A stretch of 57,356 nucleotides of DNA from an uncultured SAR86 cluster bacterium (GTDB lineage Bacteria > Pseudomonadota > Gammaproteobacteria > Magnimaribacterales > D2472), in the NCBI GenBank assembly GCA_902556355.1, contig CACDVW010000004.1, positions 1 through 57,356 on the forward strand. Direction: 5' to 3'. This document shows, piece by piece, positions 1-57,356 of this stretch. A model generated the notes under the pieces. That model worked only from the letters and a program-made list of their open reading frames with translations, was not told where the DNA came from and did no database searches. Made by a program: the position numbers and the translations under genes. Every line of letters begins with the position of its first letter. Position 1 is the stretch's first letter.

Positions 1-1
1 A

Positions 2-2215
2 GCATCAAAGAAAGAGCAAAATATTCAAGATGTACCAATGAGTGTTCAAGCAGTTGGTGCTGCCGAACTTGATAAAAAGAATATTAAGAGTCTTGAAGAT
101 ATATCTAATATTTCACCAGCTGTAACATTTAATAATGTTGGTCCAGGTAAATCTAATTTTTATATTAGAGGTGTTTCTGACGGCGCTATAATGAATAGTT
201 ATGCTTCACCTGAAGCTACTACTGCTTTATATATTGATGAGCAGCCACTTACTGCTGCAAGCTTAACACCTGATTTACATATCTATGATATTGAAAGAGT
301 TGAGGTTTTAATGGGTCCTCAAGGTACTTTGTACGGAGCAAGCTCAACGTCAGGTAATATAAAAATTATTACTAAAAAACCAGACCCGTCAGGCCTTGAT
401 CTTGGTGCAGATATTGAATATGGATCTATTACTGATGGAGATAAAGATAAGTCACTTGAAGCATTTATTAATCTACCCTTAGGCTCAAATCTTGCTGCTA
501 GAGTTAGTGCCTATGATGTTCAAGATGGTGGATGGATTGACAATAAAAAAGCATCATATTCATATCAAAATGCTCGAGGTTACACTATAGATAATTTTAC
601 AGCTCCATATGACGTAGCAAAGGATGATTACAATGATTCAAGCAAGGAAGGTTCAAGAATTAGAATTTCTACTGATTTTGAAAATGTAAATTTAGATTTA
701 TCATTTCTTAGTCAAGAGTCCTACTATAACGGATCATATGAAACTGATGTCCTGACTGATGATCAATCGCAACCAATGCCTTCTAGATCTAATACTCGTT
801 TTTCAAAGGAAAGATATGATGATGAGTTTGATCAATTTTCAGCAACCTTAAGCGGTAATCTTACTGATGATATAGAGTTTGTCTTAAATACTTCTATTTT
901 TGAAAGAGATACCGCATACACATACGATTATGCTAGTTATGTTGAATATTATTATTATGCAGCCTATGCATATTACGTTTGCAATTTATATGAATATTAC
1001 GGTTATTACTATGCAGATGTTAATGACTGCAGAGATCCTAGAATGACATATGCTCAAACTAATGATATAGAAAGAACATCTACAGAGTTAAGAATTCAAT
1101 CAAACAATGAGAGTGGTTTTAACTGGGTGTTAGGAGCATTTCAAGAAACTAATGAAAAAATTACTGATGTTGACTATATACAACCTGGAAGCTCTCATAC
1201 AAATCAAAGATGGTGGGAGGCAGACCTAGATAGAAAAGGCGATATTGATGCTATATTTGGTGAATTATATTTTGATATATCTGATAAAACATCAGCTACG
1301 TTAGGTATAAGAAAATATGATCAATCAATGAAGCTAAAAGCTGTTGACGGTTATTATGGATCCCTTAGTTATGGATTAACAGATGGTGATTTTAAATCTA
1401 ATGAAAGTGGTTCTATACCAAAAATTGCAATAAAACATAATATTTCAGATGATGTCATGATTTATGGTAGCTATAGTGAGGGTTATAGACCATCAGGTGT
1501 TAATAGGCCAAGACCTAATTCATCAGGTTTTAGTGTCCCCGAGACATATGATCCAGATTATTTAGATAGTCTTGAAATCGGGTTTAAATCTACACTTAGA
1601 GATGGAAAGCTGGTCCTAAATGGTGCTTACTACAATATGGATTGGACAGATTATCAAACTTCTACATATAACACAGATATTACATCTGTAGCTTATACAG
1701 AAAATGTTGGTAATGCCGAAATTACTGGCCTTGAATTAAATGCATTATATTCATTGAATGACACAACTAGCTTAAATTTTTATATGAATAAAATGGATCC
1801 TAAGTTATCTGAAGATTACTATTATGTATCAGGAGAGTTGGGAGCAAATTCTGGAAATAGATTAGCTAATATGCCTAAACTTTCATACTACATGTCTTTG
1901 GAGAAAGATTTGACCTTTATGGGTAAGCCAGCTTTTATAATTTTTGATTATTCATATACTGGTGATAGATATACTTCCTATGAAAATGGTGCAATTAAGC
2001 TACCTGATTATGCATTAGCAAATTTAAGAGCAGGATTTGATAATGATAATACTTCCATAGAAGTTTACATTACTAATCTTACTGATGAAGATGGATATCT
2101 TTCTAGATATGATGATTTTTCTGCTGTTGGTTCTTCAGGATATTCCGGTTTTGGTGTAAGACGAACTGGAACAAAGCCAAGAGTATTAGGTATTCGCTTG
2201 AGGTACAGATACTAA
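2..2215 (+). CDS. TonB-dependent receptor (5'-truncated by window edge)
   Basis: Frame is open from base 2 (ASKKEQNIQDVPMSV, a typical post-TonB-box segment). Plug motifs FYIRG and DIERVEVLMGPQGTLYGA; C-terminal beta-strand GIRLRYRY. Confidence 0.93.
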   Translation, partial: ASKKEQNIQDVPMSVQAVGAAELDKKNIKSLEDISNISPAVTFNNVGPGKSNFYIRGVSDGAIMNSYASPEATTALYIDEQPLTAASLTPDLHIYDIERVEVLMGPQGTLYGASSTSGNIKIITKKPDPSGLDLGADIEYGSITDGDKDKSLEAFINLPLGSNLAARVSAYDVQDGGWIDNKKASYSYQNARGYTIDNFTAPYDVAKDDYNDSSKEGSRIRISTDFENVNLDLSFLSQESYYNGSYETDVLTDDQSQPMPSRSNTRFSKERYDDEFDQFSATLSGNLTDDIEFVLNTSIFERDTAYTYDYASYVEYYYYAAYAYYVCNLYEYYGYYYADVNDCRDPRMTYAQTNDIERTSTELRIQSNNESGFNWVLGAFQETNEKITDVDYIQPGSSHTNQRWWEADLDRKGDIDAIFGELYFDISDKTSATLGIRKYDQSMKLKAVDGYYGSLSYGLTDGDFKSNESGSIPKIAIKHNISDDVMIYGSYSEGYRPSGVNRPRPNSSGFSVPETYDPDYLDSLEIGFKSTLRDGKLVLNGAYYNMDWTDYQTSTYNTDITSVAYTENVGNAEITGLELNALYSLNDTTSLNFYMNKMDPKLSEDYYYVSGELGANSGNRLANMPKLSYYMSLEKDLTFMGKPAFIIFDYSYTGDRYTSYENGAIKLPDYALANLRAGFDNDNTSIEVYITNLTDEDGYLSRYDDFSAVGSSGYSGFGVRRTGTKPRVLGIRLRYRY

Positions 2216-3087
2216 TCGTTAAGTATTTTTCTTAATACTTTTTCTAGCTGTTTAGAATCTTCAAAGAAGGGGAAGTGCCCAGTTTCATGCATAATAAATA
2301 TATCTTTATCAACTTCAAGATTATTTAAAATAACATTATCTTCATTATATCTTGCAAGCTTATCCTTATCGGAGAAGAGATATTTAACATTATCAAGTGC
2401 ATTGATTTGTTCGTCTGTTAATCTAAATGTATTACATGATTTTAAATCAATAGAGCTAATTTCTTTTTGAGTTTGATTGAAGAGCCTTTTTAAAGGGTAT
2501 AGTTTAATTTCTCTTTCTGGATCTGATTCAACTTCTTTAGTTCCATATGGAGACTTAATTTGACCTTTAGACCTTCCATAGAAACCAGAACCCTTAACAC
2601 CAAATCCCATAGATTTAATCTCTACTTCAGGAAATTTATAGACACCATATTTAGTTAAGAATTCAACAGCTTGATCAAGATTACCTTTTGCATAATCAAG
2701 TAAAAGATCACCAACAAGAAATGGATAAGTAATATTCATACATATTGTCATTTTATTTTTAATTTTAGTAGATAAATCAAGAGCTATTAGGCCTCCCCAA
2801 CTATGCCCCATTAATATTGGATCTTCTATATTCATTTCCTTTAAAAGTTCTATACAAAAATTTGTATGACTTTCTACATCTTTGAATAACGGTCCTGATG
2901 TATAACCATGTCCAGGTAAATCAAATGCAATAATATTATGATCAATCTCTATAGTATCCAAATTAAACATTGAGATTGTTCTATGATCCATTCCAGCACC
3001 AGGTATGAAAATTAAATTTTTCTTTGATGAGTCTATTTCATTTTTAATAAAAACGTGTGCTTTATGATTTTTTAATTGAATGAACAT
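2212..3087 (-). CDS. Alpha/beta-fold hydrolase
   Basis: DLPGHG motif, GHSWGG nucleophile elbow, C-terminal GHFPF catalytic His. Confidence 0.88.
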   Translation of the reverse strand: MFIQLKNHKAHVFIKNEIDSSKKNLIFIPGAGMDHRTISMFNLDTIEIDHNIIAFDLPGHGYTSGPLFKDVESHTNFCIELLKEMNIEDPILMGHSWGGLIALDLSTKIKNKMTICMNITYPFLVGDLLLDYAKGNLDQAVEFLTKYGVYKFPEVEIKSMGFGVKGSGFYGRSKGQIKSPYGTKEVESDPEREIKLYPLKRLFNQTQKEISSIDLKSCNTFRLTDEQINALDNVKYLFSDKDKLARYNEDNVILNNLEVDKDIFIMHETGHFPFFEDSKQLEKVLRKILND

Positions 3088-4567
3088 TTTTTAGAACCGA
3101 ATAAACTAATAATATATATATAAATAATAAAGGAATTGAGCATATTACCATTATCCACTTAAATGAGTCGACGCCATTTAAATACATCAATAAAGTTGGT
3201 TGAATTACTAATAATATTGCAAATAATAACCTCAATGATTTAGAGCTCTCCATTGATGATTCCCTCATTGAAGCTGATGCTAAAACATATGAGGCAGAGT
3301 CATAAGTAGTGCAAAGAAAGATGACCAATATTATTACAAAACCAATTAAAAGGTATTTTCCATAATTTAACTGTGTAATTGTTAAGATAACTAACTCTTC
3401 TCTAGAACTTATATTATTGGCAATAATACTTGGAGCATTAATAATGTCAGATTCAAAGAGAAATATTGATACATTTGTTAAAATTAACATGCTAAAAGCA
3501 CAACCCATACTACCTATAAAAATAGTACCTAATATGATTTCACGAATAGTTTTACCATTAGATATATTTACTAAAAATGTTCCTACCATAGGTGCTAATG
3601 CAAACCACCAGGCCCAATAAAATACCGTCCAATCAATACTAATATTTGTGCCTGTTGTTAAGCTAAGGTTGTAATATTCACCAAAGTAAAATAACAAAGT
3701 ATCAATTGAATTTATAAAAATATATTTTGTTGGCCCAAGAAAAAACACCAACAATAAAAATAATATTACAAGAATAATATTTAAATTACTAAGCCTCTTA
3801 ATACCTTTTTGTATACCAAAATAAGCACTAGTAGCAAATATAGATGCACAAATAACGATGGTTGTTATATCTGAGGTAAAAGTTCTTTCAATATTAAAAA
3901 TTGTTGATATTGCAGATGAAATTAATGGAAAAGAAAGACCCAATCCAACTCCAGCAGCGCATATTATCGAACCTATAAAGATTACATCTAACAACAACTT
4001 TAAGAATTTATTATTTATATTAAGAATTCCTGAAAATGTTAATGATGAGTTTGAGTTTTTTGATAGAGATAAGGCAAATGCCACAACTGGTAAGCAATAT
4101 ATACTCCATGCAGTTGGACCCCAGTGAAATACTGGGTATGTTCTTGAATAAATCAATGAGTCTGAACGATTATAATTATCATCTAGAGATAAAATATTAT
4201 AATATTCAATCCATTCAATCGTAGACCAATATAGTAAAGTTGCTCCTATTCCTGCAGCAAAAAGCATAGAGGACCATGATGTAATAGAATATTCTTTCTT
4301 ATTTTTTATATTAATAGTAATTGAGCCATAGTTTGATATTGCTAAAAAAATTAAAAACAAAAATAAACAAAAACTTCCATATAAATATACAGATTCAAAT
4401 CTAGTGGACAGATTTATATAAATCTCAGAGAGAATAGACGAAGTTTTTACAGGATCTTGTAATACAAAAAATGACAACAATCCAGATAATAAAATAGTTA
4501 TACTTATAACTGATAAATTCCAGTTAGGATTAGTAAATTTCTTAAATGTCTGATTTAAATAATACAA
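3062..4567 (-). CDS. BCCT family (betaine/choline/carnitine) transporter; start uncertain
   Basis: SWSSMLFAAGIG, FHWGPTAWSIY, GIKRLSNLN and WTVFYWAWWF BCCT signatures; many TM segments. Confidence 0.9.
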   Translation of the reverse strand: MYYLNQTFKKFTNPNWNLSVISITILLSGLLSFFVLQDPVKTSSILSEIYINLSTRFESVYLYGSFCLFLFLIFLAISNYGSITINIKNKKEYSITSWSSMLFAAGIGATLLYWSTIEWIEYYNILSLDDNYNRSDSLIYSRTYPVFHWGPTAWSIYCLPVVAFALSLSKNSNSSLTFSGILNINNKFLKLLLDVIFIGSIICAAGVGLGLSFPLISSAISTIFNIERTFTSDITTIVICASIFATSAYFGIQKGIKRLSNLNIILVILFLLLVFFLGPTKYIFINSIDTLLFYFGEYYNLSLTTGTNISIDWTVFYWAWWFALAPMVGTFLVNISNGKTIREIILGTIFIGSMGCAFSMLILTNVSIFLFESDIINAPSIIANNISSREELVILTITQLNYGKYLLIGFVIILVIFLCTTYDSASYVLASASMRESSMESSKSLRLLFAILLVIQPTLLMYLNGVDSFKWIMVICSIPLLFIYILLVYSVLKNVHSIKKS

Positions 4568-6501
4568 ATTATGCTTTTAAAAATGCTATTGATTTATTTA
4601 AAGATAATAATGTAAATGAAGCACTTGAACAACTTGATGAAATTTTAAAAGTTTACCCTGAAGATAAAGATTCACTTGATTTAATTGTTTTAATTTATAT
4701 TAAAACTAACAAACCAAATGATGCTATTAAGTTTGTAAACAGATGCATTGGTTTATTTCCTGAAGATATTTCATATTTAGAAAAGAAATATAAGCTTTTG
4801 ACATTTATTGGTGATCAGAATAGTGCCTTAGATTGCTTAAAAAAACTTAATAAAATATCACCAACTATAGAATCTATAAGAGAGATATCAAATATTTATA
4901 TTGATAAAGGAGAAATAGAAAAATCCGAGGAAACAATTCAAGGTTTTTTTGAATCAAATAAATCATACTCAGAACTCTATAAGGGTATCAGGCATGTTAA
5001 GGCTGGTAGAAACAAACTTGCAGAAGAAGCTTATAAAAATGTTCTTAAAAAGGATAAAAATAATGTGGATGCACTCAGGTTATTAGGATTATTGGCTTTT
5101 AAACAAAATAATTATCCCATCGCAGAAAAACTTTTTATAAGAGGTATTCAATTAAACCCAACATTTAAATTGCTTTGGGAAAATTTAGCAAAATGTTTTC
5201 GTTTACAAAATAAATTTCAACACGCACAAAAAGCTTTTGAGAACTTATTAAAACTTGATCCAAATAATCTTGAGGCTATGGGGGCACTTGGAACAATTCA
5301 TATAAGACTTTCAAATTTTGATGAAGGTATCACGATATATCAAAATTTATTGAAACAGAATAACAAAAATCCTAGAGTTCATTTAAGTCTTGGACATGCT
5401 CAAAAGACTGTTGGTAATAGATCTGAAAGTGAGGAATCATATATTAATGCTATAAAAAACTTTCCACTATGTGGAGAGGCATATTGGAGCTTAGCAAATT
5501 TAAAAACATACAAGTTTTCTAATAAGCAAATAAAATCTATGGAATCTGCTTTAAAAGAAAATATTCACGATCTTGAAAAGATACAAATGTTATTTGCTCT
5601 TGGAAAGGCATATGAATCAAATAAAAATTTTGACATATCTTTTAAATATTATGAAGAGGGTAACTGGTTGCATAGAAAAACTCTTGATTACAATGCTCAA
5701 GTAAATTCAGATTCAATAGATAAAACAATTGAATTTTTTAATAAAAACTCTAATAAATTAAATTTTTATGGTGGCAATAAAACCAAAGATCCAATTTTTA
5801 TTTTAGGGTTACCTAGAGCTGGCTCAACATTAATTGAACAAATCTTATCATCTCATTCTCTTATTGAAGGTACTCAAGAGCATCATAATATAATGACCAT
5901 TGGACGTAAGATTCGTTCTATCAATAATACTGATAACTATACTGATAGTTTATTTGAACTAAAAAACGAGGATATTCTTAAATATGGCAATAAATATATC
6001 AGTGAGACAATGTGGTCCCGAAAAGAAAAAAACTTTTTTATTGATAAAATGCCTAATAACTTCCCATACATTGGGTTAATTAAAATGATTCTTCCAAATG
6101 CAAAGATAATTGATGCTAGAAGAAATCCTCTAGATGGATGTTTTAGTTGTTTTAAGCAATTTTTTGCAAAAGGGCAGCACTTTACATATGACTTAGATGA
6201 TATTGCAAGATATTACAAAGATTATGAAAAAATAATGTTATTTTGGAATAGTATTTTTCCAGATTCGATATATAAAATAATGTACGAGGATGTAATTGAA
6301 AGTCCTGAGTCCGAAGTAAAAAAACTGCTGAATTATTTAGAATTAGATTTTGAAGAATCTTGTATGGATTTTTATAAATCAAAAAGACCAGTAAAAACTG
6401 CAAGTTCAGAACAAGTAAGACAACCTATATATAAATCAGGAGTCAACTACTGGAAAAATTATGAAGATAACTTAACTGTTTTAAAAAATCATTTCTTATG
6501 A
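4546..6501 (+). CDS. TPR-repeat protein with C-terminal sulfotransferase domain
   Basis: TPR helices, then PIFILGLPRAGSTL (5'-PAPS loop), DKMPNN, RRNPLD and TASSEQVRQP. Confidence 0.9.
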   Translation: MSDLNNTNYAFKNAIDLFKDNNVNEALEQLDEILKVYPEDKDSLDLIVLIYIKTNKPNDAIKFVNRCIGLFPEDISYLEKKYKLLTFIGDQNSALDCLKKLNKISPTIESIREISNIYIDKGEIEKSEETIQGFFESNKSYSELYKGIRHVKAGRNKLAEEAYKNVLKKDKNNVDALRLLGLLAFKQNNYPIAEKLFIRGIQLNPTFKLLWENLAKCFRLQNKFQHAQKAFENLLKLDPNNLEAMGALGTIHIRLSNFDEGITIYQNLLKQNNKNPRVHLSLGHAQKTVGNRSESEESYINAIKNFPLCGEAYWSLANLKTYKFSNKQIKSMESALKENIHDLEKIQMLFALGKAYESNKNFDISFKYYEEGNWLHRKTLDYNAQVNSDSIDKTIEFFNKNSNKLNFYGGNKTKDPIFILGLPRAGSTLIEQILSSHSLIEGTQEHHNIMTIGRKIRSINNTDNYTDSLFELKNEDILKYGNKYISETMWSRKEKNFFIDKMPNNFPYIGLIKMILPNAKIIDARRNPLDGCFSCFKQFFAKGQHFTYDLDDIARYYKDYEKIMLFWNSIFPDSIYKIMYEDVIESPESEVKKLLNYLELDFEESCMDFYKSKRPVKTASSEQVRQPIYKSGVNYWKNYEDNLTVLKNHFL

Positions 6502-7181
6502 TTATTAATGATAAATTCAAATATCCAATTTTGGAGAGGGTAGATACTGACATAGGTAGACATTATTTAGATTCAAACAATAAACCAGTCCCAAGCGTTA
6601 CAACTATTTTGTCAGGTACATCAAAATCAAAAGATGGTCTCATGCAATGGAGAATTAGAGTTGGTGAAGAGGAGGCTGAAAGAATAATCAAACAAAGTAC
6701 CGATATAGGTACAGCTGTTCATGAAGCCATTGAAAATTATTTAAATGGAAAATCTTGGGATAATTTTGAAGAAACATATGATCAGTTATTAGCTAAAAAA
6801 ATGTCGAATAAATTTATTAAAGATGGCCTTAAAGGTATTACTGATATCTGGGGTCTTGAAGTCGGCTTAGTACTTGATAATTTATATGCAGGTACGGCTG
6901 ATTGTGTTGGTGAATATGAGGGAATTCCAACTCTAATAGATTTTAAAACTGCAAAAAAGATTAAAAAAAGAGAATGGATTGAAGACTATTTTTTACAAGG
7001 CTGCGCATATGCAAATGCACATAATGTAATGTTTGGAACAAAGATCGAACAAATAGTTATATTAATGGTAGATAGAAACGCCATCTTTCAAGAATTTATT
7101 GTAAGACCAACAGAGTTCAACTTTCTTACAAGAAAATGGAAAAATAGATTAATCGAATTTAATAATAAGTATAATGTTTAA
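6498..7181 (+). CDS. PD-(D/E)XK exonuclease (phage exonuclease/MGME1-like)
   Basis: PSVTTIL, GTAVH, YAGTADC, IDFKT and YFLQGCAYA motifs; ATGA overlap with the upstream gene. Confidence 0.82.
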   Translation: MIINDKFKYPILERVDTDIGRHYLDSNNKPVPSVTTILSGTSKSKDGLMQWRIRVGEEEAERIIKQSTDIGTAVHEAIENYLNGKSWDNFEETYDQLLAKKMSNKFIKDGLKGITDIWGLEVGLVLDNLYAGTADCVGEYEGIPTLIDFKTAKKIKKREWIEDYFLQGCAYANAHNVMFGTKIEQIVILMVDRNAIFQEFIVRPTEFNFLTRKWKNRLIEFNNKYNV

Positions 7182-7204
7182 CTTTTAAACATACATATTT
7201 AAAA

Positions 7205-8098
7205 ATGAAGCCATTAATTTTAGATTCAGCATTAGGTACAGAATTAGAAAATAGGGGTGAGTATCTTCCAAGTTTTAAAACATCTATATGGTCTGCATAT
7301 TCACTTATTCATAATCCAGAAATAATAAAGCAGATTCATATAGATAATATTGAAGCTGGTGCAGATGTTATAACAACGTCAAATTATCAAGCAACTCCAG
7401 AATTATTAAAAAGAGAACCAACAGCTCCACCATACGAAGATTTGGCAAAGCGCTCTCTTGAGCTATGTAAAGAAGCAGTTATAAAGACTGGCTCTGATAC
7501 TATAATTGCAGGCTGCTATCCACCAATACATGTAACATTTAGACCAGATTTAAGTTCAAAAGAAAAAACACTTAGAAAATTTTATGAAACTTTAGGTTCC
7601 ATATATAACAATGAGGTTGATGTAATTATTTGTGAAACAATGGCATCAATATACGAAGGTACAATAGCTGCCTCAACAGCAAAAAAATACTCAGATATTG
7701 TTTGGTTAAGTTGGACTACAAGAGGCAACAAGTTAAATAGACTTCCAAGTACCGAACTATTAGATTTAGCTATCGAAGAAGGACTTAAGCTAGATATAGA
7801 TTGTCAATTAGTTAACTGTGTTCATGCAGATACTGCAAGTCTCGCAATAGATAAGCTCACCAAAGAAAAAACTTTTGGTATATATGCTAACTCATCAATT
7901 TATAAAAAAAATCAACTTGAAGGTTTTGTGAGTGATTCTGATGAATGGCATTATCATAACCATCAACCTATAAAACCTGATCAATATAAAGATTTTGTTG
8001 TCCAGTGGATAGAAAAGGGTGCTTCAGTTGTTGGTGGTTGTTGTAGAACAACAACTGAACACATCAAAGAAATTAAAAAAATTGTAGATAATTTATGA
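7205..8098 (+). CDS. Homocysteine S-methyltransferase family protein
   Basis: ILDSALGTEL, AGADVITT, VNC and GGCC Zn-binding motifs. Confidence 0.9.
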   Translation: MKPLILDSALGTELENRGEYLPSFKTSIWSAYSLIHNPEIIKQIHIDNIEAGADVITTSNYQATPELLKREPTAPPYEDLAKRSLELCKEAVIKTGSDTIIAGCYPPIHVTFRPDLSSKEKTLRKFYETLGSIYNNEVDVIICETMASIYEGTIAASTAKKYSDIVWLSWTTRGNKLNRLPSTELLDLAIEEGLKLDIDCQLVNCVHADTASLAIDKLTKEKTFGIYANSSIYKKNQLEGFVSDSDEWHYHNHQPIKPDQYKDFVVQWIEKGASVVGGCCRTTTEHIKEIKKIVDNL

Positions 8099-8793
8099 AA
8101 CAAATAATTGCAATTGGTGGCGGTGGATTTGGTAGAGAAATTGGCGAACTTAAAATTGAAAAATATATAGTTAAACAATCCAACAAAACAAAACCAAAGA
8201 TTTGTTTTATTCCAACAGCTACTGGTGATGATCAGGGTTATATTGAAAATTTTTACAAAGCTTTTGATTCATTAGATTGCATAACATCACACATTGATTT
8301 TTTCAAAAGAACAATCGATCTAGAGTCACACATATTAAAACAAGACGTAATATATGTAGGCGGGGGTAATACTAAAAGTATGCTAGCTGTTTGGAGAGAA
8401 TGGGGATTAGACACGATTTTAAAAAATGCATATGAAAACAATATTATTATGAGTGGAGTCAGTGCTGGAGCAATATGTTGGTTTGAAAAAGGTATTACTG
8501 ATTCCTATAAAGACCATCAAGCAATTATTCCATGCCTTGGTTTTGTAAAAGGTATTTGTTGTCCTCATTATGATGAAGAACCAGAAAGAATACCTTATGT
8601 TAAAGAAATGTTAGAAAGTAAAAATATTGATGAGTGTATAGCTATTGAGGGATATAGCGCACTTCATTTAATCAATGATGAGGCTAGATTTTCAGTTTCT
8701 TTTAAGAATGAAACTAATACCCATCATGTAGTTTGTAATAATAATGAAATCGTGCACAATAAATTATCTAACGTAGAAAAGATATTATTATGA
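8095..8793 (+). CDS. Peptidase E / S51 family peptidase
   Basis: IAIGGGG, FIPTA, YVGGGNT, GVSAGA, CPHYD. Confidence 0.88.
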   Translation: MKQIIAIGGGGFGREIGELKIEKYIVKQSNKTKPKICFIPTATGDDQGYIENFYKAFDSLDCITSHIDFFKRTIDLESHILKQDVIYVGGGNTKSMLAVWREWGLDTILKNAYENNIIMSGVSAGAICWFEKGITDSYKDHQAIIPCLGFVKGICCPHYDEEPERIPYVKEMLESKNIDECIAIEGYSALHLINDEARFSVSFKNETNTHHVVCNNNEIVHNKLSNVEKILL

Positions 8794-9167
8794 AAATAGC
8801 GAATACATTATCAATACTTCTAACAATAGTTCTCGGTATTATTTCTGCACAATGGATTTTTTCACCCGAATCTGCAGCTCAATCTTTAAGTATGCTATAT
8901 ATGGAAGGGGATGCAAGAAATACTCAAGTTAGAGACTTTACTGCTTTTTTTCTTGGCACAACAATAATGTCTTTTCTTTCATTTGTAACTAAACAATATC
9001 AATGGATATTTAGTGCTGGACTCATTTTTTTAATTGCAGGAATTTTTAATGTACTTACAGCTGTTAATTATGAAACTGAAATAGCTGTTACATCGTTGAT
9101 CTCAGAATTAATATTTACATCTATGGCATTTACCGCAGCATATATTTACAAAGCCAATAACTTATAA
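8790..9167 (+). CDS. Small four-TM membrane protein (DUF4345-like)
   Basis: Hydrophobic helices; ARNTQVRDFTAFF resembles AQNALLRDFTSFF in 19893-20723. Confidence 0.7.
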   Translation: MKIANTLSILLTIVLGIISAQWIFSPESAAQSLSMLYMEGDARNTQVRDFTAFFLGTTIMSFLSFVTKQYQWIFSAGLIFLIAGIFNVLTAVNYETEIAVTSLISELIFTSMAFTAAYIYKANNL

Positions 9168-9713
9168 ATAACTTACAAAATCTTCAACATTTAATTCAGG
9201 TATTTTTTTGTTCGTCCCATCTGCTGTTCCTACATATATATAACCTAGAATTTCTTGATTAGCTTCAAGATTAAGTTTTGATGCTACAAAGGGATTAAAT
9301 GCCAATTTTCCAGTTCTCCAAATGGCTGAATAACCAAGAGCATTTAGTGATAATAGAATGTTTTGTGCCGAGGCTGCTGTAGATAACTTTTGTTCTATTT
9401 CAGGCACCTTAGGATGATCTTTAATTGAATTAACTAAAATAATTATCATTGGTGCCCTATATGGTGCATTTTTATACTTTGTAATTATTTCATCTTTTAT
9501 ACCAGGAACGGTTTTTGCATATTCTTCAAATATTTCTGATAGCTTATCAATTCCATCACCAGTAACTTGAATAAAGCTGCTTGGTCTTAACCAAGCATGA
9601 TCAGGTGCACGCAATGCTCCTCTAAAGACTTTATTCATTTCATCTTGAGTTGGATGAGGCTTTTTTAATGTTCTGGCTGAAACTCTATTTAATATATTGT
9701 CTAATGCATTCAT
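9162..9713 (-). CDS. Nitroreductase family protein (YdjA-like)
   Basis: RVSAR, RAPDHAWLRP, RAPMII, AAQN-like SAQNILL, IWRTG, GYIYVGT. Confidence 0.88.
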   Translation of the reverse strand: MNALDNILNRVSARTLKKPHPTQDEMNKVFRGALRAPDHAWLRPSSFIQVTGDGIDKLSEIFEEYAKTVPGIKDEIITKYKNAPYRAPMIIILVNSIKDHPKVPEIEQKLSTAASAQNILLSLNALGYSAIWRTGKLAFNPFVASKLNLEANQEILGYIYVGTADGTNKKIPELNVEDFVSYL

Positions 9714-9760
9714 ATGTAGTTATATTATAAAGACTTAATAATTATATATAGGAAACTCAT

Positions 9761-9916
9761 ATGTTATATCAAATTGGTTTAATTTTAATACTAGTTGTCA
9801 TCGCCTTAATTATTGGAAAAAAATTAAAAAAGACTAACAATTCTAATGAAAAATTAGTTTTCGAAGATGATATGACTGAGGAAGAACTTAAAAAATTAGA
9901 CGATGATATAAATTAA
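9761..9916 (+). CDS. 51-aa single-pass membrane protein (not in ORF track)
   Basis: MLYQIGLILILVVIALIIGKKLKK...EDDMTEEELKKLDDDIN; AGGA RBS at 9750-9753; fills the gap and overlaps the convergent stop by 4 nt. Confidence 0.7.
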   Translation: MLYQIGLILILVVIALIIGKKLKKTNNSNEKLVFEDDMTEEELKKLDDDIN

Positions 9917-11394
9917 CTATTAAATTCATCATCAAGCGATCTGTAAAGTTCCCTGCATGCAAAAGCTGTAATTATAGAAAAGGGTATTCCAAATATCACA
10001 ACTGCTGTTTGTAAAGCACCTAATCCGCCTGCTTTCAAAAGAACTCCCGCCAAAACTCCCAGAAGAATTGCCCACGTTATTCTTGATATTAATGGTGAAT
10101 CACCCTCTATATCAGCACCTTTTTTAGAGGAAAGCATAGAAGCAACTAATGCACCCGAATCAGAAGAAGTAACAAAAAAAGTAACTATTACAAATAGTGT
10201 TGCGGTTGATAAAGTCAATGAAAAAGACATTGAATCATATAAAACAAATAACGCAGTTGTAACATCTTTACTTACAGCTGAAGCAATATCACCAATATTA
10301 TTAAGTACCTGATATAAGGCAGCATTTCCAAATACTCCCATCCATATAAAAACTATTAAAGACGGAACAAATAGAACACCTACTATAAATTCTTTTATTG
10401 ATCTGCCATAAGAAATTCTAGCTATAAAGAGCGAAACAAATGGAGCCCATGCAAACCACCAGGTAAAATAAAATAAAGTATATGCATTTTGATAAACAGT
10501 ACTTTCATATGCTTCGGTCCATGTAGATAGTTGAATGATCTGATTTAAATAGACACCTGCATTTTGAATTATAGAATTTAAAATAAATAATGTTGGACCT
10601 AATAATAAAACAGCTAATAAAAGAAGCCCTGCAATTGTCATATTTATTTGAGAAAGTCTTTTAATCCCTCTATCTAGTCCAAGAGAAACACTTATTAACC
10701 CTAGTATTGTAATAAAAACTATTATTGGAATTTCACCTAAATTAATACCAAAAATATAATTCAGACCACCATTAATTTGAGATGCTCCTAATCCTAATGA
10801 TGTTGCTATACCAGTTATCGTTGTAAGAATTGCTATAATATCAATAGTTGCAGCTAGAGGCTTATTGTTTTCCACATATGATCCCAGAAGAGAGCTTACC
10901 CTAAAAGGTCTATTTTTATTATAACTGGAATAAGCAAAACATAATCCAAGTGCAGAATATATTGCCCATCCATGTAAACCCCAATGAAGATTAGCTAAAC
11001 TTATTGCCTTGCCCGCATTATAAGAAAGATTTCCTTCAATCATTCCAGGATAATCATTAAGATTACCAATTGGCTCAGCTACACCATAAAATAATAGACC
11101 TATACCCAAACCGGCACTAAAAAGCATAGCAATCCAGCTTTTATATGAATATGCTGGCCTTGCATTTTGTCCACCAAGTTTAATATCTTTATATTTAGTA
11201 AAAACTAAATAGATAGAAAAAACTAAAAAGCCATTAGCAATTATTATTATTAACCAACCGAGATATTCAGATAATAGTAATTGAGTTGATGAAAAAAATG
11301 CAGACGATGCAGATAAATTTGTATATACAATCGTTGTAATTGCTATCAAGAGAAAGGTTGAGATAAAAAATCTGGACTTGTTAAGATTATTCAT
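9913..11394 (-). CDS. BCCT family transporter
   Basis: SWIAMLFSAGLGIGLLFYGVAEP, HWGLHGWAIY, WWFAWAPFV, FFVTSSDSG. Confidence 0.95.
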   Translation of the reverse strand: MNNLNKSRFFISTFLLIAITTIVYTNLSASSAFFSSTQLLLSEYLGWLIIIIANGFLVFSIYLVFTKYKDIKLGGQNARPAYSYKSWIAMLFSAGLGIGLLFYGVAEPIGNLNDYPGMIEGNLSYNAGKAISLANLHWGLHGWAIYSALGLCFAYSSYNKNRPFRVSSLLGSYVENNKPLAATIDIIAILTTITGIATSLGLGASQINGGLNYIFGINLGEIPIIVFITILGLISVSLGLDRGIKRLSQINMTIAGLLLLAVLLLGPTLFILNSIIQNAGVYLNQIIQLSTWTEAYESTVYQNAYTLFYFTWWFAWAPFVSLFIARISYGRSIKEFIVGVLFVPSLIVFIWMGVFGNAALYQVLNNIGDIASAVSKDVTTALFVLYDSMSFSLTLSTATLFVIVTFFVTSSDSGALVASMLSSKKGADIEGDSPLISRITWAILLGVLAGVLLKAGGLGALQTAVVIFGIPFSIITAFACRELYRSLDDEFNS

Positions 11395-11473
11395 TAATAA
11401 ATTTATGTTTATTTGATTTTAAGTGAAACATAAATATGAGCTTTTTTCTAGGTAATAGTTGGACCAATTATAT

Positions 11474-11501
11474 TTGCATCCTTTTTTTAAGCTGGTATTA
11501 T
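11474..11501 (+). promoter_or_regulatory. Putative sigma70 promoter for the TBDR
   Basis: TTGCAT-N16-TATTAT with an extended -10 TG, about 127 nt before the ATG at 11629. Confidence 0.55.
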
Positions 11502-11628
11502 AGTCTCAAGACCGATTTACTGAAATTGCTGGTCTATAAACAAAGCTAAACTTCTCTGGGGGAAAAACTGGGGGAAACCTGCTCATTGTTTATTTGCAAT
11601 TTCTTTAACTTATATAAAGGAATTTATT

Positions 11629-14157
11629 ATGTTCAATAATTATAAACAAAATAAAATACTACCTTCCTTATCTGCTCTTGCTCTTGTAAACACTGCTGCT
11701 TTTAGTGGTCTTGTTGCTGGGCAAAGTCAGGCAACAGTTGAAGAGATTGTTGTTACAGCAAGGAAGAAGGCTGAGAGTCTTCAAGATGTACCGCTTTCAG
11801 TTTCTGCTCTTAAAGAGGAAACTCTAGAAGAAAAGGGCATAAATGTCTTTGAAGACTATTTACTGCAGCTTCCTGGAGTAACAGCTGGTGGTTCTGGTCC
11901 AGGTCAGAGCACTATCTATATTAGAGGTTTAGCCTCAACAACTCCAAACTTAACGACTGCAGGTGTTGCTGGATTAGCACCTAATGTGTCCTTCTATCTA
12001 GATGAACAGCCTTTGGCGCAGCCTGGAAGAAACTTAGATGTTTATGCGGCTGATGTATCAAGAATTGAGGTATTAGCTGGACCACAAGGAACACTCTTTG
12101 GGGCTAGTTCTCAAGCTGGTGTTGTTAGATTAATAACTAATAAACCAGTTATGGGTGAAAGTGCTAGCAGTCTTGAAGTAGAAGCTAGACTAACATCTGG
12201 TGGTGAAGAAGGTAATAAGTTTGAATATATGAGTAATGTTCCATTGGGAACAGGATCAGCATTAAGGTTTGTTGCTTACAGAGATCATAGAGGTGGTTAT
12301 ATTGATCAAGTTGCAGGTACTTTAAATGTAGGACAATCTGCTAGATATAGAGCAGCAGGTACCGTTAGAGCTAATGGTTTACCAGTTGCTTCTTCAAGAG
12401 CAGGCTTTAAAGCAGGAACTGATTTATCTGGTGCTAATCTTATTGATGCAAATGCAATAGTTAAAGAAGATGCTAACCCTGTAACATATCAAGGCTTTAG
12501 AGCTAGTGTTGCACATGAAATTAATGACAATTGGGATGCTCTTGTAACTGTTGCACAGCAAACCATTGATTCAGATGGTGTATTCTTTGTAGATCCAACC
12601 TTAGATGATTTAGAAATCCAAAGATATTCAGACGATACAATTAAAGACGAATTTGATAACTTAAGTCTTACTCTTAATGGTTCAATTGGTGATCTAGAAG
12701 TTGTATATGCTGGCGCTTATACTGACAGGGTTACAGATCAAAACATTGATTACACAGATTACCTATTTGTTGGACAATACCTTCCTTACTACATTTGTGA
12801 TGGAGGAGTTTCTTACCCATCTGATGGTGTAGCTGTTGGAACTTGTGGTTCACCTCAATTGTATGTTGACTCAACTACAAATACAGAGGTAACAACACAT
12901 GAACTTCGTGTAAATGCACCAGTTAGTGATACTGTAGAGGTTACAGCTGGTATGTTCTTCAGTGATCTAGTTTTAACTGAGTTAAACTTATTTACATACC
13001 CAAGCTCAGTTGAGTATGGTGTTGATTATGCTCCAAACTATGCTTTAACGGATACATCTGTTACAGGTTCAATTAACAGTGCTTCGCCAGGATGGTTCTC
13101 AGCTGGACCATTCTCTACTCCAGTAATTTTCTTCAATGATATTAAGAGAACTGATAAACAAAAAGGCTTTTTTGGTGAAGTGAATATTGCATTACAGGAT
13201 GATGTTGAGCTGACTGTTGGCGCTAGATACTATGATATAGATGTTGATTTTGAAGGTAGTGCAAACTCATCATTCTTAAATGGTGGAGGCGACGTCCAAA
13301 GATATGGATCTAATTTGTCTGCACAATATGCTCCAAACAATGCTAATGGATATCCTGACAAAGCATCAACTGACGGTGTTATTGGAAAAGCAACTTTATC
13401 TTGGAATCCATCTGATAACGCAATGTATTACATCACATGGTCAGAAGGTTTTAGACCAGGACTATTAAACAGACCTGTTGGTTCTTCTAATGCTGATGGT
13501 TCATATACAGTTAAACCAGAAGTAAAATCTGATGAGGTTACCAATTTTGAATTTGGTTGGAAAACAACTTCTGAAGATGGAAAATTAAGGTTTAACGGAA
13601 GTGCTTTTATGTTAGACATCTCAGGGCTACAAAGTACTATCTTTGACCCAAGTATTGTTAACTTATTCTTCTCAGATAATGCTGCTGATGCTGAAATCAC
13701 AGGTGTTGAAGGTGATTTCATATATATAACTGATACTGACCTAGTACTTTCAGGTGCTTTCTCGGTGTTAGACTCAGAAATTACAAAAAGTCTCGTTCCA
13801 ACAGACGATGTTGTTGTAGGTTCTGAATTAGCATTTGCGCCTGGCTTCCAAGGAAACTTATCAGCTAGAAAAGAATGGGGTATGTCTTCTGGTAATACTC
13901 TGCATTGGCAAGGACAGATGACATTCTCTGATAAGAGCTACTCTGATATTATGGCGCCAAATAAGGCCGAGCAGGACTCATATAGCTATTTCAATATGAG
14001 AACTGGTATTAGCAATGATGATATGACTCTTGAGCTTTACTTAGATAATGTTACTGATAAGAGAGCTGATATTAGTAATACATTTGTATTCGATAGAGCT
14101 AGAGTTGCTATTATCAAGCCTAGAACAATTGGTGTTAGATATAAGAAAAACTTTTAA
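11629..14157 (+). CDS. TonB-dependent receptor
   Basis: Signal peptide, EEIVVTARK TonB box, IYIRG, RIEVLAGPQGTLFGA, terminal Phe; same subfamily as the receptor at 2-2215. Confidence 0.95.
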   Translation: MFNNYKQNKILPSLSALALVNTAAFSGLVAGQSQATVEEIVVTARKKAESLQDVPLSVSALKEETLEEKGINVFEDYLLQLPGVTAGGSGPGQSTIYIRGLASTTPNLTTAGVAGLAPNVSFYLDEQPLAQPGRNLDVYAADVSRIEVLAGPQGTLFGASSQAGVVRLITNKPVMGESASSLEVEARLTSGGEEGNKFEYMSNVPLGTGSALRFVAYRDHRGGYIDQVAGTLNVGQSARYRAAGTVRANGLPVASSRAGFKAGTDLSGANLIDANAIVKEDANPVTYQGFRASVAHEINDNWDALVTVAQQTIDSDGVFFVDPTLDDLEIQRYSDDTIKDEFDNLSLTLNGSIGDLEVVYAGAYTDRVTDQNIDYTDYLFVGQYLPYYICDGGVSYPSDGVAVGTCGSPQLYVDSTTNTEVTTHELRVNAPVSDTVEVTAGMFFSDLVLTELNLFTYPSSVEYGVDYAPNYALTDTSVTGSINSASPGWFSAGPFSTPVIFFNDIKRTDKQKGFFGEVNIALQDDVELTVGARYYDIDVDFEGSANSSFLNGGGDVQRYGSNLSAQYAPNNANGYPDKASTDGVIGKATLSWNPSDNAMYYITWSEGFRPGLLNRPVGSSNADGSYTVKPEVKSDEVTNFEFGWKTTSEDGKLRFNGSAFMLDISGLQSTIFDPSIVNLFFSDNAADAEITGVEGDFIYITDTDLVLSGAFSVLDSEITKSLVPTDDVVVGSELAFAPGFQGNLSARKEWGMSSGNTLHWQGQMTFSDKSYSDIMAPNKAEQDSYSYFNMRTGISNDDMTLELYLDNVTDKRADISNTFVFDRARVAIIKPRTIGVRYKKNF

Positions 14158-14178
14158 TACTTAACATTAAATGTATTT

Positions 14179-14202
14179 AAGGGAGCTTAGGCTCCCTTTT
14201 TT
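14179..14202 (+). terminator. Rho-independent terminator
   Basis: AAGGGAGC-TTAG-GCTCCCTT hairpin followed by a T tract, 21 nt after the TBDR stop. Confidence 0.85.
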
Positions 14203-14243
14203 ATTTATAATTAAATAAAAGTATAGTTATTTAAGTTTTAACA

Positions 14244-16187
14244 ATGAACCAATTTGATGATTCAGCATTAGCAGTTGATCTAAACGAAGCTACTCAGTTA
14301 GTTAAAGAAAATCGTTTTGATGCTGCACTTAAATTATTAGAAATTATCCTATCCAATAATGCTGATCATATTGATGCGCTTTATCTGGCAGCAGTTTCAT
14401 CAAGGTATCTTAAGAAATTTGATGAATCTAAGAATTATATTGAAGGTCTGCTCAAAGTTGCGCCTGATATGGCTCGAGCATATCAAGAATTGGGTCATCT
14501 AAATAAAGCTTTATCAAATGATGAAAAAGCTATATCTAGTTACAGACAAGCATGCGAATTAAATCCTGCTCTGTATGCATCTTGGGCAGCTCTTCATGAA
14601 TATTTTTCAAAGCAAAATAATATATCTGCCAAACTTCACGCAGAAGAGCAAATAGATAGACTTAAATCTTTACCTAAAACTTTGTTATACATTGATCAAA
14701 TTATGAACGAAGGCCGTCTTGGAATTGCTGAAAAAAGATGCAGAGAATTCTTAAAAGTCCATCCAACTAACACATATGCAATGTCACAACTAGCTGAAAT
14801 TGCAGACAGGCTTGGATATTTTGATGATGCCGAAGTGTTATTAGAAAAAGCTGTAGAATTTAACCCAGAAGATGGCGACCTCCGTATGAAGTATGCCATG
14901 GTACTCCGGAAGAAACAAAAATTTGAAAAAACAATGGAGCAAGTAAATATACTATGTCAAAAATTTCCAAATAATATTTCTTATCAAACTCAAAAAGCTA
15001 GCGAATTAATGCAAAATGGTGATCATGAAAAAGCTGTAGATCTTTTTGATCACATAATTACCAAAAATCCTGTTAACTTTAGCTCTTATACTTTTAAAGG
15101 TCATGCGTTAAAAACTCTTGGCAAAACTGATGATGCAATCGACAGTTATAAGTCAGCATATAATATTAAACCTGATCATGGTGAGGCCTTCTTTTCTTTA
15201 TCAAACCTTAAAACTTATTCATTTACTGATAATGAAATTAATATAATTGAAAAACAATTATCTAGAATTGACCTGTCTTTAAAAGAAAAAGTTTATTTTC
15301 ACTTTGCACTTGCTCAAGCTTGTGAATCAAAAGGTGATTATGATAAATCGTTTCATCATCTTTCAGAAGGCAACCTTATTAAGCGAAATCAAAGTAAATA
15401 CTCTATTGAGATGATGGATAAAGATCCTATTTTTATTCTAGGACTTCCAAGAGCTGGCTCTACATTAATAGAGCAAATACTAGCCTCACATTCAATGATA
15501 GATGGGACTCTTGAATTGCCGAATATTTTGTCACTTGCACAAAGTCTCAGAGGTGATGATGTTTATGGTAAGGAAGGGAAATATCCGAAGGTAATGAGTA
15601 ACTTTACAGAATCACAAAGACAAATAATGGGTGAGGAGTTTATCAGAGATACAATGATGCATAGACAAAATGCACCAATGTTTACTGATAAAATGCCAAA
15701 TAATTTTAGGCACATTGCCTTAATTCATCTTATTTTACCAAATGCAAAAATTATTGATGCTAGAAGATATCCACTAGATTGTTGTTTTAGTATGTTCAAG
15801 CAGCTTTTTGCACAAGGTCAAGAATTCACATATGGCCTTAAAGAAGCAGGCAGCTATTATAATAGTTATGCAAATCTTATGAATCATTGGGATAAAGTTC
15901 TTCCAGGAAAAATTCTTACAGTTAATAACGAAGATATTATTGATGATTTAGAGGGTCAAGTAGAAAGAATACTTAATTTTATAGATATTCCTTTTGAAGA
16001 AAGCTGTGTATCGTTTCATAAAACTGAAAGATCAGTAAGAACAGCCAGCTCAGAACAAGTAAGACAACCAATCAATAAAAAAGGTATGGGACGATGGAAG
16101 CCCTATGCTAAGCATTTAAAGCCATTGCTTGAAACAATAGATAATACTTTGCTTAAACAAGAGGATATTGATCTTATTAATTCTTAA
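14244..16187 (+). CDS. TPR-sulfotransferase protein (paralog of 4546-6501, shortened linker)
   Basis: TPRs plus PIFILGLPRAGSTL, DKMPNN, TASSEQVRQP. Confidence 0.9.
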   Translation: MNQFDDSALAVDLNEATQLVKENRFDAALKLLEIILSNNADHIDALYLAAVSSRYLKKFDESKNYIEGLLKVAPDMARAYQELGHLNKALSNDEKAISSYRQACELNPALYASWAALHEYFSKQNNISAKLHAEEQIDRLKSLPKTLLYIDQIMNEGRLGIAEKRCREFLKVHPTNTYAMSQLAEIADRLGYFDDAEVLLEKAVEFNPEDGDLRMKYAMVLRKKQKFEKTMEQVNILCQKFPNNISYQTQKASELMQNGDHEKAVDLFDHIITKNPVNFSSYTFKGHALKTLGKTDDAIDSYKSAYNIKPDHGEAFFSLSNLKTYSFTDNEINIIEKQLSRIDLSLKEKVYFHFALAQACESKGDYDKSFHHLSEGNLIKRNQSKYSIEMMDKDPIFILGLPRAGSTLIEQILASHSMIDGTLELPNILSLAQSLRGDDVYGKEGKYPKVMSNFTESQRQIMGEEFIRDTMMHRQNAPMFTDKMPNNFRHIALIHLILPNAKIIDARRYPLDCCFSMFKQLFAQGQEFTYGLKEAGSYYNSYANLMNHWDKVLPGKILTVNNEDIIDDLEGQVERILNFIDIPFEESCVSFHKTERSVRTASSEQVRQPINKKGMGRWKPYAKHLKPLLETIDNTLLKQEDIDLINS

Positions 16188-16254
16188 TATATTTATTGAA
16201 TCTTAACTTAAAAGTATTAGTATTAATTAGTTAGTTAAATAATAGGGAGTTAAT

Positions 16255-16635
16255 ATGACAAATTTAATAGTATGTGTAGTTATGTTTTACATTCTGCACT
16301 TGTTCTTGGTAATGAGCTTCTCACTTCATAAGGTACCATTTATTCAGTGGACATATACTGGTGGTGATATATCAGGCAAGACAGCGTTATCAGAAAGGAT
16401 GGCTTCAGCAGGAGATAATTTACGACAATCCTTGCCAATATTCTTAGTTTTAGCAGTACTGTCAGTTATTTTGGAAGTTGATAATTTAATACTAGCTCAA
16501 ACATGGTTAGGTCTAAGAGTTTTATACTTACTTGGAGCAATGGCTGATCTATATAGATTTAAAATGATAAGACCAATAATATGGTTGCCTTCAATCATAG
16601 TTTTAGTCTGTATGGGCTGCAATCTATATATCTAA
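16255..16635 (+). CDS. MAPEG-like membrane protein
   Basis: Four TMs; R..A..NL.QSLPIF and RVLY pattern; GGGAG RBS. Confidence 0.65.
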   Translation: MTNLIVCVVMFYILHLFLVMSFSLHKVPFIQWTYTGGDISGKTALSERMASAGDNLRQSLPIFLVLAVLSVILEVDNLILAQTWLGLRVLYLLGAMADLYRFKMIRPIIWLPSIIVLVCMGCNLYI

Positions 16636-16639
16636 AATT

Positions 16640-16707
16640 TTGATAGCAGGTTCAGGGGAAAACCTGCTATCAATGAAAGTATTGATTGTGCATCGAGGAG
16701 TACTTTC
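16640..16707 (+). terminator. Tandem hairpins between convergent genes (terminator or sRNA)
   Basis: 13-bp perfect stem TTGATAGCAGGTT/AACCTGCTATCAA (16640-16673), then GAAAGTATT/AGTACTTTC (16675-16707). Confidence 0.55.
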
Positions 16708-16783
16708 GATATCTATTTAACTTAATTTATAAGACTTTTATATTAAGGGTTTGAAACTTATTGTTAACTTTGCGTAACAACAA

Positions 16784-17125
16784 TTATTTAATTACATTAA
16801 ATTTTCTTTCAATTCGAGCTTGGCCTCTATGAACACAGCTCATATTGCTTGTATTAGTGTCTATTAAAGTAATGATTTGATGGTCAAACATGCAATAAGT
16901 TTGGATCAGATCTGTTATGTAAACTTTGCTTATTGGTTCTTCGAGAAAACTTGTAACAGACAAGATATCATACTTATTACAGGTACTAATTTTACTTAAA
17001 GCGTCCTTGTAAGCATCGTCTGATGATTGAAGTCTTTTTGTTATTAAAACTGAACATTTTGTATCAAATTCAGCATAAACATTAAAACTAAAAATAATTA
17101 AGAAAGTGTATATTAATGATCTCAT
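16784..17125 (-). CDS. Hypothetical exported protein
   Basis: Signal peptide ending in VYA; four Cys residues. Confidence 0.65.
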   Translation of the reverse strand: MRSLIYTFLIIFSFNVYAEFDTKCSVLITKRLQSSDDAYKDALSKISTCNKYDILSVTSFLEEPISKVYITDLIQTYCMFDHQIITLIDTNTSNMSCVHRGQARIERKFNVIK

Positions 17126-17216
17126 TTGCTAATCTTATCACCTAAAAAAATAAATTGAATAATCTAGAAAATAGTATTAACGTAAATCTATATTTTATTA
17201 TGGGGAGCTAAATAAA

Positions 17217-18350
17217 ATGGAAGACTTTGGATTTGGAACACAAATTAGAAAAAGTCCTTTTTTTGATGCCACAGTCAAGTGGGGAGCAAAAGATTTCTCT
17301 GTCTATAACCACATGTATATACCAAGAGATTTTGGTAATCCAGAACAAAATTTTTGGAATTTAATAAATGATGCAATTCTTTGCGATGTAGCGGTTGAAA
17401 GACAAGTACAGGTCAAAGGACCCGATGCTAGTAAATTTGTCCAAATGATGACACCAAGAGACTTATCTAATATGAAGGTAGGACAGTGTAAGTATGTAAT
17501 ATTGGTTAATCAAAATGGCGGTGTTTTAAACGATCCGATTTTATTAAAAGTTAGTGAAGATAAATATTGGTTTTCTCTTGCTGACAGCGACATTCTTTTT
17601 TGGGCTCAAGGTTTACTAGCTAATACAAATTATAATGTTGAGATAACCGAACCTGATGTATCACCGCTGCAGCTTCAAGGCCCTAAATCAAGAGATATTA
17701 TGATTAAAATATTTGGAGAACAAATATCTGACTTAAAATATTATTGGTTTAAGCAATTTGCATTTAATAATACAGAGTTAATTATTTCAAGAACTGGTTG
17801 GTCTAGTGAATTAGGATATGAAATTTTTCTTACAGATTCAAAAGTTGGTAATGAGATTTATGAACATATTATGAAGATTGGAGAGCCCATGGGTTTAAAG
17901 CCAGGCCACACTTCTACAATAAGGAGAATTGAAGGAGGTATGCTTTCTTATCATGCTGATATGACTATAAATACAAACCCTTTAGAGCTTGGTATGGGTA
18001 AGTTTATTGATTTAAATAGTGATTTTGATTTTATTGGTAAAGATGCTCTTATTAAAATAAAAAAAAATGGTATTAAAAGAAAGCAAGTTGGACTGTATCT
18101 AGATAATAAACGTATGGATGGACCCAATACTAGATTTTGGGATCTTATGCATAACGATAAAATAGTTGGCAAAATAACTTCAGCTGTTTATTCTCCGCGT
18201 CTAGAACAAAATATTGCTTTGGCTATTGTTAATATAAATTACTCAAACTTAAACCAGAAATTAATTGTTAATGATGGTAATAATGAATTTAATGCAGTGG
18301 TTGTAAATAAACCCTTTTATGACCCAAATAAAAAATTAACTAAATCTTAA
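17217..18350 (+). CDS. GcvT-family aminomethyltransferase (DmdA-like paralog)
   Basis: VYNHM, DVAVERQV, LQLQGPKS, SRTGWSSELGYE, RRIEGG, PFYDP. Confidence 0.88.
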   Translation: MEDFGFGTQIRKSPFFDATVKWGAKDFSVYNHMYIPRDFGNPEQNFWNLINDAILCDVAVERQVQVKGPDASKFVQMMTPRDLSNMKVGQCKYVILVNQNGGVLNDPILLKVSEDKYWFSLADSDILFWAQGLLANTNYNVEITEPDVSPLQLQGPKSRDIMIKIFGEQISDLKYYWFKQFAFNNTELIISRTGWSSELGYEIFLTDSKVGNEIYEHIMKIGEPMGLKPGHTSTIRRIEGGMLSYHADMTINTNPLELGMGKFIDLNSDFDFIGKDALIKIKKNGIKRKQVGLYLDNKRMDGPNTRFWDLMHNDKIVGKITSAVYSPRLEQNIALAIVNINYSNLNQKLIVNDGNNEFNAVVVNKPFYDPNKKLTKS

Positions 18351-18520
18351 AAAGCTATTGGTATAGCAAAACCTAAGATTACAAAAAACCATTTACTAAA
18401 TTTAAAAAACAGAAGCATGCTCATGTTTTGTCCATGATCGCTAAATTTGCTTCCTTCAAACGACCACATGATGCCACCGATAAATAGAGAGATTATCGAG
18501 TATATAAAAACAGTTTCCAT
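18347..18520 (-). CDS. 57-aa two-TM small protein (not in ORF track)
   Basis: METVFIYSIISLFIGGIMWSFEG...FFVILGFAIPIAF; AGGA RBS; 4-nt convergent stop overlap. Confidence 0.6.
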   Translation of the reverse strand: METVFIYSIISLFIGGIMWSFEGSKFSDHGQNMSMLLFFKFSKWFFVILGFAIPIAF

Positions 18521-18553
18521 TGTTCACAATCCTAAAAATTATATTTACCTGAA

Positions 18554-18637
18554 CTACCAATTATTTTTATTTTTTACTACCCAATAAAGTAAGGCTATAA
18601 ATATTAGATTTCCTATTAAATAAGTAGAGTAATCCAT
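18554..18637 (-). CDS. Possible 27-aa membrane peptide
   Basis: MDYSTYLIGNLIFIALLYWVVKNKNNW: one TM and a basic tail; no clear RBS. Confidence 0.4.
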   Translation of the reverse strand: MDYSTYLIGNLIFIALLYWVVKNKNNW

Positions 18638-18699
18638 GACTGTTATTTTATATGATTTATTGTGTGAAATTAGTTACATGTATGTAAAATTATACATAT

Positions 18700-18783
18700 A
18701 TGACAAAATCTAAATTTTTATTACTATTAATCTTATCTTTATTAATTCCTGTTGTATTAATTAGATTAATAGTAGGTTTTTAA
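18700..18783 (+). CDS. Possible 27-aa membrane peptide
   Basis: MTKSKFLLLLILSLLIPVVLIRLIVGF; no clear RBS. Confidence 0.4.
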   Translation: MTKSKFLLLLILSLLIPVVLIRLIVGF

Positions 18784-18810
18784 AATATAGATACATCAAA
18801 AAGGGGAAAC

Positions 18811-19893
18811 ATGAATCTAAGAGTATTTTTATCTTTATTATTTTTATCTAATATCACTTTCGCAAGTTATAAATATGAAATCATTGCTGAGGATTTAGAT
18901 GATGCTTGGAGTATGGTTTTCATTGATGAAAATACTATTTTATTTACAGAGCTTCCTGGTAATTTAAAGATTCTAAATTTATCAGATAAATCAATTACAA
19001 ACATAGTAAATATACCTAAAGTGCATTATGCAAGCCAAGGGGGGCTTTCAGAAGTAATTCTTGATCCAGAGTTTAAGTCAAATAATAAAATTTATTTAAG
19101 TTATTCTGCAAAGAATAAGAATAATAAATCAACCTTATTTCTATCTTCAGCAAAGTTAAAGAATGACAGCTTAGAAAATCAAAAAGTTATTTTTGAAGCA
19201 ATTGCTCCTAGACGAACATCAGTACACATGGGAGCAAAAATAGCTTTTATGCAAGATGGTACTCTATTACTTAATAGTGGTGATGGATTTGATCATAGAG
19301 AAAAGGCTCAGTATTTAGATAACCATTTTGGGAAAATTATAAGAATAAATACTGATGGCACAGTACCTAAAGATAATCCTTTTGTTAATACCGCTGGTGC
19401 ATTACCAGAAATTTATTCATATGGTCATAGAAATATGCAAGGACTTATTGTTACTAGCTCAGGTGATATATATGAAAATGAGCATGGTCCAAAGGGTGGT
19501 GATGAAATGAACCTCATTAAACCATCACTAAATTATGGTTGGCCTGCAATTACATATGGAATTGACTATTCAGGAGCAGTTATAAGCCCATTTACAGAAA
19601 AAGAGGGCATGGAACAGCCTTTACTTCATTGGACTCCATCTATTGCACCTTCTGATATGGTTTACTATGAAGATAATTTGTATCCTGAATTTACAGGTTC
19701 ATTCTTAGTAACAGCCTTAGTGTCGAAAGATGTTAAAAAAGTTACTTTTGTAAATGATACAGCTAATCAAGAAAGTTTATTCTCTGATTTAAATGAAAGA
19801 TTAAGAAATATTGAAATCTCCCCAGCTGGATTTGTCTACCTTCTTACAGACGGACCTGGCGGAAAATTAATTAAAGTATTACCAAAAGAATAA
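18811..19893 (+). CDS. PQQ-dependent sugar dehydrogenase (GSDH/YliI-like)
   Basis: Signal peptide; QGGL, GKIIRIN.DG.VP.DNPF, YGHRNMQG, EHGPKGGDE, NYGWP, WTPSIAPS. Confidence 0.92.
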   Translation: MNLRVFLSLLFLSNITFASYKYEIIAEDLDDAWSMVFIDENTILFTELPGNLKILNLSDKSITNIVNIPKVHYASQGGLSEVILDPEFKSNNKIYLSYSAKNKNNKSTLFLSSAKLKNDSLENQKVIFEAIAPRRTSVHMGAKIAFMQDGTLLLNSGDGFDHREKAQYLDNHFGKIIRINTDGTVPKDNPFVNTAGALPEIYSYGHRNMQGLIVTSSGDIYENEHGPKGGDEMNLIKPSLNYGWPAITYGIDYSGAVISPFTEKEGMEQPLLHWTPSIAPSDMVYYEDNLYPEFTGSFLVTALVSKDVKKVTFVNDTANQESLFSDLNERLRNIEISPAGFVYLLTDGPGGKLIKVLPKE

Positions 19894-20723
19894 TGAAAAT
19901 ATCTAAATATCCATTTGCAGTATTATCAGCAGCATTGTTTACGGTAATGCTAGTTACTCCTATTACTTCTATATCAAATCTTATTTGGCTGTCTTCTGTT
20001 AATATGCCTGTAACTTTCATAACATCTTTAGAGGTTATTCTCTTTGATTTTCAAAGACTAGGCTTTCCTTTATTTGCCGTTTTCACAATAGCTTTTACTA
20101 TAGCTTTTACAGTGGCAGGTTTGTTCTCACGGTTCACAAAATATGGTGGAAACAATCTCTACGCACTAGCAGGTGCTGCTGCGATTGGTGTTGCGTTAAT
20201 TTTAATGGTGGAGCTGTTATTCCAAACTCAACTATTAGGTGGTAACCGCTCATTTTTAGGAAAAATATTTCACTGGATTGCAGGATTCTTTGGTGGATAC
20301 TTTTTCTATAACCTCATATCTAAAGAAAGATCTTTTACCTTTGTTGTAAGATTTTTTGGGATATTCTATTCTTATGTTCTTTTAGGCCTCGTTTTAACAT
20401 GGGTATTTACACCCAGTGCTGCAGCAGCAGATTTTGGCTTTATCCTTGGTGATTTATCAGATAGCGCACAAAACGCCTTATTAAGAGATTTCACTTCATT
20501 TTTTGTAGCTACATTTATATTTTCAATTTTAGGAGTAGTTACCTTAAATCCTGCATGGTTTTTTTCAGCAGGAATTATTTATTATGGAGCAGCATTATTC
20601 AATTTAGTTGCTATTTATGCACACGGCACAACCTATAACCAGATCTACGTTGGTGAAATTATTTTAGGTACTATACCAACTCTATTAGCCTTAACAATAA
20701 TCTATAAAAACAAATCTATCTAG
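19893..20723 (+). CDS. Multi-pass membrane protein; C-terminal half similar to 8790-9167
   Basis: About 8 TMs; shared RDFT.FF motif; TAATG coupling to the dehydrogenase. Confidence 0.75.
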   Translation: MKISKYPFAVLSAALFTVMLVTPITSISNLIWLSSVNMPVTFITSLEVILFDFQRLGFPLFAVFTIAFTIAFTVAGLFSRFTKYGGNNLYALAGAAAIGVALILMVELLFQTQLLGGNRSFLGKIFHWIAGFFGGYFFYNLISKERSFTFVVRFFGIFYSYVLLGLVLTWVFTPSAAAADFGFILGDLSDSAQNALLRDFTSFFVATFIFSILGVVTLNPAWFFSAGIIYYGAALFNLVAIYAHGTTYNQIYVGEIILGTIPTLLALTIIYKNKSI

Positions 20724-20759
20724 CTTATAGGTTTTGCCTATATTACTTATGCGTCTTAG

Positions 20760-21053
20760 TTATATTGATCTAATTAAAATTATTCCAATTAGCATTATTA
20801 GTATTTCCCCTAATAAAATTATTAAATAATATGAGCTAGGAATTCCACTTGAAGTAATATTTATAAGTCTAATTAATGCAAACCCAGCCATAAAAACAAC
20901 AATACTCCAAATAGCAATTGAAGTTAAAGGTTTATAAAAAGCAGAAATTACCCAAAATAACGCTATTGCTATGTAAAGACCGTAATGATCAAATTTAGCT
21001 AAATAAAAAAGAGCTGATGCTGTGATGATTAGATATAAGGTTTGAAAAATCAT
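20760..21053 (-). CDS. Small membrane protein
   Basis: Hydrophobic 97-aa ORF directly downstream of 21061-21381. Confidence 0.65.
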   Translation of the reverse strand: MIFQTLYLIITASALFYLAKFDHYGLYIAIALFWVISAFYKPLTSIAIWSIVVFMAGFALIRLINITSSGIPSSYYLIILLGEILIMLIGIILIRSI

Positions 21054-21060
21054 ATAAGAT

Positions 21061-21381
21061 TTAGTCTAAAGCTTTATAGTTAGGTATAACTTTCATTACG
21101 TATACAGCATTATTAAATTCTTTTTGACAGACTGAAATAGTCTCCTTAACTGAATTCATAGCATGATGATATTCACCTTGAATTACAGTACTAGTAGGAA
21201 AGGTTGTTATCTTAAGATTGCTATAAGTATTAATAGCTCTTATAAAGCCCTTTATAGGCGGAATAAAATCTTCTTTATTGGGATACATGCTTACATCTAT
21301 GGTTACTTGAAGAGGTTCATTTAACTTAGCAGAACCTTTAGTAATATTATTTTCTATAAATTCTTCGTAGTCTTTGCTCAT
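21061..21381 (-). CDS. YkoF/thiamine-binding-like small protein
   Basis: VTIDVSMYP...FIPPIKGFI...TFPTSTVIQGEY ferredoxin-like pattern. Confidence 0.6.
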   Translation of the reverse strand: MSKDYEEFIENNITKGSAKLNEPLQVTIDVSMYPNKEDFIPPIKGFIRAINTYSNLKITTFPTSTVIQGEYHHAMNSVKETISVCQKEFNNAVYVMKVIPNYKALD

Positions 21382-21414
21382 AAACTTATATTTGTAAATG
21401 GGTATGTATTAACT

Positions 21415-21498
21415 TTAGCTATATGCGAGTTTAACTACATAGATAAATATTACTATTGCTAAACATATAAAAATAACCCAGTTAACCCAATTATTCAT
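21415..21498 (-). CDS. Possible 27-aa membrane peptide
   Basis: MNNWVNWVIFICLAIVIFIYVVKLAYS. Confidence 0.4.
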   Translation of the reverse strand: MNNWVNWVIFICLAIVIFIYVVKLAYS

Positions 21499-21596
21499 TT
21501 TTATATTTTAACAAAAGAAAATAGGAGATTTATGATTTTTATTTGTTTATAGATTGTGTCAGAATAATTAAACTTATTTTTCTAACTGGAGAGATT

Positions 21597-21698
21597 ATGA
21601 ATTGGTTAAAAAACTTCTTTTATAAACTGTTTAGTAAATCAGAAAGAAAGATTTTTGATAAGTCTGATTTAGAATACCAAGATAGTGATAACACTTAA
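21597..21698 (+). CDS. Possible 33-aa peptide
   Basis: GGAG RBS at 21588-21591; MNWLKNFFYKLFSKSERKIFDKSDLEYQDSDNT, amphipathic N-terminus and acidic tail. Confidence 0.5.
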   Translation: MNWLKNFFYKLFSKSERKIFDKSDLEYQDSDNT

Positions 21699-21729
21699 CG
21701 ATACTATTAAAAACTAAAAAATAAAATAA

Positions 21730-21757
21730 TTGCGAAACTTGCAAAACCCTATAAAAT
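21730..21757 (+). promoter_or_regulatory. Probable native tRNA-Ser promoter, now upstream of the truncated copy
   Basis: TTGCGA-N16-TAAAAT ending 16 nt before the tRNA 5' fragment. Confidence 0.65.
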
Positions 21758-21773
21758 AGCTACTTCAGAATCA

Positions 21774-21996
21774 GGAGGGATGGCAGAGTCTGGTTTATTG
21801 TAACGGTCTTGAAATGTTCCCTTAGGTCTTTTACTACTCATTAACACTATTTAAAACGGCATTAATATAACCTTTTAAAAAAGAGTAATATTTCTTGAAA
21901 AGCAGTAAAGAAATAAAAATCCCACAAAAATCCCACAATTACCTTAATAGGATCAGACTGACTCTAGGAAAAGAGGGAGCTTGCGAATAACCCATT
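21774..21996 (+). repeat. attL-like repeat, copy 1 (41-bp tRNA-Ser 5' half + 182-bp arm)
   Basis: Identical over 223 bp to 27702-27924; contains ATCCCACAAAAATCCCAC at 21919-21936. Confidence 0.95.
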
Positions 21997-22042
21997 GGGA
22001 TTTAGTAAAAAGAACCTAGTTTAAAGTAATAATAATTATATT

Positions 22043-22059
22043 CTTTACAATTCTTAAAA
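22043..22059 (+). promoter_or_regulatory. Candidate CpxR/OmpR-family binding site
   Basis: CTTTACAATTCTTAAAA; 16/17 match to 24560-24576; both lie about 56-59 nt before a start codon. Confidence 0.55.
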
Positions 22060-22118
22060 AAATAATAAAAACTTTTTATTTAAAATTATGTCTATATAAG
22101 AAACTATATGGAGTATTT

Positions 22119-22484
22119 ATGAAAACAAACTTACTATCACTTACATTAATAACACTTTTTTCATCTTCTGTTATGGCAAATTCAGGAATGAGTATAAAAG
22201 ATATTCGAACTGTTGAAGATGTTCAAGACATTCGTAACAAAATTATCTTCAGAATGACCGAAGTTTTAAATACAGAAAATTTATCAGAAGATAAGGTAAT
22301 GATACTTAAAAAAAGAATTGAGTTACTTTCAAATAAACCTCTTCCCACACAAGAGCAGATTGATTGGAGAGTTGAAAATCCATTAGATTTTCATTCACTT
22401 AAACAAAATAAGGATCAGTTGAAAAGAGATTTAAGAATTAAGATATTTCGACACTTCAGAAATAATAGGCAGCTTGTTGGGTAA
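22119..22484 (+). CDS. Exported hypothetical protein
   Basis: GGAG RBS; signal peptide ending in VMA; charged helical mature region. Confidence 0.75.
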   Translation: MKTNLLSLTLITLFSSSVMANSGMSIKDIRTVEDVQDIRNKIIFRMTEVLNTENLSEDKVMILKKRIELLSNKPLPTQEQIDWRVENPLDFHSLKQNKDQLKRDLRIKIFRHFRNNRQLVG

Positions 22485-22541
22485 AGTATTTAATTAATAA
22501 TAACAGAGCCGTTATTTAAGAATAGAAATCCTAGATTTAAT

Positions 22542-23213
22542 ATGAGAGTACTTCTTGTTGATGATGATAAAAAATTTACTACTGGACTGAAAATATTTCT
22601 CAATAAATTCAGTATTATTGTAACAATTGAGGACTGCATATCTTCAGCAGAAAAACAACTTAAAAAATCAAATTTTGATGTTATTTTATTAGATGTAATG
22701 ATGCCTGGTGGTAGTGGGTTTGATTTTTTGCCAACTATTCGAAGGATATGTGATATTCCAGTAATTATGTTAACTGCATTAGATGAAGAGAATGAGCTTG
22801 TAACCGGCTTAGATCTAGGCGCAGACGATTACATTACAAAACCATTTAGCCCCAATGAATTAGTTGCTCGTATACGAGCAATACATAGGAGATATTCAAA
22901 CGGTAAAACTAATAACCAAAGTATTTTGGATGATCTTGAATTATTTCATAGTCAGTGCATGGTAAGAGTAGGGAGTATCAATATTAATCTTACAGAAGCT
23001 GAATCTCTTATCATCCATCTGCTTTTAAATGCAAAAGATAATTATTTAACTCGTGAATTTTTATATCATCAAGTTTTGAATCGTGAAATGATGCCAGAAG
23101 ACAGAAGTTTAGATGTTCACATTAGTAATCTGAGACGGAAATTGGGCCCACATCCAATTAAAGGTAATAGGTTTAAATCAATCAGAGGTAAGGGTTATGC
23201 CCTTACAAAATAA
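22542..23213 (+). CDS. OmpR-family response regulator (CpxR-like)
   Basis: LLVDDD, LLDVMMP, GADDYITKPF, DRSLDVHISNLRRKL, IRGKGY. Confidence 0.95.
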   Translation: MRVLLVDDDKKFTTGLKIFLNKFSIIVTIEDCISSAEKQLKKSNFDVILLDVMMPGGSGFDFLPTIRRICDIPVIMLTALDEENELVTGLDLGADDYITKPFSPNELVARIRAIHRRYSNGKTNNQSILDDLELFHSQCMVRVGSININLTEAESLIIHLLLNAKDNYLTREFLYHQVLNREMMPEDRSLDVHISNLRRKLGPHPIKGNRFKSIRGKGYALTK

Positions 23214-24574
23214 TGCGTAATTTAGTTTGGACATTTTGGCTTGCATTAATCTTAGCAATTATTGGTACTTTTATCTCAAGTGCCATTTTGATAAATCAAT
23301 GGAATAACTACATGTATTATTCTGAAATAGAAGGTCGTCCAAACTATCCTCTCTTCGAACTTTCTAAGGAAATTGAAAATACATTGGAAAACCAAGGCAA
23401 CCTTGAGGATCTTTTACTTAAAAACCCAATTAGTAAATTTGGAGATATTTATCTCATTGATTCTTCAGGCTTAGATGTTTTAAGACGCACACTGCCTGAG
23501 GAAATAGTAATCAAATCAAACAGTCAGCCTATAACTAAACAACCAAAATTTACACAAACAATTAAGCTTGATACTGGTGAAACATTTTTTTTAATTTTTA
23601 GTTTTGATTTAGAACAACGTCCTATATGGAATCTCTTTAAGAGATTTGGTCTTCTTTGGATTTTTTTTCTAGCATTCATTATTTCTGGATTAATTTCTTG
23701 GTGGTTAGCATCTAAGACTGTGCGCCCAATTCAAAAGATAGCATTAGTAAGTAGACTTCATGGAGAGGGCGATTTACATGCACAGATTGATAAAGAAATT
23801 CTTGAACGTAAAGATGAAATAGGTGTACTTGCCAGACAGCTAAAAACCTCAGGCATAAAAATAGAGGAATTAATAAAGAAACAGAAAGATTTTTTAAGAG
23901 ATGTTTCTCATGAAGTTAGAACTCCACTTGCAAGAATGCAGATTGCTGTAGAAACTCTAGAACTAGATACCAGTGATGAAAAATCAATGAATCAGATTAA
24001 AAATGAAGTTCTTATTGTTGATCAGCTTGTTCAAGATTTACTTCATTTGTCTCATTTTGATCACCCATCCAAGAACCATAAGATTGATACTATTACTGTA
24101 TACAATTTAGTTCATCAGTGTATAGATAGATCGAAGATACTTGCTAGATCAAAAAACATTTCAATAAAAGTCTTAGATAAAAACTGGGAGAACATAAAGA
24201 TTAATGGAATTATCTTTTTACTAGAAAGGGCTATAGATAATATTTTAAGCAATGCACTGCGCCACTCTCCAGAATATGGTGAAATTGAAGTTACATGCGA
24301 AATAGAAAAGTCATATTGTTCTGTATGCATATATGATCAAGGTGAGGGCGTAACCGAAGAGAGTCTTAAAGATATATTTGAACCATTTGTCCGAATGGAT
24401 TCATCACGAAATCGACAGACAGGTGGTTTTGGTCTTGGTCTTTCATTAGTAAAACGAATTATAGAGTTTCATGGTGGTCAAGCTAGTGCATCAAATTATT
24501 CTAATGGCTTTGTGGTTAAATTAAAAATACCTTTAAATATAAATGCGTTAGAACTTTCTCTTAACAATTCTTAA
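23213..24574 (+). CDS. Sensor histidine kinase (CpxA-like)
   Basis: Two TMs, HAMP (RKDEIG), DVSHEVRTPL H-box, NALRH, DQGEG, GGFGLGL. Confidence 0.95.
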   Translation: MRNLVWTFWLALILAIIGTFISSAILINQWNNYMYYSEIEGRPNYPLFELSKEIENTLENQGNLEDLLLKNPISKFGDIYLIDSSGLDVLRRTLPEEIVIKSNSQPITKQPKFTQTIKLDTGETFFLIFSFDLEQRPIWNLFKRFGLLWIFFLAFIISGLISWWLASKTVRPIQKIALVSRLHGEGDLHAQIDKEILERKDEIGVLARQLKTSGIKIEELIKKQKDFLRDVSHEVRTPLARMQIAVETLELDTSDEKSMNQIKNEVLIVDQLVQDLLHLSHFDHPSKNHKIDTITVYNLVHQCIDRSKILARSKNISIKVLDKNWENIKINGIIFLLERAIDNILSNALRHSPEYGEIEVTCEIEKSYCSVCIYDQGEGVTEESLKDIFEPFVRMDSSRNRQTGGFGLGLSLVKRIIEFHGGQASASNYSNGFVVKLKIPLNINALELSLNNS

Positions 24575-24576
24575 AA
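24560..24576 (+). promoter_or_regulatory. Second copy of the candidate regulator site
   Basis: CTTAACAATTCTTAAAA, overlapping the kinase stop and upstream of the TBDR. Confidence 0.5.
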
Positions 24577-24632
24577 GAAATATTTATATCAACCAACTAA
24601 TATTCTTTCCATAAAAGTTTATTGGAAAAATT

Positions 24633-27086
24633 ATGATTAATATTAAATTTAAGTCATGTGCATTATTTATGTTCTTTGTATGTACGTTATCTGCAAATGT
24701 TGAATTACCCTTAATAGGAGGAAAAATTAACGATATCAACAGCGGTGAGTCCCTGCCATACGCAAAAGTTACTATTAAAGACACAAATAGAGTTTCTACA
24801 GCAAATCAAGATGGTTCATTTACTATACTTAATATTCCTGTGGGTTCAATTCTTGTAATCAATAAAATGGGATATGAAAGCAAGGAGATAAAAGTCTCTT
24901 CTGATACTAAACGATTGATTATAAATTTATTTAAACTTGAAAAGGATAGTTTGATTGAAGATGTTGTTGTTGTTGGAAGTGTTAATTCAAACATGATGCA
25001 ACAGTCTGGAATAAGTCAATTCTCTTTATCACCAGACCTTACACGATCTCTACCAAATCTTGGAGAACAAGATATCTTTAGATCAATGCAGTTATTACCA
25101 GGTGTATCTGGCTCCAATGAAAGCTCATCAGGACTTGTAGTAAGAGGAGGTACTATCGATCAGAATTTAGTTTTATTTGATGATTTCACTGTTTATCATG
25201 TAGACCATGTTTTTGGATTTTTTAGTGCATTTAATAATAATGCAATTAAGGATGTTCAATTTTACAAAGGAGGTTTTGGGGCAAAATATGGTGGACGTAT
25301 GTCTAGTGTTGTTGATATTACAGGTAAGGATGGAAATACTGAGCAATTCGGTATAGGTGCTAGTGTTAGTCTGTTAAGTACTAATGCTGTAGTTGAACAA
25401 CCTTTTGCAGATGGAGCAGGCTCTTTTATCTTAACAGGCCGCAAATCTTACCAAAGCGATCTCTATAACGATATTCTAGAGTCGGTTACTGGAGAAAACC
25501 AAAATGCTCAAGCTGGAACTTCAACACCTGGGCAATTTGCTTTAGGTAGATTTTCAATAGAACCAGAATCTTACTTTTATGATATGAATGCCAAACTAAC
25601 ATATAGACTACCAAACGATGATAAATTTTCTATCAGTTTTTATAATGGAGCAGATGAGCTTGATAACTCGCGAGATGTTGATGGGAATGCAGATATCAGT
25701 CGTTTATGTGAGTTGTTTGATGGAAATGGTCCTTTTGGAGGCACTTTTTGCGAAGAAGAAATTAGTTTTGCTGTAGGTACAATTGATCTAAGTGAATGGG
25801 GCAACACGGGCATTAGCGCAAAATATTCCCATCAATGGAATGATAGATTAGATACAAATTTTGTTATATCAGCATCAGAATATTTTAGTTATAGAGATCG
25901 TTTAATAAATACACAAGTTATATACGAAGATTCAGATGATGAACCAACAACAGGAGAGTCGAGCAGTAATGAGGATAATCAACTTGATGATTTTACTGTA
26001 AAAATTGAAAATGATTATTACTTAAATCAATGGAACACATTAAGTTTTGGATTGCAATATACTCAACAAAATATAGATTTTTCTCTTATACAAAATGGTG
26101 ATCTTGTTCTAGAAACCAAAAATGAAGGCGCTACCTCAACAGTTTATATTGAAGATGAGATTGTTATAAATGCACTTACAGTAATTCCCGGACTAAGAGT
26201 TAGTAAATATAGTATTAATGATGAAGTATATACAGAACCTAGATTATCGATTTCATATGAGTTAAATGATACTACGCAATTAAGAGCAGCTTTTGGTGAT
26301 TATCATCAATTTGCTCTCAGTGTTGCTAGACAAAGTATTGAGGAGGGACCTCGTAACTTCTGGACTTTAGCAGACGGGGAGACTGTACCTGTTAGCAAAT
26401 CAAGTCATTTTATATTGGGAACAACTCATTATGTCGGTAACTATAATTTTAATATTGAATTATTTCATAAGGAATATGAGGGTTTATCAGAATTCACGCA
26501 ACAGACACGACCAATTCGCAACGAAGACGGAACAGGGTTAACTCTTATTTTAGAACAAGAATTTCATACTGGTTCCGGGACTGCTTCTGGAGTTGAATTA
26601 TTTTTACAAAAAAATATCGGTGATCTAACTGGGTGGGTAGGATATACCTTTAGTGAAGTTATTTATGATTTTCCAACTGTTTCAGATACCACATATTTTG
26701 CTGATCAAGATGCAACAAATGAGTTCAAGACTGTATTGATGTATCGATGGGGGGATTGGGATTTAGCATCTACATTTATCTATGCTACCGGAAGGCCATA
26801 TACTGAAGTATTGGGTGTGGTAGAGGATACTTTTCCGCCAACATATGAGGTTGGTGCAAAAAATGATTTACGCTATGACGACTACCATCGTCTTGATTTG
26901 TCTTTTACATATAATTTTTCAAGAAGAGGACTTGACGGGCAAGCAGGATTATCAATATTCAACCTTTATGACCGTAAAAATCAATGGTACACAGAATATG
27001 AAATTATAGAAGGAGAAATTTTAGAAACAGAAATAACCTATCGTGGCTTTACTCCAAGTCTCTTTTTTAAGGTAGATTTATACTAA
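24633..27086 (+). CDS. TonB-dependent receptor with N-terminal carboxypeptidase-regulatory-like domain
   Basis: GKIND..SGESLPYAKV...NQDGSFT domain; LLPGV, VRGG..DQNLVLFD, HVFGFFSAFN, GAKYGGRMSSV. Confidence 0.92.
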   Translation: MINIKFKSCALFMFFVCTLSANVELPLIGGKINDINSGESLPYAKVTIKDTNRVSTANQDGSFTILNIPVGSILVINKMGYESKEIKVSSDTKRLIINLFKLEKDSLIEDVVVVGSVNSNMMQQSGISQFSLSPDLTRSLPNLGEQDIFRSMQLLPGVSGSNESSSGLVVRGGTIDQNLVLFDDFTVYHVDHVFGFFSAFNNNAIKDVQFYKGGFGAKYGGRMSSVVDITGKDGNTEQFGIGASVSLLSTNAVVEQPFADGAGSFILTGRKSYQSDLYNDILESVTGENQNAQAGTSTPGQFALGRFSIEPESYFYDMNAKLTYRLPNDDKFSISFYNGADELDNSRDVDGNADISRLCELFDGNGPFGGTFCEEEISFAVGTIDLSEWGNTGISAKYSHQWNDRLDTNFVISASEYFSYRDRLINTQVIYEDSDDEPTTGESSSNEDNQLDDFTVKIENDYYLNQWNTLSFGLQYTQQNIDFSLIQNGDLVLETKNEGATSTVYIEDEIVINALTVIPGLRVSKYSINDEVYTEPRLSISYELNDTTQLRAAFGDYHQFALSVARQSIEEGPRNFWTLADGETVPVSKSSHFILGTTHYVGNYNFNIELFHKEYEGLSEFTQQTRPIRNEDGTGLTLILEQEFHTGSGTASGVELFLQKNIGDLTGWVGYTFSEVIYDFPTVSDTTYFADQDATNEFKTVLMYRWGDWDLASTFIYATGRPYTEVLGVVEDTFPPTYEVGAKNDLRYDDYHRLDLSFTYNFSRRGLDGQAGLSIFNLYDRKNQWYTEYEIIEGEILETEITYRGFTPSLFFKVDLY

Positions 27087-27520
27087 TGTGTTCTTTAAAA
27101 ATAAATAGTAAAAAGTTAATTGTCATTATGCTTACTACCCTTATATCGGGAGTTAATGCTTCTGATTATGGTGAGCATAATGACATATTTTTAGAGATCC
27201 AATCAAGATTAAATTTAACAGAGGAACAAGTTCAACAATTCAAACCTATTTTTGTTGATAACTTTGAAAAACGAAGGAATTTAATGAATAAGTATGGCAT
27301 CAATATCAATAATAAAAAAACAACTAATAATAAAGGAATGGGAGTTATGGAAATACGTCAGCTTCGTTCGCTTAAAAAAGAAATTGATAAAATAAATAAA
27401 AATGCTGAAAAGCAGCTTGCTAACATTTTTACTAAAGAGCAAATGAATATTTATAAATTATTCCAAGAAGAGCAGCGAGATGAGATAAAAGAACAGCTTA
27501 TTGGAAGAAAGAATAGTTAG
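27086..27520 (+). CDS. Spy/CpxP-like (LTXXQ) periplasmic protein
   Basis: Signal peptide; LNLTEEQ and IFTKEQ motifs framing a helical hairpin. Confidence 0.65.
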   Translation: MCSLKINSKKLIVIMLTTLISGVNASDYGEHNDIFLEIQSRLNLTEEQVQQFKPIFVDNFEKRRNLMNKYGININNKKTTNNKGMGVMEIRQLRSLKKEIDKINKNAEKQLANIFTKEQMNIYKLFQEEQRDEIKEQLIGRKNS

Positions 27521-27532
27521 GTATAAGGATTT

Positions 27533-27592
27533 TGGTGCTAAGTTTCACTCTAAGAATTAATAAATGAGATAATCCTCCGTTTCTTAGCACCA
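27533..27592. repeat. 10-bp inverted repeat with 40-nt spacer
   Basis: TGGTGCTAAG (27533-27542) and CTTAGCACCA (27583-27592). Confidence 0.6.
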
Positions 27593-27658
27593 TTTATAAC
27601 CCCTATTTATGTGGTATTTCATTATTAAATAGCCTAATTTTAGCAATTTAATTAGTTA

Positions 27659-27686
27659 TTGATTATGTATGAAAACCCTATAAAAT
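27659..27686 (+). promoter_or_regulatory. tRNA-type promoter before attL copy 2
   Basis: TTGATT-N16-TAAAAT; shares AAAACCCTATAAAATAG with the promoter at 21730-21757. Confidence 0.6.
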
Positions 27687-27701
27687 AGGCCTTCATTAAA
27701 C

Positions 27702-27924
27702 GGAGGGATGGCAGAGTCTGGTTTATTGTAACGGTCTTGAAATGTTCCCTTAGGTCTTTTACTACTCATTAACACTATTTAAAACGGCATTAATATAACC
27801 TTTTAAAAAAGAGTAATATTTCTTGAAAAGCAGTAAAGAAATAAAAATCCCACAAAAATCCCACAATTACCTTAATAGGATCAGACTGACTCTAGGAAAA
27901 GAGGGAGCTTGCGAATAACCCATT
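27702..27924 (+). repeat. attL-like repeat, copy 2
   Basis: Identical to 21774-21996 (offset 5928 bp). Confidence 0.95.
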
Positions 27925-27964
27925 ATGGATCGTTAAGAAGAACCTATACCTAAATTAATTAAAA

Positions 27965-28219
27965 CTAACCATAACGTATCTTATAAACTAATATAAATAG
28001 TGATAATGAAAAACTTATACTATTTGAAAAAATTAACGGATAAGACACAATTAAAATACCATAAATAAGCCAAAGCAATACACCTAAAGTTGTAACAAAA
28101 AAAGTAAAAAACGATATATCTGATGTTGATTTAGATTTATATATTTTTACAGCTTGAGGTAAAAATGCAAAAGTAGTAAAACATGCAGCCGCAAAACCAA
28201 TTAATTCGATATAATTCAT
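27965..28219 (-). CDS. SemiSWEET (PQ-loop) sugar transporter
   Basis: IGFAAACFTTFAFLPQ, DIS, LWLIYG, PLIFSN; three TMs, 84 aa. Confidence 0.93.
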   Translation of the reverse strand: MNYIELIGFAAACFTTFAFLPQAVKIYKSKSTSDISFFTFFVTTLGVLLWLIYGILIVSYPLIFSNSISFSLSLFILVYKIRYG

Positions 28220-28221
28220 TT

Positions 28222-29118
28222 TTAATAAGTATTCCTGACATGCATTCTGTATTTACTAGGACTAATATTTTTAGCTTTTAAAAAAGCTCTATGAAAAGTG
28301 CTATGTGAGTCAAACCCACAATCTTCACTAATCACAGATAAAGTTTTTTGAGTGCTAATCATTTGCCTACATGCCTCTTCAACTCTATATTTATTAAGGT
28401 ACTCATTAAAACCAATATTCATGGTTTGTTTAAACCATCTGCTAAATGCAGCTGGTACCATAAAAGTTTGATTTGCCATATCCTCTAGGTTTATTGAATT
28501 TTGATAATTTTCTTGAATATATTTAATTACAGTGTTAAGTCTATCATGTGCTAAATGATCATTTTTACTAAAAGATGGGTTTCTTAAATATTTTATTGAA
28601 GACAATCTTTCAACTCTTTGCATCCAGTGATCTTGCGATATATTTTTAAATAATTCTAATAATGTTAAAAGTTTATTTAATGGATTCATGTCAATATTTT
28701 CTAAGAAATGTGTTAATGATTCTGAGTAAAAATTTTCAATATAGATACCTCTATTAGACAAATTTATTATTTTTAACACTTCATCAAGTTCTTCAAAGTG
28801 ATGATTTGATTCTAGTAATTCAGGTTTAATCTGAATTAGAAGAAGTTCAGCTTGTTTAATACTGCCTTCGACATGAAGATCATGAGGTAGATTATTACCA
28901 AATATAAAAAAATCACCTGGTTTAAAATTGCCTAAATAGTCACCAACTTGGCATGCACCGGACCCATTAATTATATAAATTATTTCAAGTTCTGGATGAT
29001 AGTGCCAGTATGCTGGTTTCTTTGGTAGTACCTGATGCTCTAAGTAAATCGAAGATTTATCTAAATTTGCTGCTGGTTTTACTTCTAAAAAAGGAATCAT
29101 ATTTCTAATTTTAAACAA
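28222..29118 (-). CDS. AraC-family regulator with cupin sensor
   Basis: WHYHPELEI, NLPH; C-terminal FSRWFK, CGFDS.STFHRAF, SPSKYR. Confidence 0.93.
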   Translation of the reverse strand: MFKIRNMIPFLEVKPAANLDKSSIYLEHQVLPKKPAYWHYHPELEIIYIINGSGACQVGDYLGNFKPGDFFIFGNNLPHDLHVEGSIKQAELLLIQIKPELLESNHHFEELDEVLKIINLSNRGIYIENFYSESLTHFLENIDMNPLNKLLTLLELFKNISQDHWMQRVERLSSIKYLRNPSFSKNDHLAHDRLNTVIKYIQENYQNSINLEDMANQTFMVPAAFSRWFKQTMNIGFNEYLNKYRVEEACRQMISTQKTLSVISEDCGFDSHSTFHRAFLKAKNISPSKYRMHVRNTY

Positions 29119-29243
29119 TTTTTTACATAAAAATATACTCTAATGTTAAAAAATGATAGTTTTCTGTAAAAAATTAGTCAATTATTTACACATATTTATA
29201 TTAGTATATTGTCAATTATTCTTTCAATAGGGGGACTTTAATC

Positions 29244-32012
29244 ATGAATAATATACATAAATTTCTAATTTTACCTATTTTTGTAATATCAGTAGGCAGT
29301 ATTTTTGCTCAAGATTTAGAAGATTCTGAATCAGAAACGGCTGATGATATAGATGAGATTGTTGTTACTGGTTTTAGAGCTAGTATTGAATCATCTATTG
29401 CTTCAAAAAAGGATTCTACATCTATAACTGAGGTTGTAACAGCAGAGGATATTGGTAAATTACCCGATGTTTCTATTGCTGAATCAATAGCTCGTCTACC
29501 AGGATTAACAGCTCAAAGACTTAATGGTAGGGGTCAGGTTATTTCTGTTAGAGGTTTGTCACCTGATTTTACTACAGCATTGCTTAACGGAAGAGAACAA
29601 GTAACCGCTGGAAATAATAGAGGCGTAGAGTTTGATCAATATCCTTCTGAGTTAATACAAAGAGTAGTAATTTACAAAACTCCAGACGCTGCACTTATTG
29701 GAGGCGGACTCGCTGGTACCGCTGATATGCAAACAATTAGACCTTTAAGTCTAGATGAAAGAAAAATTACGATTAATGGACACTATATAAAAAATGATAT
29801 TGGGGCCCTAAATGCAGGTAGTGAAGACACTGGTGATAGACTGTCTTTTTCATACATTGATCAATTAACAGATACAGTTGGAATCGCATTTGGTATTGCC
29901 ACAATGCAGAATCCGACACAAGCAAACAGATTCAATGCTTGGGGTTATCCAAATATAAACGAGGAAGGTCTTCCATTTGGTGGAACAGATACTCTATTAG
30001 TTGGCGGACTTAAACCATATGTGATGTCAAACAATCTTGAAAGAACAGGAAGTGTTTTTATTTTAGAAATGCAGCCTGATGATACCACCTCACACGTCTT
30101 AGACATATATTCTTCAAAATTTGAGGAAGATCAGTTAATTAGAGGAATAGAATTTCCTTTAGCATGGGGGTGGTGGCCATGGCCAACTTATTCAAATGGT
30201 ACCCAACTTCAATCAGGATATACCGTTGAAAATAATTTAGTCACCAGTGGTACTTTTGAAAGAGTTAAAGGCGTAATAAGAAATGATTTAAATACAAGAG
30301 ATTCTGATGTTTTTGCTATGGGTTGGAATTCTGAATGGTTGATTGGCGATAGTTGGACTGCTAATTTTGACTATTCAAAAACAAAAGTAGAAAGAACTGA
30401 TTTAATTCTTGAAGTAAATTTTGGTACCTCTAACGGTGGTGCAAATGGACCTTTTGATACCATGAGTTTTGTAACAGATTCGAATGGAACAAGATTTACT
30501 AATTATCAATTAAATTATGCAGATCCAAATGCAGTATTTTTAACATCTGCTCAGGGTTGGGGTAATACTGGCGTTGCAGGCTCATTAAGAGAGTTCGGTC
30601 AGGTTGGTTATTATAACAGTCCGTCAACTGATGATGATCTAGATGCTATCAGACAGTCTTTCAGTAAAGATATTTCTTTCGGAATTTTTAACAGAGTTGA
30701 GTTAGGCATTAATGCTACATCAAGATCTAAAACATACATTGTTGATGAATATTTCTTAGCTCCAAGAGATGGAGCAAAGGAAATACCAATTCCTTCAAAC
30801 TTAATAGTAGGATCAACAAACCTAGACTTCCTTGGAATTACTGGAGGTATGTTGAGTGTTGATCCCCTAGCGATGTTAAATTCTGGCTTAATTATTAAAG
30901 AACCTAATACTGATGATGATGTTGCAATTAAAAATTGGGCTATAGATGAAGATGTGATGACTTTATATGCAATGCTTGATATTGATACTGAATTTAATGG
31001 TATACCAGTAACTGGTAACCTTGGTGTTCAATATGTTGATACTGAGCAAAGTTCTAATGGTATCGCTATAACAGACGATGAGCAATTATCTACAACTACT
31101 TCAGGTAAAGCTTCATACAATGATATTTTCCCTAGCTTAAATTTAATCTTTGAAATGGAAAATCAAAACTATCTAAGATTTGCAGTAGCTAAATCTCAAG
31201 CTAGACCAAGAATGGATCAAATGAATGCGACTATTAGTTTTGGTTATAATGATGCGGCAGCTGGAATATCTGATCCTGAAGATGGTCCATGGTCTGGAGG
31301 TGGTGGTAATGTTTATCTCGAGCCTTGGACCGCTACTCAAATTGACCTAAGTTATGAAAAATACTTTGATAATGCTGGCTACATAGCTTTAGCATATTTT
31401 GTTAAAGATTTAGATAACTATATATATACCCAAAGAGAGCTGTATGATTTCAGTGGATTCCCTGTAAGAAATAACATTGAGCCTGCTACAAGACAAGGTT
31501 ATGTATATACTCCACAAAATGGAGAAGGTGGAGAGATTTCTGGTCTAGAATTTACTGCCTCTGTACCTCTTGATATGGTTTCAGATACTCTTGATGGATT
31601 TGGTTTAATCTTTACAGCATCAAAAAATGACAGTGAAATAGAGCCAAATGGACCTGGTACAAAGTCTGAATTACCTGGTTTATCTGAAGATATTTACAAC
31701 CTTACAATCTATTATGAAAAAAATGGTATCGAAGCAAGAATATCTGATAGATATAGATCTGAATTCCTTGGAGAGGTCGCGGGCTTTGGAGCAGGAAGGG
31801 ACTTTACTATGGTTGAAGAAGAGAATGTTGTAGACGCACAAATTGGCTATAACTTTGACGATGGAGGTCTTGAAGGGTTAAGTGTGTTTTTACAAATACA
31901 AAACTTAACAGATCAAGAGTTTGTTACTTTTTATAATAATGACCCAAGACAAGTTAGAGATTACCAGAACTATGGTAAGACCTTCTTACTTGGTTTTAAT
32001 TATAAATTGTAA
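29244..32012 (+). CDS. TonB-dependent receptor, maltodextrin (MalA-like) type
   Basis: DEIVVTGFRAS, AEDIGKLPDVSIAESIARLPG, VEFDQYPSEL; adjacent to GH97/GH13 genes. Substrate is inferred from context. Confidence 0.92.
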   Translation: MNNIHKFLILPIFVISVGSIFAQDLEDSESETADDIDEIVVTGFRASIESSIASKKDSTSITEVVTAEDIGKLPDVSIAESIARLPGLTAQRLNGRGQVISVRGLSPDFTTALLNGREQVTAGNNRGVEFDQYPSELIQRVVIYKTPDAALIGGGLAGTADMQTIRPLSLDERKITINGHYIKNDIGALNAGSEDTGDRLSFSYIDQLTDTVGIAFGIATMQNPTQANRFNAWGYPNINEEGLPFGGTDTLLVGGLKPYVMSNNLERTGSVFILEMQPDDTTSHVLDIYSSKFEEDQLIRGIEFPLAWGWWPWPTYSNGTQLQSGYTVENNLVTSGTFERVKGVIRNDLNTRDSDVFAMGWNSEWLIGDSWTANFDYSKTKVERTDLILEVNFGTSNGGANGPFDTMSFVTDSNGTRFTNYQLNYADPNAVFLTSAQGWGNTGVAGSLREFGQVGYYNSPSTDDDLDAIRQSFSKDISFGIFNRVELGINATSRSKTYIVDEYFLAPRDGAKEIPIPSNLIVGSTNLDFLGITGGMLSVDPLAMLNSGLIIKEPNTDDDVAIKNWAIDEDVMTLYAMLDIDTEFNGIPVTGNLGVQYVDTEQSSNGIAITDDEQLSTTTSGKASYNDIFPSLNLIFEMENQNYLRFAVAKSQARPRMDQMNATISFGYNDAAAGISDPEDGPWSGGGGNVYLEPWTATQIDLSYEKYFDNAGYIALAYFVKDLDNYIYTQRELYDFSGFPVRNNIEPATRQGYVYTPQNGEGGEISGLEFTASVPLDMVSDTLDGFGLIFTASKNDSEIEPNGPGTKSELPGLSEDIYNLTIYYEKNGIEARISDRYRSEFLGEVAGFGAGRDFTMVEEENVVDAQIGYNFDDGGLEGLSVFLQIQNLTDQEFVTFYNNDPRQVRDYQNYGKTFLLGFNYKL

Positions 32013-32092
32013 ATTTGAAATAACCCTGTAAAAATTAACGAAGTTATAGATTATTTTAAATGTACATATGTTGATCACATAAAAAAAAGATC

Positions 32093-32118
32093 ACACCGGT
32101 CGTGAGAGCGGCCGGTGT
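32093..32118 (+). promoter_or_regulatory. GC-rich stem-loop just before the GH97 RBS
   Basis: ACACCGGTCG-TGAGAG-CGGCCGGTGT; no downstream T tract; TAAGGA follows. Confidence 0.6.
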
Positions 32119-32137
32119 CCCCTAAGGAAAATTACAT

Positions 32138-34183
32138 ATGACAAATTTATTAAGAAATTTTGCCATCTTGATGGTTATAATGTCTTGCTCTGCAAACAAT
32201 AATTCGTTTGACATAACCTCACCTGATGAAAGGATTAAATTATCAATTTTTCAAGACAATAAGAACTCTCTACATTATTTAATAAGCTTTAATAATGAAA
32301 TAATTCTTGATGCATCAAATCTTGGTATTGAGTTTACCAATATTCCAGATTTTAAAAATAATTTAAAAATAGTTTCCATTAAAAGAAACTCCAATGATTA
32401 CACTTGGGAACAGCCTTGGGGTGAAAATAGATTTATAAATGATATTCATAATGAATTAGCCATTCTTGTTAAAGATAAACTTAACAGAGAAGTAATATTT
32501 AGAATTAAGGCTTTCAATGATGGAATTGGTTTTAGATATGAGTTTAATAAAGGGTTTGATGGTAAATCTGTTATAGAAAATGAGCTTACAAGTTTTAATA
32601 TTGCCAATGCTAAAGATGATAGTGTTTGGTGGCTTGAGGCCTATAAAAAAGACAGATACGAATATAGATATAATCAAAGCTCTTTATCAGAAGTATCTGT
32701 TTCACACACTCCATTAACCTATATTACATCTAACGGCACTCACATAAGTTTGCATGAAGCTGCATTATTAGATTATTCAAGTTATGTTATAAGAAATGGT
32801 GGTACAAATAATTTAGAACTAGAACTCGTTCCTGCTTATGATGGAACAAAATCAACTCATTATGGCAATTTCATTACACCATGGAGAACAATCCAGATTT
32901 CAGATACCGCAAAGGGATTAATAGATTCATCATTAATCCTAAACCTAAACGAGCCTAATAAATTAGAGAACACGGATTGGATTAAAACTGGAAAATATAT
33001 GGGTATCTGGTGGGGTATGCATATAGGTGAAAATACATGGTCAACTGGCCCAAATCTTGGTGCATCAACAGCTGAAGCTATTAGGTATATTGATTTTATT
33101 GCTGAAAATAATATAGATGGGTTGCTTATAGAGGGTTGGAATATTGGTTGGGATGGTAATTGGATTGAAAATGGACCAATTTTTAAATTTAACAAACCTC
33201 AACCATTTTTTGATATGGATAAAGTTTCATCCCATGCAAAAAAAATGGGAGTTTCTTTAATAATGCATAATGAAACTTCTGGTCATGTTCCTAATTATGA
33301 ATTACAAATGGACGATGCTTATGACTACCTTGAAAAACATGGAGTCCACCACCTAAAAACTGGCTATGTTGGTTTTTCTAATGGCTACCCTTTTAATGGT
33401 ATAGAAAAAGCTCGACCCAATGAATCAGGTGATTTAGTTTATGAATGGAATCATGGTCAAAGGATGATAAATCACTACACAAAATCAATAATTGAATCAG
33501 CTAAAAGAAAAATAGCATTGAATGTCCATGAGCCAATTAAGCCAACAGGCCTAAGAAGAACTTACCCAAATATGATGACTAGGGAGGGAGTAAGAGGTCA
33601 GGAGTATAATGCATGGTCTGATGGTAATGATCCTCAGCATACAACAATACTTCCTTTTACAAGAATGCTAGCAGGTCCTCTAGATTTTACACCAGGAGTC
33701 TTTGATGTTTGGTTTAAAGGAGAGGATGACTCATCTAGAATTAGAACCACTGTCGCAAAACAACTAGCTTTAATGGTTGTTTTATACAGTCCTCTTCAGA
33801 TGGCTGCAGATTTACCAAGAAACTATTTAAAAAGAATGGATGTATTCAAATTTATTAAAGATCTTGGAACCGATTGGGAAAAATCTATTACACTTGATGG
33901 GAAAATAGGTGATTATATTGTTATAGCGCGTGAAGAGAAACACACTGGTAGCTGGTTTATTGGAGGAATTACAGATGAAAATCAAAGATCATATGATTTA
34001 GATTTTTCATTTCTTCCTGAAGGAAACTTCCAAGCTACCATATATTCAGATGGAGATAATGCCAACTGGGAATATAATCCATTTCCAGTAAATATTTCTG
34101 GACAATCAGTTAACAGCAATTCAAAAATAACTATAGATATGGCTTCAGGTGGTGGTTTTGCAATAAGCCTGATTAAGGAATAA
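32138..34183 (+). CDS. GH97 alpha-glucosidase (SusB-like), probable lipoprotein
   Basis: Lipobox-like MSC; HEAAL, TPWRTI, GIWWGMH, EGWNIGW, MHNET, HEPIKPTG, REGVRGQEY, GPLDFTPG. Confidence 0.95.
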   Translation: MTNLLRNFAILMVIMSCSANNNSFDITSPDERIKLSIFQDNKNSLHYLISFNNEIILDASNLGIEFTNIPDFKNNLKIVSIKRNSNDYTWEQPWGENRFINDIHNELAILVKDKLNREVIFRIKAFNDGIGFRYEFNKGFDGKSVIENELTSFNIANAKDDSVWWLEAYKKDRYEYRYNQSSLSEVSVSHTPLTYITSNGTHISLHEAALLDYSSYVIRNGGTNNLELELVPAYDGTKSTHYGNFITPWRTIQISDTAKGLIDSSLILNLNEPNKLENTDWIKTGKYMGIWWGMHIGENTWSTGPNLGASTAEAIRYIDFIAENNIDGLLIEGWNIGWDGNWIENGPIFKFNKPQPFFDMDKVSSHAKKMGVSLIMHNETSGHVPNYELQMDDAYDYLEKHGVHHLKTGYVGFSNGYPFNGIEKARPNESGDLVYEWNHGQRMINHYTKSIIESAKRKIALNVHEPIKPTGLRRTYPNMMTREGVRGQEYNAWSDGNDPQHTTILPFTRMLAGPLDFTPGVFDVWFKGEDDSSRIRTTVAKQLALMVVLYSPLQMAADLPRNYLKRMDVFKFIKDLGTDWEKSITLDGKIGDYIVIAREEKHTGSWFIGGITDENQRSYDLDFSFLPEGNFQATIYSDGDNANWEYNPFPVNISGQSVNSNSKITIDMASGGGFAISLIKE

Positions 34184-34198
34184 GACCTTAGATTGTTT

Positions 34199-35890
34199 AT
34201 GTTAAGAGCTATATATTCTTATCTTCTTTTAATTATCTTAACATTTGATATAAATGGAAGACCAAACGAAGAAGAAATTTTATATTTTGTTTTACCTGAT
34301 AGATTTTCTAATGGAAATATCCATAATGATAGAGGTTTTTACAGTGGTACTATCAAAGACCATGGATTCGATCCAACAAATAAAGGCTATTACCATGGCG
34401 GTGATATCGAAGGATTATCAAACAAACTTCCATATATTAAAAAATTGGGCGTGACTGCTATTTGGCTCGCGCCTATTTATAAAAATAAAGTACTTCAGGG
34501 CCCACCTCATGATGACTCAACTGGCTATCATGGTTATTGGACAACTGATTTTTATCAGGTTGATCCCCATTTCGGTACCAATGAAGAATTTAAAAATTTT
34601 GTCACAAAAGCTCATAATATTGGTTTAAAAGTCTATTTAGATACAATAATTAATCATACTGCTGACATTATAAAAATTGAGCAATGTCAGACACTTGAAG
34701 AGCCATATAAATATTGCCCTTATCAATATTTTGCTGATTCTTTAGAGGGTGATAATAATCGATATAGACCAATAATTTTTCCTAATGAACCTGTAAAAAA
34801 TCCGCCAGAACTTAATGATCCAATTTTATATAATAATCGAGGCGATTCTAATTGGTATGGAGAAGGTTCTGTTTATGGTGATTTTAGTGGTCTAGATGAT
34901 CTTGATACTACAAATCCGAAAGTTCTAAAACTGATGTTAGAAATACATAAGTTTTGGATAAGTGAATTTGGAATTGATGGATTCAGAATTGACACTGTTA
35001 AACATGTTAACGATAGTTTTTGGCATCAATTTCTTCCTGAAATATATCAATTTGCTGAATCAATTGGTAAGAAAAACTTTTATATTTTTGGTGAATCGGC
35101 TTATCCAGAGGTAGAACTTCTAGCTTCATATCAAAAGAGATCTGGTTTTACTCATTTGCTAGACTTTCCTTTTTCAAGATCTTCTATAGATTATCTAACC
35201 GAAAAGATTTCTGGACACGAGTTTCAAAATATTTTTGCTGCAGACAATGTTTACAAAGGAGGAGAAAAAACCGTACGTCAGTTTCCAACATTCATCAGCA
35301 ACCATGACCATGGTCGTATAGGACACTTTTTATATAAAGAAGATTCCTTTTCACAAAAAGTCATTGAACAAAAAACAATTCTAGCAAATGTTCTCTTATT
35401 TACTGTAAGGGGTGTACCAACTATCTATTATGGTGATGAACAGGGTTTTGTAGGAGATGGTTGGGATAAAGATGCAAGAGAGGATATGTTTCCCTCAAAA
35501 GTCTTATCCTATGTAGATAACCCAACTATTCTTGGACCTTCTTCTGAAGAAGATAATTTTAATGAACAACATCCCTTATATTTAACTATTTCAAAGCTTA
35601 GTGAGTTACGAAAATCATCAACTGCTTTAAAATATGGATCGCAAAAAACTGTTTTTGCCTCTAGTAATTCAGGTCTTTATATATTTAAACGTTCTTCTAA
35701 AAACCAAACAGTCTTAATTGGTCTTAACAACTCTTCTGAAAAATGGAAAGGTAATTTACTAATTGAAACTAATTTTTCTGAAATTGAAGATTGGCACGGA
35801 GTATGTAGTAACAAATGGGATTCAAAAAGCAAAACTCTTAAAAACTTAGATATTAATTCTTATGAATATTTTATATGTATTTTTGAATAA
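34199..35890 (+). CDS. GH13 alpha-amylase family glycosidase
   Basis: DRFSNG, GGDIEG, GYHGYW, INHT, DGFRIDTVKH (nucleophile), FGE (acid/base), FISNHD. Confidence 0.95.
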   Translation: MLRAIYSYLLLIILTFDINGRPNEEEILYFVLPDRFSNGNIHNDRGFYSGTIKDHGFDPTNKGYYHGGDIEGLSNKLPYIKKLGVTAIWLAPIYKNKVLQGPPHDDSTGYHGYWTTDFYQVDPHFGTNEEFKNFVTKAHNIGLKVYLDTIINHTADIIKIEQCQTLEEPYKYCPYQYFADSLEGDNNRYRPIIFPNEPVKNPPELNDPILYNNRGDSNWYGEGSVYGDFSGLDDLDTTNPKVLKLMLEIHKFWISEFGIDGFRIDTVKHVNDSFWHQFLPEIYQFAESIGKKNFYIFGESAYPEVELLASYQKRSGFTHLLDFPFSRSSIDYLTEKISGHEFQNIFAADNVYKGGEKTVRQFPTFISNHDHGRIGHFLYKEDSFSQKVIEQKTILANVLLFTVRGVPTIYYGDEQGFVGDGWDKDAREDMFPSKVLSYVDNPTILGPSSEEDNFNEQHPLYLTISKLSELRKSSTALKYGSQKTVFASSNSGLYIFKRSSKNQTVLIGLNNSSEKWKGNLLIETNFSEIEDWHGVCSNKWDSKSKTLKNLDINSYEYFICIFE

Positions 35891-36752
35891 AAGGCTTAGC
35901 ATAATTATTTTTATAGCAATATTTTCTACAGATATATCTGGTCTCAATATTTCAGCAGGACAAATCTCGTCATATAGCATTGACTCACAATATATAGGTA
36001 GTAGGAAGTTTTATATCTTTATTCCAGAAGGAGTAACTCCATCCAATGCTACTAAGGTTATCTATATGCATGATGGTCAAATGCTTTTTGATAAAGATAT
36101 TACTTGGAACAATCAAGAATGGATGGTTGATGAAGTGAGTAATAGAATTGTTGCTGAAAACGGCTTTAATTTTATCGTTGTGGGCATTATGAATGCAGGA
36201 TATAAAAAAAGATGGTTTGAATATTTTCCAGAAAAAGCTCTTACTACTTATCAAAAAAAAAGCATGGATCAAGAATTTACTTCTGATGAATATTTAAATT
36301 TTTTGACCATTGAGCTGAAACCTTTTTTATTTAACATTATGAAAATCTCACATGACTCCAATAATCATTTTTTAATGGGATCTAGTATGGGTGCATTAAT
36401 ATCAATGTATGGGGTTATTGAAAAGCAAGATGAATTTGGAGGTTTTGCTGCAATTTCAACACATTGGCCTGGTGCTATTAATGAAGATAAAAATGCTTTT
36501 GACCAATCAATTCAGGATTATTTAAATAAAAATTTTCTTAGACTTCATAATAAAAGAATATATTTTGATCATGGGACTGAAGCTCTAGATGCACATTATG
36601 ATAAGTATCAAAAAGAAGTTGATAGAATATTTTCAACAGAACTTCAAAAGCATAATATGTTTCAATCAAAAAAATTTATTGGTGCATCTCATGATGAAAA
36701 TTCATGGTCTCAAAGGTTACATATTCCATTAAAGTTCTTGCTTGATGACTAA
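35862..36752 (+). CDS. Putative esterase (alpha/beta hydrolase)
   Basis: YMHDGQMLFD, GSSMG, YFDHG, HDENSW. Confidence 0.88.
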   Translation: MNILYVFLNKRLSIIIFIAIFSTDISGLNISAGQISSYSIDSQYIGSRKFYIFIPEGVTPSNATKVIYMHDGQMLFDKDITWNNQEWMVDEVSNRIVAENGFNFIVVGIMNAGYKKRWFEYFPEKALTTYQKKSMDQEFTSDEYLNFLTIELKPFLFNIMKISHDSNNHFLMGSSMGALISMYGVIEKQDEFGGFAAISTHWPGAINEDKNAFDQSIQDYLNKNFLRLHNKRIYFDHGTEALDAHYDKYQKEVDRIFSTELQKHNMFQSKKFIGASHDENSWSQRLHIPLKFLLDD

Positions 36753-36791
36753 ACTTTTATCAACTTATGTATTTAATAACTGGAGTAAAGG

Positions 36792-38360
36792 ATGATTTTT
36801 AACACATTAGATTGGATTATTGTAGGTCTTTATTGTATTGGTATTATCTCTCTCGCAACATATGTTTCAAGAACATCCATAGGCAAAGAAAGGACTGCAG
36901 AGGATTATTTTTTAGCAGGTCGCTCTCTTCCATGGTGGGCTATTGGTGCATCTTTAATAGCAGCAAATATTTCAGCTGAACAAATCATTGGTATGTCCGG
37001 ACAAGGCTTTGTAGTTGGAATGGCAATTGCAGTTTGGGAACTAACTGCAGCCGTTGCTTTAATAATAGTAGCTAAATTCTTTATTCCTTTATTCTTAGAA
37101 AAAAAGATTTATACAATGCCTCAGTTTTTAGAGGAAAGATTTGATAGAAGAGTAAGTCTAACCTTATCTTTATTTTGGCTAACTTTATATATTTTTATTA
37201 ATTTAACAACAGTCTTATGGCTTGGTTCATTAGCTATAAATACTCTGACAGGCTTATCTTTAATAAATGGTCTAATCTTATTAGCACTATTATCGCTTGC
37301 ATACTCTTTGTCTGGAGGTCTTAAGGCTGTTGCAATGACTGACATTGTCCAAGTTGTTCTTTTGATATTTGGAGGTCTCGCAGTTTCTTATATTGCATTG
37401 AATACAATCTCTAATGATGCAGGTGTTCTTAGTGGTTTAACTATTGTTTACCAAGAACTACCAGAAAAATTTGATATGATTCTTTCGCCAGATAATCCTT
37501 CATATGAAAATCTTCCTGGCATATGGATATTACTTGGTGCCGGGGTTTGGATTGGCCACATTTCTTATTGGGGATTTAGTCAGTACATAACCCAAAGAGC
37601 ACTTGCAGCAAAATCAGTTAATGAAGCACAGAAAGGCGTTATGTTTGCCGCCTATCTAAAACTATTAATGCCTTTTGTTATAGTTCTTCCTGGCATATGC
37701 GCCGCAATACTTTTTGCTGATATCGAGAAATCTGATCAAGCATACCCAACCATGATGTCTTTACTTCCTAATGGATTATTGGGTTTAACTTTTGCAGCTC
37801 TTATAGCTGCAATCGTTTCATCCCTAGCCTCTATGACAAATAGTATAAGCACTATTTTTACCATGGATATATATAGAAAATTTTCTAGAAATAATATTTC
37901 AGAATCTAAGTTAATTAGTATTGGCAGAAATACAGTTATCTTTTCATTATTAATAGCTGTAATAGTTGCAAAACCTTTACTAGGAAGCGTTGAGTCTATT
38001 TTTCAGCATATTCAAAACTTTACTGGATATTTCACACCAGGAATAGTTGTAATATTTTTAGTTGCGTTGTTTTGGAATAAAGCTACAACTCTGTCTACAT
38101 TGGTAGCAGCAATATCTTCTTTAATATTATCAATAGTGTTAAGTTTTGTTTATCCTGAATTACCATTCATACATAGAATGGGGATAGTTTTCTTTATCTC
38201 TGGATTTGCATGTTACATGACAGCCTTAATTCAAGGATATCAAGTACAGGCTAAGGCTATTGATTTAAAAGGAATAGATTTTAGAACCTCAAAATCTTTT
38301 AATATAAATACTTTTGTTATAGTTTTTATACTTGTGCTCATTTATACAACTTTAGGATAG
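36792..38360 (+). CDS. Sodium/sugar symporter (SSS, SGLT-like)
   Basis: DYFLAGRSLPWW, ANISAEQ, TMPQFLEERF, GGLKAVA.TD, QYITQRALAA. Confidence 0.95.
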   Translation: MIFNTLDWIIVGLYCIGIISLATYVSRTSIGKERTAEDYFLAGRSLPWWAIGASLIAANISAEQIIGMSGQGFVVGMAIAVWELTAAVALIIVAKFFIPLFLEKKIYTMPQFLEERFDRRVSLTLSLFWLTLYIFINLTTVLWLGSLAINTLTGLSLINGLILLALLSLAYSLSGGLKAVAMTDIVQVVLLIFGGLAVSYIALNTISNDAGVLSGLTIVYQELPEKFDMILSPDNPSYENLPGIWILLGAGVWIGHISYWGFSQYITQRALAAKSVNEAQKGVMFAAYLKLLMPFVIVLPGICAAILFADIEKSDQAYPTMMSLLPNGLLGLTFAALIAAIVSSLASMTNSISTIFTMDIYRKFSRNNISESKLISIGRNTVIFSLLIAVIVAKPLLGSVESIFQHIQNFTGYFTPGIVVIFLVALFWNKATTLSTLVAAISSLILSIVLSFVYPELPFIHRMGIVFFISGFACYMTALIQGYQVQAKAIDLKGIDFRTSKSFNINTFVIVFILVLIYTTLG

Positions 38361-38452
38361 TTATCTATAAATACTTTTGTAGATAGTGAGAATGACTTTC
38401 AGAACTTTTCTGTAACAGTTGATGAGATTATTAAGTTTTTAATAAATTAGAA

Positions 38453-38478
38453 AAGCCCATAACCTAAGTTACAGGCTT
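38453..38478. terminator. Imperfect hairpin between convergent cargo and backbone genes
   Basis: AAGCC-ca-TAAC-ctaa-GTTA-ca-GGCTT, preceded by an A run. Confidence 0.4.
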
Positions 38479-38575
38479 AATCATTAAACAGGACAATTCA
38501 ATGAATATGATCCTACACTATGGTGCATTTAGTTTTTGTCAAGTTACTAAAATTCCACCCATCACTATCACAACA

Positions 38576-38610
38576 ACACTTTACCCCCTTTATAGGGGGG
38601 GGGTAAGTGT
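38576..38610. other. C-run/G-run inverted repeat, candidate replication origin
   Basis: ACACTTTACCCCCT-TTAT-AGGGGGGGGGTAAGTGT, 50 bp past the helicase stop. Confidence 0.4.
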
Positions 38611-38660
38611 GTGTTTGATTTATAGTGTTTTGGGCAATTTTCAAACAAATACATAAAAAC

Positions 38661-39623
38661 CTATTTGTTTGATTGTTTTGAATCATCTATAAACCCTTGA
38701 TTTAATAACTTATTCCAAGCTCTATTTAAAACAACACCATAAGAGTTTGAATTGTTGTATTTTTTTCCAAAGGTATTTTCCGTGTTTGATTTTATTTCTT
38801 TTTTAGTCAATCCTTTCTTATTTAATCTGATAATTTCATCTTCTAATGGAGTTAGATTCTTACCAATTTCAACATATAAAGTATCTTGCTCATGAGCTAC
38901 AGTTCTTCTCATAACAAAAGGAATTGATGTTCCTTCAGCTTTAGATTTCATTTTTTCTCTATATAAATACATTTGGTCATCTCTACCTTTTTTAACTTTC
39001 AAAACAGTAGGGAAGTCATTGTGTTGTATTGATGAACCCATGATTCCTTTAGAAGCATTTTTACCAGCATGAGCAATAACTAGTATTGAACAAGTGTATT
39101 TAGAACCTTTAATCCAAGTTTTAAGATTCTTAATTGCTTTTCTAATAGCACCATCATCATTAATACTTTTTTCACCTAAAGATTGTGAAAGGGTGTCGAT
39201 AATAACTAGCTTTTCAAAATCGTTATACTGACCACAATCTGCCCAAGTAAAATGGTCTTCTTCATGTTCTTCTTCATGCCTATAGTTTGCAGTTAAATCT
39301 AAAGCCTCATCCTCAATAAGTAGGCTTTCTGAAATATCTTGGTTTGAATAACTTTCCTGAAGCAGACCTCTTATTCGTGGCACTAAATCCTCCATGTTCG
39401 TATCTGGACTGAAGATACGAACGCTCCCAGTCACCGTAGCTCCTAGTTCCTGAGAACCAGTTGCCACTTCTAACGCTATCTTCAACGATAGAAAAGTTTT
39501 GTACTGGTTCGTTGGTGCGTAAAGTATTACTATTTCTCCCATTGGGATTAAATTTTCTATTAGCCATCTTTTATTTACTCCTTCTTTAAGTTGTTGTTCT
39601 AGATAATTTAGATTTCTTGTCAT
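38661..39623 (-). CDS. RepA/AAA_25-type (SF4-like) helicase
   Basis: WLIENLIP, Walker A variant APTNQYKT, Walker B VIIDTLS, VIAHAGK, GSS; start MTRN follows a GAGGA RBS. Confidence 0.85.
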   Translation of the reverse strand: MTRNLNYLEQQLKEGVNKRWLIENLIPMGEIVILYAPTNQYKTFLSLKIALEVATGSQELGATVTGSVRIFSPDTNMEDLVPRIRGLLQESYSNQDISESLLIEDEALDLTANYRHEEEHEEDHFTWADCGQYNDFEKLVIIDTLSQSLGEKSINDDGAIRKAIKNLKTWIKGSKYTCSILVIAHAGKNASKGIMGSSIQHNDFPTVLKVKKGRDDQMYLYREKMKSKAEGTSIPFVMRRTVAHEQDTLYVEIGKNLTPLEDEIIRLNKKGLTKKEIKSNTENTFGKKYNNSNSYGVVLNRAWNKLLNQGFIDDSKQSNK

Positions 39624-39789
39624 TTTGTTTGTCCTCATTAATTATTTTTTGAATAGATTGAGCAGGGATCATTATTTTCTTCCCAAACTTAAAACTTTTT
39701 AGCTGTCCTGAATTTACTAGGTTATAGGTTGTATTCATTCCACAGCCTAGAGCTTCAGCAGTCTCTTTAATTGTGTATGCGATTTTCAT
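39586..39789 (-). CDS. Excisionase-like HTH protein
   Basis: YTIKETAEALG...YNLVNSGQLKSFKFGKKIMIP, an HTH_17/Xis pattern. Confidence 0.88.
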   Translation of the reverse strand: MKIAYTIKETAEALGCGMNTTYNLVNSGQLKSFKFGKKIMIPAQSIQKIINEDKQNDKKSKLSRTTT

Positions 39790-39905
39790 TTTTTATTCCT
39801 TTTTAAATAAATTTAAATAACAGTTGCATCTTATTTGAAAATCAAATATATTTAAAACACTTAATAGTTTAAAAGTGTTTAAATGTTTAAGAAAAGGACA
39901 ATCAA

Positions 39906-40790
39906 ATGGAAATTAGATATCAAATTAAAACAAGAAATATAAGTCAAAAATACTGGTTTGAAAGAGAAGGTAACGACTTTGTTCTAAAAGCACATAATAA
40001 ATCTACAAATCGATACAAAGGAGCCTTAAAGGAAGCAGGGATGCTTTTTACTGAATCAGATACTCCTTTATATGAGGAGTTTTTGGATATATTAAAACCT
40101 TTAAGCTCTCATGGAATATTTAGACAAAATTGGTTAGATATATGTAATCCAACGTCTAAAAAATATGATGAGCAAATTTGTTCTGAGGTTATGGAAGCAA
40201 TTACTGATCATGCATCAATTTTTGGAATGGCTTTCCATCCAAAACCTACAGCAAAAATACTAAAGGATTTTGGTAATGGAATGTTTATACCCGAGGTTGC
40301 TTATAAAACAGGTGCTAATGGAAAATTAAAATCAGATGTGTATCCAAGAGAAGCAACACTAAGAAATATATTGCTTCATGCTCATGTTTTATATGACTCA
40401 TTAACTTATACAAAAGAACAATTCTTAGAAGATGATGTTTTAACAACATATTTTAATCAATTAGGACAACCTCAAATTGTTGCCCATCCAGCAGGTCTAT
40501 CTATTTGGGTAGAAGGTTATTGGGAGTCTGTATGGTTCAGCTATTCAATAGATAAGAGAAGATTGCATGCAGGATATTGTGGATATTGTGATGCGCCTGT
40601 CATTAGAACAAAAAAAGCAGGTTTTTGTGACAACAAATGTAAATCTGCATATCACAACAATAAAAACAAAGAAGTTGCTAAAGCAAAAAGAATCATGAAA
40701 AAAGCTACTTTGGGTGATGTTCTAAAAGATCCCAAGGTTGCTAACGCGTTTAAATTATTGGAGGAAGCTATAAAAAATGATAATAAGTAA
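39906..40790 (+). CDS. Hypothetical protein with C-terminal CGNR-like zinc finger
   Basis: CGYC...FCDNKCK followed by a basic helix; AGGA RBS. Confidence 0.75.
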   Translation: MEIRYQIKTRNISQKYWFEREGNDFVLKAHNKSTNRYKGALKEAGMLFTESDTPLYEEFLDILKPLSSHGIFRQNWLDICNPTSKKYDEQICSEVMEAITDHASIFGMAFHPKPTAKILKDFGNGMFIPEVAYKTGANGKLKSDVYPREATLRNILLHAHVLYDSLTYTKEQFLEDDVLTTYFNQLGQPQIVAHPAGLSIWVEGYWESVWFSYSIDKRRLHAGYCGYCDAPVIRTKKAGFCDNKCKSAYHNNKNKEVAKAKRIMKKATLGDVLKDPKVANAFKLLEEAIKNDNK

Positions 40791-40992
40791 TATAGAAAAG
40801 AACCTTGATACTGTCGAAACAATATCAGGTAAGGAGCTAGCTAAGAGATGGGGTGTATCTCATAAAAGTATTGAGAACAGAAGATATAGAAATGATACAC
40901 CTGCATACTTCAAGATAGGTGGCAAAGTCAGATATGACCTTCAAGATGTAAGAAGGTTTGAGCAGAAATGCTATGTTGACTCAAGAAGATGA
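40777..40992 (+). CDS. AlpA/Xis-like HTH DNA-binding protein
   Basis: KELAKRWGVS.KSIENRR...PAYFKIGGKVRY.L.DV..FE. Confidence 0.88.
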   Translation: MIISNIEKNLDTVETISGKELAKRWGVSHKSIENRRYRNDTPAYFKIGGKVRYDLQDVRRFEQKCYVDSRR

Positions 40993-41489
40993 AATTACCT
41001 GCAACTAGAAAAGAAGCATTAAAGTTAGGTATTAAGTTTTATAAAACCAATAAACCTTGCAAACACGGTCATAACTCAAAAAGATATACAAGTTCAAAAG
41101 GTTGCTATGAATGTGTTAAAGCAACTTGGGATGAATCTAATCAACGCAAGAAAGATCGTTACGATAAAAATTGGGTTCAAGAATTATTAAAAAGAAAAAA
41201 CTATGTTCTTAAAGCTACCTATAACATGAATTTTATGGATTATAGAAACATAGTTGCTTCACAAAATTATAAATGTCCTTTGTGTCTTAAAAATGAAACC
41301 TTTATGGAAGATTATCAACTTAGAAATAAAGCTAAGGGTTATCTAGGTGATTTAGTTGTAGATCATTGTCATAAGTCAGGAAAGGTTAGGGGTGCTTTAT
41401 GTCAGGACTGTAATAGAGCATTAGGTGGTTTTAAGGATGATATAAACATTTTAAGTAGAGCTATTGAATATTTGGAGGAAAGAGGGTGA
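40989..41489 (+). CDS. Endonuclease VII-domain protein with N-terminal Cys/His domain
   Basis: QNYKCPLC...VVDHCH.SGKVRGALC..CN.ALG.F.D; N-terminal KPCKHGH...CYEC. Confidence 0.9.
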   Translation: MKLPATRKEALKLGIKFYKTNKPCKHGHNSKRYTSSKGCYECVKATWDESNQRKKDRYDKNWVQELLKRKNYVLKATYNMNFMDYRNIVASQNYKCPLCLKNETFMEDYQLRNKAKGYLGDLVVDHCHKSGKVRGALCQDCNRALGGFKDDINILSRAIEYLEERG

Positions 41490-42592
41490 ATCTAACTAAA
41501 CATAAAGATGGCTATAGAGTCTTTTGTGAGAAAACCATAAATGGTACAAGACATAGAAAAACTGTTTTTGTTAAGAACAAAAGAGAAGCTAAATTATTTG
41601 AAGCTGAGTTTATTGCTAATCTAAATAAGGGCAAGGCAAGCCCAACAATGCGATTAGACCTATATGGTCAGAACTATATTAATAATCTTGATGGTTTAGA
41701 ACAAAGAACTATAGATAGCTATCAGTGTGCTTTTAACAGAATCAAACCATATATCAAATATAAACTAAATGAAGTTAATGCAGATATATGGGTCTCTATC
41801 TATAACAAGCTAAAAAGAAAGGAATTAGCACCAAGAACTATTAAACATACTTTTAGAATCATGAAGATGATATGTGATCGTGCTGAAAACGTATATGGAA
41901 TAAAAATGGGACATGGTAAGTTCAAAACCACCGTTAGATTAAAGGTAGAAGATATAGATGATCCAAAAGCACTTGATTTAGATCAACAACAACTTCTTAT
42001 AAATTACCTAACTGACCATAAAGAAGAAAATGAAATCATGTATCAGACATTTATTTTTTGTTTAATTGGTATCTATACAGGTATGAGAACTGGTGAAATA
42101 GGTGCATTAACATGGAAGGATATAGATTTGTTTAATAAAACAATTGATATAAACAAAGCTATCTCTAAATCTTCAACAGGAGAGTTTATCAAAGAGCCTA
42201 AAACTAAACATAGTATTAGGAAGATAACTATTCATGATATTGCTGTAAAAGAGCTTAGAAAATATAAAGAACATTTAGAATCAATTGGTATAGTTCATCA
42301 TTTGTCTTCATGGATTTTTATTAATCATAGTGATCCTAAAAGTCATACACCTGTAACTGTATGGTCTAAAAGAGTTCCTAAGGTCATGAAGGATGTTGGT
42401 ATAAGAGGTTTCTCTGCACATTCACTAAGACATACACATGCTTCAAATCTGTTAATGAATAACTGTCCTGTAGTTCAGGTTGCAAATAGATTAGGGCATA
42501 AAGATGCTACTGTTACTCTAAAAGTCTATGCAAGTTTCATAGAACAATTAGGTGTAGACTTTAATGAATATATGCCTAAAATACACGCTTGA
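41486..42592 (+). CDS. int: Tyrosine recombinase/integrase
   Basis: TGMRTGE (R), PKT (K), HSLRHTHAS (HxxR), RLGH, VYA (Y); N-terminal arm-binding-like beta region. Confidence 0.96.
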   Translation: MNLTKHKDGYRVFCEKTINGTRHRKTVFVKNKREAKLFEAEFIANLNKGKASPTMRLDLYGQNYINNLDGLEQRTIDSYQCAFNRIKPYIKYKLNEVNADIWVSIYNKLKRKELAPRTIKHTFRIMKMICDRAENVYGIKMGHGKFKTTVRLKVEDIDDPKALDLDQQQLLINYLTDHKEENEIMYQTFIFCLIGIYTGMRTGEIGALTWKDIDLFNKTIDINKAISKSSTGEFIKEPKTKHSIRKITIHDIAVKELRKYKEHLESIGIVHHLSSWIFINHSDPKSHTPVTVWSKRVPKVMKDVGIRGFSAHSLRHTHASNLLMNNCPVVQVANRLGHKDATVTLKVYASFIEQLGVDFNEYMPKIHA

Positions 42593-42610
42593 GATTGAAA
42601 AACTAATGAT

Positions 42611-42628
42611 ATCCCACAAAAATCCCAC
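42611..42628 (+). repeat. Candidate integrase arm-type site
   Basis: ATCCCACAAAAATCCCAC, identical to 21919-21936 and 27847-27864. Confidence 0.75.
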
Positions 42629-42672
42629 TAATGGATTTAGAAGGAAGTCTTAGAAATCTCAAAACTGTTTAG

Positions 42673-42694
42673 AAACCCTATAGCTATAGGGTTT
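42673..42694. promoter_or_regulatory. Perfect 22-bp palindrome upstream of the tRNA
   Basis: AAACCCTATAGCTATAGGGTTT. Confidence 0.7.
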
Positions 42695-42703
42695 TCAGAA
42701 TCA

Positions 42704-42795
42704 GGAGGGATGGCAGAGTCTGGTTTATTGTAACGGTCTTGAAAACCGTCGTGCTTTCATCGGCACCGTGGGTTCGAATCCCACTCCCTCCGCCA
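42704..42795 (+). tRNA. tRNA-Ser(UGA), intact (attR)
   Basis: GGAGGGA/TCCCTCC acceptor stem, ACGGT-CTTGAAA-ACCGT anticodon arm, long variable arm, GGTTCGAATCC, G73 and encoded CCA. Confidence 0.98.
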
Positions 42796-42808
42796 TTTGG
42801 TAAACGCA

Positions 42809-43228
42809 ATGTCAGATAATAATAAAGATATATCAGAGTTCTTTAGAGAAGTTCCACCATTTTTAAAAGTATTTAATATTATAAAAGCATACCCAATAGA
42901 TGATGATGAATTTGTTGTTGAGTTTAGTCCTGGTGAAGAATTAACCCATTCAAATGGGATGGTTGTGCAAGGTGGTTTTGTAACTGGCATGCTTGATTGC
43001 TGCATGGCTCAATTTTTAATTTATAAAGCTAAAGGTAAACAGATCCCACTAACATTAGATATAGATGTTAAGTTTTTGAGACCATGTGCACCAGGTCCAC
43101 TAAAGACTGTTGCAAATATAACAAAAGAGGGCAAATCTATCTGTTTTACTGAAGCTGTCTTGTATCAAAATGATAAAATAATAGCCACATCATCAGCTAC
43201 TAATAAGATGGTTGATAGTCCTTTTTAA
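42809..43228 (+). CDS. PaaI-family (hotdog) thioesterase
   Basis: GMVVQGGFVTGMLD, TLDIDVKFLRP, IIATSSAT. Confidence 0.88.
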   Translation: MSDNNKDISEFFREVPPFLKVFNIIKAYPIDDDEFVVEFSPGEELTHSNGMVVQGGFVTGMLDCCMAQFLIYKAKGKQIPLTLDIDVKFLRPCAPGPLKTVANITKEGKSICFTEAVLYQNDKIIATSSATNKMVDSPF

Positions 43229-43243
43229 GATATACTTTTTGCT

Positions 43244-44341
43244 ATGGATGACGAAAAGTTGGACAAGCTCTTAGAATATATCAAACCTGATAACACATTT
43301 GATAATACAAATCACCCACCAGCTCCTGATTATTCCAATCTAGATAATTGGGCTGCTTATCCTGAAAAAGACGGCCAGCAATTTTATTTACCAGACGCAT
43401 CGTTACCATTAAATAAAGACAGTAATGACGTAGACGTTTTCTATATACATCCAACAGGATTTTTTGAAAAAACATGGAATTCTTTTATGGAAAAAGATCG
43501 TGCTGCTTATGAAAGAACTGAAATGATGTTGGGTAATCAAGTTTCTGCATTTAATGATAGTTGTAATATTTATGCTCCTGAATATAGACAAGCGACTTAC
43601 TATTCATATTTTTGTAAAAATTCAGATGGTATGTTAGCTCATGACCTAGCATTTGAGGATATTTTAAATTCATTTAACTATTTCATCGAAAATTTTAATA
43701 ACAATAAACCCTTTATTATTATGTCTCATAGTCAAGGAGCTCTCCACGCTCAAAGACTTATATCTAAATATATTCAGGGCACAAAATTACAGAGAAGAAT
43801 GATATGTGCATATGTTATCGGTTATATCATCCCAGATAATCTATATGAAGAATTATTTCCATTGATTCCAAAATCTCAATCCTCCACAGATACTAATTGT
43901 CTTATTTCCTGGTCAACAGTGGTCGAGGGATTTAAACGACAGCGAGTAAGAACTATTTTTTGGACTCCTTCAGGATGGACTATTCAATATATGGACCAAA
44001 AAATATATTCAACCAATCCCTTTACATGGATGAATGATAATAATTGGCATAAACCTTCAGATTGTCATAGCGCTGTTATAACTAAATCACCAAATTATGA
44101 TTTTGCTGATAGACTTTCTATAAAACATTCTGGAGCTAAGAAAAGCTTGAGATATAGCAGTGTTCAAGACTTTTCCGTCTCTTTGAATGCTGATAATGGT
44201 TTGTTAGAAGCAAGGGGTCCATTAGTTGATCGAATGAAGAAAATTAGATACTTTACTGGTGATTTACACAGTTATGACGTCATGCTTTTTTGGGGCAGTC
44301 TTAGGCAAAATATTAAAGATAGAATAAATGCGTTTTTATAA
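43244..44341 (+). CDS. DUF3089-type hydrolase
   Basis: PDYS....WAA.P, DVFYIHPT, YAP.YRQA, HSQG, LHSYD. Confidence 0.85.
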   Translation: MDDEKLDKLLEYIKPDNTFDNTNHPPAPDYSNLDNWAAYPEKDGQQFYLPDASLPLNKDSNDVDVFYIHPTGFFEKTWNSFMEKDRAAYERTEMMLGNQVSAFNDSCNIYAPEYRQATYYSYFCKNSDGMLAHDLAFEDILNSFNYFIENFNNNKPFIIMSHSQGALHAQRLISKYIQGTKLQRRMICAYVIGYIIPDNLYEELFPLIPKSQSSTDTNCLISWSTVVEGFKRQRVRTIFWTPSGWTIQYMDQKIYSTNPFTWMNDNNWHKPSDCHSAVITKSPNYDFADRLSIKHSGAKKSLRYSSVQDFSVSLNADNGLLEARGPLVDRMKKIRYFTGDLHSYDVMLFWGSLRQNIKDRINAFL

Positions 44342-45305
44342 ATATTTTTTTGTATCACTATTTTTCATTAATTCACTAAATGCATTCGATGAGGGATGTG
44401 TTTATAACGATGATATTAAAATTGTTTATAGAGATTATGGACCAAAAAATGCTGAACCTATTCTTTTAGTTCAAGGTCTTGGAGGTCAATTAATTAATTG
44501 GCCAGATCATATTATAGATTTCTTAATTGATAATAATTACAGGCCAATAGTTTTCGATAACAGAGATACTGGTCTTTCATCTAGGGTTAACAATGATTTA
44601 TTTAGTGATGAAAGAAGAAAAAGAACTATAAGCACAACCTATATTAGATATTTTTTAAGATTACCTATAAATGCACCTTATTCTTTGGATGATATGGCTG
44701 AGGATTCTATCTTAATCTTGGACAAGCTAAATATTGATAAAGCCCATTTATTGGGTATATCAATGGGCGGAATGATTGCACAGATTGTTGCTGCTAATTA
44801 TCCAAATAGAATAAAAACATTTACCTTAATTGCATCATCAGTTTCAACACCAGGACCTTTAAACGGGCCAAGACGCGATGTTAGAAAGCTTTTAATGCAA
44901 AGAACCAATAATCCCAATGCTTCTAAGGATGAGAGGATTTCAAGAACCAAAGAGATATTTAAATTAATTGGCCTGGAGAATAATGATTTAGAAACAAAAG
45001 AATTTTACGAAAAATCTATTGAATCAATAAATAGAGCAGGCCCAGATGATTCTGGTTTCAGTAGGCAATTAATGGCCATATTGGCTTCAAAAAATAGAAT
45101 TAAAAAAGTTAAATCAATTAAAACTAAAACATTAATTATTCACGGAGAGGAAGATCCTTTAATCAGAGTTAATAATGCATACAAAGCAAATAAATTAATT
45201 GAGAATAGTGATTTGTTAATTTTTCCACAAATGAGACATTTAATCGAAGAACCTGTCTTTGATTTGTTCAAAGATGACCTATTAACGCATTTACAGGAAG
45301 TCTAA
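44328..45305 (+). CDS. Alpha/beta hydrolase (esterase)
   Basis: GLGGQL, FDNRDTGLS, GISMGG, IHGEEDPL. Confidence 0.9.
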   Translation: MRFYKYFFVSLFFINSLNAFDEGCVYNDDIKIVYRDYGPKNAEPILLVQGLGGQLINWPDHIIDFLIDNNYRPIVFDNRDTGLSSRVNNDLFSDERRKRTISTTYIRYFLRLPINAPYSLDDMAEDSILILDKLNIDKAHLLGISMGGMIAQIVAANYPNRIKTFTLIASSVSTPGPLNGPRRDVRKLLMQRTNNPNASKDERISRTKEIFKLIGLENNDLETKEFYEKSIESINRAGPDDSGFSRQLMAILASKNRIKKVKSIKTKTLIIHGEEDPLIRVNNAYKANKLIENSDLLIFPQMRHLIEEPVFDLFKDDLLTHLQEV

Positions 45306-46699
45306 TGTTATCTAATCAGTTTAAATTTCAGTATTCAGTAGGCGCAATAGCTAATGGAATTAAAACTGATATGTTTACTTTCTTTTTATTGTTTTTTTAT
45401 TCAAGAGTCATTGGTCTAGACCCTTTATTAGCATCTCTTGCTATTGGTGCTGCTTTAATCGTGGATTCAATTACAGATCCTTTGATGGGCACTATATCAG
45501 ATAGAACCAATACTAAATTAGGTAGAAGACATCCCTATATGATTTCCTCTTTTATACCTGTTTCAATATTTTATATTCTTTTGTTTACGCCTAAACCTGA
45601 TTGGGATATCACACAAAATCAATTATTTTGGTGGATGTTTGTGTGTGCTAGTTTCACAAGAATAGGGATGACGCTATTTGAAGTTCCTCATAGATCTTTT
45701 GGTGCTGAGATAACAAAAGATTATATAGAAAGAACTAAACTTTTTTCATGGAGAGAAATGTTTGCATGGATTGCTGGAATTTGTAATGCATTTCTTGCAT
45801 ATAATATTTTTTTTAGATCTACTCCAGAATATCCATATGGACAATTAAACCCAGAGGCTTATTTTCCTTTGGCATTAACTGGTGCAATTTTTATGGTTCT
45901 ATCATTATTGTATTCTTCAATTACCACAACCAATAAAATTGAGAATTTATCCAAGTGGACTGAAGCAGTAACCTTTGAACAAATAATAAAAGAACTAAAA
46001 ATTGCTATTTCAAACAAATCTTTTATTTTATTTTTTCTTGGTAGTTTAACTCTTTCAATTTCATGGGGTTTATTAAACAGCCTAACTTTATTTATAAATA
46101 CTGATTTTTGGGGTCTTAAAGGAAGTCAAATTGGAATATTTTTATATATTTACTTCGGCGCTGCATTTTTAGCCTTCTATATAACACCAAAATTTGTAGC
46201 CTTAATTGGTAAAAGAAATTTTGTTCTCTTGTGTGTCTTGGGTGTTGCCTTATCTGCTCCAATTGCATTTATTTCATATAATTTAGGTTTAACACCTGAA
46301 AAAGGTACAACGACTTTAGTACTTTTTTTATGTGTTCCCCTAATCTTTATATCCACTTTAAGTATTGCTGGAAATATGGCTAGGGATGCAATGATTGGAG
46401 ATATAGCTGATGAAGTTGATCTGCAAAGCGGTAAAAGACAAGAGGGCGTACTGTATTCAGCCGTTTCTTTTGTACAAAAAGTTAATACGGCTATAGGTTC
46501 TCTAACTGGTGGACTAACGTTATGGGTTCTTAATATAACTGCAGAGACGCCAACTTATGATCAGGCTTATTCATTATTTTTTGTCCAAGGAGTCATAGGA
46601 CCTATATTACTTATAATTCCTATACTTTTCTTTTACTTCTATTCACTAGATAAGAAAAGGCATTCAGAGATATTAAGACAACTAAAAGAAAGATCTTAA
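45305..46699 (+). CDS. MFS transporter, GPH/MelB-like family
   Basis: DSITDPLMG.ISD.T.TKLGRRHPY, DIADE....GKRQEG. Confidence 0.9.
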   Translation: MLSNQFKFQYSVGAIANGIKTDMFTFFLLFFYSRVIGLDPLLASLAIGAALIVDSITDPLMGTISDRTNTKLGRRHPYMISSFIPVSIFYILLFTPKPDWDITQNQLFWWMFVCASFTRIGMTLFEVPHRSFGAEITKDYIERTKLFSWREMFAWIAGICNAFLAYNIFFRSTPEYPYGQLNPEAYFPLALTGAIFMVLSLLYSSITTTNKIENLSKWTEAVTFEQIIKELKIAISNKSFILFFLGSLTLSISWGLLNSLTLFINTDFWGLKGSQIGIFLYIYFGAAFLAFYITPKFVALIGKRNFVLLCVLGVALSAPIAFISYNLGLTPEKGTTTLVLFLCVPLIFISTLSIAGNMARDAMIGDIADEVDLQSGKRQEGVLYSAVSFVQKVNTAIGSLTGGLTLWVLNITAETPTYDQAYSLFFVQGVIGPILLIIPILFFYFYSLDKKRHSEILRQLKERS

Positions 46700-46702
46700 C
46701 TA

Positions 46703-48121
46703 TTAAACAAGAATTTCAATGGTTTTTGAAACTCTTTTCCAAAGTTTTTTTTCTGCAGCGGTAGGCTTGGCTGATATATTATTAACAAAATGAACTAATA
46801 AATCATCAACAGAATTAAGATTATCAGATACTTTATTAAACTTATTTGTAAGCATTTCCATTTGAATTGATTGCCTTAACTGAGCTTCTTTTTTTAACGA
46901 ATCGATTCCTGCAAGTGCTTCTAATTTTACACATGCATATGTTAATGATTCACTACTAGATTTCTCTTGTGGTTTTTCATTTAATTTATTTTTTATAGAA
47001 GAGGGTACTTGATTCTTATCTAATTCATTATTTAAAAATGCATCAAGTAGATTTGTATATGAATCAATCTTATTTTGCTTTAGTCTTAACTCTTGTTCTT
47101 TTCTTTTATTATTAATTTGTTTTTGAATAGACTTGAATTCTTTTGTTTTAGAAATATTTTTTAAATCATTTAAACTTTTTAATACTTCATTAATTGAAAC
47201 CTTATCGCTTTTAAGTTGTGATAATAGCTCGTTAGCTTTTATAAGCTCAGCATCTATAACTTCTTTCTTGGCATTAAAGAATCTATCTGCGGATTTGTTA
47301 AATTTATCCCAAAGTTTATTATCAGCTTTCCTGCCAGCCGATCCTGCTTTTTTCCACTCATTCTTTAAATCGTTGAACTTCTTAATGCATGCATCATTAT
47401 CTTCATCTGATATCGCATTTACTTTTTCTATCAAAGATTCTTTAGCTTTTATGACTATTTGTTCTTGTTTTTTAATAGCATCATTAATAGGTTTCTTGGC
47501 TTCAAAATAGGCATTTCTTAATTTATTGAGATCTTTATCTAAAACCGGTGCATATTTTTGCCACTCATCAAAAGATTGTCTTAAAAATTGTATTAAGAAT
47601 TTAGGTTGAGGCCAGTTTGATGAATTATCTTGTACGTATTTATTAATATTATTAACAATCTCCATTCTTTTTGTAGCATTATTTATTTTTATTTGTTTTA
47701 GCTCATCAAAATATTCACTGCATGGTTCCCATGCTTTATTAGTTAATTCATTAAATTTATTCCATTGTTCTTTTGATGCAGGTCTGCTTGATAAATCAAG
47801 TAGCTGCCACTTAGTTTGAACATCATGAATTAAGTGCGCTTGTTTTTTTGGGCTTTCAAGAGGACTTTCTATGATAGTTGATATTTCTTTTATTAATTCT
47901 TCTCTTTTTGGATTAGTTGCGAAAGATGACATATCATCAAAATATCTTGATTGCCCAATAGCAAAATTAAGTTTATGCCTGAGTTTATTTGGTACTTTGT
48001 CTAACTCTTTAGACTTTATAATTACTTCTCTAACCTTTTTTTGAGCTACTTTTATCGAACCTTTTGAAAATAAAGATTCTGCTTCATCTAACTGTTTAAA
48101 TAAATCTTGACTTGTTTTCAC
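46703..48121 (-). CDS. DUF349-containing coiled-coil protein
   Basis: Repeats of the EWKKAG....DNKLWDKF....DRFF type. Confidence 0.8.
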   Translation of the reverse strand: MKTSQDLFKQLDEAESLFSKGSIKVAQKKVREVIIKSKELDKVPNKLRHKLNFAIGQSRYFDDMSSFATNPKREELIKEISTIIESPLESPKKQAHLIHDVQTKWQLLDLSSRPASKEQWNKFNELTNKAWEPCSEYFDELKQIKINNATKRMEIVNNINKYVQDNSSNWPQPKFLIQFLRQSFDEWQKYAPVLDKDLNKLRNAYFEAKKPINDAIKKQEQIVIKAKESLIEKVNAISDEDNDACIKKFNDLKNEWKKAGSAGRKADNKLWDKFNKSADRFFNAKKEVIDAELIKANELLSQLKSDKVSINEVLKSLNDLKNISKTKEFKSIQKQINNKRKEQELRLKQNKIDSYTNLLDAFLNNELDKNQVPSSIKNKLNEKPQEKSSSESLTYACVKLEALAGIDSLKKEAQLRQSIQMEMLTNKFNKVSDNLNSVDDLLVHFVNNISAKPTAAEKKLWKRVSKTIEILV

Positions 48122-48154
48122 ATTAATCTCTTTTGAAGTTTATAATTATACCAA

Positions 48155-49147
48155 ATGAAAAAACGAATTCTAACAGGTATTACAACAACTGGTACTCCTC
48201 ATATTGGAAATTATTTAGGTGCAATCAAACCTGCCTTAAAACAAGCAAAGAATTATGATGAATCTTATTATTTTTTAGCTGATTACCATGCAATTATTAA
48301 AAATTCTGATAATAAAGAAGTATCTGAGTCTGTAAAAAATGTTGCTCTAGCATGGCTTGCTTCAGGTCTTGATGTGGATAAATCCTTTTTTTATCGACAA
48401 TCAGATATACCAGAAATTCTTGAGCTTAGCTGGATTTTAAACTGTGTAACAGCAAAGGGGTTAATGAATAGATCACACGCCTACAAGGCTGCTATTAATA
48501 ATAACAAAGGAGATGAGGATAAGGGCATAACAATGGGCCTTTTTTCATACCCAATACTTATGGCTGCTGATATTTTAATGTTTAACGCTACTCATGTTCC
48601 TGTTGGGGCTGATCAAATTCAACATCTTGAAATGACAAGAGATATTGCTGCTAGGTTCAATCATATATACAAAAAAACTTTTGAATTACCCGAAGCTATT
48701 ATCCAATCTAAGAAGGACACAGTTCCTGGTACTGATGGTCAAAAAATGTCTAAATCTTATGGGAATATAATTCCATTATTATCTACTGAAAAACAACTAA
48801 AAAAAGCTATAGCAAAGGTAGTAACAAATTCATTAGAACCTGGTGAGCCTAAAGATTCATCTAACTGTACGATATTTAAGCTATATAAATATTTTGCTTC
48901 AGATGAAATGATAAAAGAATTTGAAAATGACTATAAGGGTGGAATAGGTTGGGGTGATGCTAAAAATAAATTATTTAATGTTGTTAATAATGAAATGACT
49001 CCAGTAAGAGAAAAATATGATTCTTTGGTTAATGATAAGAATTTACTTAACGATTTATTAAACGAAGGTTCTAAAAAGGTAAGACCCATAGCCCAAGAAA
49101 TGTTATCTTCCATCAGAGATAGTATAGGTATAAAGAATATATCTTAA
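48155..49147 (+). CDS. trpS: Tryptophan--tRNA ligase
   Basis: HIGN, YPILMAADIL, VPVGADQIQH, KMSKS. Confidence 0.97.
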   Translation: MKKRILTGITTTGTPHIGNYLGAIKPALKQAKNYDESYYFLADYHAIIKNSDNKEVSESVKNVALAWLASGLDVDKSFFYRQSDIPEILELSWILNCVTAKGLMNRSHAYKAAINNNKGDEDKGITMGLFSYPILMAADILMFNATHVPVGADQIQHLEMTRDIAARFNHIYKKTFELPEAIIQSKKDTVPGTDGQKMSKSYGNIIPLLSTEKQLKKAIAKVVTNSLEPGEPKDSSNCTIFKLYKYFASDEMIKEFENDYKGGIGWGDAKNKLFNVVNNEMTPVREKYDSLVNDKNLLNDLLNEGSKKVRPIAQEMLSSIRDSIGIKNIS

Positions 49148-50331
49148 TGAATAATTCTGGCTCTTCTTGGCTTAAATTTGGCCTATTCACAGTTGGATTG
49201 GGCCAATCATTTGTTTTTGTTATTGTTCCACCTCTAGCAAGAGAGTTGGGTTTATCAGAGGTACAAACATCCTCTATATTTGCATTCTCAGCTATTGGCT
49301 GGGCTTTAACCAGTGCAGCATGGGGAAGGGCTAGTGATAAGTATGGAAGAAGAAATATTGCTATTCTTGGTCTTCTTGGATACTCAGCATCATTAATAGC
49401 AATGATAACGCCATTAATTTTAGTTGAAAAAAAATTATTAGATTTAGTTTTTCTTTTTCCACTATTAGTATTTGGTCGGATGTTAAATGGTTTATTGGGA
49501 TCAGGAACTAGACCAGCTTCTTTTGCATATGTCGCAGACACATCATCACCAGATAAAAGAACTGTTAAATTTGCTCGACTTGAATCAAGTTTTTTAATTG
49601 GCACAGTTGCAGGACCTTTGATTGGCGGTTTCTTAATTCTTATTTCAAAAGAAACACCATTTTATGTTTTTAGCATTCTTGCAATTATTGCTTCTATAGG
49701 TATTTATAAAAATCTTGAGAATAAATCTTCATTAAGATCAAATAATATAAAATCATCACAAAAAGTATCATGGACATCAAATACAGTATGGCCTTTTTTA
49801 TTTGTAGCCTCTATATCTAGCTTATGTCTTGCTTCATTAATTCAAACTATTGGTTTTTATCTTTTTGATACATTTTCTAGTATTGAAGATCTACCTGTTG
49901 TAATTAGTATGACTTTTGCTCTTCTTTCTATTTCAACAATAGTTAGTCAGTATATTTTTACTGATGCCTTTCCATTATCAAATAATAAATTATTGATATA
50001 CGGTATTTTATTATTATCTTTTTCATATACTGTCATGGCTTCATATCCAAAGATTTCAGTTTATTATTTAGCTATTATTGTTAATGGTTTAGGTGGTGGG
50101 TTACTACGTCCAGCCATATCATCTTCATTGTCACTAGCACAATCACCTGAGCATCAGGGGTCGGTAGCAGGCTACTTAGGATCTGTTTATCCTATAGGTC
50201 ACATTTTGACGCCTGTACTTGCTATGCCAATATATGCCTATAATCCTGCATATTTATACTATTTTTCTTCGATTCTATGTTTAATATGCTTTATATTTAT
50301 AATTACAAATCCTGTATTTAAACAAAAATAG
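49147..50331 (+). CDS. MFS transporter
   Basis: WGRASDKYGRR motif A; GPLIGG; about 12 TMs. Confidence 0.9.
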   Translation: MNNSGSSWLKFGLFTVGLGQSFVFVIVPPLARELGLSEVQTSSIFAFSAIGWALTSAAWGRASDKYGRRNIAILGLLGYSASLIAMITPLILVEKKLLDLVFLFPLLVFGRMLNGLLGSGTRPASFAYVADTSSPDKRTVKFARLESSFLIGTVAGPLIGGFLILISKETPFYVFSILAIIASIGIYKNLENKSSLRSNNIKSSQKVSWTSNTVWPFLFVASISSLCLASLIQTIGFYLFDTFSSIEDLPVVISMTFALLSISTIVSQYIFTDAFPLSNNKLLIYGILLLSFSYTVMASYPKISVYYLAIIVNGLGGGLLRPAISSSLSLAQSPEHQGSVAGYLGSVYPIGHILTPVLAMPIYAYNPAYLYYFSSILCLICFIFIITNPVFKQK

Positions 50332-50337
50332 CTATAT

Positions 50338-51354
50338 ATGAAGAAAGCACTGTTAATTATTAATCTAGGAACACCCGATAGCCCTTCGTACTGGAGTGTT
50401 TTTAAATATTTAAGAGAATTTTTATCTGATGAGAAAGTATTAAATATTAATCCTGTATTAAGATTTTTATTAGTTAATTTTATCATTTGTCCATTTAGGT
50501 CCCTCAGTTCTTCAAAAATATATAAAAAAGTATGGCACTCTGGATATGGTTCACCCTTGCTTCATAATACTAAAGAGTTAGCAAAAGTTTTATCTAGTAA
50601 ATTGCCTAATATCAATATTAGGTATGCAATGCGTTATCAATCACCGTCAATTAAAAATGTTTTAGATGAAATGCTTTTAGAGAATCCTGATGAATTAATA
50701 ATCTTACCTCTATTTCCTCATTATGCAGCAGCTACTACTGGATCAGTTTATAAGGAAGTTTCAAAGTGTTTAGGCGAAAAATGGGTTGTACCAAAAATAA
50801 CTTTTATTAATCAATTTTATGACAATCCATTATTCATTGATGCATGGATAGATAAAGCAAAACAATTTGATATAAATTCATATGACAAGATTATTTTTAG
50901 TTATCATGGAGTACCTAACAGCCATGTTGATAATGTTTATCCAGATAGCTTATGTTCTGACAATGATTGTGAACTCGGCATTACTGATAAAAATAAATTT
51001 TGTTATAAAGCTACAGTTTATGAAACTACAAAACTTATTGCAGATAAACTAAATTTAGATAAGTCAAAATACGAGGTAACATTTCAATCAAGGCTTACTA
51101 ACAAGTGGTTAGCCCCATTTACAGACAAGGTTTTAGAAGAATTACCTCTAAATAATCACAAGAAAGTACTTGTTTTCTCACCTGCTTTTACAGCTGACTG
51201 TCTAGAAACAATTATTGAAATTGGAGACGAGTATCAAGAATTATTTATTGAGGCAGGTGGTGAAATTCTTGATTATGTTCCTTCTCTTAATTATTCTGAT
51301 AAGTGGGCTGAATCCTTAATAGATATAGCAAATCTTGGAGATAATAATGTTTAA
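50338..51354 (+). CDS. hemH: Ferrochelatase
   Basis: NLGTP, AMRY, PLFPHY, FSYHGVP, FQSR, FTADCLET..EI. Confidence 0.96.
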   Translation: MKKALLIINLGTPDSPSYWSVFKYLREFLSDEKVLNINPVLRFLLVNFIICPFRSLSSSKIYKKVWHSGYGSPLLHNTKELAKVLSSKLPNINIRYAMRYQSPSIKNVLDEMLLENPDELIILPLFPHYAAATTGSVYKEVSKCLGEKWVVPKITFINQFYDNPLFIDAWIDKAKQFDINSYDKIIFSYHGVPNSHVDNVYPDSLCSDNDCELGITDKNKFCYKATVYETTKLIADKLNLDKSKYEVTFQSRLTNKWLAPFTDKVLEELPLNNHKKVLVFSPAFTADCLETIIEIGDEYQELFIEAGGEILDYVPSLNYSDKWAESLIDIANLGDNNV

Positions 51355-52219
51355 AAAAGATTTATTGAAAGGTAAAAGAATCCTTGTTACAGGTGGTGGA
51401 ACTGGTCTTGGAAAAGAAATGGCATCTCATTATGGCCAACATGGAGCAAATCTATATATATGTGGAAGAAGAGAGAACGTCCTTAAAGATACTGCTACTG
51501 AAATTGAAGATAAATATGGCGTAAAGGTAAATTATGAAACTCTAGATATTAGAGCTTCCTCTGATGTTGAAAGTTACATTGATGGAATATTTCAAGAAGG
51601 TCCTTTAGATGGCTTAGTCAATAATGCTGCCGGGAATTTTATTTCACCTACTAAGGATTTATCTCATAAAGGATTTGATGCAATAGCTAATATAGTTTTT
51701 CATGGCACCTTTTATATAACACATTCAGTCGGTAAAAGATGGATTGAGCAAAAACATAAAGGTTCAATTATTTCTATCTTAACTACTTGGGTTTGGACTG
51801 GATCACCATACGTTGTTCCATCTGCTATGTCTAAGTCAGGTCTGCATGCTATGACTCAATCATTAGCAGCAGAATGGGGAAAATATGGAATTAAAGTCAA
51901 TGCTATAGCTCCTGGCCCATTTCCTACTAAAGGAGCTTGGGATAGGCTTAACCCCGGTGGTGACAACGACTCTGATTTTATGGGTAGTGTTCCGGTTGGA
52001 AGACTTGGAGAAATGAATGAACTACAAAACTTGGCAACCTTTTTAATGGCTGATGGTTGCGATTATCTGACTGGTCAGACTATAGCAATTGATGGAGCTC
52101 AATATCTTACAGGTGGTGGTACTTTTTCGGCATTAGATAAAGTTAGTGAAGAAGATTGGGAACAGCTCAGAGCTATGATAAGGTCTTCAAATGATAAAGA
52201 TAAAGCAAATAGAAGTTAG
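51347..52219 (+). CDS. SDR oxidoreductase, 2,4-dienoyl-CoA reductase-like
   Basis: TGGGTGLG, NNAAGNF, PSAMSK, NAIAPGP; GGAG RBS before ATG 51347. Confidence 0.88.
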   Translation: MFKKDLLKGKRILVTGGGTGLGKEMASHYGQHGANLYICGRRENVLKDTATEIEDKYGVKVNYETLDIRASSDVESYIDGIFQEGPLDGLVNNAAGNFISPTKDLSHKGFDAIANIVFHGTFYITHSVGKRWIEQKHKGSIISILTTWVWTGSPYVVPSAMSKSGLHAMTQSLAAEWGKYGIKVNAIAPGPFPTKGAWDRLNPGGDNDSDFMGSVPVGRLGEMNELQNLATFLMADGCDYLTGQTIAIDGAQYLTGGGTFSALDKVSEEDWEQLRAMIRSSNDKDKANRS

Positions 52220-52228
52220 GGGGTAATT

Positions 52229-53659
52229 ATGGATACTAATACACAAGACATGCAAAGAATACTCGATGCACAAAAGAATCATTTCATTAAAGAAGGTGCT
52301 CCTTCTATAGAATTGAGAGTTGATAGATTAAATAGACTAAAAAATCTTATTATGGAAAATAGATATGATTTTGTTGATGCGCTAAATGAAGATTATGGGA
52401 ATAGATCAAAAAACACATCAATAATGACAGATGCATATAGCATAATCCCTGATATTAATAATGCTATTAAAAATATCAAGAAATGGACTAAAGTAGAAAA
52501 ACGTTCTTCAAATTTCCCATTTGGATTATTTGGAGCAAAATCATATGTTAAGCATGAACCATTAGGAACTGTGGGAATGATATCTCCATGGAATTTTCCT
52601 GTTAATTTATCTTTTGGACCACTTGCAGCAATCTTTGCCGCTGGTAATCAGGTTATGCATAAACCAAGTGAATTAACTCCTATCACATCTGAACTAATTA
52701 AAAGTCTTTGTGATAAAGCATATGATGAAAATGAGTTTGCTACATTCTTAGGAGGTCCTGAAGTAGGTGAAGCATTTACAAAACTTCATTTTGATCACCT
52801 TTTATATACAGGTTCCGGAAATATCGGAAAACATGTTATGCAATCTGCATCTCAAAATCTTGTCCCAGTTACTCTTGAGCTTGGAGGAAAATCACCAGTT
52901 GTAATAGGTAATTCAGCTGATATGAAAGTTTCAGCAAAAAGAATTATGTTTGGTAAGACTCTTAATGCAGGGCAGATTTGTCTTGCTCCTGACTATGTCA
53001 TTGTTCATAAAGAAAAAAAGGATGAGTTTATCTCTGAAGTAGAGAACGCTATTAATGAATATTATCCATCTATTAAAGATAACGATGATTATTCATCTAT
53101 TATTAATCAACGACATTTTGATAGGATTAATTCATTGGTAGAAGATGCTAGGGAAAAGGGTGCAGATATTAATGAAATCAACCCATCCAATGAAGATTTT
53201 TCTCAACAACAATTTTATAAAATACCACCAACAATTGTTACTAATACTTCAGATGATATGAAAATTATGCAAGAAGAGATATTTGGTCCTGTTTTACCAG
53301 TCTTAGAATATGAAGATTTAAGTGAAGCTCTTTCGACTATAAATTCAAAAGATAGACCTCTAGGATTGTATTATTTTGGTAATGATAAAAATGAAGAGGA
53401 AAAAATAATGTCTAATACATCTTCTGGTGGAGTTACTATCAATAATGTTGTTGGCCACATACAACAAAAAGATTTACCTTTTGGAGGGGTGGGACCATCC
53501 GGAATGGGCAGATATCAATCTTTTGATGGTTTTAAAAACTTTTCAAACCCAAGAGCTTTTTACAAAGATGTTGGATTTAAGTTTGATAAATTATTTGAGG
53601 GTATTAGACCTCCATATACAAAAAGCATAGAGAACCTAATTAAAGGATTATTAAAATAA
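52229..53659 (+). CDS. Aldehyde dehydrogenase (coniferyl aldehyde dehydrogenase-like)
   Basis: PWNFP, KPSE, LELGGKSP, NAGQICLAPDY, EEIFGP, PFGGVG.SGMG. Confidence 0.92.
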   Translation: MDTNTQDMQRILDAQKNHFIKEGAPSIELRVDRLNRLKNLIMENRYDFVDALNEDYGNRSKNTSIMTDAYSIIPDINNAIKNIKKWTKVEKRSSNFPFGLFGAKSYVKHEPLGTVGMISPWNFPVNLSFGPLAAIFAAGNQVMHKPSELTPITSELIKSLCDKAYDENEFATFLGGPEVGEAFTKLHFDHLLYTGSGNIGKHVMQSASQNLVPVTLELGGKSPVVIGNSADMKVSAKRIMFGKTLNAGQICLAPDYVIVHKEKKDEFISEVENAINEYYPSIKDNDDYSSIINQRHFDRINSLVEDAREKGADINEINPSNEDFSQQQFYKIPPTIVTNTSDDMKIMQEEIFGPVLPVLEYEDLSEALSTINSKDRPLGLYYFGNDKNEEEKIMSNTSSGGVTINNVVGHIQQKDLPFGGVGPSGMGRYQSFDGFKNFSNPRAFYKDVGFKFDKLFEGIRPPYTKSIENLIKGLLK

Positions 53660-53666
53660 TAGTCTT

Positions 53667-54890
53667 GTGTTCAAATTACCTCTTAAATTAGCTTTTAAGT
53701 ACTTTAAATCTAATAAAGGAGGTATTTTTTCTTTCACTTCCTTTTTAGCTGTATCAGGTCTCTCAATTGGCATAGCAAGTTTAATTATTGTGATGTCAGT
53801 AATGAATGGCTTTGAAAAAGAATTACAAAATAGGATTCTTGGAGTTGTACCACATGCAGTTATATTTTCTGAAGAACCCATAAAAGATTATCAAACTTTA
53901 ATATCAAAGATTAAAACAAATGATCAGGTGATTGAGGCAGTACCATTTATCTCATTCCAAGCTTTGGCTACTTATCAAACTTTAAGTAAAGGAATATCTA
54001 TAAATGGTATTGATGTAGAGGGTGAGAAAAGAGTTTCAATACTACCTGATTACATGATTTATGGTTCCTTGGATAACTTGAACAAGGATAACTCAATAAT
54101 TATTGGATCTTGGTTAGCGTCCTATTTAGGAATTTTTGTTGGAGACAAGATAAATATAACAACTTCTGATATTAAATCTTCGATTATTGGTTCTTATCCA
54201 AAATCTGTATCACTAGAAGTTGTTGGTATATTTGAACTAAGAGCTGAAATAGATCAATCTTTAGCTTTAATCTCTCATGATTTAGCTCAAAAATTTAAGT
54301 CCTTAAAAGATGAAACCTTATCTATCCGAATTAAAACATCTAATTTATTTATTGCTGATAAAATAGCTTTTGATGCAATACCAGAAGATACAGGCCTTGT
54401 TTCATCATCTTGGAAAGAAACGCACGGAACATTATTTGAAGCAATACAATTTGAAAAACTTCTAATTGGATTAATGTTATTTTTAATTGTTGGAGTAGCG
54501 TCAATACTAGTTCTTTCGACAATAGTTATGACAGTGAAATCAAAAGAAAGAGAGGTTGGTATCCTCAAAACAATAGGAGCTAATAATAACCAACTTGTTA
54601 TGATTTTTTTCTTCCAAGGATTAATGGTTAGTATGATAGGTTTAATTTTTGGGCTTGTTATTGGTTTATTAATAACATTTAATCTAAATAATTTTATAAC
54701 CTTTCTTGAATCCCTCCTTCAAAGAAACTTATTAGAAGCTTATTTTATTAATTACTTTCCATATTATGTTAACTATGGACAAATACTTTTAATTTGTTCC
54801 CTTTCATTTATTTTTAGTGTTATTTCTTCTCTATTACCAGCCTTAAGAGTTATAAAACTAAATCCAATAGAGATTCTTAGGCATGAATAA
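53667..54890 (+). CDS. lolE: Lipoprotein-releasing ABC transporter permease (LolC/E)
   Basis: LIIVMSVMNGFEKEL..RILG..PH, REVGILKTIGA, PAL....P.EILRHE. Confidence 0.9.
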   Translation: MFKLPLKLAFKYFKSNKGGIFSFTSFLAVSGLSIGIASLIIVMSVMNGFEKELQNRILGVVPHAVIFSEEPIKDYQTLISKIKTNDQVIEAVPFISFQALATYQTLSKGISINGIDVEGEKRVSILPDYMIYGSLDNLNKDNSIIIGSWLASYLGIFVGDKINITTSDIKSSIIGSYPKSVSLEVVGIFELRAEIDQSLALISHDLAQKFKSLKDETLSIRIKTSNLFIADKIAFDAIPEDTGLVSSSWKETHGTLFEAIQFEKLLIGLMLFLIVGVASILVLSTIVMTVKSKEREVGILKTIGANNNQLVMIFFFQGLMVSMIGLIFGLVIGLLITFNLNNFITFLESLLQRNLLEAYFINYFPYYVNYGQILLICSLSFIFSVISSLLPALRVIKLNPIEILRHE

Positions 54891-55551
54891 AATTGAATGC
54901 ATTAATTTAAGTAAATCTTTCTTTGTTGATAACAATGAAATAGAAGTTTTAGATAATATAAATATATCAATCAAAAGAGGTGATTTGGTTGCTCTCTCAG
55001 GTAGATCTGGTGCAGGCAAGTCAACACTACTTCAAATTTTAGCATCTCTAGATACTCTATCCTCAGGATTAATTAAATATGATGATAAATTAATAACATC
55101 TTTTAATAATTCTGATTTAAGCAATATAAGACTTAATAATTTTGGTTTTGTTTATCAATTTCATCACTTACTTGAAGATTTAACAGTTATCGAAAATATT
55201 TTGATACCACTTGAAATTGCAAATAAAACAATAGATAAATCAGAAGTAAGTAAAATAATTGATGAAGTTGATCTATCTCATCGTACTAATCATCTCCCTT
55301 GGAAATTATCAGGTGGTGAAAAGCAACGAGTAGCTATAGCTAGAGCATTGATAAATAAACCAAATTTCATATTTTTAGACGAACCGACAGGAAATCTTGA
55401 TGAATATAATGCAGAAATTATTCAAAACCTGCTGTTAGATATTTCTTGCAGACACAACATAGCTCTTATAACAGCTACTCATGATAGTAACTTTATAAAA
55501 AACTTTGATAAAATCTATAAGATTCAAGATATGAATCTAAATGAGGTATAA
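54883..55551 (+). CDS. lolD: Lipoprotein-releasing ABC transporter ATPase
   Basis: GRSGAGKST, GFVYQFHHLL, LSGGEKQR, DEPTGNLD. Confidence 0.93.
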   Translation: MNKIECINLSKSFFVDNNEIEVLDNINISIKRGDLVALSGRSGAGKSTLLQILASLDTLSSGLIKYDDKLITSFNNSDLSNIRLNNFGFVYQFHHLLEDLTVIENILIPLEIANKTIDKSEVSKIIDEVDLSHRTNHLPWKLSGGEKQRVAIARALINKPNFIFLDEPTGNLDEYNAEIIQNLLLDISCRHNIALITATHDSNFIKNFDKIYKIQDMNLNEV

Positions 55552-56151
55552 ATGACAGAGTTTATAATTGCTGGAGGCCCTTTTATGTGGCCTTTGCTCG
55601 CTTGTAGCATATTAATTATAACTATTGCAGTTGAGCGATTATGGTTCTTACAAATTAGGCTTGTTTCTCCAAATGGACTAACCAATCAAATTGTTAATCT
55701 TTTTAATAAAAACCTCATAAATAATCAACAGGCCGATGAAATAGCAGAGTTGTCATCATTAGGATTTCTTCTTATCTCTTGTATTAAATATAAAGATCTT
55801 CCAAGAGAAAACTTAGAGTCAAAGATTGAAGAAAAAGCAATTGAAGTTAAATACTCTCTGGAAAGAAATTTAAATATGTTAGGAACTATAGCAACCATCA
55901 GTCCACTACTAGGTCTTCTAGGAACCGTTATTGGAATGATTACAGCTTTTACTGGTCTAAGTGAAGTTACAGGAGCTAATCCCGATGCCTTGGCCGCAGG
56001 CATATCACAGGCTTTGATTACAACTGCTTTTGGATTGTTTATAGCTGTTCCAGGTCTTGTACTTCATAAATACTTTGAACAAAAAGTATCATTTCTTTTA
56101 ATTTCTCTTCAAGTTGAAGTTTCTAGATTTATTGATGTTATTAATAAATGA
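55552..56151 (+). CDS. exbB: MotA/TolQ/ExbB proton channel protein
   Basis: [33 protein letters not shown]. Confidence 0.9.
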
Positions 56152-56552
56152 AATTTATTAATCAAGAAAAATCTTCGTTTTCTATAGAAATTACACCTTT
56201 AATAGATATTGTATTCTTATTAGTGATTTTTTTTGTTGTTACATCTAAAGTAGGGGATTCACAATTTTTATCATTAGATCTACCGAAGACTGAATCTTTT
56301 GAATATAGCCTTGTCGAAATTAATAATGAGATATCAGTTACTTCAAGTGGAAATGTTTATATAAACGGAGAAATTTATAACATCAATAATTTAGATCGGA
56401 TTGAACAGGCTATATTTGATCTTAATAATAATTCTAACTCCATAGTGCTAAGCGCAGAATCTGCCTCTCTTCATATATGGATAGTAGGTATAATGGATAT
56501 ACTAAATAAGAATGGATTTGATGAGGTTCAAATAAGAACTATAGAAAAATGA
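56148..56552 (+). CDS. exbD: ExbD/TolR family protein
   Basis: [19 protein letters not shown]. Confidence 0.9.
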
Positions 56553-57356
56553 AAATTGGCAGTTTAAGGCGTATTCTCGGTTACACCTATAGATATAGGT
56601 GGTCTTTTCTAATTAGTGTCATAGGGTTTATTAGTTTTGCCGCTGCAGATATTGCAGCTGTAGAGTGGATTAGAAGAATTATTAGCTATATTGATTCTGA
56701 TGATGAAAGTTTAAATACCATTTTGGCAATGTCTTTAATATTTATTGCTATTGGAAGAGGTTTGGGCTTTTTTATAGGTAACTATTTTATGTCTAGAGTC
56801 GGTTTTGGAATTGTTCATGATTTAAGAGCAGAATTATTTCAAAAATTGCATGATTTACCAAAATCTTATTTTGATGCAAATCAATCAGGACAATTAATTA
56901 ATAGAATTACGTTTACTACAACGCAAGTCTCAGGTGCCGCATCAAATGCTGTTAAAACATTTGTAAGAGAAGGTTTTTTACTAGTTGGTCTTTTTTCGTA
57001 TCTAATGTTCTTAAATTACAAATTAACATTATTGTTAATTGTTACAGCACCACTAATAGCCTTAATAGTTTATGTAGCAGGAAAAAGGTTAAAGAAACTT
57101 GCAACAAAAATACAAACAGCGATGGGTGATGTTACACATATTGCATCTGAAGCTGTTGATGGTCACGTTGAGATTAAAAGTTTTAATGCTGAAGAGTATG
57201 AAAATAGAAGATTTTTAAAAGCCAATGCTTCAAATAAAAATCAAAACTTGAAACTTGAAGCAACAGGAAATTTAGCAACACCTATAATTCAAATACTAGT
57301 ATCAGTCTCACTCTCACTAGTTGCTTATTTTGCTTTAGGTTCTCAGTTAGGTATTA
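56549..57356 (+). CDS. msbA: Lipid A flippase (3'-truncated by window edge; not in ORF track)
   Basis: ATGA overlap with exbD; open frame encoding an ABC transmembrane domain (VHDLRAELF...SGQLINRITF...QV); exbB-exbD-msbA synteny. Confidence 0.88.
   Translation, partial: MKIGSLRRILGYTYRYRWSFLISVIGFISFAAADIAAVEWIRRIISYIDSDDESLNTILAMSLIFIAIGRGLGFFIGNYFMSRVGFGIVHDLRAELFQKLHDLPKSYFDANQSGQLINRITFTTTQVSGAASNAVKTFVREGFLLVGLFSYLMFLNYKLTLLLIVTAPLIALIVYVAGKRLKKLATKIQTAMGDVTHIASEAVDGHVEIKSFNAEEYENRRFLKANASNKNQNLKLEATGNLATPIIQILVSVSLSLVAYFALGSQLGI

Follow-up and report, generated by a model that had tools for sequence, protein, structure and literature searches.

Tycheposons are small tyrosine-recombinase elements that integrate at tRNA genes, including Ser-tga, in streamlined marine bacteria. 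In the available part of the preprint (bioRxiv 10.1101/2020.12.28.424599), they are described as rare, transient elements that join a replication and excision module to nutrient-acquisition cargo, with relatives reported in Gammaproteobacteria. [quoted passage not shown] Tandems are separated there by partial tRNAs, and degenerate remnants build islands. The same part states that PICI-like tycheposons never occur with cargo; it reports enrichment of tycheposons in vesicles and phage particles and leaves the packaging route open. CIMEs, which keep their att sites and have no integrase, lie in tandem with an autonomous element (ICE) of the same specificity, and composite excision uses the outer sites (PMC5704250, accessible portion). 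Integrase-less cargo islands stand in tandem at an RNA gene, ssrA, also in Dehalococcoides (PMC3146451, accessible portion). In Islander, a regenerated tRNA and a displaced fragment mark the ends of an island; the portion available lists 125 tandem arrays, and 159 islands with a 5′ fragment versus 3,760 with a 3′ fragment (PMC4383910). The tandem accretion of an autonomous and an integrase-less partner is already known from CIME/ICE pairs and tycheposon islands. CIME/ICE accretion and cis-mobilisation have reportedly been treated by Pavlovic in 2004 and Bellanger in 2011. The question addressed here is how flexible metabolic genes move among tiny ocean bacteria that are poor in plasmids and in conjugation.

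The window, the whole stretch of 57,356 nucleotides that was analysed, is from an uncultured SAR86 cluster bacterium and contains one tRNA-Ser(tga) gene (42704-42795, plus strand; ARAGORN and Rfam). A repeat search of the window located a 51-nt repeat at 21764, 27692 and 42694, consisting of 10 nt of upstream sequence and the 41-nt 5′ half of the tRNA as far as the anticodon loop, and a 256-nt repeat pair at 21763-22018 and 27691-27946. The displaced 5′ halves are the cores of attL1 (21774-21814, plus strand; identity with attR from 21764) and attL2 (27702-27742, plus strand; repeat search and alignment), each followed by the same arm of about 204 bp (21815-22018 and 27743-27946, plus strand). 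The attR core is the element-supplied 5′ half of the intact tRNA-Ser(UGA), 42704-42744. In the assembly of the same genome (G000; 1.07 Mb, 47 contigs, 75% complete) these are the only three core copies, and there is only one integrase of this family. The features of a tRNA-gene island in the Islander sense are all present: one end has the intact tRNA, the other a cognate fragment of matching orientation, and an integrase lies between them.

The best explanation as a whole, to which we assign a probability of roughly 0.6, is that an additive island has grown at the only tRNA-Ser(UGA) gene of this streamlined marine proteobacterium. It would have been formed by a family of small integrative elements whose recombination takes place in the anticodon loop and swaps the tRNA 5′ half together with its upstream region. 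An earlier note on this DNA had proposed successive site-specific integrations at this gene, with one integrase, one attR and two attL sites sharing an arm; we arrived at the same architecture, the same spacings (5,928, 15,002 and 20,930 bp) and the same gene content. Since it is the 5′ fragment that is displaced, an element must also bring an upstream region for the tRNA. The site native to tRNA-Ser, TTGCGA-16-TAAAAT (21730-21757, plus strand; promoter scan), is a putative promoter which is cut off from the tRNA and now points into module 1. A second promoter-like site, TTGATT-16-TAAAAT (27659-27686), precedes attL2, so that each attL has one ahead of it, as had been noted. No good −35/−10 pair was found within 60 nt of the intact tRNA in its integrase-side upstream region. 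The empty site, which the earlier note named as a check, is present in genome G016, where the sequence upstream of attL1 directly abuts an intact tRNA.

Module 2 (27702-42703, 15,002 bp) has all parts of an integrative element and was recently mobile. It consists of core, arm, a cargo of 10.7 kb, a replication/excision backbone and the integrase adjoining the tRNA. The cargo (within 27965-38360), an alpha-glucan use locus, has a mosaic origin. A SWEET-like transporter and an AraC protein are encoded on its minus strand, and its plus strand encodes a TonB-dependent receptor, GH97, GH13, an esterase and an SSF symporter. The backbone begins with a probable replication protein (38661-39638, minus strand), an AAA_25 ATPase related to the helicase portion of phage primase/helicases; the PHROG families that it matched are also those matched by the primase/helicase of a prophage in the sister species G023. 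An HTH_17 excisionase/AlpA-like protein (39586-39789, minus strand; TIGR01764, 34.2 bits against a cut-off of 28.8) is followed by a conserved 294-aa protein (39906-40790, plus strand) with an invariant C-x2-C...C motif, for which family, atlas and fold searches gave no match, and by a second HTH_17 excisionase-like protein (40777-40992, plus strand). An Endonuclease VII (Endonuclease_7, His-Me/HNH-type; 40989-41489, plus strand) overlaps by 4 nt the start of the 368-aa tyrosine integrase (41486-42592, plus strand), which reads towards the tRNA. The catalytic set of the integrase is intact, and its residues R201, K239, H312, R315, H338 and Y348 are invariant in the family alignment. Among the at least 120 integrase relatives listed none bears a cyanobacterial name, and beyond nine close ones identity is about 30%. 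The backbone recurs in two metagenome contigs at 99.9% identity while the host flanks differ by 10-19%: 3 mismatches in 3,806 nt against 41 in 213 nt of adjoining host flank in one contig (L123), and 3 in 3,028 nt against 115 in 1,129 nt in the other (L124). A near-identical backbone inside such diverged flanks indicates that module 2 is mobile.

Paired ATCCCAC repeats are present in the arms of attL1 (21919-21936, 11-nt spacing) and attL2 (27847-27864) and in the integrase-side arm (42593-42703, plus strand; pair at 42611-42628), the last of which also contains a 22-nt palindrome adjoining the tRNA (42673-42694). Across the family, the pairs are direct repeats of 7-9 nt with 11-nt spacing that co-vary with the integrase type, and we infer that they are arm-type integrase sites. 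Because all three arms contain a pair, excision of either 15,002 or 20,930 bp, as predicted in the earlier note, is anatomically possible; raw reads of data set X24 (about 4x) contained no excision, circle or empty-site junction of the genome's own element.

Module 1 (21774-27701, 5,928 bp) encodes a 121-aa uncharacterised protein, a response regulator, a histidine kinase, a TonB-dependent receptor and an LTXXQ/Spy-like protein (22119-27520, plus strand). Tblastn of 21815-27701 revealed no integrase or backbone remnant, in agreement with the earlier note, and none was found in the copies of the sister species G023 and G019. The attL of module 1 is complete, with repeat pair and phage-shared block (see below). 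Its right end (27521-27701, plus strand) is a truncated integrase-side arm which has no repeat pair and keeps the promoter-like site; the last ~100 nt resemble the tRNA-proximal ends of other elements. The missing pair argues for a decayed element and against a designed cassette: module 1 is apparently an older relative that lost its backbone, integrase and integrase-side repeat pair and retained the left arm and a promoter for the tRNA. In G023 and G019 it stands alone beside an intact tRNA, and the product expected from the shorter excision, module 1 with its own promoter and an intact tRNA, hence exists in nature.

The module 1 genes differ from those of G023 by 15 mismatches in 5,402 nt (99.72% identity), whereas identity is 83% over the 65 nt that precede the core and 93.7% in the right flank. 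This pattern indicates that module 1 has spread between species as an att-bounded unit. With a full attL arm and a truncated integrase-side arm, it would by its anatomy be movable only together with its neighbour. The likeliest route, which we hold to be somewhat short of an even chance, would be hitch-hiking with the autonomous neighbour: attL1 x attR excision, transfer and integration would be followed by excision of the neighbour alone, leaving module 1 by itself as in G023. Homologous recombination could also account for the spread since module 1 and the right flank together show 98.3% identity between G023 and G019. It is rather unlikely that module 1 is an immobile fossil, its cross-species near-identity being due to introgression anchored in the conserved tRNA and core, and that module 2 simply integrated beside it. 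The absence of the integrase-side repeat pair fits this explanation, as does G019, in which module 1 is kept and attL is gone by a clean deletion of 21520-21973. The 98.3% identity of G023 and G019 extends over at least 4.7 kb of right flank, compared with only 90% in the left flank, and thus points to large recombination tracts at the locus; homologous exchange with chromosomes does happen, since the SSF gene of module 2 and the core-locus gene of G019 share 97.5% identity. However, the tract of high identity between G000 and G023 ends at the att cores on both sides, and random recombination end points at both cores would be rare.

Related elements differ in their cargo, as the earlier note had anticipated. 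A complete family member of 6.2 kb (L125), with an integrase of 78% and an arm of 89% identity, carries a pentapeptide-repeat gene, and an alginate locus lies behind a related arm in G007. A core followed by an arm was found at six places in 58 metagenome loci, five of them integrase-core-arm junctions. Arm sequence was long enough for comparison at four junctions, and at three of these the repeat pairs of the two sides match, as they would in attP or in a tandem. C-terminal integrase remnants lie just upstream of tRNA-Ser in G018, L146, L147, L151, L158, L160, L162, L163 and L166, and element decay at this gene is apparently recurrent. In L125, independently, an element was inserted next to a remnant end of the G018 type. 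No locus with more than two modules was found among the fetched loci.

What is new here comes from sequence comparison: the arm ends distally in an 81-bp block of fixed length (21938-22018 and 27866-27946), which also lies directly upstream of terS in temperate phages of this genus. The block pattern occurs at 14 places in the fetched loci, 13 of which are exactly 81 nt long. Among 266 genomes of the order, 7 contain it, each a member of family f1; a reversed control pattern gave no match in the 266 genomes. Seven of the eight genomic places are attL arms, and the boundary between block and variable cargo is sharp across the whole element family. In L131 and L132 the block is inverted and lies inside the element. 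A search of IMG/VR with the pattern matched phage contigs only. In each of these six contigs the block fills the gap between the stop of a tail gene and the start of terS and is followed by terS, terL, connector, portal and major head genes, and in the sampled phages it is far from any integrase. The integrase itself has no close relative in IMG/VR (best match 36%). A direct host link for the block-bearing phages comes from G023, which has a prophage whose terL is 90% identical to that of phage contig L190; this terL region is contiguous with host DNA and has a block variant upstream of its terS. The phage link of the arm is absent from the earlier note.

The terL relatives include a record annotated gpA/gpNu1. 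The cos site of lambda sits immediately before Nu1, and the gap ahead of terS corresponds to this cos position. Satellites bearing cos are known, namely P4, SaPIbov5 and enteric chromosomal islands; Murialdo and Feiss (2022) is reportedly relevant to cos-type satellites. Because the block also fills the gap upstream of terS in phages, the elements are probably cos-type phage satellites with cargo, although we put this at even odds, and the same even odds apply to the 81-nt block being a packaging signal, a reading that rests on its position. If so, the cargo elements would travel between cells inside helper-phage capsids. They encode neither terS nor a capsid gene, and inside the invariant ends their blocks are only 53-72% identical to those of the sampled phages. 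More tentatively, and with a chance well under one half, tycheposon-like cargo elements of streamlined marine heterotrophs may spread by a copy of a phage packaging site in the att arm. An 81-nt copy of the packaging site of the host's temperate phages would be built into the arm; helper phages could then cut, package and deliver any DNA that keeps the arm, including the integrase-less module 1, and the integrase of a resident relative could re-insert it at tRNA-Ser.

We consider it less probable still that the block is an architectural or regulatory DNA site, shared by phages and elements independently, with a host factor, an excisionase or a late activator as candidate binder. The invariant ends and fixed length would equally suit a protein-binding platform, the block adjoins the putative integrase arm sites, and no conserved RNA structure was detected in it. 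Its exact placement in the terS-proximal intergenic gap of phages, far from integrases, argues against such a site. A promoter in particular would be inconsistent between the two contexts, since a promoter reading towards terS in the phage would in the element read towards the core, which has no gene on that side.

The tandem order derives from one metagenome-assembled contig with a repeat of more than 200 bp. In the alignment, 21774-21996 equals 27702-27924 without mismatch over 223 bp, as the earlier note stated. In X24, however, reads carry letters of the G023 arm at 27825 (4 of 8) and at 27840 (4 of 9), and the two arms may therefore differ in nature, the perfect identity being possibly a collapsed repeat. 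Summed depths of metagenome contigs in X1, X2 and X14 were 44.5, ~114 and 22-45 for module 1, 9.3, ~7.2 and 10-17 for the module 2 cargo and ~5-7, 5-7 and 4-8 for most of the backbone. That the order is itself an assembly artefact, with module-1-only and module-2-only haplotypes threaded through the shared core and arm, is improbable. It would agree with the incomplete assembly of which the window is a contig, with a repeat exceeding usual k-mers, with a module 1 depth 5-16x that of module 2 in X1 and X2, and with perfect arm identity next to 6 mismatches and an 11-nt gap relative to the G023 arm. On the other hand, the stretch that joins the end of module 1 to the 41-nt core and the arm is shorter than common final k-mers and should be supported by reads, depth in X24 was equal for both modules (about 4x) with the bin across attL2 covered, and no loose ends at attL2 were seen among the X24 rows listed. 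The independent insertion in L125 beside a G018-type remnant end also argues against an artefact.

A dedicated cassette-exchange system, with the arm end AAGAACCTA as a second recombination site for cargo swap, would explain the sharp block/cargo boundary but is very improbable, as a conserved functional block beside freely varying cargo explains this boundary equally well, there is no second recombinase and no repeat of the boundary motif at the far cargo end, and the integrase scores far under the integron-integrase model (29.2 bits against a cut-off of 265). The integron-like array of the earlier note is a mere metaphor, since there are at most two modules per locus, no attC-like site and a non-integron integrase; each module comprises several genes, regulators of its own among them, and the repeats are tRNA halves and arms.

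In a heterotroph, the locus provides a natural example of a cassette with no integrase that has passed between species with ends exact to the att sites. It also names a candidate helper-phage group with a member integrated in a sister species, and it defines an 81-nt sequence as a directly testable packaging-signal candidate. One tRNA site holds carbohydrate-use loci in two searched species, for alpha-glucan in G000 and alginate in G007, which bears on niche partitioning. If the arm does carry a copied packaging site, whole polysaccharide-use loci would be phage-borne exchangeable cassettes.

Compared with CIMEs, module 1 likewise has no integrase and is accreted with a module 2 of the same site, as read from a contig order subject to possible arm collapse. 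Whereas CIMEs retain attL and attR, module 1 has a complete attL and, at its right end, only the core and ~100 nt without a repeat pair. Unlike in CIME/ICE systems there are no conjugation genes, and transfer is probably phage-borne. With phage satellites the elements share a minimal set of integrase, AlpA/excisionase-type HTH and primase/helicase-like proteins, the lack of capsid genes and the presence of helper-like phage sequence. A small gene overlapping int by 4 nt is also described for PICMI in the accessible part of its report, where headful packaging and integration at fis are PICMI's own traits (bioRxiv 10.1101/2023.07.18.549517), and HNH-type nucleases are listed for some VEIMEs (PMC9618062, accessible part). 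The elements differ from phage satellites by the 10.7-kb metabolic locus and by the block inside the att arm, beside putative integrase sites. PICI-like tycheposons, as portrayed in the available part of the preprint, differ from the element here, which combines cargo with a block shared with phages and lacks both terS and capsid genes. Within the Islander set, as far as its available portion extends, the orientation is of the minority type with a 5′ fragment. The definition of tycheposons in the available text includes an inward-facing integrase, whereas the integrase here faces outward, towards the tRNA at 42704, and the displaced fragment is the tRNA 5′ half. The earlier note's comparison with tycheposons and additive islands is appropriate for tandem island growth, while the pick-up/drop-off mechanism as such was already known. 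Tycheposons have hallmark genes for mobility and replication in common; in module 2 these functional classes are represented by excisionase-like, helicase/primase-like and endonuclease proteins. The cargo of tycheposons, which serves local adaptation or interference with phages, has its counterpart in the alpha-glucan locus, the TCS/TonB-receptor cassette and, at the same site in G007, the alginate locus.

The window is the entire contig C4 of a 1.07-Mb assembly (G000; 47 contigs, 75% complete), and it holds a tandem accretion of an autonomous element, module 2 (27702-42703), and a decayed partner, module 1 (21774-27701), at a tRNA gene. The single intact tRNA-Ser(tga) of the window is located at 42704-42795, and a search with Rfam across the window found this tRNA alone. 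Its first 41 nt, reaching to the end of the anticodon loop and here called the core, are repeated at 21774 (attL1) and 27702 (attL2); when the 10 nt upstream are included, the identity between the copies starting at 21764 and 42694 extends to 51 nt. Both partial copies are followed by the same sequence, the arm, up to 22018 and 27946, respectively. The spacings of 5,928, 15,002 and 20,930 bp reported in the earlier note are all correct and its gene content agrees with ours. No further core copy and no second integrase of the same kind was found in the G000 genome.

Since the 5′ half is repeated and the intact gene lies at the right end, the elements supply the 5′ half of the tRNA along with the region preceding it, and the native 5′ half is displaced leftward together with its promoter. 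Islands with a 5′ fragment are a minority, with 159 cases versus 3,760 with a 3′ fragment in the Islander report (PMC4383910, Table 1). A promoter scan detected TTGCGA-16-TAAAAT ahead of attL1, and TTGATT-16-TAAAAT was read from the sequence ahead of attL2. By our reading, a promoter-like layout at constant distance from the core is present in 22 of 22 upstream regions from the window and 17 relatives. The intact tRNA of the window is preceded by a 22-nt palindrome, and no good promoter hexamer pair was found within 60 nt upstream of it. The 190 bp to the left of attL1 (21520-21708), which include a 33-codon ORF (21598-21699), are absent from the related genome G023, and a deletion in a second relative, G019, likewise has its left end at position 21519.

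Module 2 is a mobile element. Its backbone encodes an AAA_25 protein, two HTH_17 excisionase-like proteins, a conserved 294-aa protein, an endonuclease VII and the integrase. Neighbouring genes among the last four share 4-14 nt, and AAA_25 matches PHROGs of phage primase/helicases. The 294-aa protein (AlphaFold model with a pLDDT of 68) matched no Pfam, PHROG or NCBIfam family, only unnamed clusters in the protein atlas, and nothing in the PDB by Foldseek at E ≤ 0.001. Among the matches listed from 5.8 billion proteins, the integrase has nine close relatives with 36-91% identity, followed by a drop to approximately 30%. A full-length member of this integrase family was found in none of 200 other species genomes of the order, and a remnant in one (G018). 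The genome contig database returned no match with the single integrase as query and one unrelated match (24% identity) with the integrase alignment; searched with the same alignment, IMG/VR contained distant integrases only (≤36% identity).

A metagenome scan yielded 58 loci. Compared with the window, the backbone of locus L123 has 3 mismatches in 3,806 nt and that of L124 3 in 3,028 nt, whereas the host flanks on the right side of the tRNA show 41 differences in 213 positions and 115 in 1,129, respectively. Near-identical backbones beside divergent flanks place the element in at least three host backgrounds. Locus L125 represents a complete relative of 6.2 kb in which the backbone genes are ordered alike (integrase 78% and arm 89% identical); the upstream sequence next to its insertion matches the end of the G018 remnant without a difference. 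It carries a pentapeptide-repeat gene, which bears out the expectation of different cargo behind a related arm. The order integrase, core, arm was seen in five metagenome loci.

The cargo of module 2 is a mosaic. The SSF symporter gene at 36789-38286 duplicates a core gene and is 97.5% identical to the copy at the syntenic core locus of G019 (C6:1550-3047), but only 86% identical to that of G000 itself (C14:26580-28102), a pattern indicating, on sequence comparison, gene flow between element cargo and a chromosome. For the rest of the alpha-glucan locus (27965-36752) no DNA match was obtained among 36 family genomes; its sole match is a syntenic locus with 65-69% identity in G057 (C2:827464-835092), a genome from a different family of this order. 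Between cargo and backbone, at the end of the SSF gene (38279-38380), lie two 39-nt direct repeats that are 63 nt apart and 72% alike.

To follow the site in relatives, the proteins, tRNAs and core copies of the window were mapped on 18 stretches, taken from 17 genomes that belong to the genus and family. The site is empty in G016, where the sequence left of attL1 continues directly into an intact tRNA (79% identity over 187 nt). A displaced 5′ half upstream of the tRNA is present in four of the 17 genomes (G023, G018, G002 and G007). In G023 the order is left flank, core, arm, module 1 and intact tRNA, without module 2. In G019 module 1 adjoins the tRNA, and the core and most of the arm (21520-21973) are deleted. 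G018 retains a 2.1-kb remnant consisting of one hydrolase gene and a C-terminal integrase fragment, and G007 contains a 14.9-kb island without integrase, with TonB receptor, GntR, alginate-lyase-like, MFS, PfkB, UxuA and Nramp genes. In G020 (L040:10074-10173) tRNA-Ser is preceded by 100 nt with 86% identity to the right end of module 1, and neither module 1 nor left-flank genes occur in the 10 kb upstream of this tRNA; this end thus represents the same element type on a different island. One metagenome contig (L157:7757-7990 and 12273-12422) contains two C-terminal integrase remnants at a distance of 4.5 kb, suggesting a tandem of two decayed elements. In three further loci (L138:~104-140, L156 and L204 from G227:C9) arms follow a different Ser-like 5′ half, ending ...CTACCTTGGAAA. 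An origin of some cores from tRNA-Ser(GGA) is unconfirmed, as ARAGORN gives tRNA-Ser(tga) beside the integrases in the loci concerned, L138 among them.

Module 1 carries no trace of an integrase or backbone, as the earlier note had stated. Compared with G023, its genes (22119-27520) show 15 mismatches in 5,402 nt (99.72% identity), the preceding 122 nt (21997-22118) none, and the right end (27521-27701) 2 in 181 nt. The 65 nt upstream of the core are 83%, the left-flank genes 86-90% and the right flank 93.7% identical, so that the near-identity of G000 and G023 is bounded by an att core on either side. G019 shares the integrase-less structure and its right end, with 98% identity to module 1. 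These sequence data fit a movement of integrase-less module 1 as an att-bounded piece. Signs of homologous exchange count against such movement. G023 and G019 are 98.3% identical over module 1 and at least 4.7 kb of the right flank and only 90% identical on the left, and this long shared tract shows that large homologous exchanges also occur at the locus. For movement as an att-bounded piece, the only complete att pair that the anatomy would offer to module 1 is attL1 together with attR of module 2 (42704). A cis-mobilization scheme of the same form is described for CIME/ICE tandems (PMC5704250). If the autonomous partner were to leave again, a state as in G023 would result.

The receptor of module 1 forms at least 120 clusters at 99-100% identity. 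By hand count, the longest contig measures 5.3-6.5 kb, approximately the module size, in 52 of the 120 listed clusters, which suggests that assemblies break at both ends of module 1. At least 64% of the words sampled from 21400-31399 are present in 20 runs belonging to 14 studies, and 22850-42849 was mapped on four runs. Contig depths, which sum all organisms at ≥95% identity, were 44.5 for module 1, 9.3 for the module 2 cargo and 5-7 for the backbone (one bin 0.9) in X1; approximately 114, 7.2 and 5-7 (one bin 1.5) in X2; and 22-45, 10-17 and 4-8 in X14. Because organisms are pooled, the sole conclusion from these values is that module 1 is much more widespread than module 2. For X24, the raw reads cover all parts at about 4x. 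At this depth no read joints at att sites were detected, and Logan contigs break at repeats, so these data are uninformative on activity.

The arms contain short repeats. ATCCCAC occurs eight times in the window, and six of these occurrences form three pairs spaced 11 nt: 21919/21930 in the attL1 arm, 27847/27858 in the attL2 arm and 42611/42622 immediately past the integrase gene. In other members of the family the distances are kept and the pair consists of different words, e.g. TCTACGGAT, GTCCGCA or CTACACA. We infer that the pairs are arm-type integrase sites. The integrase-side pair equals the pair in the arm behind the core in L134, L135 and L136, whose junctions may accordingly represent attP sites or same-type tandems; in L142 the two pairs differ, and the L140 sequence is too short for comparison. 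Repeat pairs at the two ends of the 1.7-kb island of G002 are unmatched, so this remnant is a mosaic. On the same locus (L026), two 163-aa ORFs of no known family (10302-10793 and 12033-12524) each directly precede a core copy, in upstream regions approximately 90 nt alike. The right end of module 1 lacks a repeat pair, and its resemblance to other element ends is limited to the last ~100 nt. Within the arm, Rfam gave nothing but SCARNA20 at 13.3 bits, far below the threshold of 44.

The identity of attL1 and attL2 over 223 bp from the core start, reported previously, holds for the assembly. In X24, however, 4 of 8 reads at 27825 and 4 of 9 at 27840 have the letters of the G023 arm; as attL1 reads map onto attL2 in the reference, these split letters suggest that the two arms differ in nature. 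All six mismatches and the 11-nt gap between the G000 and G023 arms lie in the stretch common with attL2, which fits either gene conversion or a repeat collapsed in assembly.

The distal arm part is an 81-nt block (21938-22018 and 27866-27946), ATTACCTTAAT...AAGAACCTA, found at 14 places in the fetched loci and exactly 81 nt long in 13. Both ends are invariant, the interior is partly conserved, and cargo starts directly behind it; RNAalifold gave no consensus structure for the block. The exact pattern is present in 7 of 266 genomes of the order, all of family f1 (reversed control pattern, 0), and seven of the eight genomic places are attL arms. Scanning IMG/VR for the two ends at this spacing identified six contigs of two phage types. 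In all six, the block takes up the space separating a tail-type gene from terS, to within 0-10 nt of the stop of the former and the start of the latter; terL and then head-tail joining, portal and major head genes follow. The same gene order is found downstream of cos in lambda. One relative of the phage terL is annotated gpA/gpNu1; the circular layout of the Roseobacter phage CRP-821 record is a convention and hence uninformative about cos. The gene upstream of the phage block is not an HNH nuclease by Pfam and has only a weak Minor_tail_Z match.

G023 contains a terL 90% identical to that of phage contig L190, in a region that shares synteny with this phage (81% over 7.2 kb) and runs on into host DNA matching G000 contig C10, showing that such phages infect this genus. 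A block variant precedes terS there, and the primase/helicase matches the same PHROGs as the element AAA_25. The prophage-like region (G023:C4:~50500-72734; L201, L202) reaches the contig end and comprises RecE-like exonuclease, RusA, primase/helicase, a tail-type gene, the block variant, terS, terL and structural genes; a search for its attachment site gave none. C10 ends at the syntenic host position.

A function of the block as a promoter would not suit phages and elements alike: reading toward terS in the phages corresponds to reading toward the core in the elements, where no gene lies. Together with this misfit, the fact that a packaging site is needed just once per circle leads us to read the block as a putative cos-like signal and the elements as putative cargo-carrying satellites, with a probability of about one half. 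The identity of only 53-72% between blocks of elements and sampled phages counts against this reading. In L131 (4181-4261) and L132 (4013-4093) the block is inverted (minus strand) inside the element, 34 nt from a 5′-truncated integrase gene in L132; this suggests that inversions or rearrangements had one of their end points at the block. A role of the two HTH_17 proteins as terS-like redirectors is not supported, because neither resembles phage terS.

The locus is not an integron, its integrase scoring far below the cut-off of the integron-integrase model, and the integron-like array proposed in the earlier note is not supported. A literature search of limited coverage revealed no earlier description of the element family. 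Tandem accretion of this kind is already known from tycheposons, CIME/ICE tandems, Dehalococcoides ssrA islands and Islander tandems. The likeness to tycheposons drawn in the earlier note holds for ecology and tandem accretion, whereas the integrase direction departs from the definition in bioRxiv 10.1101/2020.12.28.424599. Unlike a textbook CIME, module 1 has a truncated right arm. PICMI and VEIMEs have a similar gene set to these elements. The unusual features are the target on the 5′ side of the tRNA, the phage-shared block built into the att arm, the large polysaccharide-use cargo on a satellite-like build and an integrase-less cassette with att-precise near-identity across species.
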